Positions 1 to 64,000 of a stretch of 64,000 nucleotides of DNA are shown piece by piece; the stretch's first letter is position 1, and every line of letters starts with the position of its first letter. The DNA is taken from positions 3,712,001-3,776,000 of the forward strand of contig OZ001293.3 in assembly GCA_963921275.4 (NCBI GenBank). The letters are read 5' to 3'. Under the pieces are notes generated by a model. That model saw nothing but the letters and a program-made list of their open reading frames with translations. It ran no database searches and was not told where the DNA came from. Origin of the DNA: an uncultured Hormoscilla sp. GTDB lineage: Bacteria > Cyanobacteriota > Cyanobacteriia > Cyanobacteriales > Desertifilaceae. The position numbers and the translations under genes were made by a program.

Positions 1-96
1 GCTGATGATTTTGTGGTAATGCACGATGACAAAGAGAAGATAGAAGAAGCGCAGACGGTCATAGCAGAATGGCTAGGGAGGATTGGGTTAGAGCTT
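1..96 (+). pseudogene. Fragment of a group II intron-type reverse transcriptase (YADD region), cut by the window edge and truncated downstream
   Basis: Frame 1 reads ADDFVVMHDDKEKIEEAQTVIAEWLGRIGLEL, matching RT domains 5-6; similarity stops after LEL. Confidence 0.75.
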
Positions 97-225
97 ACGC
101 ATGTAGAGCCAGTATCGGACCGCTCCGGCACCCTTCAACCATTCTAACTTAACAACAAAAGACGCGACTAGAGCAGATCGGATATAAAAAGATAGGCATA
201 GAGTAAACCCACCCTGCGGTGGGCA

Positions 226-1060
<835 letters not shown>

Positions 1061-1471
1061 AATCTTACCTACTGGACCACCAACAAGTGTCTCCTAGTCT
1101 TGGAGACACAACTGTCCGACAGCCGCAGAGTTTTAATATGTAGGGTAGGCACCATCGGGTGCCTTACCGCTACCGGTGTTTTCTCAAGCTGTCCGGACCG
1201 AAATATTTCTGCTATCCCCGCCGTGAGCACGACCTCAGGAGCATGCCCGTAGCCCAGCCGACAAGATCCCGAGTCCATCCCCCAAAGCATATTGCCTGTG
1301 TCCCAGTCAAGGCTCGAAGAATACAATATTTAATTACCCCTAATGCTTGACACAGGGGTGAGAAAAGAGCAAATCACCTGGAGTCTCAAGCTCACACTTG
1401 TAAAGGGAGCACAGCATCACCAAAAGGAAACGTAGACGTTCGATATTAAGCTGCTATCTCACCGAATCCCT

Positions 1472-4168
1472 ATGTCAACGCTTGTAATTGTCGAATCTCC
1501 GACCAAAGCCCGTACCATACGGAACTTCCTGCCCTTTGACTATCGTGTAGAGGCATCAATGGGTCACGTGCGCGACCTCCCCTCTTCTGCTGATGAAATT
1601 CCCGAAGCTGTCAAAGGGGAAAAATGGGCGCAGCTGGGGGTTAACGTGGAGGCGGACTTTGAGCCACTTTATGTTGTCCCCAAGAATAAAAAAAAGGTAG
1701 TCACAGAACTGAAAAAAGCCCTCAAACAGGCTGATGAACTAATTCTGGCAACAGACGAAGACCGCGAAGGTGAAAGCATCAGCTGGCATCTTCTGGATCT
1801 GCTGAACCCGAAAGTCCCCATTAAGCGGATGGTGTTCCACGAAATCACCCGGGAAGCCATACGTAAAGCGCTGTCGGACTGCCGGAATATCGATATGCAG
1901 CTAGTCCACGCTCAGGAAACCAGGCGGATTTTAGACCGACTGGTGGGCTACACCCTGTCTCCCCTGCTGTGGAAGAAAATTTCCTCGGGATTATCAGCTG
2001 GGCGGGTACAATCTGTAGCTGTGCGGTTACTGGTGTTGCGGGAACGTCAACGTCGAGCCTTCCGCCAAGGTAGCTACTGGGACTTAAAAGCGATTCTGGA
2101 TATTCAGCATACCTCTTTTGAGGCGCGATTAGTTACCCTGGCAGGCAGTAAAGTTGCCACGGGCAGCGATTTTGACCCGGATACGGGACAAATTGCCTCT
2201 GGTAGAAATGTCAGACTGTTAAATGAAGCAGATGCCAAAGAACTTCAAGCCCGTCTGTTGGGTAAAACCTGGAGAGTCAGCTCCGTTGATGAACGACCGG
2301 TGACCCGCTCGCCTTCACCTCCCTTTACCACATCGACCCTGCAACAGGAGGCTAACCGGAAGCTGGGGCTATCGGCCAGAGATACGATGCGGACGGCTCA
2401 AAGTCTGTACGAACAGGGGTATATAACCTATATGCGGACGGACTCTGTGCATTTGTCCCAGCAGGCGATCGCCGCTGCCCGAGCTTGTGTAGAACAGAAG
2501 TATGGCTCTGAGTATCTCAGCCCGACACCGCGCCAGTACAAGACTAAAAGCAAAGGCGCGCAAGAAGCGCACGAAGCCATTCGTCCAGTGTCTCCTGAGA
2601 GCGCTAGTCGCACTACTCAGGAGACACCGCCAGCAGGTAGCAGTTTCCGCACGCCGTCTCTGACGGGTCTGACAGGGCGGGAATTTCAGCTGTACGACCT
2701 AATTTGGAAGCGTACTGTCGCGACCCAAATGGCTGCCGCCAGGGTTACTCAAATTATCGCCCTGCTGCTAGTGGAAGGGGCTGGCTTCCGTTCGACTGGC
2801 AAGCGAATTGATTTTCCTGGTTTCTTCCGTGCTTACGTAGAAGGTTCTGACGACCCAAATGCGGCTCTAGAAAACCAGGAAGTGATTCTGCCACCCTTAA
2901 AGGTAGGAGATCGCCCCAACTGTCGAGAATTAGAGGCCATTGGCCATGAAACCCAGCCTCCCGCCCGTTATACAGAGGCGTCCCTAGTGAAAACCCTGGA
3001 AAAAGAAGGCATTGGGCGTCCCAGCACCTACGCTACCATCATCGGCACGATCGTCGATCGGGGCTATGCTCAAATAATTAACAAAGCCCTAGTGCCCACC
3101 TTCACGGCCTTTGCGGTCACCAGTCTGCTAGAAGCACATTTTCCGGACCTAGTAGACACCCGCTTTACTTCCCGGATGGAGCGAACTCTAGATGACATCT
3201 CTACCGGAGAAGTGGACTGGCTTCCTTATCTGCGAGAATTTTATTGCGGAGAAACCGGTCTGTCCAATCAGGTAAAAGAACAGGAAAGCCAAATTGACCC
3301 AAAACTTGCTCGGACCGTGGAACTGGTTGGCTTAGAGGCCAAAGTCTGCATTGGCAGATTTGGCCCTTACATCGAAGTTGATAATGGCTCTGGTGTGCTC
3401 AAAGCTTCCATTCCCAAAGACCTTACCCCAGATCAGCTCGACTCCGAACAAGTAGAAGCGCTGTTGAAGCAGAAAACCTCTGGACCAGAGGAACTGGGTC
3501 AGCACCCAGAAACTGGCGATACTATCTATCTCCTGAATGGCAACTATGGCCCCTACCTGCAGCTGGGTGATGGCGATAGTGAGAAGAAGAAGAAGCCCAA
3601 GCGGTCCTCTCTACCTAAAGGCGTCACTCCCGATCTGGTCACCCTGGAAATGGCCGTAGGATTGTTGGCCCTGCCTCGCTTTCTGGGATCCCACCCGGAA
3701 ACTGATGCTAAAGTCCATGCTGGTTTAGGACGTTTTGGCCCTTATGTGGTTCACGACCAAGGTAAGGAAGGTAAAGATTATCGTTCCTTAAAGAAAGATG
3801 ACAATGTCTTGACAATTGATCTCCAACGTGCATTGGAGTTACTCGCTGAACCGAAGAAGCGACGCAATAGCCGCAGTAAGAAACCTTTACGAGAGTTGGG
3901 TAAACATCCATCAGATGGAGAACCAGTGAATATCTACGATGGGCGTTATGGTCCTTATGTCAATCATGGCAAAATTAATGTTACTTTGGCAGAGGGGACA
4001 GCGGTCGAAGAGGTGACCTTGGAGATAGCCCTAGAATTGCTAGCAGCCAAGGCTTCCACATCTTCAACCCGTCGCAAGTCGAGTAAGTCAACCGGGACTA
4101 AAAAGACTAGCGCCCGGCTTCCGGAGGGTAGTGCTTTTAGCGCTCCCTCCGGAGGCCACAAGCAATGA
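1472..4168 (+). CDS. topA: Type IA DNA topoisomerase I, carrying two in-frame 42-bp hairpin insertions
   Basis: LVIVESPTK Toprim start, [37 protein letters not shown]-terminal GRFGPY repeats. Confidence 0.98.
2587..2628. repeat. 42-bp hairpin element in frame in topA
   Basis: GTGTCTCCTGAG / CTCAGGAGACAC arms around loop AGCGCTAGTCGCACTA. Confidence 0.85.
4116..4157. repeat. 42-bp hairpin element in frame in the topA C-terminus
   Basis: GGCTTCCGGAGGG / CCCTCCGGAGGCC arms around loop TAGTGCTTTTAGCGCT. Confidence 0.8.
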
Positions 4169-4216
4169 TTTGGCTAATGGTTAATTGTTGATTGAAAGGC
4201 AACCATGCCATAACAA

Positions 4217-5329
4217 TTAGCCATTAGCAAAATCAGGAAATACTTCTCTTAAGGCAGGATGAACTAACTGATGATTTTTAACATTCAAACCTTTAGCTAA
4301 AGCTGAGCTCTTATCCAAAGCTTTAACACCGTGATTGGCGAGCTTTAAGACATAGGGGAGCGTAGCATTATTCAGTGCCTGTGTTGCAGTCCAAGGCACC
4401 GCCCCTGGCATATTGGGAACGCCATAGTGGACGACGCCCTCTTCGATGTAAGTTGGATTAGTATGAGATGTCGATCGCAATGTTTCGACGCACCCGCCTT
4501 GGTCGCATGCAACATCGATAATGACTGAAGCTGGGCGCATCTGTTGCACCAAGCTTCGGGAAACGAGGACGGGTGCGCGACGGCCTAAGACTAAAACTGC
4601 ACCAATCAGCAGGTCAGCATCTGGTACGACAGCTTCAATTTGTGCGGAATTACTATAGAGTAATTCCACTCTGGAGCCAAACAGGGTTTCCAAATAGGAT
4701 AAACGCTCCAGGTTGACATCGACGATCTGGACTTGGGCACCCATGCCCACAGCGATCCGAGCAGCTTCTGTGCCGACAACCCCACCTCCTATAATACAGA
4801 CTTGAGCCGGTCTGACTCCGGGAACACCACCCAGGAGCACCCCTCGGCCACCCTGCTGACGCTCTAGAAACCTGGCACCGAACTGCACCGACAGCCGTCC
4901 AGCGATGAGGCTCATCGGAGTCAGCAGAGGTAGGGTGGGCGTCCCCGGCTGCCGTTTTGAGTCGGGTAATTCTACCGTTTCGTAGGCGATCGCCGTTACG
5001 CCTTCGGATATCAGATGCTCAGTCAAAGTCTTGTCAGCTGCCAGATGCAAGTAGGTAAATAACAACTGATCTAATGCAAGAAACTTGTATTCTGGTGGCA
5101 GGGGTTCCTTCACCTTCACCACCATTTCCCGGTTCCAAGCTGCTGACGGTGTCTTGACAATTTCAGCACCTACCTGAATATAGTCTTCATCCGTGAAGCC
5201 TGCACCGGCACCTGCTCCAGTTTCGACAAACAGTCGATGACCATTTTCAGTTAGAACTCTAACACTACTTGGACTCAAGCCCACCCTAAATTCCAGATCC
5301 TTAGTTTCTTTGGGGACGCCTATTTCCAT
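4217..5329 (-). CDS. ald: Alanine dehydrogenase
   Basis: MEIGVPKE start, VKVKEP, FTYLHLAA, IIGGGVVG Rossmann motif, DQGGCVET, NMPGAVP. Confidence 0.97.
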   Translation of the reverse strand: MEIGVPKETKDLEFRVGLSPSSVRVLTENGHRLFVETGAGAGAGFTDEDYIQVGAEIVKTPSAAWNREMVVKVKEPLPPEYKFLALDQLLFTYLHLAADKTLTEHLISEGVTAIAYETVELPDSKRQPGTPTLPLLTPMSLIAGRLSVQFGARFLERQQGGRGVLLGGVPGVRPAQVCIIGGGVVGTEAARIAVGMGAQVQIVDVNLERLSYLETLFGSRVELLYSNSAQIEAVVPDADLLIGAVLVLGRRAPVLVSRSLVQQMRPASVIIDVACDQGGCVETLRSTSHTNPTYIEEGVVHYGVPNMPGAVPWTATQALNNATLPYVLKLANHGVKALDKSSALAKGLNVKNHQLVHPALREVFPDFANG

Positions 5330-5408
5330 GCTACCTCTCGATTGACCATTTATATAGGTTTAAGTTTGAATTACTATAGAATATAAATAATTGTAACCAA
5401 CTGAAATC

Positions 5409-5579
5409 ATGACTGAACCAGAACCAACCACCACCCCGAAACTAGAAGATACGTTCTTTGGCTTCAATGACTACTCAGAACGCTTAAATGGTCGCGCTGC
5501 CATGATTGGCTTTATTCTGGCCTTACTGATTGAATTCCTGACAGGGCAAGGGCTGCTTGCTTGGCTCGGCTTCAATTAG
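5409..5579 (+). CDS. hli: High-light-inducible protein (HLIP/SCP, CAB/ELIP/HLIP family), 56 aa, absent from the ORF track
   Basis: MTEPEPTTTPKLEDTFFGFNDYSERLNGRAAMIGFILALLIEFLTGQGLLAWLGFN contains the ExxNGRxAMxG motif. Confidence 0.95.
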   Translation: MTEPEPTTTPKLEDTFFGFNDYSERLNGRAAMIGFILALLIEFLTGQGLLAWLGFN

Positions 5580-5939
5580 AACGCAGCCCGATCGGGGGGG
5601 TAATGATAATTTGAATAACAATCAACCCCCGATGTCCCTTGACAGGGGTGATATTCTATTTTTACACCCCTGTCAAGGGACATCGCCCCCACCTCCGGAG
5701 CAGACTAGTGCAGCAGGGCAGAAATATAGCATTTCTCAAAATGGTGAGGTACAGTAGCAACGTAAAAAAGTTGTATAGGTCTGACAAACTAACATTTTCA
5801 AAACCATCAGTAATTGCATGGTTCTCGGTGACATTTTTTTCTTATAGCTCTTTAGCTGCGATCAAAAGTTCTCAATTGGAGAAAAATCGGGAGAATAAGG
5901 AGGTAGATAGACTAACCGCGCACCTACTTGTTCAATAGC

Positions 5940-6560
5940 TGCTCTTATGGCTTTTCCATTATGTATTGTACATCGGTCCATGACCAGGCTCCTTTCCATA
6001 AACGAGGAACTAAATGTCTAACTATAAAAGCTTCAAAAGTTAAGCTATCATAAGAACCTAAAATCTTGAATGAACTCACTACTCCCTCGCTCCGACTATC
6101 GAAACGTTTTTTCCTCGCTTACTTGGCTTACTTCCATGGGCTCTTTGCGTGTTACGTTAACTCGTCCAAGAAGATTAAGTCAAAAGGGTCTATTCCTTCT
6201 ATTTCTTTCCAGTAGTCTACCCTTAATTTTTGGACTCTATCACTTCTGGATGTAAGGCTTTTTTTTTGACGGTAAATCCCAACTTCTTTATCATCCTATC
6301 TATTGTCGAACGGCTGACCACCGGTCTCTTTTTCAAGACTAGATTGATATTCTTCTAAGGTACAGTCATTATTTTCCTTTACTAAATTATGAATAATTGC
6401 CGATCCTGCTGGATGATTTTGGTAACAAAACTTAGAGCTACCCTAAATCTGCTCGCCAGTTTTATTTGTGATATATTCTCATTTTTATAGACCGATTTTT
6501 GTAGATATACTGAATAGGGTTTCATGGCTTTTTCCTCCATATATTCTTGACTCTCTTATT
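5940..6560 (-). pseudogene. Degraded IS630-like transposase remnant
   Basis: AT-rich interrupted frames with HTH/IS630-like pieces; boundaries approximate. Confidence 0.45.
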
Positions 6561-6599
6561 GTACCTCATGTTTTTGAGAAATGCTATAACTACCCAGTA

Positions 6600-8063
6600 T
6601 TACAAGCAACTTCTACGCCCTGGAACTTCCAGTTGAACGGTTTGGCCCAGCTAGGAATTGAAATACTCGATGAATGTCCGAATTTGCTGTTCGAGATCCA
6701 TCGTCGAGGTGAAATTGCCCCGTTTCAGTAAGCGTCTGACTAGAATCGAGAACCAGCATTCTATCTGATTTAGCCAAGATGTGTGTTTGGGGAGATAGAT
6801 AAAGCGAATGCGTCGTTGCGGGTCACTCAGAAAAGCCATGCGGGATGCCATTGACTTGAGAATGCCTGATTTTTCCTTCTCACCTAAATCCAGGTCTAAT
6901 TCCTCTCGTTTGGCCACCAGACGTACCAAAGTCTCAGACTTATGAGTGTTCAGTTGATCGACAATAAAGCACCAAGAAGCCAATGGGTCCGTATCAATTA
7001 CCTGTTCAATGTGTGTCGCCAAATCGGACTCTGTACACGTTGGTCCCAAATAGGGACAGAGCACTTGTCCCTGGGCAACATCCCAGGTGGCTATCAGCGA
7101 TCGTGTGCCGTGACGAATATAGTTGAACTCAATACGCTCGACCTGTCCTGGTTTCATAGAATGAGTTGGATATTCTCGTTCTAGCGCCTGGATGCCAGTC
7201 CGGAACGCCGGTGCTGACCACATGAGTCCCTTGGCTCAACAACTCAGGTGCATTTATATGCCACTGACAAATCTCCCGCACTTGTTGCTCAAAGGCTTGA
7301 CGGTCAAGAGGAGTATGCCACTCGCCAGTAGCGATTCCGGTGTGGCTTTAATGTAGCCTCATTTTAAAAAACGCCCCACACTGCGGGGCAAAATCTCCTT
7401 AACCAGTCCTCGTTTAACCGCCTCGTCAGCCAGTTCTCTGGGTGTCCAATGACTGATAGTACGATCCCTGCTAGCAGGTAGTTCACAGGCGACCGCCACT
7501 ATTTCGACAATTTGCTCTACACTGAACTTGCTTGGACTACCTGGGCGAGGACGATCACTCAGAACTGCTTCAATTGAGGGGAGCAACTGCTTAACCCACT
7601 TTCCGCACGACAAGTTGTAACATGCTAAGTAATACGTAATTTATCGGTTAGATTACTATTGCACTACTTTTTGTAATCCATATTGTATCTGATAATTTCG
7701 GAAACAGGACGTATATTTATTTATACGGATATGAACTTTTCGGTTCGTAAAATCACAAGCTGTTTGTAATCATTACATAATACATTTTGTCGTGCGGAAT
7801 GTATGCTTAATGGTTTCTACCTCCTGGTCGCAGAACCACTGCTGGCTAGCTTGATACCAAGGATTGCGCCATTCCCGTACAAAGCGTCGTCCCAGTTGTA
7901 ATTGCGACTCTATGGCGGTATTACTTTGACCATCGGCAGCGAGGAGAATCAGTTTAGCACGCTGCACCAAGCGATACGGTTTGCTAGTACAACGACTTAT
8001 CGATTCCAGACAGTCTCGCTCCAATTGAGACAGTACAATTGGGGTTGGCTTAGGGGTTGGCAT
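6600..8063 (-). mobile_element. IS630-family transposase, fragmented and interrupted by a MITE
   Basis: HTH (RAKLILLAADG), DRPRPGSP, YIRHGT, DQLNTH and LPKHTSWLNQIECWFS in separate ORFs. Confidence 0.85.
7591..7810. mobile_element. About 220-bp MITE, copy 1, bounded by TTAA
   Basis: Imperfect TIRs TTCCGCACGACAA / TTGTCGTGCGGAA; second copy at 9064-9284. Confidence 0.75.
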
Positions 8064-8106
8064 GGCAACTTAATAGCAATGTTTGTGTGAGCGGCACTAC
8101 TATCAA

Positions 8107-9567
8107 TAGACATTTCCAAAATATAAAATTCTGGTATAATAAGATTGAAAAAATTTAATTGTGAGGTTTAAGGAACATGATATATAGTTATACATGGACA
8201 TATTGAGAAGCACAAAGAAGCAAAGCAGTTAATCGGTATCAGTTATGAAAATTTTATGCAACTTATCATTTTAGCAAAAAAAATGAAAAAAAAGTATCAA
8301 GACAATGTATAAAAGACGAAAATTAGATTAATCGAACCAGAAGTCGGCGCCCAACCTAAATTATTAGTGGAAGATCAAATACTCTTAACCTTGATTTATA
8401 TACGACAAGGTTTGACATTTCAAATGTTAGGATTGCACCGTGAGCAAATCTACAATAATTATTTCAGTTATTGGCCAAAAATATTTTGAGCTCTTTGGCC
8501 GTTTGCTTGAACAGGTTAAATGTAATGGAGAAAATGAATAAATTTTAACAAATTTCTTAAAAGAGTATGAATTAATTGTAGATAGCGCAGAGCAAGCTAT
8601 TCCAAGGCCTAAAGGCTATGAAGAACAGAAAAAATTTTACTCCTGAGCAGGTAAGAAAAATACCATACATGGCTGCGCCCCCATCGCTACGCGTGGCGCA
8701 GCCATGCGCAGCGCTATCGAAAAAATCAATTTATTGTGTTGCCTAGTAGCGATAGCGAAGCGTGTGCAGACATTGTGAATATTATTCCTGGAGAGAGAGG
8801 TCGAAAAAGTGATATAAATATTGTGAGAGCCAAGAAAATTTTCATCGTCACTTGACAAGGGTGATTTAATAAGATATCACCCTTGTCAAGTGACACCGCC
8901 AGAACAAAAATTTGCAGGAGATCAGGCTTATATTGGAGAACCTCAAATAAAAACCCCCTTATAAAAAGCCGAAGAAACAAGAGTTAACAGAGTTACAAAA
9001 AGAAGAAAACAAATAATTTTCTTCTCGTTTTTGTGGAACATGTAATTAGGTTAGTGAAAATATTTAACCCACTTTCCGCACGACAAGTTGTAACATGCTA
9101 AGCAATACGTAATTTATCGATGAGATTACTATTGCACTACTTTTTGTAATCTTTACTAGCTCTGATAATTTAGTAAACAGGACGTATATTTATTTATACG
9201 GGTCTGAACTTTTCGGTTCGTAAAATCACAAGCTGTTTGTAATCATTGTGTCATACATTTTGTAGTGCAAAATGTATGATTTAAGGTTGCGGGGGAAACA
9301 TTTCGTTGAAATTCTGATAAATATAATTCAATAATTTCTACAGTTTGTGGGCTAGTTAGATTACGGATTGGTGCAGAAATTTTAGAAGTAGTAAGTAAGG
9401 GTGAATGCACCGAAAATTTTGAGGTTAACCAATACCATGCAATGGAAGTAATTTGTTGATAGAAACTCTATCAAACCCTGATGTCGCCGTTTAGATCACA
9501 TATGTGAGAAAGTGAGATTAGGCTTGAAACCCAGCGCTGGTAAAGGTTTTATTGTTGGAAATGTCTA
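8107..9567 (+). mobile_element. Decayed IS (IS5/ISL2-like DDE transposase pseudogene)
   Basis: TIRs TAGACATTTCCAA / TTGGAAATGTCTA; broken frames with ELIVDSAEQ and VEHVIRLVK motifs. Confidence 0.7.
9064..9284. mobile_element. About 220-bp MITE, copy 2, bounded by TTAA
   Basis: Near-identical to 7591-7810 and inserted in a different IS. Confidence 0.75.
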
Positions 9568-9591
9568 ATATCTTACTATAGTGCGTCCTAT

Positions 9592-9814
9592 CTGGGGGGG
9601 CGACATGCCTGCTGAAATCCTTACGAGCGTAAGGATTCCAGCCCATAATCTCCAACAAGATCCATGCTGTTTTGGGCCGACAGACGACGTATTTATAAGG
9701 GTTTGAGCTTCATAAAAATGAAAGAATGGTCAATTGGCGACTGTATCAAGTAGGAGCCAATTAGCCTCAAAGCCTTATCTAGTAAGCGTTTGAGTGCTCA
9801 TGTCGCCCCCTCAG
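9592..9814. mobile_element. 223-bp MITE with 9-bp target duplication
   Basis: TIRs CTGGGGGGGCGACATG / CATGTCGCCCCCTCAG; TSD GCGTCCTAT at 9583-9591 and 9815-9823. Confidence 0.85.
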
Positions 9815-10478
9815 GCGTCCTATACATTTGTCCAAATTTCCGATTGGGGGAGATAGAGGCGCTCAACCCTTTCAGGGTAAGGCTTGAGCGCCTTAAAAGC
9901 CAGTTGCACAACTGATGAACGGCTTGCTATACCGGGCTACCAACTTAAGCCGGACAGCCCATGCTGCTTTCAGCCCACAGGGATAGAGGCCGCTTGCGGT
10001 TGGTCAGTTTGTCCCGCGAATGCGTTGGTAGCCTTATACCGATCTTGTGTTCTACAAAATGTATTGCGCAATGATTACAGAAAAACTTCTCCAACAATGA
10101 ACTTCCGAAAATATGTAGGGTTTGCTGAAAAAGTCTCCAGATCGAACGTGGGAGGTCACACAGCGTAGAATTATAGTAGGTTCATCGCCTTGGTTCCCCC
10201 AAAAATCCGACGATAACTGGGGCAAGTGCTAGGTTTTTTAGTCTGAGGGTGTCATTTTCTTGCACATGTTGGGTGTCTAAAATGCCTGAAAACATTATCT
10301 GGCAAGGCTTCCAGTCATATTCAGCAAGCCCTATGTACGAATGTATTGGCAGCGGCCCAAATAGCCGCAGTACGGAAAACTTGCGTATGACTTATACTAC
10401 AAATTGTAGTGATAAAAGGCGGGTTACTGGATCTTTACTTCTGCTTGCTTGCACTAGAAAGATCCCTTCCGGAGCAAT

Positions 10479-10801
10479 CGGTGTTCCCTGGGTAGTGCGA
10501 GTACAGCGCGAGCGGTCTCCGGTAGTGCTTTTACGATGTCTCGGGGGTAGTGCAGCGCTCTGTATCTCCCCTTTTGTGCGATTACGATGTCCTCCCTTTT
10601 GTGCGATTAGCGCTCCGCGTCCCCTTTTGTGCGATTAGCGCTCTGTATCTCCCCTTTTGTGCGATTACGATGTCCTCCCTTTTGTGCGATTAGCGCTCCC
10701 GGAGGACATCGAGCGACCAGGAGATACAGAGTCCCGGGAGACCGCTCGCCCTGTCAGGAGATACCTCGCCCTCCGAGACATCGAGCGACCAGGGAACACC
10801 G
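10479..10801. repeat. Nested multi-layer cluster of the hairpin element
   Basis: Outer 13-bp IR CGGTGTTCCCTGG / CCAGGGAACACCG encloses several more left arms followed by right arms, with GTGCGATTA loop halves. Confidence 0.8.
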
Positions 10802-10892
10802 CACTGCTGCGCAGTCCAACGGGGACTGGGAAGAATCGAAGCAAAAAGCTATGCAAGAATTCTTAGAACATGATGGCTTATCACCGGACATC

Positions 10893-10934
10893 GATATCTC
10901 TGGGGAGCGTTAGGAGCACTACCCCAGAGATATC
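10893..10934. repeat. 42-bp hairpin element
   Basis: GATATCTCTGGGG / CCCCAGAGATATC arms, loop AGCGTTAGGAGCACTA, C|G flanks. Confidence 0.85.
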
Positions 10935-11071
10935 GGAGAAGCCGCAAAGGGAGCTTTAATAATCCCCAAGCTCGATCGACCTGAAACCCTAACTCGACGT
11001 GAGTTCGACAGATTGGACAAAGCTGAAAAAATGGTGGAGACTGGATTTGAAGGATTCTGGTCTCCGCCGAT

Positions 11072-12730
11072 ATGACTCAAATTGTATCCCCCCTGGACAT
11101 CACTCGCATCTTCTGTGAGGTAGACGACTTCTGCCAGTTGTTCGAGTACCACTGGGAACAGCAACCCCAACTACCCTCCATGCCAGGGGAACGGTGTTGT
11201 CGCTCTCCTATGAGCCTTTCAGAAGTTATGACCATCGTCTGAGCCATGAAAGGCTCACAGGAGAGCACCTTCAAAGACTTTGTGCGTACTTCCCCACTGG
11301 CGCAAAGCCTTCCCCAACTTGGTCAGCTATCGTCGATTTGTGGAATTAATGCCCTGGTGGAAGATGCTGTTGTGTTCTTTTCTACACACCCTCAAGGGAG
11401 AAGTCACGGGCATTTCTTTTATTGATTCTACACCCATAGAAGTCTGTAACCCTTGCCGCGCTCATAGCCATAAAGTGGCGTTGCACAACTCCGGGATGAT
11501 GAGTTATTGCAGATTATTATAATCTGCAATAACTCATCATAAATTTATAATTAGCATAGGCTGATTTTACACAGGAGTACCAATTAGTGGTATAATGGAT
11601 ATTAAAGCTAATTTAGAATGTCAAGGAGTTGAATATGAAATGTCCACTCCGGTGCTTCGGAAAAAGTCAATAAAAATGATCATCTACGTGGCAAAAAAAT
11701 TTATTTGCAAGAATTGTGGCCGCCAGTTTATTGAACATTATTCTCCACGAGGCTATCCGAAAGAAGTGAAAGAAAATTGTTGAAAAATGTCCGTTAATGG
11801 CAAGGGCTTTCGAGGGATTGAAAGAATCACTGACGTCAATCATAATACTGTCATCAATTGGGTAAAAAAAGTAGCTCAACACTATTCTCCCCGAAAACTA
11901 TGAGATCCGGTTTCATAGATTGACGAGTTACATATTTATGTAGGTGAAAAAAGAATAAAAAGTGGTTATGGACAGTTGTTAATCATTTTCAACCTGGAAT
12001 TATAGCATGGACTTTAGGAGACCGATCGGCAGAAACATTTAAGCCATTGTGGAAAATAATAAAAGGCATTATTTTTTTAGGTGACGGATGGTTGGCCAGT
12101 ATCTTCAAAGTTTATTGAAGATATTAACCAGATAGTGAGTAAAACTTACATGACTCGTGTTGAAGGTGAAAACTGTCGATTAAGACATGATTTCGCTCGA
12201 TTAAAAAGAAAAACCTTGTGTTCCTCAAAATCCGAAGAAATGTTAATGCTTTCAAATGTTAATGCTTTCAATTAAGTTACTTTGACAGTATTTACGTTAT
12301 AATTTCATACCTGTCTATAGTTAAATCATCCCCTAATTGTGCAACGCCCATAAAGTTTTTAAGGGGCTAGTTTATTGGGTAAAGAACTCTGTGGGCTGGC
12401 AAAATGGAATTCAAATTGCACCTGATTATCAAGGAGCGGGGTGAATTGCTGGCTTTCAAGCTCACTGCGGCTAATGTTGACGAGCACAAGCCCGTACTGG
12501 ACATGGCACAAGACTTGTTCGGGAAGTTGTTTGGCGAGCGCTTCTATGTTTCCCAAAAACTGTTCGAGAAATTCTATGAACAGGGTTTAAAACTGATTGC
12601 CAAGTCGAAGGGGAACAGGAAAAACCGTTTGATGAAAATGCTAGACAAAATCCTGCTACGTAAGCGGGCTGTCATTGAGTCGGTCAACGACCAACTCAAG
12701 AATATCTGCCAAATTGAGCATTTTCGTCAT
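11072..12730 (+). pseudogene. IS982-family transposase pseudogene split by an IS1
   Basis: FPNLVSYRRFVELMP, FIDSTP, FKLHLII and KRAVIESVNDQLKNICQIEH motifs. Confidence 0.8.
11477..12348 (+). mobile_element. IS1-family element (frameshifted)
   Basis: TIRs GGCGTTGCACA / TGTGCAACGCC; 8-bp TSD CATAAAGT; CKNCGRQF and KTYMTRVEGENCRLRH motifs. Confidence 0.9.
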
Positions 12731-12734
12731 CGGA

Positions 12735-14993
12735 GGGGCGTATCTAAAGGTTGGGGGAGAACTTTGGGACTGAATGGAAAAGAGTATCAAAGCGTTGATT
12801 GACTCAACCCAAGGGAAGGTATAAGAGATGATTGAAGCCAGTCTCGCTCCAACTCATTCCCACCCCCTTAAAGCGTTGCTGAATCAACCTAGACCATGCA
12901 CTTTCCACCAGACCAGAACCCGGTAGTGATAAATATGTAGTGATAGAACATTCCAATTAATCCTTACTTTTCTTAGGAATGATATAACAGCTCTTTATAT
13001 TAGCAAAATTGATAGCAATGATAAGATATTCTCATGTATAGCTCATCAGAAAAATGCTCTTATGTTATTAGTCAAAAGCGAGTATAGACTTATGAACACA
13101 TCATCATCTTTAGGGTCGCGACCCAATTGCCCTTATTGTAATTGTGAGCGAACAGTAAAAAATGGTAGTACTCATAATAAAAAGCAAAAATATGTAAAAA
13201 ATCGGCAATAAATTGAAAACCCGACAGCAAGTATCGTCCGAAAAGAAAAAGAATATAGATGAGCTATTACTTGAAAGAATATCTTTGGCAGGTATTGCGC
13301 GTCGAGTAAAGCTTTCACAAACCTGGCAAGTATGTTAATAAAAAATCTGCCGTGAGATAAAGGTTTCAGACAAGCCCAAAGGAAAATTGACTATTGAATG
13401 TGATGAAATGTGGTCTTGGGAATAAAGAAAAAAAACATTGGCACTTGATACAAAAACAAGAGAAATTGTAGGATTTGAGCGATCGCAGTCGTGAATCAGC
13501 AAAAAAATTGTGGAAATATTTACCTTCTGTTTATCGACGCGGTTTTTTACTTTTTGGGAAGCATATAACAATACCGAAAAAGCGTTACTATTGCGGTAGG
13601 TAAAGAAACTGGAAAAACTAATCATATTGAAAGGTTAAACAACGAGGCAAAGAATTAGTCGCTTGGTTCGGAAAACATTATCATTCTCTAAGAAGAAAAT
13701 CACGCGATTTGGTATTTTGTGCATGATTACAACAAATGCTTGTCGGGTTAGTTGTGCCATCACTACATGTTTATCACTACTCAGAACCCAAAGGCAACTG
13801 CTCTTGTTCAAAATTGGAATAAGCCACATGCTGACGGTGCTTTTGGAAATATGCTTGTACTTGCGTAAGTATATTCATTGATTCGTCTTTCAAAGTCAAA
13901 GTATTTACCAGTCGAGTCAACTCCATTAGCACTTGGGTATGTTTGCCATGACCCAGGAGATGTCGCCAGGGTTCAAAGCAAACCTGAGTCGCTTCGGAGT
14001 CACGCCCCAACCAAGCAGTTGCCCCTCGCCACAGATGACCAGCCCCATGGTAAAAGTCGAGAATACCGATCGCGCAGTGAGCAAAGCACTCTCGCGCTTA
14101 GTCGCCAAAAGCCTACTCCACCGTCCGCCATACCAGCTTCGGTGCTTGATCAAGTCCTTGATGCAAGGACTCCCAAAGCAATCGGGGTTTTAAAGTATCG
14201 ATCTCTCCTAACACTGCTACTAATCGTCCTTGGCACAGACGGCTATAAAGCTTGCCTGTAGCGGTTTTGAGGAATTTTAAACGCGCTATTACCGCCAATG
14301 AGCACTTCCTGCCATCTAGTTTTGCCTTTGGCTGTACCTATGTGAGGAGGAAATGGTACCATCACACCATCGGCACTCAACACCATCATCAAGCTCTGAA
14401 ACTCTTCACTCATGGGTTCCTTTGGCACTTCCTCCCCTGCTGCCATCGCTGTCAGACGCTCTTCCCACATAAGTTTTGCTTGTTGACCTGCCTGTTGTAC
14501 CCAATTCCACAGACTGCTGTCGCTAATGTGAACTCCCGTGAGTTCCTCCAGCAACTGCCTGGCCAATTCATAAGGCACAAAAACACTCAACAGACTCCCT
14601 AGTCGTTTGACTTCCCAGGAGGTTTGCTGGTAAGGGGCGATTCCCAGTTGTGCATCCGACGGTACCTGCTGACTCCCGAAACAACCTTTCCGACATCGCA
14701 GCACTCGCCGTTTCCATTGCACCACTCAAGGGCAGGGTGTGGATTTGACGGCTAACTTTCCCTTTACTGTGCAAGGGACTTCCACAGTGAGAACACAATT
14801 GATTCTCCCCTCCGAGACTACCTCGCTGTTCTAGCTCTGCTTTCAGCAATTGCTTGCCCAGATACCAAGCCATCTGTAACACAGCAATTACCAACTCCCT
14901 TAAGCTTTGGGCAGTATCTATGGCCTTTGAGAGTTTTTCCCATTGCTCTGACACTGGTAAACTCGCTTCGATTGCAGCTATGATAGAGTTCAT
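12735..14993 (-). pseudogene. ISKra4-like transposase pseudogene, interrupted by an IS1
   Basis: CSHCG, ADGVMVPF and LPLGS(G) motifs in broken frames. Confidence 0.65.
12922..13781 (+). mobile_element. IS1-family element (decayed)
   Basis: TIRs GGTAGTGATAAATATGTAGTGAT / ATCACTACATGTTTATCACTACT; 8-bp TSD CAGAACCC; ECDEMWS and RLVRKTLSFSK motifs. Confidence 0.85.
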
Positions 14994-15053
14994 AAGTTTT
15001 TCAACAAGCTGAGCACTTCCAAGTGCTCTTTTTTTCGGTCTGCTTCTATACTA

Positions 15054-16065
15054 ACCTAAGTTGCGACCTATTAAAAAAAATATGAATTACCCACTTAGAC
15101 TTTACAGATATTTGGGATATTTCGTAGCTTTTGATACAAAATTATATTTTTTTTGTGCTACACGGCGGGTTGGCTGTTTATAGGTTATAATGTACTAAAA
15201 TAATAGTTAATTGCTGGGGGATGTAGATGATGAAAGATATGATTACAACAATTTTTGTTCTTTGTGACGAGCTACTAAAAGCGTTAAATATAAAAGAAGA
15301 TCCACAAGTAAAAATGAACAATGCCGAAGTGATGACAGTCGGATTAGTTGCTGCATATTTTTTCGGAGGACACCACGATCGCTCTTGTCAATTTATGGTC
15401 CAACACAAGTATATAAAAAATCTGTTAAGTAAAAGTAGGTTCAATCGTCGATTACACAATATTGAGGAACCAATTTGGATGTTTTTCTTCCAAGTTATAG
15501 CTCAAACATTTAAAGAGCTCAATCCGGGTCAAGAATATATTCTTGATAGTTTCCCGGTGCCAGTATGTGATAATATTAGGATTGATAGATGCCAAATTTA
15601 TAACAAGGAAGAATATCGAGGGTATATTGCCAGTAAAAAACGTTATTTTTATGGATTAAGAGTTCATATGTTGGTAAACAAAAATGGAAAGCCAATAGAA
15701 TTTTATCTAGATCCTGGTAGTTATAATGATTTTAAAGTTTTGCAATCTTTTGGCTTTGACTTACCATCAAATTCAATAGTTTATGGAGATAAAGCTTATA
15801 ATAATTATCAATTAGAGGATTTACTAAAAGAGTCGTCAAGTATAATGTTAAAACCTTTGCGAAAAAAGAACTCAAAAAGAAAAGAATCTTCTTGTTTTGA
15901 ATATATACAAAAAGTAACAAGAAAACAAGTTGAAACCTGTTTTAGTCGAATCACCAATTTGTTTCCCAAGTCAATTCATGCTGTTACATCTAAGGGATTA
16001 GAGTTGAAAATAATTCTCTTTATCATAGCTTTTTGTATCCAATTTTTATAGGTCGCAACTTGAGT
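15054..16065 (+). mobile_element. Apparently intact IS982-family element
   Basis: TIRs ACCTAAGTTGCGACCTA / TAGGTCGCAACTTGAGT; 7-bp TSD TATACTA. Confidence 0.9.
15227..16051 (+). CDS. IS982-family DDE transposase, 274 aa
   Basis: SKSRFNRRL, ILDSFPVPVC, YFYGLRVH, YGDKAY, RKQVETCFS motifs; uninterrupted ORF. Confidence 0.9.
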   Translation: MMKDMITTIFVLCDELLKALNIKEDPQVKMNNAEVMTVGLVAAYFFGGHHDRSCQFMVQHKYIKNLLSKSRFNRRLHNIEEPIWMFFFQVIAQTFKELNPGQEYILDSFPVPVCDNIRIDRCQIYNKEEYRGYIASKKRYFYGLRVHMLVNKNGKPIEFYLDPGSYNDFKVLQSFGFDLPSNSIVYGDKAYNNYQLEDLLKESSSIMLKPLRKKNSKRKESSCFEYIQKVTRKQVETCFSRITNLFPKSIHAVTSKGLELKIILFIIAFCIQFL

Positions 16066-16130
16066 TATACTACATCATTGCTCCCCCAACCGCTGGATTC
16101 GCCCCATCGGAGCGTATTTAACTTCCTCGT

Positions 16131-16285
16131 CGATGTCTCCTGTGTGCCGTTCCCGTAGCGTGGCGCAGCCATGTCCCCTGGGACAAGAGCAAGGAGCAGA
16201 GATATCTCCGATGTCTCCTGTGTGCCGTTCCCGTAGCGTGGCGCAGCCATGTCCCCTGGGACAAGAGCAAGGAACAGAGATATCG
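16131..16285. repeat. Tandem pair (78-bp period) of a CGATGTCTC...GAGATATC element; relatives near 26140-26219 and 61158-61211
   Basis: Direct repeat visible; same terminal arms as the hairpin family. Confidence 0.8.
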
Positions 16286-16664
16286 AAAACCTGCTGGCCG
16301 GGTTGGTGGCCTACACCTACACTGATAAAAAGCCCAGCCTCGATCTCGAGGTCAAAGGCTTGCCAGCACTGCCTCCTGCCATTTTCTAGTTTCGTCGAAC
16401 TCACGTTAACTCGTGAAGAGCTGGAATTTCTGCAACAAATCTCAAAAAAACAACATGAACCATCAATAGAAATGGATAAAAAGTTTCTCTGGTGAGCAGA
16501 CTCATTCCATTTTACAGCAAGTGTCTGCTGTCATCCAAAACCCTGTTTTTTGTCACAACCGGGTTTTGGGATGGTCATAATTTAGCTATCGATATCATTT
16601 GACGCATCGATGATATCGGTCTCTTTGGGCTGAAGCAAGGACTGGATATAATTATTACGTTAAT

Positions 16665-17598
16665 GTGCGATTCGTTCAGGCGTAAACTGGCGACGGTGAA
16701 GTCTGGTCTGGTTTCATTTGCCGGATAACTCTGATTATCATGGGGGTTAAATTCCCTCTCCCCAGGTGTGGGGGGTCGAGGGTACTACCGGTCCTTAGTG
16801 CTGCGGAGTCACATCGCCGTGGTGCTCCGCTAGGACTTAAATGTAGGATAGCTAGCAGCCTAAGCTAGTGACACCGCGCTTGTTAGATGCTCATGGTTAG
16901 AACAAGCGAACCTGTGAAAGCCTCGTTAATAAGAACCAGCGGAATAAGGCTTATACGCTGGCCCAAAAGGGAAATGGCAGTTAGTGTTGGTAGTATTTGC
17001 TTACCAGCATCGCACTCGAAGAACTCCCGGGGTATAGCAGGAACCTAAAAGCATCGAGAAATGATACCAGGGAACGAAGTACCTCACGTGAGCTGTCCCC
17101 ATTTGGACCAGTTAGATGTAAAGCGCAAGCCGCGAAGAGGAAGGATGTTCTAAGAAGCCAACGCCTGGGGTAATGCCTGGGATATGCAGACGTAGGACGG
17201 ATATGGTAAGAAGCCTTTGGTGAAAGTAGCCCTAACACGTCGCAAAACTTAGGAGAAATCCAAAAGTATGAATATGGACTAGAGTCTCAGCCGGGTAAAG
17301 TTCAGAGCCCCGATAAATTGCCAGAATGGGGAAATGTTAGAGAAGAGCGGCTAGAATGGTTTGCTGAACTACCCTCCGCGATCGCGCAGCGTGCGCGCAG
17401 CGCATACCTTCCGGAGCTGAAATCATTAACGGTCCAATAGGATTGACCATAAGGGGTAAAATTACAGAGGGTAAGGGGAATACGGGGTGACCTAATTATT
17501 GATGATGATATGCCTAAGGACAAGCCCCAGCGGTGAAAGTCGCAAGTCCGGTTCCGCTCTTGGAGGGTTGGGGAGTGATTCCCAGCTCGACCCCGACC
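16665..17598 (+). mobile_element. ORF-less group IIB intron, copy 2 (934 nt), with an altered domain V
   Basis: 5' GTGCGATTCGTT; DI-DIII clearly homologous to copy 1; DV AGCCCCAGCGGTGAAAGTCGCAAGTCCGGTTC; ends CTCGACCCCGACC. Confidence 0.9.
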
Positions 17599-17765
17599 AT
17601 TAATGACGCAAGAGGCGATCGCTCGCTCTTGAGGTTGCCTATTAAAAACAGGCGATCGCATTGTCTTGTCTCACCCGATCGAGGGACACAGCCATTTAAT
17701 CGGATTCACGATCCAAGTCCTCCTCAAAACTGTAAGAAAGGGCAGTCTCATCATCTAAGACCACT

Positions 17766-20700
17766 TTATTTTGCTGCCCCAACTCCGCCAGATATATCGG
17801 AGTAATCAGCAGCACTGTCGTAGTCATCCCGCGAGTTACTATCGGACGCCCCATCTTCAGAAGCATTGAAGCCAGTACCGGCGGGAATCAAGCGTCCGAT
17901 GATCACATTTTCCTTGAGGCCCCGCAACCAGTCAGACTTACCTTCGATCGCGGCCTCAGTCAGCACCCGGGTGGTCTCCTGGAAGCTTGCAGCTGAGATA
18001 AAGCTATCTGTATTCAGAGATGCTTTGGTAATTCCCAGAAGCACGGGGGTGTAAATTGCTGGTGCTCCTCCGGTAATGGACAGGGCATCATTAACCTGTT
18101 GCACTTCGTAGATCTCGACTAGCTCCCCTGGCAGCATTGTGGTGTCACCGCCATCATCAACACGACCTTTAGATGTCATTTGCCGCACGATCACTTCTAT
18201 GTGCTTGTCAGAAATGTCAATCTCCTGAGACTGGTAGACTGACTGCACTGCATTCACTAGAAAGATCTGCACTTCCTGTAATGCTGCTAAGGCTGCTTCA
18301 TCAACTGTGCGCGGGTTATGATTATTGCCCGATGTGCGAGGGACAGTGCTTCTAGCGCTCGCCAGAGATATCGAAGCTGACTGCTCGCCACCATCGGTGT
18401 TCCCACTAGCTATTTCTCGGTAGAGATTAAAGTAGACTTCCAAGATCTGGTGGGGATTAGACGGGCCATCAGAGAGCGGTTGCCCTGCTTTGATTTGCTG
18501 TCCATCAATTACTATTGCACTTTGACCTGGCCCTAGGGTATACTCGGCGATCGCTCCATCCGATTCGATCACTTTAACTGCAACGGTTTCATCTTCTTGA
18601 TAGATCACCTGAGCTGTTCCCGGTCTTGTGGCCAGTACGCAAAATTCTTTGGGCTTACGGGCCTCCAGCAGTTCTTCGATCCGTGGTAACCCCTGGATAA
18701 TATCTCCGGTCTTCGAGCGATCAAAGACGAGCAGCACCAAATTATCACCTCGCTGCACCAGGTCTCGATCTTCTATGTGGAGTATTGCTCCGGCCGAAAC
18801 CCGGTAAGGACGGGCTATGCGCAATATAACTAGAGTCCCGGACTCTGACGAGGAGACTTGGAGCACTTGACCTGATTCTGGCAAAAATACTCCCGGCGCT
18901 ATCTCGGTGCCATCTAGCAGAAAATCTCCTGCTTTCACTTCTACTAATAGGTTGGGTAAGTCGGCAATGACAAGCTTGTCAAGGTCGCGCAAGACCAGGA
19001 GTCGGCGACCCGCAGAGGATCCTTCTCGAATGCCTTGAACTATGCCTGCTTCTTTGCACTGAATCTCTGTCTTGGCTACTACTTCACCGGGGGCAATCTG
19101 TTGGCCATCGCTTACTAGTATGCGGGTATGGGAACTTCCTTGAGTCGGGTCTGCTGCTACATCACGACGGATGACTAGAGATTCTAGTATGACTAGCTGC
19201 AACCGCATGATTTCGCTCGTGGTCTCGTCTGTTACCAGTTCTATATCTGCTTCCAGGTTTCCCGATGTGGCGCTCCTATGTGAGATGAGAATTTCTTTGT
19301 TTATATAAAGCACTAGCTGGGTGCGCAACAATTCTAAGCCGGAAACTGATTTGACTCTTTCTCCGTCTTTGTATGGCAACCGCTGCACTGTCCGGAGCTG
19401 TATTAAGCCGCCATTATCTTGAGATGATTCCTGAGATGGCACAAGGGGTGTGTCTGGAACTGTATATTCTATTGCTGGTCGGAGCCGCAGGGCTGGTCCG
19501 AGCGGGGTGTCTAGGTATTCTACATAGCGTAAAGAAGCTCCCATGAAAACATCTGTTGGCGATGCCTGAGGGGTTTTTGCGAAGCATCCCGATTTTTCAG
19601 GCATCGAAGGTCCATTTGGCGCGACGGCGCCACTCACAAGGGGGACCGTCTGAGCTGTCGCAAGCTGTTGGTCTTTTGTCGATGGATCCTCACTGCTTTC
19701 TACTTCCATGAGAGCAAGGTCGAGGTTCAGGTTCAACTCCCGCGCAGGAGCTCTGCTTGCTTCGGACAGTCCTAATGAGGCAATGTTGGACCGATCGATC
19801 AATGTCCCCTCTTTTGGGATTTCTGTGGAATTGGTGATTAAATGCAATGAGCCGGGTTTGATGGAGATCTCGCGGAGGATGTCATTTTTCTCGATTACCT
19901 GGACGCAACCGCTGCTGGTGCAGAAGATGTCTTTGACTATTTCCGTGCCTGCTTCTACATATTGACCATCTTCGACTAGGCGCACTGAGCTATCTTTATT
20001 CACTTCATATGTTTCTTCTGGGAGCCACAGTAAGGTTCCACCTTTGGTGACTTCATATCCCTGTTTTGCTTTGCTCCGCTTTGCTTCGACTCCTGCATAT
20101 TTGATCGTACCGCCTGTGGTTGTGCGATAGCCCTCATCTAGCAGTTCTGCCACTACTTGACCATTGCTGACTTGCGTGCCGGGTGTGGCGACCAGAGAAA
20201 ATTTCTGACCCTCTGCGGTGGTGATGATATACTGCTCTTTGCCTTGGTCTTTGCTGATGGATACTCCAGCTCGATCTAGCAGTACGCTGGCGGTAATGAT
20301 TTCTATTTCCCGTCCCGCTTCTTCTGTGCCTATTGCCTCTGGGAGTCTGACTATGCCTCCATGTTCTGTGCGGGTACTGGTTTGGGCGATGACTGAACCC
20401 CGCGAGATGCGATCGCCATTTTGCACTACTGGTTCTGCTCCCGGGGGCAGGTTGTATACCTCTCCTGAAAGAATCCAGATTAAACCTCCCACTCTGGCGA
20501 CGCGTGTTGTGTTTCCTTGCCGATCGCGCTTTTCTTCTGGTATTATGTCGGTGAATATTGCTTCCCCGGATATATCACTGGCTACATCTTTGGTGGCTTT
20601 TTCTGTACTGATTTTGGACATTGCGCCTGTCGGTGGCACTTCGGCGATTCTCTGACCTGCTGTTATTCTATCCCCATCTTTTACCAGTATTATTGCTCCC

Positions 20701-21971
20701 TGGGGAATCTGGATCTGATAGTATGACTGTTTTTTTTGTTTTACAGTTATCTGGCTACTGGATGTATCCGAAAAAGCTCCATTTTCTTGAACCACTCTTA
20801 CCACTTCATCTTCCACCATCAATGACAGATTAGCATTTGCCGATTCCACTCGCATTACTTCTTTCTCTTGGCGAGTGCGCAGAGCACCATATTGGATTGT
20901 GCCGTTGCAAGGTGCTAATATTTCTCTTGCTGCTCCTGAGAATACTCCTCCTGTGTGGAATGTTCGCATTGTCAACTGTGTCCCTGGCTCACCGATTGAC
21001 TGGGCTGCGATTATTCCTACTGCTTCCCCTAGGTCTACCATGTCGCAGTGTGCTAAACTCCATCCATAGCATTTTTGACATACTGAGCGTTTTGATTCGC
21101 ATGTTAGAGGCGATCGCACGTACACTTCTTGGACTCCCGCTTTTTGAATATGAAGTGCCAATTCATCACTTATGTCCTGATTCTTTGACGCGATCGTTTT
21201 CCCTGTCTTTGGATGAATGACTGGTGCGGCTAGGACTCTTCCCAGCAGGCGGTCTTTGAGGGTAATTAATTCCCGATCGCCTTCTTTCATGCTGCTCAAA
21301 GGTATTCCCCTGGTTGTTAAGCAGTCTTCATCCCGGATGATTACGTCCTGAGACACATCTACTAAACGCCTGGTCAGATAACCTGAATCTGCTGTTCTCA
21401 GTGCGGTGTCCACTAATCCCTTGCGAGCTCCGTAGGATGAGATGATATATTCTGTGACTGTTAATCCTTCCCGGAAGTTTGTCTTTATTGGTAAATCTAT
21501 GATTTCTCCTTGCGGATCTGCCATTAGCCCCCGCATTCCCACTAGCTGCCGCACTTGGGATATATTTCCCCTGGCTCCTGAAAATGCCATCATGTACACG
21601 GAGTTGAGCGGGTTATTTGAACGCAGGTAACGCACGACTTCATCTTTGAGCGCTTCTGATGTACTATTCCAAGTATCGATTACTTTTTGAAACCGCTCTA
21701 CTTCGGTTATTTCTCCCCGACTATAACGTGCTTCTGTCGCGCGAATCATTTCTTCTGCTGCCCCAAGCAACTGCTGCTTTGATGGGGGCACTTGTAAATC
21801 CTCTACGCTAATTGATACTCCGGCTTTGGTTGCATAGCGAAATCCTAAGTCTTTCAGCTTATCTGCCATTAGGGAGCATTTAGCAGGACCATATTTCGTG
21901 AATGCCCATGATATCAGTTTCTTCAGCTGACCTTTGTCTATTACCCGATTTCTAAAGATCATTTTTTTCAT
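17766..21971 (-). CDS. rpoC2: RNA polymerase beta' subunit (cyanobacterial RpoC2), with extra insertions
   Basis: [67 protein letters not shown]. Confidence 0.98.
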
Positions 21972-22275
21972 TTTTCTGTTGTCAGTTGTCAGTTGTCAGC
22001 GTTTAACATTCTCTCTGCCTGGTACGTGCTCACCAAGAATCTATCGGGCTCTTTGTAGTGAGCCTGCTGTGTCTCTTGACAGAAGTGATGGGCCTGGTAC
22101 TTATAAAAATAGTACCAGCGTGAGCGTCTGCGATATTTCTGGGGATCTCGATGTCTCTGGATATCTAGATGTTTCCCGGGAGCGCCTTAAGCACAACTCC
22201 GGGGTAACATCGTATTCGCACTACCCCGGAGATATCGTATTCGCACGTCCTCTCTGGGGGATATCGACCTCTACT

Positions 22276-25200
22276 TTACTCGTAACTTTCGGACATTTCC
22301 TCTACTATTGCGCTAGCCCCACGATAAGAGCCCCGACGATTATTGCTAGTATCTGCCATCAAATCTATTTCCTTTGATGTATTTGTGCCATCGGCGTGAT
22401 TTTCTACTTTATGCACTGCTATATCCAGACACAGTGACTGCAATTCCCGCATCAGCACTTTAAAGGATTCGGGGGTTCCTGGTCTGGGTATTGCTTTGCC
22501 TTTGACGATCGCATTTAGGGCTTCATTGCGTCCTTGCATGTCGTCCGATTTTACTGTTAGCAATTCCTGCAATGTGTAGGCTCCGCCAAATGCTTCTAGG
22601 GCCCATACTTCCATTTCTCCGAACCGCTGACCGCCCTGCTGTGCTTTTCCTCCCAAAGGTTGTTGGGTGACGAGGGAATAGGGGCCTGTGGAGCGTGCGT
22701 GGATTTTATCATCTACTAAATGCACGAGCTTCAGCATATATGCTTTGCCTACGGTAACTGGTTGGTCGAATGGTTCTCCTGTCCGTCCGTCATATACCTG
22801 GATTTTGCCGGGGTTTTCCTGGTTATACAACCATTTTTTTCCGGTCTCATAGACTGCCGAGAGCAATTTTCCATGTACTGTTTCTCGGGACTTTTCTTTG
22901 CCGTGCATTTCGTCAAAGGGCAGTATCTTATAACGAGTGTCCAGGTTTTCTCCTGCCCATCCTAGCAGGCATTCAAATATCTGACCTACGTTCATCCGAG
23001 ATGGCACTCCTAATGGGTTGAGGATGATATCGAGCGGTGTCCCATCGGGCATGTAGGGCATGTCTTCTATGGGCAATATCCGAGATATTATGCCTTTGTT
23101 GCCGTGGCGACCTGCCATTTTATCGCCGATCTGGATCTTCCGCTTTTGGGCTACGTATACGCGCACGACCATGTTTGCTCCTGGTGGCAATTCGTCTCCC
23201 TGTTCTCGGGTAAAGACGCGCACGTCTACTACTCGTCCTTTTTCGCCGTTTGGCACCCGCAGGGAGTTATCCCGGACATCCCTGGCTTTTTCTCCAAATA
23301 TGGCTCTGAGCAGTTTTTCTTCGGGTGGCTGATCTGATTCTCCTTTGGGGGTTACCTTGCCGACGAGGATCTCTCCTGTTTCTACCCAGGCTCCGATCCG
23401 AATTATGCCTGTTTCGTCTAGCTGCCGGAGGGCCTCTTCTCCGACGTTGGGGATCTCGCGGGTGATTTCTTCTGGTCCTAGCTTGGTTTGACGGGCTTCG
23501 ATTTCATATTTTTCGATGTGAATGGAGGTGTACAGGTCTTCGACTACTAGCCGTTCTGATATCAGGATGGCATCTTCGTAGTTGTACCCTTCCCAGGGCA
23601 TGTAGGCTACGAGGATGTTTTGCCCTAGGGCTAGTTCTCCTTTTTCTGTAGATGAGCCGTCTGCTATTACTTGCCCTTTTACTACTTTGTCCCCGACATG
23701 CACGATCGGTTTTTGGTTCAGGCAGGTGTCTTGGTTGGAGCGATGATATTTATGCATTTCATAGGATATCTCTCGCGGAGGTATTTGGAAAATGTCTAAT
23801 TTTGTCTCGATGTCTCCCCCAGAGGGGACGTGCGAATACGATGTCTTCTCTTTTGTGCGATTAGCGCTCTGTATCTCCTGGGTGGTGCGGTTAGCGCGAG
23901 GTTTCTCCTGAGTAGTGCGAGTATGATGTCCCTCGGGTTTCGCCGTGCGTTCGGGGGACATCAAGCTCCCAGGAGATACCTCACCAGGAGATACCTCGCT
24001 CCCAGAAGACATCAAGCGACCATAGATATCGAAGCCTGTGCTTTCGCCATTAAAGAGCGATCCTGCGTCGCGAGCACCCGCAGGACCAGTAGCCAGGTGC
24101 GGCCGCTGCGCGTCGGATGAAGCCTTTTTCGGTATGCTTCTGACCCGTATTTTGGTTGCATCCACGTAGGTTACTACTCCATCTTCTTTGGATACGATCA
24201 CCATCCCCGAATCTCTGGCTGCCTGGGTTTCCATGCCAGTTCCTACTAATGGCCGTTCTGGACGCAATAGGGGAACTGCTTGTCGCTGCATGTTTGACCC
24301 CATGAGGGCCCGGTTGGCATCGTCATGTTCCAGGAAGGGGATTAAGGATGTTGCCACTGAGATGATTTGCACCGGTGATACGGAGACGTAGTCTACCTGG
24401 TCTGGGGTGGTGGTGGTGAAGTCTTGGCGATACCGTACTGGCACGATGTCGCTGGAGAGCTTGCCATTTTCGTCCACCGGTATGTCTCCTGGAGCTACCC
24501 GCAGGTCATCTTCCTCATCTGCTGTCATGAACACTGGGGGGATGTCGCGCCTGATTTGGCCATTTTCGACTCGGTAATATGGAGTTTCGATAAATCCATA
24601 TTCATTCACCCGGGCATGGGTGGCGAGGGATCCTATTAATCCGGCATTGGGACCTTCTGGGGTTTCAATCGGACATATCCGCCCATAGTGGGAAGGGTGA
24701 ATATCCCGCACGGCGAACCCTGCCCGTTCCCTGGTTAGTCCTCCTGGTCCTAGGGCGCTCAACCGCCGTTTATGGGTCAGTTCTGCTAAGGGGTTTGTCT
24801 GATCCATAAACTGGGATAGCTGGGATGAACCAAAGAATTCCTTGATCGCTGCTACTAATGGTTTGGAGTTGACTAGGGATGTGGGTGTCAATTGATCTGA
24901 GTCTAATACTATCATCCGCTCTCGGATTATCCTCTCTAACCGGTTTAATCCCACCCGCACTTGGTTTTGTAACAGTTCTCCGACCGCTCGCACTCGTCTG
25001 TTTCCCAGGTGGTCTATATCATCTATGGTGCCGATATCAAATTCCAGGTTGATCAGATAGTCTATGCTTGTCAGTATGTCCTCTTGGGTCAGCACTCGCT
25101 TCGTTTCTGACACAGAAAGGCGCAGCTTTTTGTTCAGCTTGTAGCGTCCTACTTTGCCGAGGTCGTAGCGTTTGGGGTCGAAGAAGCGGGATTCTAACAG

Positions 25201-25923
25201 TTGCTGTCCACCATTGACTGTTGGCGGTTCTCCTGGCCGCAGCTTGCGATATAGTTCTATCAGGGCATCTTCATCGGTATATTCTCCTTCTTTGTCGATG
25301 GTTTTCTGGAAATAATCTGGGTGACGCAAGGAGTCCAGTATTTCACTGGTGCTCATCCCCATTGCTTTGAGCAATACTTGGGCCGACAGCTTCCTGGTTT
25401 TGTCTATCCTTACCCATACCAGGTTATTTTTATCTGTTTCAAATTTTAGCCATGCTCCGCGATTGGGGAGCAGGGAGGCGTTGTAGGTCCGCCGACCGTT
25501 TTTGTCTGTTTCTGATTTGTAGTACACTCCGGGCGATCGCACTATTTGGTTAACGATGACTCGCTCTGATCCATTTATGATAAATGTGCCCCGATCTGTC
25601 ATCAGTGGCAGTTCGCCGATAAATACCTCTTGCTCTTTAATTTCCCCGGTTTCTTTGTTGAGCAAACGTGTGGGGACATACATTTGCACTGCGTAGGTTG
25701 CATCCCTGCGCTTTGCTTCTGCTACGTCGTATTTTGGTCGAAGGAGTGAGAATTTTTTCCCCAAAAAATGTAGCTCTAGTTTTCCCGTGTAGTCTGTTAT
25801 TGGAGAAAAGCTGTCTAGCTCTTCTATTAATCCCTCTTCTAGAAACCAGCGGAAGCTCGCTCTCTGGATCTCTACTAGATCTGGTAATTTAAATTTCACT
25901 TTTGTGTCGATCCTCTGATTCAT
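22276..25923 (-). CDS. rpoB: RNA polymerase beta subunit, with a largely repeat-derived insertion of about 115 aa
   Basis: [35 protein letters not shown]. Confidence 0.98.
23809..24030. repeat. 222-bp nested hairpin cluster in frame in rpoB
   Basis: About five left arms then five right arms; removing it restores GF-ETK in frame. Confidence 0.8.
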
Positions 25924-26241
25924 TTTCTGTCAAGGCTGCAAGGCGCGTTATTCTTATACTGAGCAATTTTGTCTCGACACGATCGCTGCCATTTGATACT
26001 CGGGAGGAGGGAAAGGGAGGGTTACCTTCGCGCTGCGGCGAGACGAACGGTGCTTCGATATCGCCGTGTCCCCCCTCCTTCCCACAGCGAAGCCTGGGAA
26101 GGTGCGAGTAGCGATCTGCGTCTCAAGAGCATGTGCTCCCGATATCTCCTGTGTGCCGATAGCGCTGCGCTGGGGGCGCAGCCATGTCCCCTGAGACAAG
26201 AGAGCTGGCAGAGATATCGAAGGGGAAACATCGTAGTCGCA

Positions 26242-27045
26242 CTACCCAGGACATGCGGTCCGTTCACTCTCCGGCAAATTAAATAGTTTACGGGCATTAT
26301 CTGTTGTTTGTGCCGCTAATGTTTCTACTGGCACTCCTCTGAGTTGGGCTACTTGCTCCGCTACATAACGGACGTATGCTGGCTCATTGCGTTTCCCTCG
26401 TTTTGGTTCAGGTGCCAGGAATGGACTGTCTGTTTCTATTAGTAGGCGATCGGGAGGCACCATGAGACATGACTCTTTTATCTGGACTGCTTTCTTAAAT
26501 GTCACGGTCCCGCTGAAGCTGATGTATAATCCCAAATCTAAGAACCATTCCGTTTCTTCTGGCCTTCCGCCCCAGCAATGCATCACCCCTCGTAATGAAC
26601 CTCCCGTGTTCTTCAATTCTCTCAGTTGTCTCGCTGCCTCTTGCGCCGCCTCTCGGAGGTGGATAATTACTGGTAATTCTAGAGCCTGGGCTAGGTAAAG
26701 CTGAGCGGCAAATACCTTTTTTTGCTGATCAAAATTATCCGCTTTATAAAAATCTAGCCCCGTTTCCCCTATTGCTACTACTTTCCGGTCAGCACTGACA
26801 AAATTCCTAATTACTTCCTCTGCCGAGCTTGTCCATAAATGGGCATCTAGGGGGTGCAACCCTACGGCAAAATATAGCTCGTCAATCTGAGCTGCTAATG
26901 TTTGGATGCTCTTTATCTCCGAGGGTGATACGCAAGAATGCACTAACTGCACTACTCCAGCGGAACGCCAACGGGTAACTACTTCGGACATATCCGACTC
27001 AAAGACATCAAAGTTTATGTGAACGTGGGTGTCAATCAACTGCAT
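26242..27045 (-). CDS. tatD: TatD-family deoxyribonuclease
   Basis: [27 protein letters not shown]. Confidence 0.95.
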
Positions 27046-27130
27046 GGGGATGGTGTTCTCCTGCCTTGTGTCAGTAGGCGGTGTCTAGTAGACACCGGTC
27101 ATTGGTCAGTTGTCCATCGGACCACTTCTT

Positions 27131-27439
27131 TCAAGCTGCCGCTGGGGATGCTGATTTTTCCACCTTTTTTAATGCCTGCGCCAGACGGGATTTTTTGTGA
27201 GCCCCATTGTTACGGTGCAAGACCCCGCGCTTGACTGCTTTGTCTATTTTGCTGTATGCTGCTGACATGAGACCGAGAACTTCCTGCTTGGCCTCCGGGG
27301 TTTTGGAGGTAGCATACTTGTCTAAGGCTGCGAAAAATTTCTTCATCAGCGTCTTGACCGCTGATTTATAAGCTTTATTGCGCAGCCGGTTCCTCTCTGT
27401 GATTTGGACGCGCTTGATGGCTGACTTTATATTTGGCAC
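27131..27439 (-). CDS. rpsT: 30S ribosomal protein S20 (GTG start)
   Basis: NIKSAIKR...RNKAYKS...[13 protein letters not shown]. Confidence 0.97.
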
Positions 27440-27728
27440 GGCGTTCCCTTGGTTGTTTACTGCTATTTACAATTCTGCTGTCAGTCGGACTTTTTACTAT
27501 AGCATTTTTTCCTGGCTAGTGCAAGCGCCCCCCATTGCCAGGTTAAGCTAGAGTAGCGACTATGAGTAGTCCCAGCGCAGCTTGGACCAGCGGTGTTAAG
27601 TTAATAGAGAGGTTATACATTCTTTGCGATAAGTGTGTCAAGTAATCCCGCTGAATGAGCGATCTTATGCGCGAGTATATGTTGCGTTCCATTGAAAATT
27701 GAGCGTCACTACCATCCTGCTACATGAT

Positions 27729-29051
27729 ATGCTGCGAATTGTTCTCGATCGGGATGAGGCAGAAGCGGAATTGCGACGCATCGGCGATCGCTATCGCGAC
27801 GACTATGTCCTGCACGCCTGTGCGACGGTTAGGGAAGTGCTGGCCTCGGTGAGGCGAAACGGAGATCGGGCGCTGCTGCATTATACCGCGTCAGTCGATC
27901 GAGTTACCTTCAGCCCTTCAGAATTGCGGGTGACTGGTTCAGAACTAGATGCTGCTTATCAGCAGGTAAATAAAGATTTACTAGACGCGATCGAGTTGGC
28001 ATCGAGCCAAATTGAGGCATTTCACCGGCAGAGAGTGCCATCATCGTGGGTGCAATTTAAGGATCTGGATGTAGTTTTGGGTAAGCGATATCAGCCGGTG
28101 GAAAAGGCGGGTATATATGTTGCCGGTGGTGGAGCGGCTTATCCAAGTCGGGTGCTGATGAATGCTATCCCAGCTAAGGTGGCTGGAGTACGGAGGACGA
28201 TCATGTCTACTCCGCCGGGACCGGATAAGAAAATTAATCCAGCGGTGCTGGTGGCTGCTCAGTCGGCAGGTATTCAGGAGGTTTATCGGGTGTCCGGGGC
28301 GGCGGCGATCGGGGCTTTTGCCTATGGTACGGAAACTATTCCGCCAGTAGATGTGATCGTAGGGACTGGTAATATATATGTAACTCTAGCCAAAAAACTG
28401 GTCTCGCCGATAGTGGGGATAGATTGTTTGACCGGTGCGGGAGAGCTGTTGATTATTGCCGATCGCCTCGCAAATCATGAACATGTGGCGGCGGATTTGT
28501 TGGCCCAGGCGGAACGGGACCCTATGGCATCGGCGATCCTGTTGACTCCGGATTTGACTTTGGCTACTCTGGTGACAGCTGAAGTTGACCGGCAACTTAT
28601 TAACCACTCCCGCCGGTTGCTGACGGAAAAGGCGATCGCCCATTATGGTTTGGTAGTGGTGGTAGAATCTGAGCTGATCGCGGCGGAACTCGCGAATGCT
28701 TTTGCTCCCCAAAATTTGATGCTGCAAGTGGCTGACCCCTGGAGTTTACTAGAAGAAATTCGTCATGCTGGAGCGATCTTTCTGGGCTATTCCTCCCCGA
28801 TCGCCCTAGGAGATTACTTAGCCGGTCCTAACCAGAATCTTCCCACTAATGGTGCTGCCCGCTACGCTTCTTCCCTAGGCGTGGAAACTTACTTGAAGCA
28901 TTCTAATATAATTAATTATTCTCCTGAGGCCCTGAAAAAAGTTGCCGACACGATCGAGCTCTTGGCTCAAGCTGAGGGTTTCCCGAACCACGCCGATTCT
29001 GTGCGCTTGAGAACTGAAGGTCAGCGAGATAAGTATGACAGGCGTTGCTGA
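27729..29051 (+). CDS. hisD: Histidinol dehydrogenase homologue with substituted catalytic motifs; last codons supplied by an IS1 end
   Basis: AGIYVAGG, NAIPAKVAGV, AYGTETI, LGDYLAGPN; ATG at 27729 chosen over the upstream TTG. Confidence 0.85.
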   Translation: MLRIVLDRDEAEAELRRIGDRYRDDYVLHACATVREVLASVRRNGDRALLHYTASVDRVTFSPSELRVTGSELDAAYQQVNKDLLDAIELASSQIEAFHRQRVPSSWVQFKDLDVVLGKRYQPVEKAGIYVAGGGAAYPSRVLMNAIPAKVAGVRRTIMSTPPGPDKKINPAVLVAAQSAGIQEVYRVSGAAAIGAFAYGTETIPPVDVIVGTGNIYVTLAKKLVSPIVGIDCLTGAGELLIIADRLANHEHVAADLLAQAERDPMASAILLTPDLTLATLVTAEVDRQLINHSRRLLTEKAIAHYGLVVVVESELIAAELANAFAPQNLMLQVADPWSLLEEIRHAGAIFLGYSSPIALGDYLAGPNQNLPTNGAARYASSLGVETYLKHSNIINYSPEALKKVADTIELLAQAEGFPNHADSVRLRTEGQRDKYDRRC

Positions 29052-29851
29052 ATCAAGGTATGGTAGAGGCAAGGTAGGGAAGAATGTGAAGGTAAGAAAA
29101 CGATGGTAGACCAGTCAGCTCGCCCAACTTGTCCAGAATGTGGGAAGAAGTGAAACAAACTAAGAATGGCAAAAACCGACAAGGTAAGCAGAAACATCTG
29201 TGCAAGGCTTGTGGGCGCGAATTTATCACAAACTACAACTCACATCTGGAGCGGAGCGTGATGAGTTCAAACACTCATGCCTCACCATGTATACCAATGC
29301 TATGGGGTTTCTAGGGATAGAGAGAGTGAAAAAACTGCATCACACAACTCTTATCAACTGGGTCAAGCAAGTTGGGTTCTCGGCTACCTGATGCCTATCT
29401 ACCCGAACAGGTTGGTGCAAGTGGGAGAACTCGATGAATTACAGACCTTTGTGGGCTCAAAAAAAACACTCCGATGGCTGTGGACAGCAGTAGAGCACTT
29501 GAGCCCAGGGATATTGGGATGGGCAATTGTCGATCGGAGTAGTCAGACTGATGAAGCCATTGTGGCAGGAAATTAAGGACTGGAAATGCTACTTCACCGG
29601 TGAGTGATGATTGGCTAGTGTATGGCAAGTTTATTCCCGATGAAGACCGGATTTAAGCCAAGATCTATATGACCCGAGTTGAGGGTGAGAATAGGCGAGG
29701 AAGACAATATTTGGCACGGTTGAAGCGCAAGACATTGTGCTACTCCAAATCTGTAGAGATGTTGAGCCATTCAATTCGACTATTAATCCATTATCTCCAT
29801 TGGGGTGAAATACCTGTTCCTTACCATTCCATATCTTGATTCAGCAACGCC
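29041..29851 (+). mobile_element. IS1-family element (frameshifted)
   Basis: TIRs GGCGTTGCTGAATCAAG / CTTGATTCAGCAACGCC; near-perfect TSD AGTATGACA / AGTATAACA; GELDELQTFVG. Confidence 0.9.
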
Positions 29852-30406
29852 AGTATAACATATAGGCGTTGCATATTTTGGGGATGTTATCAGCACTCTT
29901 GTTAACAGTTGACAATTGACAATTGTTCATTGCTCAAACTTCTATATATGACCAGTAATGCTGTAATTGTCAATTATCAAAACTTATAAATCCCTATTGC
30001 CTAGTTTAATTACTTCTATAACTATATGTAGCAATCGAATGCTTCTTTGTGAACTCAAAGATGCCCAGAAACCCGGCAATATGCCCAGAAACCAGGTTTC
30101 GATATATCTGGGGAGCGCGCACTACCCCAGATATATCGAATCAACTTCTAGAGTTGGGGGAGTCTCAAGTGAGACTCCCCCAACGGGTGCATATCACTTT
30201 TGCGGCGATGTGCTCTGCGCGCTCGATGTCTCCGGAGAGCGAGCGCTAATCGCACTACGCATCGCACATCGCGGAGATATTCACCGGTAGCCCAGAAACC
30301 CGGTTTTGCCGGAATTATCGGGTTTCTTAATTCTTGCATTGAGATGCACCCTCCCCCAACTCCTGCCAATAGCGCTGCTTTGCGCCAACAACTTCCCTAG
30401 TTCCTT

Positions 30407-30736
30407 TTACCACTCATCCTGGCGTTTATCGATACTGAACCTCTCAGGATTTTGCAGTTTCGGAAAACGATAGAAAGTATTCCCCTGGGCATCCACTTCT
30501 GGGATGGCTGAAAAAATTTGCACTTGTTGTTGCAAGAACCTCTGAGCAACCAGAGCATCGATTCTCGCCGCCGCCGCCAGCTGAATGAGAGAAACCTCCC
30601 CATTTTGCTTTTCTAACAGCTGATAGAAAGCATTTTGCAGCTGTCGCTGACGCTGACCATTTTGGATAGTATTCAAGACATACAGACCTACCAGCGAACT
30701 CAGTCCAATCACAAAGGCAATTTCCAGAATGGCCAT
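30407..30736 (-). CDS. Hypothetical small membrane-anchored protein
   Basis: N-terminal hydrophobic helix followed by a soluble domain; start inferred at MAILEIAF. Confidence 0.7.
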   Translation of the reverse strand: MAILEIAFVIGLSSLVGLYVLNTIQNGQRQRQLQNAFYQLLEKQNGEVSLIQLAAAARIDALVAQRFLQQQVQIFSAIPEVDAQGNTFYRFPKLQNPERFSIDKRQDEW

Positions 30737-30749
30737 AACACAATCAACC

Positions 30750-32012
30750 TTATACGTAGTGCGTGACGATGTGCGATGCGCAGTTCGAATAGCACGCGCA
30801 GAGCACATCGGAGCCAGGAGCGCTAGCTTTCTGCGGTTGCACTAAATTAGAAGCTCCTTCTATCACTTTAGCGGATTCAATTACATCTCCCTGAGTCAGC
30901 TTCCCTAGTACCTCAAAGCCTTCAGTCACATAGCCAAACGCGGCATAGCGACCATCCAACAGGTTAACACCAGGTGGTGTCAGCTCTGTTTCAAACAGGA
31001 AGAAGAAAAACTGAGAAGAACCCCCATTCAGATCTTCATCCGGACGAGCCATCCCCAGCGTGCCATAGGCTGCGAAGGGAAGCACCGGATGGGAGCGATA
31101 CATACCCGCCTCTTCTAGGGTAATACCATAGATTGGGGAAGGCTCATTTTGGACCAGGATCTCCAAGGGAATAGCCCGGTATTCCCCTGTATCGGGGTCA
31201 ATGAAACCGTCTTCGGGGCCCGGGGGATCTCCCACTTGCGCCACGTATTGTTTTTCTACCCTTGTAAACTCCAGACCGTCATAGAACCCGCGCTGTACCA
31301 GATCCACAAAATTACCAGCGGTAACCGGGGCACTGTAACCGTCCAGCACCGCTGTTATCTTGCCCTTATTGGTTTCGATCGCCACGGTGGCCCGACCTAA
31401 CAGTTGTGGCAGGTTGTTGTACTCCGATGGTACTTCAAAGGTCATGCCGCGCACCATTAACTGTTCTAGCTGCCCCACCAACTCCAGCAGTTCGTCTCTG
31501 AGGGTCTGCACCTGTTCTTTATCTTCAACTTCAGCAGCTTCTCTTAGAGAGGTCAGTCCTGACTCGATCTGGGCTATGATTGATTCTGCTTGTGGTTTGC
31601 TATCCGAAGGCACTGACGAGAGCAGTTGTGACTGGCGAAGGTTGCTCGTGGTCTGTACCTTAGTGATGTTTCTCGTGATGTCACTCCAATGCTTGCCTCG
31701 CAGTGCTGTGGAGATGCTTTCCAAATTGGCTTGCATTTCCCGCACTGGTTGATTGTCAATTGGTAGGGCATACCGCAACAGGGTTTTGCCATCGGTAATA
31801 GCGTCCCCAGAGGGTAAGAGAGTCTGCTGGGGTTTTTTACTGCCCCTAAAATTCCACCAAGCGGCGTCCAGTCCGATCGAGAGGGTAAACAGCAGCACTG
31901 CTAAGATGCCTGTCTTCAGCCAGCGCTGCCATAGGTTAGTCCTTGACTTGCTTACATCCATAAATTTATCTGCCTGTCTTCGCTTTACATCTGCCCTGGG
32001 CAACAAACCCAT
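30750..32012 (-). CDS. Thylakoid cyclophilin-type PPIase (TLP40/CYP38-like); C-terminus extended by a repeat element
   Basis: LLRYALP helical domain, DGYSAPVTAGNFVDLV, SSQFFFF, LDGRYAAFGYV; start uncertain. Confidence 0.9.
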   Translation of the reverse strand: MGLLPRADVKRRQADKFMDVSKSRTNLWQRWLKTGILAVLLFTLSIGLDAAWWNFRGSKKPQQTLLPSGDAITDGKTLLRYALPIDNQPVREMQANLESISTALRGKHWSDITRNITKVQTTSNLRQSQLLSSVPSDSKPQAESIIAQIESGLTSLREAAEVEDKEQVQTLRDELLELVGQLEQLMVRGMTFEVPSEYNNLPQLLGRATVAIETNKGKITAVLDGYSAPVTAGNFVDLVQRGFYDGLEFTRVEKQYVAQVGDPPGPEDGFIDPDTGEYRAIPLEILVQNEPSPIYGITLEEAGMYRSHPVLPFAAYGTLGMARPDEDLNGGSSQFFFFLFETELTPPGVNLLDGRYAAFGYVTEGFEVLGKLTQGDVIESAKVIEGASNLVQPQKASAPGSDVLCACYSNCASHIVTHYV

Positions 32013-32217
32013 GTTTCATCTTGCCATAGGGATGTTCACTCCTATGCCCCTATCTCACCAATCAGCGCTCGCCAGTCCCCCATCAGCGCTCGCCAGTGCT
32101 CGCCTCTGCGGGCTGCGCTCCGATCGGGTATTGTCCTGAATATTTCCAGCCAGAGTAGAGAGTTGGTTCCCACGTAGGGTTACAATAAGGAGCCGAATAT
32201 TGCTCCCCCAGAGATTC

Positions 32218-32778
32218 ATGATCTCCAGTAATGATTTTAGAACCGGCGTCACAATTGAACTAGATGGTAGCGTATGGCGGGTGCAGGAATTCCTGCATGT
32301 CAAGCCAGGTAAGGGGTCTGCCTTTGTGCGCACGAAGTTGAAAAACGCCCAAACAGGTAATGTGATCGAACGCACTTTCCGGGCTGGGGAAACGGTTCCC
32401 CAAGCCAATCTGGAAAAGAATACGATGCAGTATACCTATAAAGACGGCGAGCAGTTTGTCTTTATGGATATGGAAACTTATGAAGAGAGCCGTCTGGACC
32501 CAGAACAGATCGGCAATCGGGTAAAGTACCTATCCGAAGGCATGGAAGTCAATGTCCTGACTTGGAACGACCAAGTGCTGGAAGTGGAACTGCCTAACTC
32601 GGTGGTGCTAGAGGTGACTGACACTGCTCCAGGGGTCAAGGGCGATACGGCCACTGGCGGGACGAAGCCCGCTACTCTGGAAACAGGGGCTCAAGTCATG
32701 GTTCCCTTGTTTATTTCCGTGGGAGAGAAGATCAAAATTGATACCCGCAACGATAGCTACCTGGGTCGCGAAAACTAG
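32218..32778 (+). CDS. efp: Elongation factor P
   Basis: [28 protein letters not shown]. Confidence 0.98.
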
Positions 32779-32960
32779 CCTTCTTGATATAATTGCTAAT
32801 TGCGAATTGCTAATGGCTCAGGTATCTCCCTCCGCCTAGGAGGACTACCCAGGAGATACCTCATTGTCAATTGCGAAGCTTACAATTGCGAATTGCGCTC
32901 TTAGCAGTAGCCATTAGCTATTAGCAGAATGACAACTAATCAATTACGTGATAAAAAGCT

Positions 32961-33485
32961 GTGGAACTGAACTTTAACGAACTCCGTGAACTGATAGCCG
33001 CATTGGATCAAACTGACATTGCGGAGTTGAGGTTAAAGGGTGTTGATTTTGAACTGACGCTGCGGAAGGCTACGGTGAAGACTGAAGGTGGCGTAGCGCC
33101 AGTAGGCGCAGCCGTGGCGACGGCAGGCGCAGCCGTGGTGACGGCACCTCCTGTAGATGGTGGCGTGGCAGCGCAGCCTGTAGAAACAGCCCCTTCTGCT
33201 GCTGTCGGGACTGGAACCGGACAGCCGCTGGCAGAAAAAAAATGGGCAGAGATTAAGTCTCCGATGGTGGGAACCTTTTATCACGCACCGGCACTGGGAG
33301 AAGCGCCATTTGTACAGGTGGGCGATCGCATTAATGCCGGTCAAGTGGTCTGCATAATAGAGGCGATGAAGCTGATGAACGAAATCGAAGCGGAGGTATC
33401 GGGACGGGTGATGGAAATTATGGTAGAAAATGGAGAACCAGTTGATTTTGATAAGCCGCTAATGCGCATCGATCCTAATGGTTAA
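32961..33485 (+). CDS. accB: Biotin carboxyl carrier protein of acetyl-CoA carboxylase
   Basis: SPMVGTFY and EAMKLMN biotinylation motif; efp-accB synteny. Confidence 0.97.
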   Translation: MELNFNELRELIAALDQTDIAELRLKGVDFELTLRKATVKTEGGVAPVGAAVATAGAAVVTAPPVDGGVAAQPVETAPSAAVGTGTGQPLAEKKWAEIKSPMVGTFYHAPALGEAPFVQVGDRINAGQVVCIIEAMKLMNEIEAEVSGRVMEIMVENGEPVDFDKPLMRIDPNG

Positions 33486-33517
33486 TAGTTCAAGGATAAT
33501 AGTTAATAGTTGATTAT

Positions 33518-36500
33518 CTAAATTGATAGACTTAACTGGGAACCATTGGGAGTTTTGGTAACTTCGATGCAGGTACCGAAGGCGGATTTGAGATAGGGCA
33601 TGTGAGTGATGGTGAGGATGCAGCTCATATCAGGGGCGATCGCATTAATGGCAGCAACCAGGCGATCGCAGCCTTCAAGGTCTTGGGTGCCAAAGCCTTC
33701 ATCGACAATTAACATTTGTAAAGAGGTGCCAGATCGTTGGGCCAGGAGTCGGGCTAGGGCGAGACGAATCGCAAAGTTGACGCGGAAAGCTTCACCGCCA
33801 GAATAGGTTTCGTAGGGACGAGTCCCCCGGGTATCAGCAATGAGAATATCTAGGGTATCTATTAATTTATTCTTAGGGGACCGCCCTACCTTTTGAGTCA
33901 CGAATTGAACGTGCAGTTGGTTGTCGCCACAAAGTCGTCCTAGTATGAAATTAGTTTCCACTTCCAGTTGGGGCAGAAGGTTTTCGATCATCAGCGCTGG
34001 AATGCCTTTTTTCCCGAAAGCATGGGCTAGTTCTTGAGCTACTCGATATTGCCGCTGTGTAGATTGTAGTTGCTGCTGCTGGGCTTGGTACTGGGTTTCT
34101 AGAGTTATCAAATGTTGCTGTTGCTGCTGGAGGCGTCCTAGTCGGGCATGCTGTTCGTTCAGTTTTGCTCGGCCTTGGCTGAGTTGGGTTTCTAAGGCTT
34201 TAATCTGGGTAATAGCATCGGGATTTTGTGCCAGTTGTTGGGCTAGCTCCTCAATTTGAGAATTTATCTCCATAAGTTCATTTACGCGGGCCTCAGAGCG
34301 TTCTGTCAACTCGCGAGTCGCTTTTACTAGCTGGGGATATTGTGCTTCCGCTTGCAGTAGCTGTTGGTAGCGCAGCTGGGCTGGTTGAGCTTGTCGCAGA
34401 GCAGTCCGCAAGCTATTGTGCTCGTCTAAGTTATAGCCAAGTGACTCTAGATCCTGTTCCAGGGACTCAATCTGTTGTTGTAAGGGAGATGTTTGCTCTA
34501 ATTGCTCTATAGAGTGATTGAGCTGGGCAATTTGCGCTTCTAATTCGGGGCGCTGGGTGTTAATTTGACGCTGATGCTTGAGGGCGGCTTTGATCTCCCC
34601 TTGCTTAATTTCTGCCCAGCGCCATCGGTTTACTTGTCCTTTGACTAGAGCATGGTCTTTTTCATCGTAGTTGAGTGCGTGCAGTCGCTCTTCAATCAGG
34701 CGGAGTTCTGCCTGTAAGGGGGCGGCATATTCGGCAGTACTTAGCGACTGCTCGATCTTGGCCACTTGCGTCTCCAACGTGTGCAGTCGTACCAGACTTT
34801 CGCTGGTAACGTCGAGACGGGCTTGCAATTCGCCCCGCTTTTCTAGGGCTGGCGTCAACTGACGCAATTGCTCGTCCAGTTCCTGATATTCTGTCCGCAG
34901 AATTTTAATTTCTCGATCGGAGGTTGCTAGCTGTTCCCGCACTACCCACAGTCGATCGAGGATTTCTTGCTGCTGGCAAAGATGTTTTTGCTGTACTAAA
35001 TGCCAATGATGTTCGTCCAGGGGGCGATCGCACAGGGGACATACTCCGATTTTTCCGGAACGGTAGCTTTCATTTTCTTGACTCTCATCAGTCGAGGCGG
35101 TCGATTGCGCTGCGCGCACGCTACGAGATCGAGTCCCATTCAGCATCTGAATTTTCTGGTTCAGTTCCCCCAGCTGGGTTTCATAGCTGCGCTGATCGGC
35201 TTGCAGGCGTTCCATGAAGTGACGCCTTTCCTGTCCTTTTTCTAGTACTCGCTGCTGATAGATGCGCTGCTTTTCTAACTGTTGAATTCGATCCTGTATT
35301 TCCTGGGCTGCTTCTTGGAGTTGGGGGGCCCGGGCTCGATCTTCTTGCATCTGGACCAGAGAGGTTTGCAGTTCTTCTAATTTAGCACTCAAATAGGCCC
35401 GATCGCGCTCTAACTGGCTTTCTAGCTGCTGGCGGCGTCGCAGTAGGGGGGCCACCTGCAGTTGCAGCCTGTCCAGGTACGCGAGGCGATCGCGTCGGAG
35501 GCGCAGTTGTTGCAGTCCCGCTTCTACTTCTGATTGCTGGCTAAGGGTTTGCTGTAGTTCCTGTTCTTGTTGGCATAAGGCTTCTAGCTGAGCTTGACTT
35601 TTACGTAATTGCTTTTGCAGTTCTCCAACTTGCTCGGCTTTCGTTGCTAGCAACTGTTGCAACTGTGCTTGGGCTGCATGGTGGGCTTGAAATTTAGCCG
35701 CAAAGACTTCTTCTCGCTCTTGTAGGTGTTGGAAACGGGCGTAGGCTTCGGTGATCGCGCTTTTGGTCTCTAACAAGCTTTCTATTTCCCGCTGTTTCTG
35801 GGTTGCTGCTGTCAATTCTTGCTGCAGGCGATCGCACTCTTCGCTCAGGACGCGGTACTGACTGCGCTGCCAGGAGAGCTGTTGCTGCTGGGCTTGCTGT
35901 TGATGGTATAGGGTTTGTAAACTTTGCAGTTGTTGTCGAGTGACGTTTTGCGAGGCGCTTAGTGCAGCAGTCTCCTTTTCTAGGTTTGCTAGTTCTTCGG
36001 CGATCTCCGAGTCCGCTTTTAGCTCCCTTTCCATCTCCGACAGCCTGTGAGCTTGCAGATCCACTTGTCCCTTAAGAAGGCGTGATCGCTCTTTTGCCTG
36101 TTCTGCCAGGGAATCATACTGGTCTAGACTGAGGAGTTTTGCCAGGATCTGCTTGCGCTCCGTCGGACCTTTAAGCATAAATTCATCCGAGCCACCTTGG
36201 CGTAAATAGGCAGAATTGACAAAAGTCTCGTAGTCTAGCTTCAGTTGCTGTGTAATCAGCTGTTGGGTTGCCCGCATTTTACCTGCGGTCAAAGATCTAA
36301 AGCCCTTTGGGGTCTGCACCTGAAATTCCAGCGTACTGGGACCCTTTCGCTGACGGGAGCGAATTACCCGATAGGTTTGCTCGTCTTTAGAGAAGACCAA
36401 ATCAACCCTCACCTCAGACGTACCAATATGTATCAGGTCATCTTCCGACGCGGCGCGGCTTTCACCCCACAGACTCCAGGCGATCGCTTCTAGCAGTCCC

Positions 36501-36613
36501 GACTTGCCCGAGCCATTCTTTCCACAAATGCAGGCCGTATGCAAGCCGCGAAAATTCAGGGTTGCCTCGCGATAGCTGAGGAAGTTTTTTAGCGTTAGTT
36601 CTAGCGGAATCAT
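33518..36613 (-). CDS. sbcC: SbcC (Rad50-like) exonuclease ATPase subunit
   Basis: Walker A GKNGSGKS, coiled coils, CPLC zinc hook, YSGGE signature, IVDEGFG. Confidence 0.95.
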   Translation of the reverse strand: MIPLELTLKNFLSYREATLNFRGLHTACICGKNGSGKSGLLEAIAWSLWGESRAASEDDLIHIGTSEVRVDLVFSKDEQTYRVIRSRQRKGPSTLEFQVQTPKGFRSLTAGKMRATQQLITQQLKLDYETFVNSAYLRQGGSDEFMLKGPTERKQILAKLLSLDQYDSLAEQAKERSRLLKGQVDLQAHRLSEMERELKADSEIAEELANLEKETAALSASQNVTRQQLQSLQTLYHQQQAQQQQLSWQRSQYRVLSEECDRLQQELTAATQKQREIESLLETKSAITEAYARFQHLQEREEVFAAKFQAHHAAQAQLQQLLATKAEQVGELQKQLRKSQAQLEALCQQEQELQQTLSQQSEVEAGLQQLRLRRDRLAYLDRLQLQVAPLLRRRQQLESQLERDRAYLSAKLEELQTSLVQMQEDRARAPQLQEAAQEIQDRIQQLEKQRIYQQRVLEKGQERRHFMERLQADQRSYETQLGELNQKIQMLNGTRSRSVRAAQSTASTDESQENESYRSGKIGVCPLCDRPLDEHHWHLVQQKHLCQQQEILDRLWVVREQLATSDREIKILRTEYQELDEQLRQLTPALEKRGELQARLDVTSESLVRLHTLETQVAKIEQSLSTAEYAAPLQAELRLIEERLHALNYDEKDHALVKGQVNRWRWAEIKQGEIKAALKHQRQINTQRPELEAQIAQLNHSIEQLEQTSPLQQQIESLEQDLESLGYNLDEHNSLRTALRQAQPAQLRYQQLLQAEAQYPQLVKATRELTERSEARVNELMEINSQIEELAQQLAQNPDAITQIKALETQLSQGRAKLNEQHARLGRLQQQQQHLITLETQYQAQQQQLQSTQRQYRVAQELAHAFGKKGIPALMIENLLPQLEVETNFILGRLCGDNQLHVQFVTQKVGRSPKNKLIDTLDILIADTRGTRPYETYSGGEAFRVNFAIRLALARLLAQRSGTSLQMLIVDEGFGTQDLEGCDRLVAAINAIAPDMSCILTITHMPYLKSAFGTCIEVTKTPNGSQLSLSI

Positions 36614-36678
36614 GCAGTCGAGATGGCCATAAGTTCATTCTTTTAAAAAAAAATAGCAGCCTCATCACAGTTTTGGCT

Positions 36679-37551
36679 AGGGAGTGTCATCAATTAAGCC
36701 ATATTACAGCTGCCGCGAGGTAGATGGCACCCAAGAAATTGCGAGCCGTTTTATCGTAGCGTGTCGCCAGAGCCCTGTATTGCTTGAGTTTTTGGAATAG
36801 ATTTTCAATTAGATGCCGCCACTTGTACATTTCTTCATCGTATTCTCTGTGTTCTGTGCGGTTACTTTTTGGAGGAATGACAGCCATCCAATCCGCCTCT
36901 TTCAGGCGCTCGAGCACACGTTGTTCCGCATCATAGGCTTTATCTGCAAGCAGCGCGCCAATCTCACCGATTTTATCCAATAGCACGTCAGCGCCTTTCC
37001 CGTCGTGGGCTTGGCCAGGGGAGATGAAATCCTGTGGGATTGCCTTGGGCAATCGCAAGTGGCATGAATCTTTGTCGATAGTCCCCCTTTACTACGGCCT
37101 ATGGCTTGGGTTTCGCACGTATCTGAGGGTGTTTTTTTTTGCACCCGCACGCTCGTTGATGGGCACGCAGGATGGTGGCATCAATCGCGGCGTATTCGTT
37201 ATCGGCGTCTGAGGCCAAGACATCGAATACCTGCTTCCAAACTCCCTTTTCAGACCAACGGGTATGGCGGGTATGAACAACCCGAAAATCCCCAAAACAC
37301 TCCGGTAAATCCCGCCAGGGAATGCCAGCACGATATCGATATAACACGGCAGAACACGAATAATCTATTGTTCTTGGCTGTAGCGCCTGGGTCACCCTCT
37401 TTACCAGGTAAAAGGTGTTCGATCCGTTCCCACTGGTCGTCTCGCAAGCCATAGCGTCTCATATCATGCCCTCTTGATTGTTATTGCTGGATAAGGACTC
37501 CATACCGTATCCATCTATTTCTGTCAAGCAATTTGATTGATGACACACCCT
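36679..37551 (-). mobile_element. IS5-family element (IS427-like, two-ORF) with extra frameshifts
   Basis: TIRs AGGGAGTGTCATCAA / TTGATGACACACCCT within CTAG sites; WRDLP, GRSKGGLSTKIH, ADKAYD, ATRYDK; A9 slippery run at 37132-37140. Confidence 0.85.
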
Positions 37552-37975
37552 AGTCCAATTCCAGAAATTTTCATTTCTTAATATTTATTTAATAACTATT
37601 GAGCGATATTATTCTCGCTCCCAGAAATGTGGAGATGCTGTAGGTTGGGTAGAGGCACGAAACCCAACCAGGAGATATGGCTTTAGCTTGCGGGCGTAAG
37701 GGGCGATACTGCTGCGCAGTCGCTGCGCGATCGGGAGGCGATCGCCTGTCAGGGGAATGACTGACGCGGCGTCCCCTCTGGGGCCGGGTTTCCCCTTTAG
37801 GATCCGAAATGGTTAGGGCGAGCGCCATCTCAAGAAACTCGGCTTCGATATCTCTGGGGTAGTGCGAATAGCGCGTCCCCTCTGGGGGATATCGAAGCAT
37901 CAGAGAGCTACCCGTACTGCATGTCCTGGGAGCGCTAGTCGCACTACCCAGGACATGCAGACTGTTAATCTCGGG

Positions 37976-38176
37976 CTATTCGGACGGTGGTAAGGAATTG
38001 GGAGTCTTTTGCAGAACCCAGTCCAGATACAGCACCAGAATCTGGAGTTTAACGAAATTGCCGAGCCGCTTCAGGTTGTCATCACTCAGCACCAACGCCC
38101 AAAACTTGGTCAGCAATAACCGCAAAACAATCTCGCCAGACTGCTGGATTATCCAAATCATGATATTTATCACCAT
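37976..38176 (-). CDS. Hypothetical small protein divergent from the NACHT gene
   Basis: ATG-started 66-aa ORF with plausible composition; no recognised motif. Confidence 0.4.
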   Translation of the reverse strand: MVINIMIWIIQQSGEIVLRLLLTKFWALVLSDDNLKRLGNFVKLQILVLYLDWVLQKTPNSLPPSE

Positions 38177-38682
38177 TGCAATTACGTTTTATTCAACTAA
38201 ATCCACTCTGGCAACTGCATCTGGGAAGTATCTCTCAAACTTAGGCTGACATACCCTGACATAGCCTGACATCGGGCAGACAATGCCTATCTCATCCAAA
38301 TCTGGAACGAAAAACCCCTGTTTGCCACTGCGCGGGCTAGACTGGATAGGGTCTGTGCTGCCCACCGAATATCTTTTGTTGGTTCCCCACAGGTTGGAAA
38401 CCTGGGGCTACACGAACAAAGCCCGCCTACGCGGGCTAGACTGGATAGGGTCTGTGCTGCCCACCGAAGATCTTTGCTAGACTGACTTGAAAGTGATTGT
38501 GAGATTAGCCGATGAAACCCCTACTGCGTGACTTTCTGACTAAGATAGCTCGTGAATATAAACTTTCCTCAAAGCAGGAGGAGGCTTTCGTCGAGCTCTT
38601 TAGTACGGGAAAAAGCGAACTAGAAATTGCAGAAAACGTTCTCTACATATCTCCAGGTGCCTTCCGTACTCGCATGACTGGA

Positions 38683-40570
38683 GGGTATCAACTTAAGCCG
38701 GGAAAGCTAGAGTAGATAAGGCTTGTGGGTGATGTGCTTTTTTTGACCGTCGAGGTCAAGGGAGATCACCCATGCTCGCCACAAGCCAATCAAACACCAA
38801 GGGAAAAGATTGCTCAAAGAGACGTTCCGCAGCAGTGGAACCATCCGCGGGTCGTAAGTGGGGTTGGGTGTTTTGTCTTGGCGCTGCTGCAACTTTTGGA
38901 GTTCCTGATGGACAGAACTCAGCTGACCCCCAATACTCTGTCCCAAGGGTTAAGCTAAGGCCCTCAAGGCATGAAATAAATCGGGTACATGGACAGATCG
39001 GAGTTTCTCTGACCCTAACCCCCATCAGCGCTCGTGCCCCATCCCTGACCAAACCCTCAATCTGCCAGTCCCAGAGAACTCCACATTTGTCGAGTTCTTC
39101 TGTCCAACTATCCTAGGTGCGCTCTTCCTTTTCCGTTTCCACCAACAAATACCCGCTCCCTAACTCCATCAGAAGCAATATCGGCTGGGAAAAGTTGGAC
39201 TTTTGTTCATCTCCATAGGCTTTAATCTGCTCGAGCAGGCGCTGTTTGACACTCCGTAGCGCACTGGCTGACACCACCACATGGCCCTCTAAATGCACTG
39301 CTTGCAAAAAGGCGTTGCACAATTACGGGATGATTTAACTAGGGACAGGTACAGAATTATAAGGTAGATAGTGCAATAATAACTTAATTAAAAGTCTTAA
39401 CATTTCTTCGGACTTTAAGTAACATAATGTTTTTCTTTTTAATCGAGCTAGATAATGTCTTAATCGACAATTTTCACCTTCAACACGGGTCATGTAGGTT
39501 TTGCTGACGGTCAAGATATTCAATAAACATTGGATAGACAGGCCATCCATCAGTAACGTAGAAAAAGCATTGCCAACATTTTATAATATCCCACAATGGC
39601 TTAAAAGTTTCCGCGCTCTCGATCACCTAATACCTATGTTATAGTCCCTGGCTTAAAATGATTTACGACTGTCCATAGCTACTTTTTATTCTTTTTTTCA
39701 TTTACATAAGTATGCAACTAGTCAATCTCTGCAACCTCCGGAATCTCGTAGTTTTCAGGGATTGACGGTAATTCTTTAGCTGCTTGTTTTACCCAATTAA
39801 TTTGAGTATTATGGTTGACGCTCCTTTCAATACCTCGAAATCCCTTGCCATTAAGGTACATCGTTAAACAATTTTTCTTGACATCTTCCTATGGAACCGC
39901 GCGCGCGGATAATAATGTTCGAGAAACTGACGGCGACAAGCCTTACAAATTAAATTATGTTTGCCGCGTCTGTGACCATTTTTATTGATTTTTTCAGAAC
40001 CACATCGGGGACATTTCATGTTCAACTCCTTTAGCTAATTAGTTCCCCTTACGCTCCATGATAACACTAATTATGACTACTGAGAAAAAATTAATCATAT
40101 CAATCATAAATTCTTCTTGTAAAATTGCAAATTATCATAATCTGCATTAAACCATCATCCCGAAAATGTGCAACGCCTGCAAAAATTCACGACTAGGCTC
40201 TCTGCTCCCACTCCTTGCTTTATCTCGAAATAGTACACAACTGCGCACAACTTTAACCACTCCCTACCACGTCTCCCACAAAGGAGATTCTGGATATCGA
40301 TTGCGTTGGGCAATAGCCTTCTGATGGCGAGCCACGCTACTTTTGGACATCAAGGTGGCTTGCCCTATCAACTCAAGAGTCTGCTTACCTTTATCTTGCA
40401 TGCATTGCGCGACTTTTTGGCGACGTTCTCTTATATTAAAGTTCATTGTATCCTTGTTCAAATCTCTACAAGGATACAATATAGCACTCTGTGGTCTACC
40501 ACAGAGTTTTTGATTTTTTTGTGCTTTTTTATACCCAATTTTTTTCTTTTCCCGGCTTAAGTTTATACCC
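38683..40570 (-). mobile_element. IS-like element with an uncharacterised, decayed transposase; contains a nested IS1
   Basis: TIRs GGGTATCAACTTAAGCCGGGA / TCCCGGCTTAAGTTTATACCC; 8-bp TSD TGACTGGA; related ends near 9934 and 56484. Confidence 0.8.
39311..40177 (-). mobile_element. IS1-family element nested in another IS
   Basis: TIRs GGCGTTGCACA / TGTGCAACGCC; TSD TGCAAAAA; KTYMTRVEGENCRLRHYLARL. Confidence 0.9.
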
Positions 40571-42828
40571 TGACTGGAGTTTACCGAAAGTTCAACATTG
40601 GTATTAATGCAAACAGACCGACTAAATTATACGAGCTGCACAATTTTCTGCTGGAGGAGTATCAGAAACGCCATGGCACTCCCATTTTTGAAGATCCAAA
40701 GGCGGACATTGATGTTCTCGTGTAAGAAGTACGCCAAAGTGTCAAACAACACATTTAAGCACGCTGCGGCACGATGCGAGTGCTGGATATGACTTACCCG
40801 ATCGGCTTAAATGAAATCTACACCAACGTCAACATTCTGGAGAAAATCACGGGGCGCAGGCGAAAAGATATAGCTGAATTACTGCAAGACTGTCACTCAG
40901 AGGAATTTTCCCGCTTTGGACTGGGCAAGATCGCAGAAGAACGAGTCCCAGGACTGGATGCCGTCAATAGATATGCTAAACTGCTCGTCTTGGGAAAGCC
41001 AGAGGCAGGTAAAACCACCTTTTTGAAGCATGTAGCCATCCAGTGCAATGAGGAGGAATTTCAGTCCGATCGCGTGCTGATATTTATCACCCTCAAAGAC
41101 TTTGCCGAAGCGCCAAATCAACCAGGATTATTGGAATACATCTGTCAGCAATTCTCTGACAGTAGCAGGGAAGAGACCTTGACTGCAAATTCTCAGGTTA
41201 TCGCAGGTGGCAGGGCGTTGATTTTACTCGATGGGTTGGATGAAGTCAGAGAAGCGGACAGCGATCGGGTATTAAAGGAAATCAGTAAATTTTCTGACCA
41301 GTATCGTGATAATCACTTTGTGATGACTTACCGCATTGCTGCGAGTGAATATCTTTTTGAGAAGTTCACCGATGTGGAAATGGCAGATTTTGATGAGGAA
41401 CAAATTTTGACATTTGCCACCAATTGGTTTAATAATAAGGCAGTCAAAGCCGGGAGGTTTATGGAACGGAAGAAAATGAGCGAACGAAAGAACTAGCTAC
41501 AAACCCGCTGCTGCTGACGCTGCTATGCCTGGCATTTGAAGAATCAGGGGATTTTCCAGCAAATCCTTATGAACTATACAAAGAAGGACTGGATGCGCTG
41601 CCGAAGAAATGGGATGCCAAGTGAGGAATTTACCGCGACCAAGTTTACAAAAAGCTATCGCCCCAGCGCAAGGAAGACTTACTCAGCAAACTTGCCCTGA
41701 CTACCTTTGAGGGTAGTGACTATTTCTTCAAGCAGAAAGTCGCAGAGCAATACATCACAGAATACATCCGCAACTTGCCCGATGCCAGTAATGACCAGGA
41801 AACCTTGCAACTGGACAGTGAGGCAGTTTTGAAATCTATTGAAGCACAACATGGGTTATTGGTGGAACGGGCGAAAAGTATTTACTCGTTTTCCCATCTG
41901 ACATTTCACGAGTATTTCACGGCTAGGGAAATTATTATTGGGAAACAGTCTTCAGAGGAAGCCTTACAAAATCTGGTCAGTCACATTACTAATAAACGCT
42001 GGCGTGAGGTCTTTTTGCTAGCACTTGGGATGTCGCCAAATGCCGAACGTTTGCTGTTGTTGATGAAAGAGTTGGTTAATGTGCTTGCTGCTGATGATGA
42101 GAAGTTACAGCAGTTTCTGATATGGGTAAATCAGAAGTCTATTTCAGTTGAGGTTCCCTACAAACCTGCGGCAGTTCGTTCGTTTTACCTAGAACTTGGC
42201 TTTGGCATTAACGATGACATCGATCTCGACCTCTTGACTTCCACCTATTTTATGCTCTCTTCCTAAATGATGTATATGCTTTCAAGATTGCATATCCTGA
42301 AATAGAGCCAGAAATAGCTAAAATACTACGACAGCCTGAATCTAAATTCACTGAAACAGAGAATTCAGAAATAATTAACGATTATTATTTTACTGAGAGA
42401 TTAAAATATGCGATAAGCATCGCAATTTTGGTCAAGATTGGCATTTTAGCGAACATCATAAAAAACTGTTTCAGCAGTATTACGATGCCAATTTATTGCT
42501 AGTAGAATGCCTGAATAGCGATTGTTATGTCAGCCGTGAGGTGCGACAGGAGATAGAGGATATCTTGTTCTTGCCCATTGCCGAGATTGAGAAACGCAAG
42601 CAGCGGACTTGATAACGAATGTAGCGGAAATCAAATGAGCCCATGCACGATAAAATAAAATTTCAACAGATTAGTCAAGCAGAATTAAATCAGATTGAAT
42701 GCGTGCTTCTGGTAATTGTCCACGACTACCCTCATAAATTTGCTATCCTAGATTTTGGCGTGGGATAAACGCATCAGCTCAAAAGTAAGGCATAATTAGC
42801 AGAAACCTCAGTAAGGGAGAAGATTGAT

Positions 42829-43647
42829 ATGGGTTCGACAGTAGAAGTTAACAGCACCAACTTCACCACCGAAGTGATCGAAAAGTCCTATGAAAAGCCC
42901 GTCCTCATGGACTTCTTTGCCACCTGGTGCGGTCCCTGCAAGATGCTAATGCCAATGCTCGAAGGGCTACTGGCAGAATATGACTTCGTATTAGCAAAGG
43001 TCGATATTGACCAAAATCATGACTTAGCACATACCTACGGCGTCGAGGGAGTCCCAGATGTTAAGATTGTCATTGATGGGCAAGTCAGACCCGGATTTGT
43101 CGGTGTCAAGCCAGAACCATAGCTGCGCCAGCTGCTAGAAAGCCTGAATCTCCAGTCAGAACTGGAAATGGGACTGCAAGCCATTCAGACCGCATCCACA
43201 TCCGGTGATGTCCAGCAGGCCAAACAGCTGTTAGACCAGCTATTTGCCAAATACCCCGAAAATCCCCATGTGACGATCGCCGCAGCGAAGTTTCTAGTCA
43301 GCTTGCACTAGTTGGAAGACGCCGAAAAGCTGTTAGGGACCATTGGCGAGGACGATCGCGAGCACTACCGGCAGGCCCAGGCAGTCAAAGCCTTAATCCA
43401 TTTCCAGCAAGAAGCAGACAACCCTGGGGACAGCGAACTAGACCAACTCTATGCCAAAGCCTGTCGCTTGGCCCTCGCCCAAGAGTATAACGAAGCCTTG
43501 CAGATCTTTTTAGACATAGTGGGCAAAAGCCGCAAATATAAGAACGATGGAGCCAGAAAAGCCATGCTGGTCGTATTTGGCCTCCTGGGGGACTCCCATC
43601 CCTTAACCAAGCAATATCGCAAGCAGCTCCTGCTACAGCTATACTAA
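42829..43647 (+). pseudogene. Thioredoxin-TPR co-chaperone (YbbN/CnoX-like) with two in-frame TAG stops
   Basis: WCGPC thioredoxin motif then TPR-like helices ending YRKQLLLQLY; TAG at 43120 and 43309 in the same frame. Confidence 0.85.
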
Positions 43648-44386
43648 GACCATGCCGAGAATATGACACACGTGCTTGGCAAAGAATAGCCAGGACTGAC
43701 GCAAGTAGCAGATGGTGGCCACTGTAATTTCAAGCAAGAGGATGAAGCTGAATCAGATTAGCACTAACAGCTACCAGAAGCTACAGATACCGGTAGCTTC
43801 TGAATATTTCGGGTATACAAGTACCTAAAGATTCTCAAAACTGCGAGTATGTGCCGGTGATATCAGAGCGCTCGACCGGTGTTGTTATGTTTTAACCAGT
43901 CGCGATCGCCCTTCTTCAATGCGAGTTTCAAGGTGGGATTGGTTGGGAAGGTGATTGCACCAAAATATTCGGTGTGCTACGGACTTTTTTTGATGAGCGG
44001 AGCTTAGCTGCCAAATACGCAAATCGTAGGCTCACGGGGGAGACAGCACTGGCACTACCTCGGTTCTGGCTACATGCTGATGCGATCGCAAACGATGGCT
44101 ATTTGACCAGAACAGCTTCTTGAGGCGATCTTCGTCGGGATTAGACTTCGGTTGTTAGTGGTATGGTGTCTATTCACTTGTCAAATGGGGCGATCACCCC
44201 GCTTCAGCATCGGTCAAAAGAGCGATCATCTTATGGCCACTTTGATCGCCGGTTGAGAAGCAACAGTTCACAAAGCAGGTATCAGAATACCTAAAAAGTC
44301 ATCAAATTGCAAGTAAGTGCCGGTGATAAACAGGCGATCGGGATTGTTACACTGGCAAGTGGAATGAAAGGATATGACAGATACAT

Positions 44387-46099
44387 TTAACCCGAAAAAA
44401 TCTTGTAATTGCCGGAAATTTCTGAGTATGGCACAATCTGGAATGAAGCTATCAGGCCAGATGCGGAGGTATCTCTCAAAGCCTTCAACAAAATGTTGAA
44501 AGCGCCATTAATATCACGACTAATAGTGTGACCACATGAGGGACAAATAAATCGTTTGTTGCCTCCTAACTTTATGTGAATGTGCCCACATTTTGAGCAA
44601 GTTTTGCTGGTGTACTCTTCCGTCACGTCTACTACAACACAGCCGTATTTAGCTGCTTGATGCTTCAACGTTTGCTTAAAACGGTAATGAGACCATGTAA
44701 CCATTTTACGTGCTGTCTTAGTTGACAACCGTCGCTTGCCTCGTTTGACCATATTTTTAACCTCAAATGTAGGCAAAAATATGACTTTGTACTTGGTGCA
44801 TAGATAGTTGGCTGCTTTCTTATGCAGTTCATCAACCAAGTTACGAATCTTAACCCGAATCTTTTGTGCCGCCTTTCGCAGGCAGTGCCGTAGCCGCTTA
44901 AATTGGCGTCCTTTAGATAAGCCGATTCGAGACATTAGCCGATCGAGATGACTGGCTAACCGATAGATACGACCCATATCAGACTTGCCAACCTCCCAAA
45001 TTTCTTGACCGTCAAACCCAGTTAGAAATGTCCTGACACCTGGATCAAGGGCGATGGCTAGCTCACTGTTTAATGGTTCCAGTTTAGGCACGTCTATGGC
45101 ATAACAGATAAACCAACGTCCTCTGTCTAGTACCAATGTAGGCTCATGGTGCATTTTGTCTATAATTGGCTCACTTGCTTTGAACCTTAATCCTTTGGTC
45201 TGTGTTGGATAAAAATTTCCTTTTTTCCAGTTATTTTTCTGAAACCGGATAGACTTAACAGGTTCACGTACTGAGCGAAATTTAGCATCTCCTCCTGATT
45301 TTCTTGCTGCTTTGTGCTTCTTTGCAGTTGCCTCTCGATCCCGAATCTCAGGATCGAGAGCATAGGTGCTGATACCCTGAACGCCAATTGACAGCACCGT
45401 ATCAATTTCTTGTTCAAGATTCTCTAAGTTTTGCTCTGCATATCGAAACATCAAGTCCATTGCCACAGTATCAAAACCCACTGAGAGGGCATCCGTCAGA
45501 ATCTGTTTGCTCTGTTCAACTTTTTGGTGCAGCTTCAGGGAATCGATAAAACGCTGTTGAAATGACTGGATCCCAAATGAAACCCGGTTAACCCCAAGCT
45601 GCCACGCTCTGAATAGATACTCTTTATCCACCGTCCTCGGATGGCATTCCAGGGTGATTTGGCAGTTGGAGCTAAAATGGAACCAACGCAGCAACTCGGT
45701 CAAAATCTTTTCTAGCTGCTCTAAAGTTAAACTGCTTGCAGTGCCGCCGCCAAAATATAATGTCGTCACGGGACGGGATTTGATATCTGGCAAATTACTA
45801 CCGTAGAAACGAATTTCCTTGCAGAGTGCTTCGACATAGGAACCTAAATCCCTGCGACTGAGAGGTTCGTGTGTAAACGGACACATGCTGCAAATAAATC
45901 GACAAAATGGGATGTGAACATATAGGGTCAAATTGTCTTGGACTCGAGGAATCTTAGTCGGACGCCAGATCGCGCTAGGATCGAAATCACCTAATGCAAG
46001 GGGAAAACACCAGGTATAGCAGGGATCGCGCTCATCAAATTGTAAAAACTCTTTGGAATCGGAGCGATCTCGAACCTGTAGCACTGTTTCAAACTGCAT
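44387..46099 (-). CDS. In-frame fusion of an N-terminal HemN-like radical SAM domain and the C-terminal part of a TnpB (IS200/IS605/IS607 OrfB)
   Basis: YVHIPFCRFICSMC, FGGGT, RVSFGIQS; then ALDPGVRTF, EEYTSKTCSKCG, CPSCG, RDINGAFNI; AGGAGG RBS upstream. Confidence 0.85.
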   Translation of the reverse strand: MQFETVLQVRDRSDSKEFLQFDERDPCYTWCFPLALGDFDPSAIWRPTKIPRVQDNLTLYVHIPFCRFICSMCPFTHEPLSRRDLGSYVEALCKEIRFYGSNLPDIKSRPVTTLYFGGGTASSLTLEQLEKILTELLRWFHFSSNCQITLECHPRTVDKEYLFRAWQLGVNRVSFGIQSFQQRFIDSLKLHQKVEQSKQILTDALSVGFDTVAMDLMFRYAEQNLENLEQEIDTVLSIGVQGISTYALDPEIRDREATAKKHKAARKSGGDAKFRSVREPVKSIRFQKNNWKKGNFYPTQTKGLRFKASEPIIDKMHHEPTLVLDRGRWFICYAIDVPKLEPLNSELAIALDPGVRTFLTGFDGQEIWEVGKSDMGRIYRLASHLDRLMSRIGLSKGRQFKRLRHCLRKAAQKIRVKIRNLVDELHKKAANYLCTKYKVIFLPTFEVKNMVKRGKRRLSTKTARKMVTWSHYRFKQTLKHQAAKYGCVVVDVTEEYTSKTCSKCGHIHIKLGGNKRFICPSCGHTISRDINGAFNILLKALRDTSASGLIASFQIVPYSEISGNYKIFSG

Positions 46100-46222
46100 C
46101 TTGCCCTCCTAATCTATGCTTTAATCAAATCGAATGTCTTAACTATTTGAACCTATTCTTTTTGGTTTGGTCATAGTCTTCTCTGTCAAACCTTCACTCA
46201 TTAGGGACTTGCCTGTTAAAAG

Positions 46223-46387
46223 TTACCAGTGAAATAACTGCTCAGGGTAGAGCCAATGCTCACATTCTTCATTTCCAACCGTGGAGTCAATAAATTTAGG
46301 GTTAAGAGGGTAGTTTCCAATATTTCAGGTAGCAAACTGATCTATGGCCGATCTCACTTGCGGATCGACCTCATGGAGGTTCATCAT
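46223..46387 (-). pseudogene. Small peptide gene (54 codons, one internal TGA), candidate RiPP precursor
   Basis: MMNLHEVDPQVRSAIDQFAT*NIGNYPLNPKFIDSTVGNEECEHWLYPEQLFHW directly upstream of and co-oriented with the radical SAM. Confidence 0.5.
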
Positions 46388-46842
46388 GGTTGTTATTTTT
46401 TCTAGTTGCTAGTGAACTAGGGCGGGTTAATTTTTAGTATTGGTGTTGGTCGCACCTTTGCTGGGGCATCTCTCGCTCCCATCAATTAATTATGGCAGAT
46501 CCAGAGCCTGACTGTCAAGGAAATTTTGAGGACCAGCCCCACCACAAATAGCCTGTAGTCCTAAATACGTATGCATTTGAGCAGATTTCAAAATATTTTG
46601 TAAATTTTTGTAACAATCGCTTAAATCCTTACCCAATCAGGCTTTGAAGCTTTTCTTAAAATTTCCTGAAATCCGCCACTTTTTATAGCTTTTCACCGGT
46701 GATTTATATTTTGATACTGACTTGCCTGTATCAGGGTGTGTGCGATCGCTCCCTCTATTCCACTGACTGCTAGCTATATCAGGATACAACGCAACACTGA
46801 TAAATCCAAACTACGCCGGTGCGGCTCTTATTAAACACCGGT

Positions 46843-47432
46843 TGGGACTGCAAGCCATTCAGACCGCATCCGCATCCCGGTAGCGGAGGGGGCCCTGCGC
46901 GTGTCCAGCAGGCCAAACAGTTGTTAGACCAGCTATTTGCCAAATACCCCCATGTGGCGATCGCCACGCGCAGGGCCCGCTGCGAGAAGTTCCTAGTCAG
47001 CAAGCACCAGCTGGAAGACGCCGATTTGCTGTTAGGGACCATTGGCTCCGACGACGCTCCGGGCCCCCTCCGCTGCGAGAGCACTACCTCGGGGCCCAGG
47101 CAGTCAAAGCCTTAATCCATTTCCAGCAAGAAGCAGACAAACCTGGGGACAGCGAACTAGACCAACTCTATGCCAAAGCCTGTCGCTTGGCCCTCGCCCA
47201 AGAGTATGACGAAGCCTTGCAGATCTTTTTAATCATGGTGGGCAAGCAAATATAAGAACGATGGAGCCAGAAAAGCCATGCTGGTCGTATTTGGCCTCCT
47301 GGGGGACTCCCATCCCTTAACCAAGCAATATCGCAAGCAGCTCCTGCTACAGCTATACTAAGACCATGCCGAGAATACGCCACAGGTGCTCGACAAAAAA
47401 TAGCCAGGACTGACGCAAGTAGCAGATGGTGG
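46843..47432 (+). repeat. Diverged duplicate of the 3' half and downstream flank of the ybbN-like gene (43169-43718)
   Basis: Long near-identical stretches; this copy has extra small GC-rich insertions. Confidence 0.92.
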
Positions 47433-47560
47433 GCGGGTGCCGAGGGTGGGCGGTGCCCACCCTACATAAACTTGCCAGATAGATTTTCATCCCCTAGAGG
47501 AACATTTGCGCCCGGCTCAGGTCTACGAGGTGTGAACGATATGTTTTTGGGTAATTTATC

Positions 47561-48271
47561 ATGTTCAATTCTAATCAATGGAAATCGGGAACCGCTGCAC
47601 TCCTGGCCTTGTCAATGACCGCTGCGGCTGCTACACCCCTGATGGCATCTACCTCAGAAGAGAAAAATTCTCCTGCTGTTATCCAGGCTCAGCGATATCC
47701 CGAAAACCGTAACGATCGGGTCATCCCAGCGGGGATTTTAATCCCAGTCAAGCACGAGGAGGCGAAAAAAATTCTCCTGGCCCCGGACGAGACAATGGAA
47801 CTGACATTGATAGTCTCGGAAGATGTTGTCTCCAGGAATGGAAAACGCTTGATTCCTGGTGGCAGCCAAATTAGCGGCGAACTGGTACCTGCTCTGGATG
47901 GCATTCAGTTTGTTTCTCAGGAGCTCGTGACACCCCGTGGCAGGCGGCTGCCGATCGATGCTTCTTCTCAGATCGTCACGGAAACCGAAACCGTGAATCG
48001 GGGCGTTGATGCTGATTCCGTCATTGAAGGGGCATTGATCGGAGGGGCTGCTGCTGCAATTATTGCTGAGATTACTGGCAAGATTGACGTTGAAGAACCT
48101 ATCATTGGTGCGGTTTTAGGGGGAATAGCTGGCGCACTGTTGGGTAAAAACAAAGTCGATTTGATTGCTATTAACCCCGAAACAGATCTGGCTCTCAAAC
48201 TCAACCGTGATATCGTGATCGATCGCACTCGCCGCCGCGCCCGAGCTGGCGGACCGAATACTCAGCTTTGA
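47561..48271 (+). CDS. Exported hypothetical protein with a glycine-zipper region
   Basis: Signal-peptide-like WKSGTAALLAL; IPAG motifs; GALIGG...GAVLGG zipper. Confidence 0.8.
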   Translation: MFNSNQWKSGTAALLALSMTAAAATPLMASTSEEKNSPAVIQAQRYPENRNDRVIPAGILIPVKHEEAKKILLAPDETMELTLIVSEDVVSRNGKRLIPGGSQISGELVPALDGIQFVSQELVTPRGRRLPIDASSQIVTETETVNRGVDADSVIEGALIGGAAAAIIAEITGKIDVEEPIIGAVLGGIAGALLGKNKVDLIAINPETDLALKLNRDIVIDRTRRRARAGGPNTQL

Positions 48272-48291
48272 GGATCTCCTTGTGATAGCTA

Positions 48292-49641
48292 TCACCGCGC
48301 GGACATCGGCAACCAGACGATAAAGGTAGTTCCCCGATCGCTTCCTTCTGGGTACAGTGCTGGCGAGAACAGTTGCATTTCACCCTGCATTTGGGAGACT
48401 AACTCGGAGGCGATCGCCAATCCCAAACCCGTACCAAATATCTCTGTTTCCCCCTGCACTCCCCGATAATTGCGCTCGAACACGTGGGGACGGTCTTCGG
48501 GGGGAATGCCCGGACCGGTGTCACTCACAGCAATTAACACCTTGTCACCTTGAGGCTGTACTCCTACCTGAACGTACAGGTCTCCTCCTGCTGGTGTATA
48601 TTTCAAGGCATTATCAATTATATTGCTTAACACTTCTCGCAACCCCTGGATATCTGCTTGCACTGGCGGCATTTCCTGGGGTATTTCCACATGTAAACCT
48701 AGCTGGCGTTCCTGGGCGATCGCCTCTGCCGAAGCGAGTAGCGGTGCTATTATTGCGGCCACAGAGTAAGATTCCAGAGTTAAATCCCTGCTCCCCAAGG
48801 AATTAGACACCGGCAGTAATCCGACTGGCCTTGCCTCCTTTTGAGCTTCGGAATCTAGCACGTCATCTGTTTCCACGTCTACTATATCCAGGGCCGCGTC
48901 GAACTGTTGCAGCAATTCTTGCAGGCGATCGCTTTCCCGGACAATACTCTGGGCCACCGTGCGATTGCTATCTTCTGGTAACAGTCGCTTCAGCAGCAGC
49001 TTGCCAAAGGTGCGCAGGGCCGTCAGAGGATTTCGGAACTGATGCAACAGATTGTCCAAAACATCTTGTTGCTGAGCCATCGTCAGTCGAGATTGGAGCC
49101 CTTGTTCTTTTAACCATTGGTAGCGTTGGTCTAAAATACAGGCAAGTGCTACAGTATTAGCAATCTGGGCGATCTGCTTTTGTTCCCTCTGATTCCAAGC
49201 TCTGTCCGATCGCGCCGTCACCAGTAACCCTATCACTGCCCTTTCATGCATCAGGGGCAACACCAACTGGTGTTCTAGCAAGAGATCCTCCTCTATTAAC
49301 TCCTGCTCATTATAGCCAGCAGATCCCGTTCTGGTCTCAGCCCCTGTTGCCGACGGCAGCTTTCGATGTACTCGGGGCGGGCTACTCGTACTACCCCTCG
49401 CAGATCGAGGCATTATTTCCACCGTACCCGCCCCAGGTGGTAACAGCACCTGAGCCCGATTGGACTGCCAAACCGCAGCCATCTCTGGGTATGCTACGAT
49501 CGGGATTAGCTTTGTCTGGGCGTCTTCTACTAGCTTTTCTGTCAAGTAGACAACTCCCACAGAAGCCCCCAGTCCCTGAGTTAACAGGGCTAGTTGCGAT
49601 CGGCATAGAGCCACAAATTCAGAACTGGCGGACATCAACAT
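48292..49641 (-). CDS. GAF-domain sensor histidine kinase (Hik2/CSK-like)
   Basis: SSEFVALCRSQ N-terminus, LLHQFRNPLTA H-box, NIIDNALKY, DTGPGI, GTGLGL. Confidence 0.9.
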   Translation of the reverse strand: MLMSASSEFVALCRSQLALLTQGLGASVGVVYLTEKLVEDAQTKLIPIVAYPEMAAVWQSNRAQVLLPPGAGTVEIMPRSARGSTSSPPRVHRKLPSATGAETRTGSAGYNEQELIEEDLLLEHQLVLPLMHERAVIGLLVTARSDRAWNQREQKQIAQIANTVALACILDQRYQWLKEQGLQSRLTMAQQQDVLDNLLHQFRNPLTALRTFGKLLLKRLLPEDSNRTVAQSIVRESDRLQELLQQFDAALDIVDVETDDVLDSEAQKEARPVGLLPVSNSLGSRDLTLESYSVAAIIAPLLASAEAIAQERQLGLHVEIPQEMPPVQADIQGLREVLSNIIDNALKYTPAGGDLYVQVGVQPQGDKVLIAVSDTGPGIPPEDRPHVFERNYRGVQGETEIFGTGLGLAIASELVSQMQGEMQLFSPALYPEGSDRGTTFIVWLPMSAR

Positions 49642-49729
49642 TGGAGCAGTACTGGCTAGACTGTGTGACGAGTAACCTATATCTTATCGCAATACTCCGG
49701 ACAGTTTTTAGACCTATTTCGACCACAAC

Positions 49730-49987
49730 CGTGTCTCCTGGGAGCTCGATGTCCCCGGGTCGCTCGATGTCTCGGGAGAGCTTGATGTCCCCCGGACGTA
49801 TGGCGAAAACCCTACGATGTCCCCCGGACGCATGGCGAAGAAAACCCTACGATGTCCCCCGGACGCATGGCGAAAACCCGAGGGACATCGGGGGGACATC
49901 GGGGGGACATCATAATCGCACTACTCCCGAGACATCGTAATCGCACTACCCCGGGGACATCATAATCGCACAAAAGGGGAGACACGG
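49730..49987. repeat. Nested hairpin-element cluster; single 42-bp copy nearby at 50034-50075
   Basis: CCGTGTCTCC...GGAGACACGG outer arms enclosing multiple GATGTC / GACATC arms. Confidence 0.8.
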
Positions 49988-50434
49988 CACAAGGGTTGCA
50001 GCCAAAAGGGCCTTATTTTTTCAATGTCTGCTCGATGTCTCCCCTTTTGTGCGAGTAGTGCTCCCAGGAGACATCGAACCCAGGACTAACTTGCCTAAAA
50101 TTGCTCTATCGAGCAAAGGCTGACGCTGCGATGCGCGAGGGGTAGTGCGAGTAGCGCGCCCCGAGTGCATCGCAAGGCTTGCAGCTACGTACAGCCAAAA
50201 CGGTCCGGACTATTGTGATCGGCATCTCTACTGTTACATATTTTATACTTTTCTTTACTTTTTAGATCTTATTCCAGGGAAAGATTGCTCCTACATCCGC
50301 TTACCACCTGGCTCGGAAGGCTTTTTTGTTAAGCTATTTTAAGCACCGTTGATGTTTTAAGTTAGATTAGATAGAATTGTTCGGGATTTGGTAGTGCTAA
50401 CTACAGAGTTCGCAGAAAAAGGAGGTAAGCTAGA

Positions 50435-50845
50435 TTGGCCAGGAGACGCAAGCGTAAAAGTCGTCGTCGCCTAGAAGGGCGTCGAATTCTTGAGCAAGTT
50501 GCTCACTATCACATCGAAACTGGTGAAGATAAACCCGTGACAGCGGCTCGTAAGTATATTCGTGCTCAAGGCATTGTGCCACCAGCTTTACTGCTAGTCA
50601 AGCGAAATGAGCATACTACCGATCGGTACTTCTGGGCGGAAAAAGGACTATTTGGAGCTCAGTACGTTGAGGAAAACTATTTTCTGTTTCCCAGTCTGAA
50701 AGAGGCAGAACAAAAGGCTCAAATTGCAGCATCCGCAGCAATTAAAGCTCAGGCTGCCGTTCGGTTGAGCGGCTCGACTGAGATCGTGCCGAACGTCCCT
50801 CACCCCGAAGCCCAGAACCCCCCGATCGCCGTCCACAGTCAATAG
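50435..50845 (+). CDS. Conserved cyanobacterial protein (DUF3155-like), TTG start
   Basis: MARRRKRKSRRR...KPVTAARK...RNEHTTDRYFWAEKGLFGAQY; GGAGG RBS. Confidence 0.85.
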   Translation: MARRRKRKSRRRLEGRRILEQVAHYHIETGEDKPVTAARKYIRAQGIVPPALLLVKRNEHTTDRYFWAEKGLFGAQYVEENYFLFPSLKEAEQKAQIAASAAIKAQAAVRLSGSTEIVPNVPHPEAQNPPIAVHSQ

Positions 50846-50927
50846 TAATTGTCGTCAACCCAGAAACCATGTTTTTCAGAAAAACCTGGTTTCTACTATC
50901 TATCAATTAAGATTTTGTCAGAGAAAG

Positions 50928-51485
50928 TTAAGGTTGGGCAAGTGAATTAATTGGTGTTTCCAGCTTTGACAAAGGGAAAAGTTTTTGCAACTGGGCCAGT
51001 TCGTCTCGATGGGCCGCGATCGTAATCGAGCTATGAAGCTGCTGTGATTCTGCATCTGGTTGGGTTTCGATTGCCAGGGACACTTCCTCGGGTCGTCCCG
51101 CTTTTTGCCAGTAAAAAATCCCGGCAACTGGCGATAATAATACCAAGCCAAACCAAACTAAATTACACTGGGGAAAGACGATCGACAAAATAAGACTGCC
51201 GCAAAGAATGCCAACTGCGGCTAACAGGGTGAGAAAGATAGCCAGAAACAGACTGGGGCGGACAAACCCTTCAAATATTACTCTCTTATTGGTGCTGTCT
51301 CGTGCTGTGACGCGGTATGCCCGCTGGGTAAAATATTCCTCTAATTGAGTTAGCATTTGGTCGGATGCTGCTGCTAGGGTGATTTTTTCGATTCGGTCTT
51401 TGACTGAGGCTTTGATAAAGAAAAACAAACCCACAAATAACAGCAAAGTCGGAATTAAAGCTGTCGATACGAGAGCACTACTCAT
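50928..51485 (-). CDS. ccb1: Cytochrome b6f heme ci assembly factor CCB1-like
   Basis: GLFFFIKASVKDR, FEGFVRPS, FYWQKAGR, AHRDEL; start moved to MSSALVST. Confidence 0.85.
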   Translation of the reverse strand: MSSALVSTALIPTLLLFVGLFFFIKASVKDRIEKITLAAASDQMLTQLEEYFTQRAYRVTARDSTNKRVIFEGFVRPSLFLAIFLTLLAAVGILCGSLILSIVFPQCNLVWFGLVLLSPVAGIFYWQKAGRPEEVSLAIETQPDAESQQLHSSITIAAHRDELAQLQKLFPLSKLETPINSLAQP

Positions 51486-51588
51486 GAGCAATTGTGAAAA
51501 TGTTAACGATATTGGAAATGGTAAATTGAGAAGATTAAACGTAAGGTGGGCATTGCCCACCCTACAGCAGCTTCGATCGATCGCGAGT

Positions 51589-52009
51589 TTAGCTGGTGGC
51601 TGGTAGTTTCGATGGTACTGCTGATGAATATTCTCGATAAGATTGTCGCAAAAGTAAGATGCGATCGCTCTTAATGGCAACATAATCTTGCCAGAGTCGG
51701 GCCAGGTCTTTGGCCTGTTGGCGCCCATTGGGAATGGATATGATACATGCGACGGGGACGTCCGCGTCCTGTCACTTTTTGCCAATAGCCTGTAATCAGC
51801 TGTTCTTCTTCCAGGAATTTGAGGGAACTGTACAGGACCGTGTCGGAAAGCCGGTAGATGGGATATTGCTTCTCTAGCAGTCCCATAAGTTCGGTTCCAT
51901 AGGAGTCTGCTCCCAATAAAACTGAAAGTATATAGCAAACAGCCAGTTCCTTGTTCAGATAAATTGAGGGTGGCTCGATAAAAAACTCATAGATATCGTT
52001 AATTTTCAT
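51589..52009 (-). pseudogene. pex: PadR-family circadian period-extender (Pex-like) with a frameshift near the C-terminus
   Basis: ELAVCYILSVL, DSYGTEL, YRLSDTVLY, GRGRPRRMY; native tail RQQAKDLARLWQDY lies in another frame after 51724-51726. Confidence 0.75.
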
Positions 52010-52361
52010 TCGTCTTCTGTACACTCATCATCAACGGGGCAATTTGCGTCTGGTAGATGCAGCCCTGGTGCCAGTTAAAATGGCACTATCCAGACTTGGG
52101 GAATGGGCCGAGGGGGTCTCCTATGCACGTGGGATTAGCGATCCCAGGAGACCCTGATCGGCTGCCAGTATAAAATGGGTCAGTCAAGCGATCGGCCTGC
52201 AATGTGTTCATAATAACAAGATTAATTGTCCTATATACACAATGAAGGGAGCATATCAGTGAAAGCAAATATCTAGTCAGTAGTCGGTCGGTAGTCAGTA
52301 GTCGGTAGTCGGTAGTCAGTAGTCAATCCTGCTGGTAGACTAAGAATCGTAGAAACTGGGG

Positions 52362-52838
52362 ATGATTATGTCACAAAACTCACCAATTGTTTCCCTACCT
52401 CCAGCTATAGAGCGATTTGCTAATGTGTTGCGAATTGCGGGCTGGATCGGTTTCGTCAGTCAATTAACGCTAGCAATCATTTCTAGTGTGATTTTATTGG
52501 TTGCTGTTATTTTTGGCACCGCTAGAGGGACTGGCGCGAATAATCCGGGCACGGGAGGTGGTCTATTTTTTGCTGTTTGCGGACTGCTGGTGCTGTATTT
52601 GAGTGTTTACCAGGCTTTCCGTTACATACGCTTGTCTAGACAGCTGCGATCGCCTACTCCGAGTCTCCGCCCTTCCAAGAGTTACACGATTTCTATCCTG
52701 CGCTTGGGATTGATGTTTTCTCTGGTGGGGATGGCCTTGACTATTATTGGGGGTGCGGCAATTACTGGCACCTTAGTGGCCAAGTCCCTGACTCAGCCAA
52801 GAACGTTTTTCGATCCAGCAACTAATCTCAGAGGGTTT
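52362..52838 (+). CDS. DUF3611-like membrane protein, exon 1
   Basis: GWIGFVSQL, NPGTGGG and TM helices; ends in codon TTT immediately before the intron GTGCG. Confidence 0.85.
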
Positions 52839-53709
52839 GTGCGATTCGTTCTAGCCTAACGTGGTCAAACACGGAACGCTAGCCCGGTTTCATTAGCCGG
52901 GAACTCTGACCGCATGGGGGTTAAATTCCCCTCCCCCCAGGTACGGGGGTGACACCGGTCCTCGGTGCTACGAAGCGACATCATCGTGGTGCTAAGCGAG
53001 GACTCAAATGTAGGATAACTGGCAGCCTAAGCCGGTGACGCCGCTAGGAAAGATATCCAAGGTTAGAGCAGGCAAACATGTGCAAGCCTCGTTATAAGGA
53101 ACCAGCGAAATAAGGCTATATGCGCTGGCCTAAAAAGGAAATGGTAGCTAGTATTAGTTTTAGACTCTGGCTAATATAGTACTCAAATAGCTCCCGGGGT
53201 ATAGTGTGGACCTAAAGGTATCGCGAAATGTTGTTAGGGAACGAAGTAACCTCTCGTGTGCTGTCCATCAGGACAAGTTAGATGTTAAGCGCAAGCCACG
53301 GGGGGAGGGATGGCCCAAGAAGCGAATGCCCGGGGTAATTCCTGGGATAACATCTACAGTAATGTAGATGATGCTGGGTAGCCAGCGCTGACGTGGGTCG
53401 GTGATACTAGGAAGCTGCTGGAATGAGTAATCCTAAAAAGCCACGGAACTAATCCGAAACGCAAGTGGAGGATAAGGTATGGATAACTGGTAAAACTGAC
53501 TTGAAAATGGTGATACTAACGGTTATCAGAACAACCACTCGCTAAACCAGGAAAGGGAAGAAAAGACAGGCGGCAAGGGCTAACGGAAGTAATTCCTATT
53601 AAGTCTACCTATGAAAAGGGCCTAGTACCCAGTAGCCGGATGCGGTGAAAATCGCAAGTCCGGTTCCGAAAGGGAGGGTCGGGAAGCGATTCCCGGCTCG
53701 ACCCCATCC
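52839..53709 (+). mobile_element. ORF-less group IIB intron, copy 3 (871 nt), sense orientation inside a gene
   Basis: GTGCGATTCGTT start; DV AGCCGGATGCGGTGAAAATCGCAAGTCCGGTTC; removal restores the reading frame. Confidence 0.95.
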
Positions 53710-53826
53710 ATTGAACCTCTGGATCTGTTTGTCGTCCAGGCTAATACTAACACGATTTTAGCTCACTTTATGGGCATTGCGGGAGTCCTTTGGCTACTCT
53801 GTTACATTAATAAACCTTCTTCCTAG
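53710..53826 (+). CDS. DUF3611-like membrane protein, exon 2
   Basis: IEPLDLFVVQANTNTILAHFMGIAGVLWLLCYINKPSS*, the conserved C-terminal motif of the family. Confidence 0.85.
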   Translation: MEPLDLFVVQANTNTILAHFMGIAGVLWLLCYINKPSS

Positions 53827-53978
53827 AGCGTCAATAAAGTATGCTGTAGAAACCGGAAGCTTGAGATTATAGCTGCGGGGATGGTTTCACGGCCTCCGTG
53901 GTAGCCCAGAAACCAGGTTTTTCCAAAAAACCTGGTTTCTTATCTCCACCCGGTTTCTTGATATTGCTTCTCGTGCAA

Positions 53979-54857
53979 CTAAGCTAGTATTTCTGAAATC
54001 ATCCGGTTAGCTTGGGAGCCATAGCCGCCACCGAATAGATTGAAGTGATTGAGAATGTGATAGAGGTTATAGAGGATTTTGCGCTGTTTGTACCCATCAT
54101 CTAAGGGAAATGCTTCGTTGTAGCCGCGATAAAATGCTGCTGAAAAGCCCCCGAACAGTTCGGTCATGGCGATGTCTACTTCCCGATCGCCCACGTAAGT
54201 CGCGGGGTCGATAATTACTGGTTCTCCCGTGACGCTACAGGCGGCGTTTCCCCCCCACAAGTCGCCGTGAACTAGGGAAGGTTGTGGCTGATGACTCGCT
54301 AATAATTCGGGAATTGCTGTTAGTAACTTGTCTTGTTTAGGAAAATTACCCCCCCGACTGTGCGCTAATTTGAATTGATAGCAGAGTCGGTGTTTGGTAA
54401 AAAATTCTGCCCAGTCTGTTGTCCAGCTATTTATCTGAGGCGTGGAACCAATGGTGTTGTTTTGGTCCCAGCCAAACCCCCCGTTTTCTGGCATTGTTGA
54501 GGGCGTGCAGCGATGCATTGCTGCTAGTTTACGTCCCATTTCTTCCCAAGCTTTGCTATTACCAGAACCCAACTCTAACCATTCCATGACGATATAGGCA
54601 TAATTGCCTTCTGTTCCTACACAAAGGGGCTGCGGAACCCGAATTGTTTTTGTTTGATGCATTTGTTTCAATCCCTCGGCTTCCGCTGCAAACATGGCGA
54701 TTTCTGAGGCGGAGTTGAGCTTGATGAAGTAGGTGCGATCGCCCCCTGTAACGCGATAGCCTTGGTTAATACAGCCTCCTGCTACCGAAGGATGACTGTC
54801 AATTTCAAATTTCTCTCCCGCGACTTGGGAAATCTGGGCGGCAATGTTTTTCCACAT
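53979..54857 (-). CDS. Fructosamine kinase family protein
   Basis: GGCIN, NTIGSTPQ, LVHGDLWGGN, DPA, LNHFNLFG. Confidence 0.93.
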   Translation of the reverse strand: MWKNIAAQISQVAGEKFEIDSHPSVAGGCINQGYRVTGGDRTYFIKLNSASEIAMFAAEAEGLKQMHQTKTIRVPQPLCVGTEGNYAYIVMEWLELGSGNSKAWEEMGRKLAAMHRCTPSTMPENGGFGWDQNNTIGSTPQINSWTTDWAEFFTKHRLCYQFKLAHSRGGNFPKQDKLLTAIPELLASHQPQPSLVHGDLWGGNAACSVTGEPVIIDPATYVGDREVDIAMTELFGGFSAAFYRGYNEAFPLDDGYKQRKILYNLYHILNHFNLFGGGYGSQANRMISEILA

Positions 54858-54932
54858 CTTCTATATTTTAGATTTTGAATTTGGTCTTTTTCCGGTTATA
54901 ATATTACCAATGAACAATCAACCAGAACTCAA

Positions 54933-56225
54933 CTATTCAGGTTTAATTGTGAGGACGCCGTAAGCTTCTGGAGACAGATACCGTTTTGCTGCTGCTTGCA
55001 GTTCTTGGGCGTCTATGGCTTGAATGCGGGCGGGATAGTTGAGGGCTGGCGCTAAGTCCCCTATCATTGATTGATAGTAGCCATACAAACTGGCCCGATC
55101 GCCTGGTGTTTCGTTGGCGAAGATAAATCGATTCGCCACTTGGGTCCGCACCCGGGCGATTTCTGCTTCTTGGATGCTATCTCCAATTGTGCTAATATGT
55201 GATTTAATCGCTGCTTCTACGGTTGCTAAATTTTCCACTGGCAGTCGGGTGGCAATATAGAAAACTCCCTGACCTTCATAGGTCATATTGCTGGCGAAAA
55301 TACTGGAGACTAGCCCCCGTTCTTCCCGCAAATCCTGAATCAGCCTGCCGGTGCGCCCCTGTCCTAAAATTGATGCTAATATATCTAGGGCATAAGTCTG
55401 ATGCAGTTGCATGCCTCCGGGTACCCGCCAGACCACGATCAACTGCCCTTGGGTTAAGCTGCGATCGACCTCTTCCCGGCGCTTAATCTCGGTAAAAGCT
55501 AGTTCCGGGTTCAGATGTAGAGATCTTTCTTTAAATGTCTCGGCATCCCCAGGCCCGATCGCTTCTGTAAACCCTTGTGCTACAATCTCAATTAATTCGG
55601 CCACTGGCAGATTTCCTACTGCTACTGCTGTCATTGATGGGGGTTGATACCAAGTCCCATGGAAATCCCGCATTTGCTGCGCCCTCAGCTGTTCTATCAC
55701 CGCCATCGGACCTAGTACCGATCGCCGATAGGGCAGTCGTTCAAAGGCCATCTCCATTGACTGCTGATAGCTGCGGTGGCGGGGATTATCTTCCGATCGC
55801 CGAATTTCTTCTAACACTACCTTTCTTTCCCGATCAAATGCCGCCTCGGGAATGCTAGGATTGAGGACTACCTCGATCTGCAAGGGGGCTAGTTCTGCAA
55901 AGTCTCCAGGGGCCGTGGTAATATAAAAGTGGGTGCAGTCCTGACTGGTAGCGGCGTTGGTAACCGCCCCTCGTTCCTCAATCAGACGCTCAAATTCTCC
56001 GCTTGGCAGTTTCTCTGTTCCTTTAAAGATCATGTGCTCTAAAAAATGCGCCATGCCATTGATCTGGTCTGTTTCTACCGCCGATCCTACTTTCAGCCAC
56101 AAGCTGAGATTTACTGCGGCGACGGGCATCTGTTCTGCTATAATTGTCAGGCCATTGGGTAGGTGGTGGATGGTGGGAGAGTTTAAGCTGGTAACAGTTG
56201 ATGGCGAGATTAGAGTTGAGGTCAT
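54933..56225 (-). CDS. M16-family (pitrilysin-like) zinc peptidase
   Basis: HFLEHMIFKGT inverted zinc motif, NAATS, LREERGLV. Confidence 0.93.
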   Translation of the reverse strand: MTSTLISPSTVTSLNSPTIHHLPNGLTIIAEQMPVAAVNLSLWLKVGSAVETDQINGMAHFLEHMIFKGTEKLPSGEFERLIEERGAVTNAATSQDCTHFYITTAPGDFAELAPLQIEVVLNPSIPEAAFDRERKVVLEEIRRSEDNPRHRSYQQSMEMAFERLPYRRSVLGPMAVIEQLRAQQMRDFHGTWYQPPSMTAVAVGNLPVAELIEIVAQGFTEAIGPGDAETFKERSLHLNPELAFTEIKRREEVDRSLTQGQLIVVWRVPGGMQLHQTYALDILASILGQGRTGRLIQDLREERGLVSSIFASNMTYEGQGVFYIATRLPVENLATVEAAIKSHISTIGDSIQEAEIARVRTQVANRFIFANETPGDRASLYGYYQSMIGDLAPALNYPARIQAIDAQELQAAAKRYLSPEAYGVLTIKPE

Positions 56226-56279
56226 GTAAGGTATGGTTAAGGGTTGTCTGTTTTTGATTATAAACGCAGTCAGAAAAAA

Positions 56280-56483
56280 ATGCTAGATTCTTTTTGGTAT
56301 ATTGCTTGTCGTGCGGACGAACTGGCATCCAAAAAAACAATCGGTGTCACGATTCTACAACAGCCTCTGGTTCTGTTTCGCGCTGCCGATGGCTCGGTCG
56401 CGGCCCTGGAAGACCGCTGCGCTCATCGTCATGCACCTCTATCTCAGGGTAGAATAGGTGACTCGCAGCTGGAATGCCCTTAT
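56280..56483 (+). pseudogene. Rieske aromatic oxygenase N-terminal fragment, truncated by an IS end
   Basis: WYIA, LEDRCAHRHAPLSQG, ECPY then IS terminal sequence GGCTACCAACTTAAGCCGG. Confidence 0.8.
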
Positions 56484-56778
56484 GGCTACCAACTTAAGCC
56501 GGGACAGTCAGTAGGGGTAAGGCATGCCATCAACCGGTCATAAGTTTCAAAAAAAATGCTCCACTGGTTTTGGCCATGAGCAATTGGTGTTAAGGGGCTG
56601 GGGCGCTCGCGCGGATAAGAAAACTATTCAGAAGTTGTAAAGAAAAGATTTGGAATAGCGGGGAATTACCGGGATATAATATAAGAAACCAGATCTTTGG
56701 GAAAAACCTGGTTTCTGGGCTACTGGGCGATCGGGTAGCATTTTTTAGCACTACCAGAGACTTGACTCACCCTGATGC

Positions 56779-57123
56779 TTAGGTATCTGGGTTATCGTCT
56801 TGGTTGCGTCGGTTCGTCAGCATCTCCCACATACGTTGATTTTCTGTTTGCAGGCCGCGAACCTCCGACTGTTGTTGAGCAATAACCCGGAGGATTTCTC
56901 GCCGTTCTGCCGCTGCTTCTGCCATAGAATCAGCCAGAGCTTGAATGACACGAGCGTTACCATTGGCTATGTTGGCCGTCTCGTCTAGTTTCTTGGTCAA
57001 ACCTTTGACTTGCCCGGTCAAATCTTTGACTTGCCCGGTCAAATCTTTGACTTCGAAGCCTATACTGCCCACTAGGTCTGCCAGACGGTCTAGTTTTTCG
57101 TCGTTCCAACGTTCGGTAGTCAT
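56779..57123 (-). CDS. Hypothetical coiled-coil protein with VKDLTGQ heptad repeats
   Basis: MTTERWNDEKLDRLA...VRGLQTENQRM; 21-bp internal repeats. Confidence 0.75.
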   Translation of the reverse strand: MTTERWNDEKLDRLADLVGSIGFEVKDLTGQVKDLTGQVKGLTKKLDETANIANGNARVIQALADSMAEAAAERREILRVIAQQQSEVRGLQTENQRMWEMLTNRRNQDDNPDT

Positions 57124-57368
57124 TGTTGCTTTGACTCCATTGACGGTATTTTCAAGACTTGTGTTATTATAGATTACGATCGCTCCCATATCCAGGTGGC
57201 GATCGCAATATCATGTAGGGGCACGGCATCCAAAATCTTTCGGTTCATGGGAAAAGGTAATTATCGCCCCCGCTCCGGCCCGACGCGATCGCCAAAGTCC
57301 CCGATCGCCCCGTCTAGGGAAATGTAAATTAATCGGGCAGATAAACTGCGTTGGACACAATGACTCTT

Positions 57369-57773
57369 CGGCGTTGGATAGTCAAGGGTCGGCGTTGGGT
57401 AGTCAAGGGTCGGCGTTGGATAGTCAAGGGTCGGCGTTGGGTAGTCAAGGATCGGCGTTGGGTAGTCAACGGTCGGCGTTGGGTAGTCAACGGTCGGCGT
57501 TGGATAGTCAAGGGTCGGCGTTGGATAGTCAAGGGTCGGCGTTGGGTAGCGAACAGTCGGCGTTAGAGATCCACCCCTGCGCGTTGAGTAGCGACCCGTG
57601 CCCATTGGAAATCCACCCGTGCCCGTTGGAGATCCACCTGGATTGGGTTAATCTTGCACCCCTGCGCGTTAATTTTGCACCCCTGCGCGTTGACTAGTGA
57701 ACTATAAGCGTTGGATAGTGACTCGTGGGCGTTAAGCACAACGAGACCCCGTTAAGCACAACGATCCCTCGTT
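57369..57773. repeat. 21-bp-period tandem array, near-perfect units then diverged units
   Basis: CGGCGTTGG(A/G)TAGTCAAGGGT repeated about 8 times, then the period continues with degenerate units. Confidence 0.85.
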
Positions 57774-59326
57774 CCCCTAAACGAAACCAAGATCCCAGGG
57801 AACGACCGGTGAAGTGCAGGGCCCGATCGGGCGACAGGGTCTCTCGCGCTCACTTGTAGTTGATAGCCAGGTGCATTGATGATGCATGTAATATAGCCCG
57901 CGCAGGCGGGCTTTGTTCCTGTAGCCGGGCCCTTTAGAGTTCGGGCGGGGAGGCCGAGTACTCTCAACCATAGAACTGAAAATTCTGGGAATTTCCGGGA
58001 ACAAAATTTCCACCGCCCCATTCCCCTACGCAAGCAGCAGACACGATTAAAGAATTTCTTTAGGATTCCAGGGTAAGCGCAAGAATCATGGTTGGGGCAT
58101 CTATTATCAACTATAATGAGAATGATTCCCTTCTCCGGTGCGAATAGGGCACAGTCCACTCGCAATTTTCGTTGCTCCATACCACATGCACAATTTTTCT
58201 TGCGCTTGCCTTAGGATTCCGGCTTGCCAGAGGATTAGTCCCGGGCTATGCTAGAGTCATTGTGTTGAACTGGACCGAGCCATGTAGCGGAGAACGGAAC
58301 AGAGGCTTATGTTTGGTAATAACATTATTGGGAAGGTACTGCGACAGCGTTACAAGATCCTCCGGAAATTGGGGTCCACTGAGGGCGGCATGGGGGAAAC
58401 CTATTTAGCTGCAGACTTAGATGTCCCCAGTCGCTAGCAATGCGTTGTCAAGCGGATCAAACCGAGAAGACGCAGAGAAAAAGCTATTATCAGGCTTTTC
58501 CGTAAAGAAGCTAAGGTGTTAGAGTTGCTGGGCAAGGAATGGGATTTTATTCCCCAACTGTATGCCTACTTTGAAGAAGGCTCAGATAAAAATCTGGTTC
58601 AGGAACTGATAGAGGGTCACGACCTCCGTCAAGAAATTCAACCGGGCCAACCCTGGCGGGAAGCGGATGTGCGTCAACTCTTGCTCGGTGTCCTGGAAAT
58701 TATCGCTTGCGTTCATGACAATGAGGTCATTAGAGGTGAGTGGCGATGGCAGAATTCTCTTATCGGGAAGCTGCGATCGGACGATGAAGGTGTGGTCAAT
58801 AGAGAAAGGGGAATGCCTGTACAATATAACAGGATTGACGGGAGAAGTGCTGGCAGTGAGCCTGAGTTACGACGGTCGGCACGGGCTATCGGGGAGTGCC
58901 GATGGCGAAATAAAGTTATGGAAAATAGAGGGTGCCGAGGGGTGCATCTCACTTTTGCACGAGCGAAGCATTCGGGCATAAAATTTGTCGTCTTCTGTCA
59001 TCATTTTTATGCCCAAATGCTTCGCCCCTACAGATGGATCTGCAAATATGAGATGCACCCGGTGCCGAGTGCTTGGAAACCTGGGAAGGGGAGAGTGCAG
59101 AGCATCAAGTTCAGTGCGGACAGTCGCTACGGGTGAGAGGAGAGGAAATATCGGTGCGGACCTTAGAGTGGAAAATAGCAGAGTGGGAGCCAGAAGCCTG
59201 GGATGAAGGTGCCCGATCGTACCTGAGGAACTTCATCAGATTGTACGACATTAAAGGTTCCCAATGTCAAGAAGCTGAGTTTAAAAAGCTAATGAAAATC
59301 CTGGGATATGGGGGATATGGGTGGCT

Positions 59327-60197
59327 GGATGGGGTCGAGCCGGGAATCGCTTCCCGACCCTCCCTTGAGGAACCGGACTTGCGATTTTCACCGCATCCGG
59401 CTACTGGGTACTAGGCCCTTTTCATAGGTAGACTTAATAGGAATTACTTCCGTTAGCCCTTGCCGCCTGTCTTTTCTTCCCTTTCCTGGTTTAGCGAGTG
59501 GTTGTTCTGATAACCGTTAGTATCACCATTTTCAAGTCAGTTTTACCAGTTATCCATACCTTATCCTCCACTTGCGTTTCGGATTAGTTCCGTGGCTTTT
59601 TAGGATTACCCATTCCAGCAGCTTCCTAGTATCACCGACCCACGTCAGCGCTGGCTACCCAGCATCATCTACATTACTGTAGATGTTATCCCAGGAATTA
59701 CCCCGGGCATTCGCTTCTTGGGCCATCCCTCCCCCCGTGGCTTGCGCTTAACATCTAACTTGTCCTGATGGACAGCACACGAGAGGTTACTTCGTTCCCT
59801 AACAACATTTCGCGATACCTTTAGGTCCACACTATACCCCGGGAGCTATTTGAGTACTATATTAGCCAGAGTCTAAAACTAATACTAGCTACCATTTCCT
59901 TTTTAGGCCAGCGCATATAGCCTTATTTCGCTGGTTCCTTATAACGAGGCTTGCACATGTTTGCCTGCTCTAACCTTGGATATCTTTCCTAGCGGCGTCA
60001 CCGGCTTAGGCTGCCAGTTATCCTACATTTGAGTCCTCGCTTAGCACCACGATGATGTCGCTTCGTAGCACCGAGGACCGGTGTCACCCCCGTACCTGGG
60101 GGGAGGGGAATTTAACCCCCATGCGGTCAGAGTTCCCGGCTAATGAAACCGGGCTAGCGTTCCGTGTTTGACCACGTTAGGCTAGAACGAATCGCAC
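59327..60197 (-). mobile_element. ORF-less group IIB intron, copy 4 (871 nt), near-identical to copy 3, antisense to its host gene
   Basis: Reverse complement of 52839-53709 with only a few substitutions seen. Confidence 0.95.
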
Positions 60198-60272
60198 AGA
60201 CCCGAAAGGGGTGCGCCAGCAGTTAGCTGCAATGTCTCCCAGGAGATCGTAACAGACGAGAGTTCAGTTTTC

Positions 60273-60510
60273 CAGCAACAGGAACCTCCCGAAGGCGATC
60301 GCCCTGTTCGGCAACAACAGGAACCTCCCGTTACCCAGCAACAGGAACCTCCCGAAGGCGATCGCCCCGTTCGGCAACAACAGGAACCTCCCGTTACCCA
60401 GCAACAGGAACCTCCCGAAGGCGATCGCCCCGTTCGGCAACAACAGGAACCTCCCGTTACCCAGCAACAGGAACCTCCCGAAGGCGATCGCCTCGTTCGG
60501 CAACAACAAG
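60273..60510 (+). repeat. 63-bp tandem repeat, about 3.8 copies, encoding QQQEPPEGDRPVRQQQEPPVT
   Basis: Units start at 60273, 60336, 60399 and 60462; each has a HIP1 site. Confidence 0.9.
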
Positions 60511-61320
60511 TATCTCCACCGCCAAGAAAGGGGGAAAGATCGAGACTGCCCAAGGCTGCGATCGGGACAGTAATAGGAATAGTAGTGTTATTAATAGGGT
60601 TCTTTTTATTTTCAGCCAAAACCAGGGGACGGAGAGATAGAGCCGAGTATCCGAGTAGAGTAAAAGTGCGATAAGCCGATCGCGAAAAGAATAAGATATT
60701 ATCAAGGGCAGAAAAACGACGCGGATATTGACATCCGAATGGAAGCGGAGTTAGCATTAAAGCAGGGACTTGTGGACCTGCAAAAAGAATACGATATGCA
60801 AGGAAAACTAGAGTGTTTAGAAGAAACATTATCGAAGTTGAAGCACACCTATGCGGTAGAAATATTAGCATCAAGCGGTCAGTTGGGAAAAGCAAGAGAA
60901 ATGCTGAAAGAAATACCCAGCAGCTATAGCGACTATCCAGAAGTAGAAAAGAAACTGCAACAATAAAATGGAGAATGGAGAATGGATGTAGGAATGCGAT
61001 CGCAAAAATAATGTAGGGGCACAAATAAAAGATGTTTCGGTTTACGAGGCAAATGTGATTATTGCCGTGCCCCGGCAAGAGGCGATCGCCATTAAGCGTC
61101 ACGGACCATTGCACCCAGAGGGGATAGATGAGAAGAACTGGAACTATTTGATGCCGCGATGTCTCCTGTGTGCCGAGTCCCCTGGGACAAGAGCAAGGAG
61201 CAGAGATATCGAAAGTAGAAAATAGATGGAGATCCTGTTACTTTAACATGATGGTATGCGAGCGCGTCGGGGAAGTCTCCGCATCTGATGAAGTATTCAG
61301 CCAAATATGGTGAAAATGGC

Positions 61321-61830
61321 ATGAGTAAGAGTTATCTGTTGGATACAAATATCGTCTCGGCAATTTTAAAGAAGAATGAGAAGATTAACCAAAAGATGGA
61401 GCAAGTGCGGCGGCAATGCCAGTCAGCGTTCATCAGTGGCATTACATACTACGAAGTAAAAAGAGGATTGCTGGCTACCCGTAGGAGAAAGCTATTAGAA
61501 TTCGATGTCTCCGGAGTAGTGCGAGTTCGGTGTCCACCGGGTAGTGCTCCTAACGCTCCCCGGGGACACCGAAAGCTCTCCGGAGACATCGAAGAGGGTT
61601 TGTGCAGAAGGTATAGAGTTTTACCGGTGTTGGACGAGATAGAGGTTCTCGAAATTGCATCAGAAATACATGCAGAGTTAAAAGGTCAAGGGAGGCGGTT
61701 AGAAGATGCAGATATCCTGATAGCGGCGACGGCAATAACACAAGGTCTAATTCTGGTATCGCACGAGCGGGATAGGCAGAGAGTGACGGGGAGCACTATA
61801 GAGGACTGGCTAGAACATAACCAATGCTGA
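61321..61830 (+). CDS. PIN-domain (VapC-like) toxin with an in-frame 87-bp nested hairpin insertion
   Basis: YLLDTNIVS, YYEVKRG, DADILIAATA. Confidence 0.85.
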   Translation: MSKSYLLDTNIVSAILKKNEKINQKMEQVRRQCQSAFISGITYYEVKRGLLATRRRKLLEFDVSGVVRVRCPPGSAPNAPRGHRKLSGDIEEGLCRRYRVLPVLDEIEVLEIASEIHAELKGQGRRLEDADILIAATAITQGLILVSHERDRQRVTGSTIEDWLEHNQC

Positions 61831-61902
61831 GGGATCGGAGATATTTCAGTCCACAGGCCGGATTTGGGTAAAATAGCAAAACTACCTCAAAGGACTTTGA
61901 CT

Positions 61903-62868
61903 ATGCGAATTGCTCGTGATATCACTCAAATAGTTGGTCGCACCCCCTTAGTGCAATTAAACCGCATCCCCCAAGCAGAAGGCTGTGTGGCACGGATAGT
62001 GGTCAAGATGGAAAGCATGAATCCGGCGGCCTCTGTAAAGGACCGCATCGGTGTCAACATGATTAATGCAGCGGAACGTTCGGGACTGATTTCACCGGGA
62101 AAAACAGTGTTAGTGGAACCGACTTCCGGGAATACTGGCATCGCCCTGGCAATGGTAGCAGCGGCGAGGGGCTATCGGTTGATTTTGCTGATGCCCGAGA
62201 CCATGAGTTCCGAACGTCGGGCCATGTTGCGTGCCTATGGAGCCGAACTAATTCTCACTCCCGGAAGTGAGGGGATGAGTGGTTGTATTCGTCGGGCCTT
62301 GGAAGTGGTGTCCGATACCCCTGGGGCCTATATGTTGCAGCAGTTTCAGAACCTAGCTAACCCAGAAATCCATTATCAGACTACAGCGGAGGAAATCTGG
62401 CAAGATACTGAAGGAGAAGTGGATATTTTGATCTCAGGGGTCGGTACTGGGGGTACGATTACCGGTGTAGCCAAGGCCCTCAAGCCACGCAAACCCGAGT
62501 TTCAGGCGATCGCCGTGGAGCCGGAAAACAGCCCAGTCCTGTCGGGCGGACAACCAGGACCCCATAAAATTCAAGGCATTGGTGCCGGTTTTATTCCCGA
62601 AGTGCTTGATGTCAGTCTCATAGATGAGGTAGTAACAGTCTCCGATGAAGAGGCGATCGCCTATGGGCGTCGGATGGCCCGGGAAGAAGGGCTACTTTCG
62701 GGGATCTCCTCAGGTGCGGCCCTCTGTGCGGCGATCGCAGTTGGCAAGCGCCAGGAGAATGCCAGTCGGTTAATCGTTACGATCCAGCCCAGTTTTGGAG
62801 AACGCTACTTAAGTACCCCCCTATTCCAGGATCTAGAACAAGAGAAAGTGCCAGCTGCCATCAGCTAG
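61903..62868 (+). CDS. cysK: Cysteine synthase A
   Basis: [44 protein letters not shown]. Confidence 0.97.
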
Positions 62869-62880
62869 TAAAATAGCGTT

Positions 62881-63663
62881 ATGGCAAACGCGAAGAACCA
62901 CTATCAGCTCTTAGAAGTTAATTCAGCGACGACCCAAGCAGAGATTAAACAAGCCGATCGCCACCAGGCCAAGGGATTTCACCCAGACAGTAATCCCATG
63001 GCCGCTTTCCACGAAAAGATCGCCCGCATTAACGCCGCCTACGATGTGCGATGCTGCTGTGTCTCCTGGGAGCTTGATGTCTCCCGGGAGCGCTAGGCGC
63101 ACAAAAGGGAAGACATCATAGTCGCACAAAGGGGAGACACAGCGCGCGCACCAGGCTGCAAACTCCGCCTGCGCGATCGCACTGGGCGGAGCACATTAAT
63201 CGCACATCGCAGGGAAATCGGCAAACGGGACAGGATATTGACGAGCACTTGCAGCAATGGCTAAAGCAAGTTTACGTGCCAGTGAACTGTGTGCCCCGGG
63301 AGCGCGGTTGAGCACTACTTGGGAGACACAACCGCTTACTTGCCCGGATCCTCAACTCTTTAGAAGCGGAAATCTATGAATTATCTGCCGATCCTTTTGA
63401 CGATGAACTGCTGTCATGATTTCAAGATTACCTAGAAGACTGTCGGAATTTTCTGTCTTTCGATGTCTCCGGAGAGCTTTCGGTGTCCCCCGGGAGGAGA
63501 TGAGATTGAAGATTTAAACTGGTTTACCCTTAATATGATGAACATTATCTACACAGAGGTCAAGAGTTGTTGAGAATTGCCGCTGGGTTGCGTGGGGAAG
63601 CTCATCGGGCGATTAAATATATTGCGGCGTTGCTAAAGAGCAAAGTTCAAAAGAACAAGCTAA
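62881..63663 (+). pseudogene. J-domain (DnaJ-like) protein pseudogene disrupted by several hairpin elements
   Basis: NHYQLLEV...FHPD...INAAYDV; downstream ELSADPFDDEL in broken frames; end approximate. Confidence 0.8.
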
Positions 63664-63668
63664 GAGTG

Positions 63669-64000
63669 CATCCCAGTTTTTATAAGTATAAATACTGTAA
63701 TTTTCTACTTAGTGAATAAGAGTCTGAGAATTTGCCATTGAGATAGGCGCAAGGATGGAGTAGAACTTAATTTTTTTTCCATTTTCCACTGTGCAAAGCG
63801 AAATTTTTACACGCTATCCAATCTATTCTTCATCGTTGACTCAATGTCGCCAGACCCAATAGAAATTCCGCCGATCTATTTACTCGCCAATCCCAAGGAA
63901 GGGAGTTCCGTAATTATTTAGGTGAGTTATATAGAGTTAGTAAAGGAAAAAATGTTACCCAAATATCACTCGTATGTTGTGGGTGTTGATGATCATAAAT
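63669..64000 (-). pseudogene. Transposase C-terminal remnant (ISKra4-like), continuing past the window edge
   Basis: IGSGDIEST...AQW pieces on the minus strand. Confidence 0.5.

Follow-up and report, generated by a model that had tools for sequence, protein, structure and literature searches.

The 64,000-nt stretch of DNA from an uncultured Hormoscilla sp. analysed here (hereafter the window) carries numerous copies of a small hairpin element, and this element is mobile: closely related strains lack single copies in topA (two), in rpoC2, in an SMC gene, at an intergenic site and within a small repeat. It is highly probable that this is a mobile hairpin of the same kind as REPs, RPEs and SDRs, and the family appears specific to Hormoscilla, a still-uncultured sponge-dwelling cyanobacterium. 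The explanation that we favour overall, with modest confidence, is that these are very small non-autonomous mobile elements, 45 bp each and specific to Hormoscilla.

In all six cases that were measured (both topA copies, rpoC2, the SMC gene, the intergenic site and the small repeat), the gain per insertion is 45 bp, that is 15 codons, and not the 42 bp (14 codons) given in the initial annotation of this DNA. The unit comprises a 42-bp palindrome, formed by 13-bp arms and a 16-nt loop, followed by three extra bases; the consensus of this tail is GAA, and the unit is usually preceded by C.

Distribution in the window and among genomes

The loop motif (up to 2 mismatches) is found 19 times in the window (1.22 expected; maximum of 5 in 100 shuffles), the outer stem part GATGTCTCC (up to 1 mismatch) 48 times (13.5 expected), and perfect hairpins with 12-bp arms eight times, compared with 0, 0 and 0 in three shuffles. 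All eight 42-bp hairpins originally annotated are present where they had been placed, all but 4116-4157 (seven of the eight) having a C before and a G after the palindrome, and the arms of the rpoC2 and kinase copies are indeed poorly matched. That list had been offered as a minimum, and more copies exist: a covariance model recovers 18 distinct places in the window at E <=0.001, in addition to nests of copies inside copies. Intact intergenic copies lie at 10892..10935 (minus strand; the 42-bp palindrome with flanking C and G; 59.9 bits) and at 37917..37960 (minus; 65.7 bits). Other copies have a loop shortened to 11 nt (30100..30138, minus), mismatched arms (30224..30271, minus), a length of 49 nt (37846..37894, plus) or a variant loop starting with TTGTGC (50033..50076, plus, and 63075..63118, minus, the latter within a small nest at ~63060-63140). 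A sub-family with a conserved internal stem mismatch, the same at several loci, is represented by the copy at 50129..50172 (plus; 56.9 bits), which was absent from the first list. A probable degenerate copy at 63290..63329 (minus), at the end of the range first annotated, was read by eye and does not reach an E of 1.

Among the matches listed in the genome scan, 80 loci in all, 52 come from four Hormoscilla genomes (species-level), and the other 28, from other taxa, are single and stemless, none of them with more than 5 contiguous pairs. Hormoscilla copies selected by loop form at least 13 of 14 pairs in 27 of 48 cases, in a sample of 0.94 Mb (about a seventh of one genome's worth, over five genomes), much of it chosen for motif content. 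The proposed association of the loop with inverted repeats is thereby upheld, and recurrence of the motif within hairpins is restricted, among the matches listed, to Hormoscilla genomes.

Presence and absence of copies between strains

Copies differ in presence between Hormoscilla strains that are 92-99.6% identical at the orthologous loci, which bears out the earlier proposal of a tiny, non-autonomous, mobile element. Distant orthologues had been suggested as a refuting test, and the segments are missing there: individual copies are absent from all more distant orthologues examined. The 45-bp copy inside topA (2585..2629, minus; residues 372-386, directly C-terminal to the conserved AHEAIR motif) corresponds to 15 residues that are missing in nine of ten aligned homologues and present only in a 97%-identical relative (P0001), and the 45-bp copy in the last topA codons (4115..4159, plus; residues 882-896) is missing in all ten, this relative included. 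Both gains are lacking in Hormoscilla GUM202, in another Hormoscilla and in seven other cyanobacteria. The 15-residue gain in rpoC2 (18330..18374, plus; 45 bp; residues 1200-1214), the arms of which derive from two different sub-families, is unique to the window among ten aligned proteins. A hairpin of a second family in the same gene (19560..19607, plus; 48 bp, 16 residues), which shares the CGATG-type ends but has a different loop, is absent in all nine other aligned rpoC2 proteins.

The SMC gene carries a copy in strain SP12 and is empty in strain GM7, a difference of 45 bp, and the reverse situation, with the same difference, is seen between two bases of the window (61854..61855), where the site is empty and GUM202 and GM7 have a 45-bp copy. 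In a small repeat with a T-arm-like hairpin, seven filled and four empty copies are 45 bp apart. This repeat, a hotspot for the element, was considered as a possible tRNA and rejected as such, not being called by ARAGORN. In the PIN gene, the outer of two copies is common to the window and two other strains, and the intact inner copy is found in the window only. A gap-tolerant BLAST search for empty sites of all 99 copies across the sample returned only two polymorphic sites, both already known. For the GAF-histidine kinase gene, the orthologues from a representative search are at most ~56% identical, and alignment around the degenerate copy (49364..49407, minus; residues 79-93) was impossible.

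Conserved loop and covarying arms

Conservation is highest in the central 16 nt of the element, and the arms are variable. The strongly conserved loop contains the palindrome AGCGCT, and in hairpins found by structure alone, 11 of the 14 unselected 16-nt loops are of the conserved type. That the stems differ strongly, as first described, is an overstatement, since a stem consensus exists (C-GATGTCTCC-N-GGG plus its complement; 65% mean pairwise identity of left arms); the variation itself was confirmed and is compensating. Changes on both sides are observed at 12 of 14 stem pairs, and the covariation score, obtained with seeds that had been pre-selected for pairing, is 0.523 against 0.177 and was reached by none of 500 shuffles. 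In copies selected by the loop only (n=48), the arms of one copy form on average 11.6 of 14 pairs, versus 8.74 for arms taken from different copies, with a maximum of 9.52 in 1000 shuffles. Among 68 canonical copies there are 57 distinct arm pairs, and the donors are therefore diverse.

The best-kept part of the stem is formed by the outer arm bases: in alignment A2 conservation is at least 90% for the flanking C and 84-95% for the TGT core, and several hairpin families with other loops have the same CGATGTC ends. Together with the DDE transposase fragments in the window (6651-7223, 12404-12802 and 15227-16051), these features would suit an extremely short MITE, in which the arms would be terminal inverted repeats for the DDE transposase of a resident IS and the loop would be filler, conserved by recent common descent. 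We consider this quite unlikely. Although the arms might function as inverted repeats, none of the six resolved sites has a target duplication of 2 bp or more; arms that vary at so many positions and yet pair are hard to reconcile with sequence-specific end binding; even in hairpins selected by structure only, the arms vary more than the loop; and 45 bp is far under the 70-300 bp given for MITEs in the relevant passage of PMC3733652.

Target sites and nesting

The constant feature of the sites at which the mobile hairpin inserts is the preceding C alone, accompanied by a weak AAG/G bias on the other side, and any target duplication at the six resolved sites would not exceed about 1 bp. The SMC, intergenic, rpoC2, first topA and small-repeat cases agree with a placement C^[42 + GNN], and nested copies are better described as [N C 42 G]; a single cut-site geometry for all events was rejected, none accommodating every case.

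The loop is split in 10 of 93 copies, with the break after loop base 11 in nine of the ten. New copies land preferentially in the loops of existing copies, after loop base 11, and insertion of copies into one another's loops at this one fixed position builds nests, which fold with z-scores from -5.9 to -7.8. Apart from the small nest mentioned above, the window contains four: an intergenic nest of mutually inserted hairpin units (10480..10801, plus; innermost intact copy 10668-10711; z-score -5.9), a nest inside rpoB (23785..24027, plus; at least five hairpin units; z-score -5.9), one upstream of the kinase gene in which two loop families are mixed (49738..49985, minus; z-score -7.8), and the two copies of the PIN gene, one within the loop of the other (61503..61591, plus; inner copy 61528-61571). 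The rpoB nest amounts to an 81-residue insertion (residues 633-713) that is absent in five other Hormoscilla rpoB proteins, and in a further relative a nest of 115 residues occupies this position. A CRISPR-like array at 10566-10698 was also considered and rejected, the folding being that of nested hairpins.

Spread without a dedicated enzyme, in which existing copies would template new ones through replication slippage, template switching or gene conversion between hairpins, would account for copies that, like the one in rpoC2, combine two sub-families, for the finding of both loop orientations at the same site in different copies of the T-arm-like repeat, for short loop deletions between repeated TAG triplets, and for the three extra bases, which differ from event to event. 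However, exactly 45 bp are gained in every measured event, at unrelated sites without evident homology to the element, and loop insertion occurs at one fixed base in nearly all cases; such precision points to an enzyme, and spread of this kind appears very unlikely.

Copies in protein-coding genes

Colonization of genes in frame, as claimed in the initial annotation, is corroborated by the detection of Pfam domains in 15 of the 22 host reading frames tested. The hosts include SMC, pheT, ppc, amiC and a chorismate-binding enzyme, along with topA, rpoB and rpoC2; in the window, a degenerate copy also lies in the last codons of a cyclophilin-type gene (30767..30810, plus; gene 30750-32012, minus strand). 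Reading frames of at least 200 residues harbor 32 of 98 copies, distributed over five frames (14, 7, 5, 3 and 3). The unit is stop-free in four of its six frames, and in a fifth when the variable loop base permits; the genic copies all occupy stop-free frames and make use of every one of these, so that survival reflects selection and not frame-specific insertion. Where the host frame has a Pfam match, the five length variants found all depart from the standard length by a multiple of three, one of the host matches (DUF948) being weak, and non-genic variants do not. Since stop-free frames and multiple-of-three variants are expected only under translation, the genic copies appear to be translated, and removal at the RNA level by splicing was rejected on the same grounds. 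An AlphaFold2 model of topA built on an 11-row alignment (mean pLDDT 50.9, pTM 0.26) is too poor to place the insertions in surface loops.

A host-beneficial module, such as a protein-binding, methylation or RNA-structure site, kept and spread by selection with mobility being secondary, would be in keeping with the strong conservation of the loop and its palindrome, the stem mismatch maintained at several loci by one sub-family and the occurrence of the family in four species-level genomes, but is highly improbable given that the contexts are unrelated (five coding frames, intergenic DNA and the interior of other repeats), that close strains differ in copies, that just 32 of the 98 copies are in long reading frames, that such a distribution is the one shown by selfish DNA exposed to purifying selection, and that no Rfam family overlaps the hairpins. 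A literature match for the loop 8-mer yielded unrelated primers and constructs only.

Possible mechanism of movement

Under the favoured explanation of non-autonomous mobile elements, the hairpin might move as single-stranded DNA, folded on itself, and an enzyme acting in trans would read the conserved loop and the shape of the helix instead of the arm sequence. Resident loops may be favoured as targets because they would offer the same recognition site in exposed form. Insertions in tolerant parts of proteins would survive selection as 15-residue additions, given that 45 bp is divisible by three and that stops are missing from four of the six frames, and repeated nesting would give longer ones. 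Recognition by loop sequence and structure had been proposed as such in the initial annotation and is unsupported in that form; it is suggested by loop conservation, arm covariation and insertion into the element's own loops. Recognition of the ends rather than of the loop is conceivable too, because families with other loops share the CGATGTC ends.

The likeliest enzyme would be a single-strand transposase of the HUH type, as in IS200/IS605 or the RAYTs, a mechanism that we put forward tentatively and with considerable doubt. A scan for HUH/Y1 motifs (regular expressions from PMC6006769) in the 0.94 Mb of Hormoscilla DNA gave a single match, a Rieske oxygenase. The suggestion that the mobilizing enzyme lies outside the window is tested weakly by the window itself: no HUH or RAYT domain was found among the 26 of its reading frames that were scanned, and the DDE fragments and a TnpB-like gene are present. 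The orientation of the loop relative to local GC skew carries no signal (29, 25, 23 and 22 in the four classes); had single-strand movement been coupled to replication, a link between the two might have arisen, and its absence counts against such a mechanism.

A bolder proposal, which we regard as rather unlikely, is that of a transposon reduced to one 45-nt hairpin, in which the conserved apical loop and not the ends would be recognized. It would be moved by a class of enzyme not yet linked to such elements and would prefer the loops of its own copies as landing sites, so that nesting would provide essential genes, rpoB among them, with novel translated stretches 81 to 115 residues long. If true, a loop-recognized, self-nesting transposon would give proteins a way to acquire new insertions, and one that can be followed by comparing strains alive today.

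Implications

Very small palindromic repeats are common in bacteria; to our knowledge, how the smallest of them move, the Nostoc small dispersed repeats included, is still unknown. The Hormoscilla element offers unusually clean material for this question: a fixed 45-bp gain, strain differences at many sites, a conserved loop as opposed to covarying arms, and precise landing in its own loop. Several Hormoscilla genomes are available, at least one of them closed, and comparing them should be enough to find the enzyme and the cut sites. Selfish DNA here lengthens essential proteins (topoisomerase I and the beta and beta'' subunits of RNA polymerase) in 15-residue steps, and copies will inflate the apparent divergence of Hormoscilla proteins and can break assemblies and gene calls.

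Relationship to known palindromic elements

Among known systems, intragenic REPs, Rickettsia palindromic elements (RPEs) and Nostoc small dispersed repeats (SDRs) come closest. The GTAG/CGTC-tagged intragenic REPs are described as short palindromes thought to be miniature mobile DNA, some of them wholly within genes and translated, with clusters that encode 43-82 residues and with replication and repair genes as frequent hosts (Di Nocera et al., 2013, PMC3733652). The Hormoscilla hosts topA, rpoB, rpoC2 and SMC, and the length of the rpoB nest, resemble this situation. The tagged REPs, as characterized in the same account, are 20-40 bp long, mostly extragenic, clustered side by side and marked by an unpaired GTAG or CGTC at one end; in contrast, the Hormoscilla unit is longer and frequently genic, its clusters grow by loop insertion, its constant part is the loop and its ends are paired C and G (the outermost conserved bases in alignment A2, C-G in 29 of 37 rows), with GTAG found solely inside the element, at the stem/loop junction. 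A REPtron is a RAYT gene flanked by such repeats; the motif scan of the 0.94 Mb, spread over five genomes, gave no HUH/Y1 candidate.

The RPEs of an obligate host-associated bacterium are likewise reported in frame in many unrelated, probably still functional genes (PMC3733652, PMC10969869), as is the Hormoscilla element in topA, rpoC2, rpoB, SMC, pheT and others. However, RPEs are given there as ~100-150 bp long, encoding one conserved peptide in one frame, whereas the 45-bp unit uses five frames and encodes different peptides; the phylum is different and there is no sign of sequence relatedness. REPINs are described as hairpin-forming non-autonomous elements with common compensating changes, believed to be mobilized by an HUH tyrosine transposase that is present as a single copy (Bertels and Rainey, 2011, PMC3116915; PMC6006769), and RAYT subclasses exist in cyanobacteria (PMC3116915, PMC6006769). 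As described, a REPIN consists of two conserved REPs inverted around a variable tip; in the Hormoscilla element the tip is conserved and the arms vary, and no RAYT was found in the DNA sampled. Palindromes derived from IS200/IS605 are expected to have hairpin ends, to cause no target duplication and to insert beside a fixed short target sequence; in the Hormoscilla element there is a hairpin and no duplication, the preceding C is the only constant target feature, and no TnpA was found in the DNA sampled.

The Nostoc SDRs are reportedly shorter than the 45-bp unit, at 21-27 nt (SDR1-8, which Elhai et al. are said to have described in 2008), and no enzyme is known to move them. Systematic in-frame colonization of essential genes is a feature of the Hormoscilla element that is not known to have been reported for the SDRs. 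SDR5 is given as 21 nt (PMC13756078), and SDRs are reported, in the account of PMC5861425, in Nostocaceae only. SDRs (mentioned in PMC5861425, PMC4390886 and PMC13756078) are very small cyanobacterial mobile repeats that nest and insert at a precise base in a short target, and in both SDRs and the Hormoscilla element nesting goes together with a hairpin fold kept by compensating changes.

Mobility and abundance of the 45-bp hairpins

The 45-bp hairpin family dispersed in Hormoscilla is real and is currently or recently active, as indicated by comparison of sites with and without a copy (filled and empty sites, respectively). In topA, both copies are 15-residue insertions that are missing in Hormoscilla sp. 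GUM202, in a second Hormoscilla and in seven other cyanobacteria; of the two, a 97%-identical relative shares the first but not the second. The rpoC2 copy (18330-18374) is also a 15-residue insertion and is found in the window protein only, that is, in one of the 10 aligned proteins. A site in an SMC gene is filled in strain SP12 and empty in strain GM7, and the site between bases 61854 and 61855 is filled in GUM202 and GM7 and empty in the window, the difference being exactly 45 bp in each case. A small repeat that contains a T-arm-like hairpin likewise comes in seven filled and four empty copies, again differing in length by 45 bp. The unit had originally been taken to span 42 bp, or 14 codons; the measured gain is 45 bp, or 15 codons, in all six events. 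In none of the resolved events was the target duplicated over 2 bp or more.

All eight hairpins listed in the initial annotation were correctly placed, and seven of them indeed have a C at their left border and a G at their right. The 16-nt loop motif, when two mismatches at most are tolerated, occurs 19 times in the window compared to 1.22 expected (maximum of 5 in 100 shuffles), and a search for structure only (perfect 12-bp arms and a loop of 6-30 nt) retrieves eight hairpins from the window versus 0, 0 and 0 from three shuffles. A covariance model seeded with 37 copies scores hits at 18 separate positions of the window with an E value of 0.001 or better, so that the copy number is above the eight listed originally.

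The topA protein of the window and its counterpart in Hormoscilla sp. GUM202 share 95% identity, with the next relatives at about 80% or less. Sponges of the genus Lamellodysidea harbor Hormoscilla spongeliae, a filamentous cyanobacterium, as their symbiont (PMC6520454). When 185,579 species genomes were scanned with a 17-letter loop pattern, at least 52 of the loci among the matches listed (at least 80 loci) came from four Hormoscilla genomes, and at least 28 were single matches in unrelated taxa other than Hormoscilla. None of these 28 listed non-Hormoscilla matches has more than five contiguous pairs beside the motif; among the distinct loop-selected copies from Hormoscilla, 27 of 48 have at least 13 of the 14 pairs. 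Desertifilum appears to be the closest genus that lacks the element.

Ends, loop and stems

The 45-bp unit consists of the 42-bp palindrome and three further bases. With the loop read as TAGTGC..., at least 90% of the seed copies have a C just before the palindrome, and the bases trailing the palindrome are G, followed by A (33 of 63) and again A (43 of 63). Placement of the unit after C, as 42 bases plus GNN, suits the SMC, intergenic, rpoC2, first topA and small-repeat events, and the nested copies are better fit by N, C, 42 bases, G; no single end geometry among those tried fits all events. Judging from its sequence, the loop could pair with itself through five pairs, including one T-G wobble, around GA-N-TA, which would place the sole variable loop base at the extreme tip.

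The stems are not freely different, as had been thought: the left arms average 65% identity and have a consensus, and the outer stem 9-mer is enriched (48 versus 13.5 expected). Changes on both sides are observed in 12 of the 14 stem pairs among the seeds, which had been pre-selected for pairing; in an unselected set, pairing within copies amounts to 11.6 of 14, compared to 8.74 between copies (maximum of 9.52 in 1000 shuffles). The 68 canonical copies contain 57 different arm pairs, and a recurring arm pair is mostly one locus seen in several strains. No two of even the young, strain-specific copies have the same arms, so that many copies can serve as donors. Some copies are chimeric, with arms from two sub-families, e.g., the rpoC2 copy. 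In one sub-family, an identical two-base internal mismatch, with A facing G and G facing A, is found in mid-stem at several unrelated loci (50129-50172 in the window and the sampled loci L023, L026, L050 and L051), which suggests a conserved structural feature.

Nesting

Ten of the 93 distinct copies are lodged in the split loop of another copy, and nine of these ten loops are interrupted after base 11, in either orientation. Because loops account for a tiny share of the genome, insertion into the element's own loop must be strongly preferred. Nested hairpins produced by repeated loop insertion occupy positions 10480-10801, 49738-49985 and 61503-61591. The nest in rpoB (23785-24027) comprises at least five units and, when translated, adds 81 residues to a variable surface region of the protein. 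This nest is missing from all five named Hormoscilla rpoB proteins, and one further relative carries a 115-residue nest at the identical rpoB position.

Mechanism of insertion

The fixed-size gain, the lack of duplication, the required hairpin, the conserved loop, the diverse arms and the preference for exposed loops, taken together, lead us to favor a trans-acting enzyme that would read a folded single strand. By analogy, such an enzyme might resemble the HUH tyrosine transposases (TnpA of IS200/IS605 and the RAYTs), which work on folded single strands; RAYT subclasses are reported to exist in cyanobacteria (PMC6006769). No HUH domain was detected in the 26 window reading frames scanned, which include DDE transposase fragments and a TnpB-like domain, and a scan of a small Hormoscilla sample (0.94 Mb) for the HUH/Y1 motif yielded one match, a false one. 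A live alternative is that the ends are recognized rather than the loop: hairpin families with other loops have common CGATGTC ends, as exemplified by a 48-bp, 16-residue insertion in rpoC2 (19560-19607).

Copies within genes

Stop-to-stop frames that are 200 or more residues long contain 32 of 98 distinct copies, and Pfam domains were identified in 15 of the 22 host frames tested, among others SMC, pheT, PEP carboxylase, amidase, aspartokinase, G6PD and a chorismate-binding enzyme. A few of the genic copies, near the N-terminus, may lie upstream of the true start codon. The first five window cases examined use two frames overall; the larger genic set, orthologous duplicates included, uses five frames (counts of 14, 7, 5, 3 and 3), the sole unused one being the frame that bears TAG. 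One frame is open solely when the variable loop base creates a tyrosine codon, which is true of all copies in that frame. The five length variants in Pfam hosts are all multiples of three (+6, +9, +15, +18 and +39, with a weak match in the case of DUF948), and the non-genic variants include -5, -4, -1, +1, +4 and +5. The use of multiple frames and the in-frame genic variants thus point to random insertion followed by selection on the translated copies; frame-specific insertion and removal at the RNA level are both ruled out by the spread of frames and the pattern of length variants.

Other repeats and features of the window

Other very small insertions vary among Hormoscilla strains (loci L034, L037, L038, L044 and others; 8684-8705, 16151-16172 and 16229-16250 in the window). 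A 22-bp unit starting with ATGGCTGCGCC adjoins ATC at its end, which recalls SDR5 inserting into HIP1. A 21-23-bp GTTCCCAGG...GGGAAC hairpin is found in one instance within the loop of a 45-bp copy, further hairpins of 42 and 50 bp vary between Hormoscilla strains, and a 102-bp unit is present at three places, with TA at the junction in two. Additional hairpins with CGATGTC-type ends and quite different interiors are located at 16131-16284, 5630-5685 and 61153-61215, including a 78-bp unit that is present twice and adjoins a DDE transposase fragment. The rpoC2 proteins of other Hormoscilla (P0243-P0249) contain an 11-residue segment, LRAPSAVPEKS, by window residue 1222 that the window protein lacks and that may be another strain-specific small insertion.

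The 45-bp element has a hotspot in the repeat with the tRNA T-arm-like hairpin (GGGTTTGAACCC core), which is about 200 bp long; the loop of the element is found there in either orientation at the identical site. Filled copies are present at L016, L019, L028, L032, L039, L072 and L073, and empty ones at L050, L064, L071 and L073. In the four of its loci scanned, ARAGORN did not predict the repeat to be a tRNA.

On the minus strand of the window, rpoB (22276-25923) has rpoC2 (17766-21971) as its next gene downstream, across a repeat-rich gap of about 300 bp (21971-22276) and with no rpoC1 between them; the usual cyanobacterial order is rpoB-rpoC1-rpoC2. Three stretches match the model for group II introns in Rfam (RF00029) over the gathering score, at 44-47 bits (982-1059 and 53631-53707, plus strand; 59329-59405, minus strand). 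A 570-residue frame (44387-46099, minus strand), with a radical SAM domain at residues 60-227 and IS605 OrfB and TnpB-type domains at residues 331-536, looks like a TnpB element joined in frame to another gene. The area of 57368-57691 and 57894-57917 has a 21-bp tandem repeat (9.4 copies) and, close to it, a weak match to CRISPR-DR28 (36.6 bits versus a gathering score of 35), and a 63-bp tandem repeat (60272-60508; 3.8 copies, 98% matches) is contained within the reading frame 60182-61114.

Comparison with known repeat families

The Nostoc repeats described by Elhai and colleagues in 2008, 21-27 nt long, reportedly both nest and covary. Intragenic repetitive extragenic palindromes (REPs), with clusters encoding 43-82 residues, and Rickettsia palindromic elements (RPEs) inserted in frame have been described (PMC3733652, Di Nocera et al., 2013), as have REPINs with compensating changes (PMC3116915, Bertels and Rainey, 2011). 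The Nostoc-type small dispersed repeats (SDRs) are stated to have been found nowhere outside Nostocaceae (PMC5861425). A term search of two Hormoscilla genome papers, as well as the wider literature searched, produced no mention of the 45-bp repeats. The 45-bp family differs from REPs, RPEs, REPINs and SDRs in the end tag, size or arrangement by which each of these groups is defined, although the manner in which all of them work is clearly alike. The family is of the REP/RPE/SDR kind with variations of its own, the unusual ones being the conserved loop, the preference for insertion into its own loop and the step-wise growth of insertions within essential proteins.
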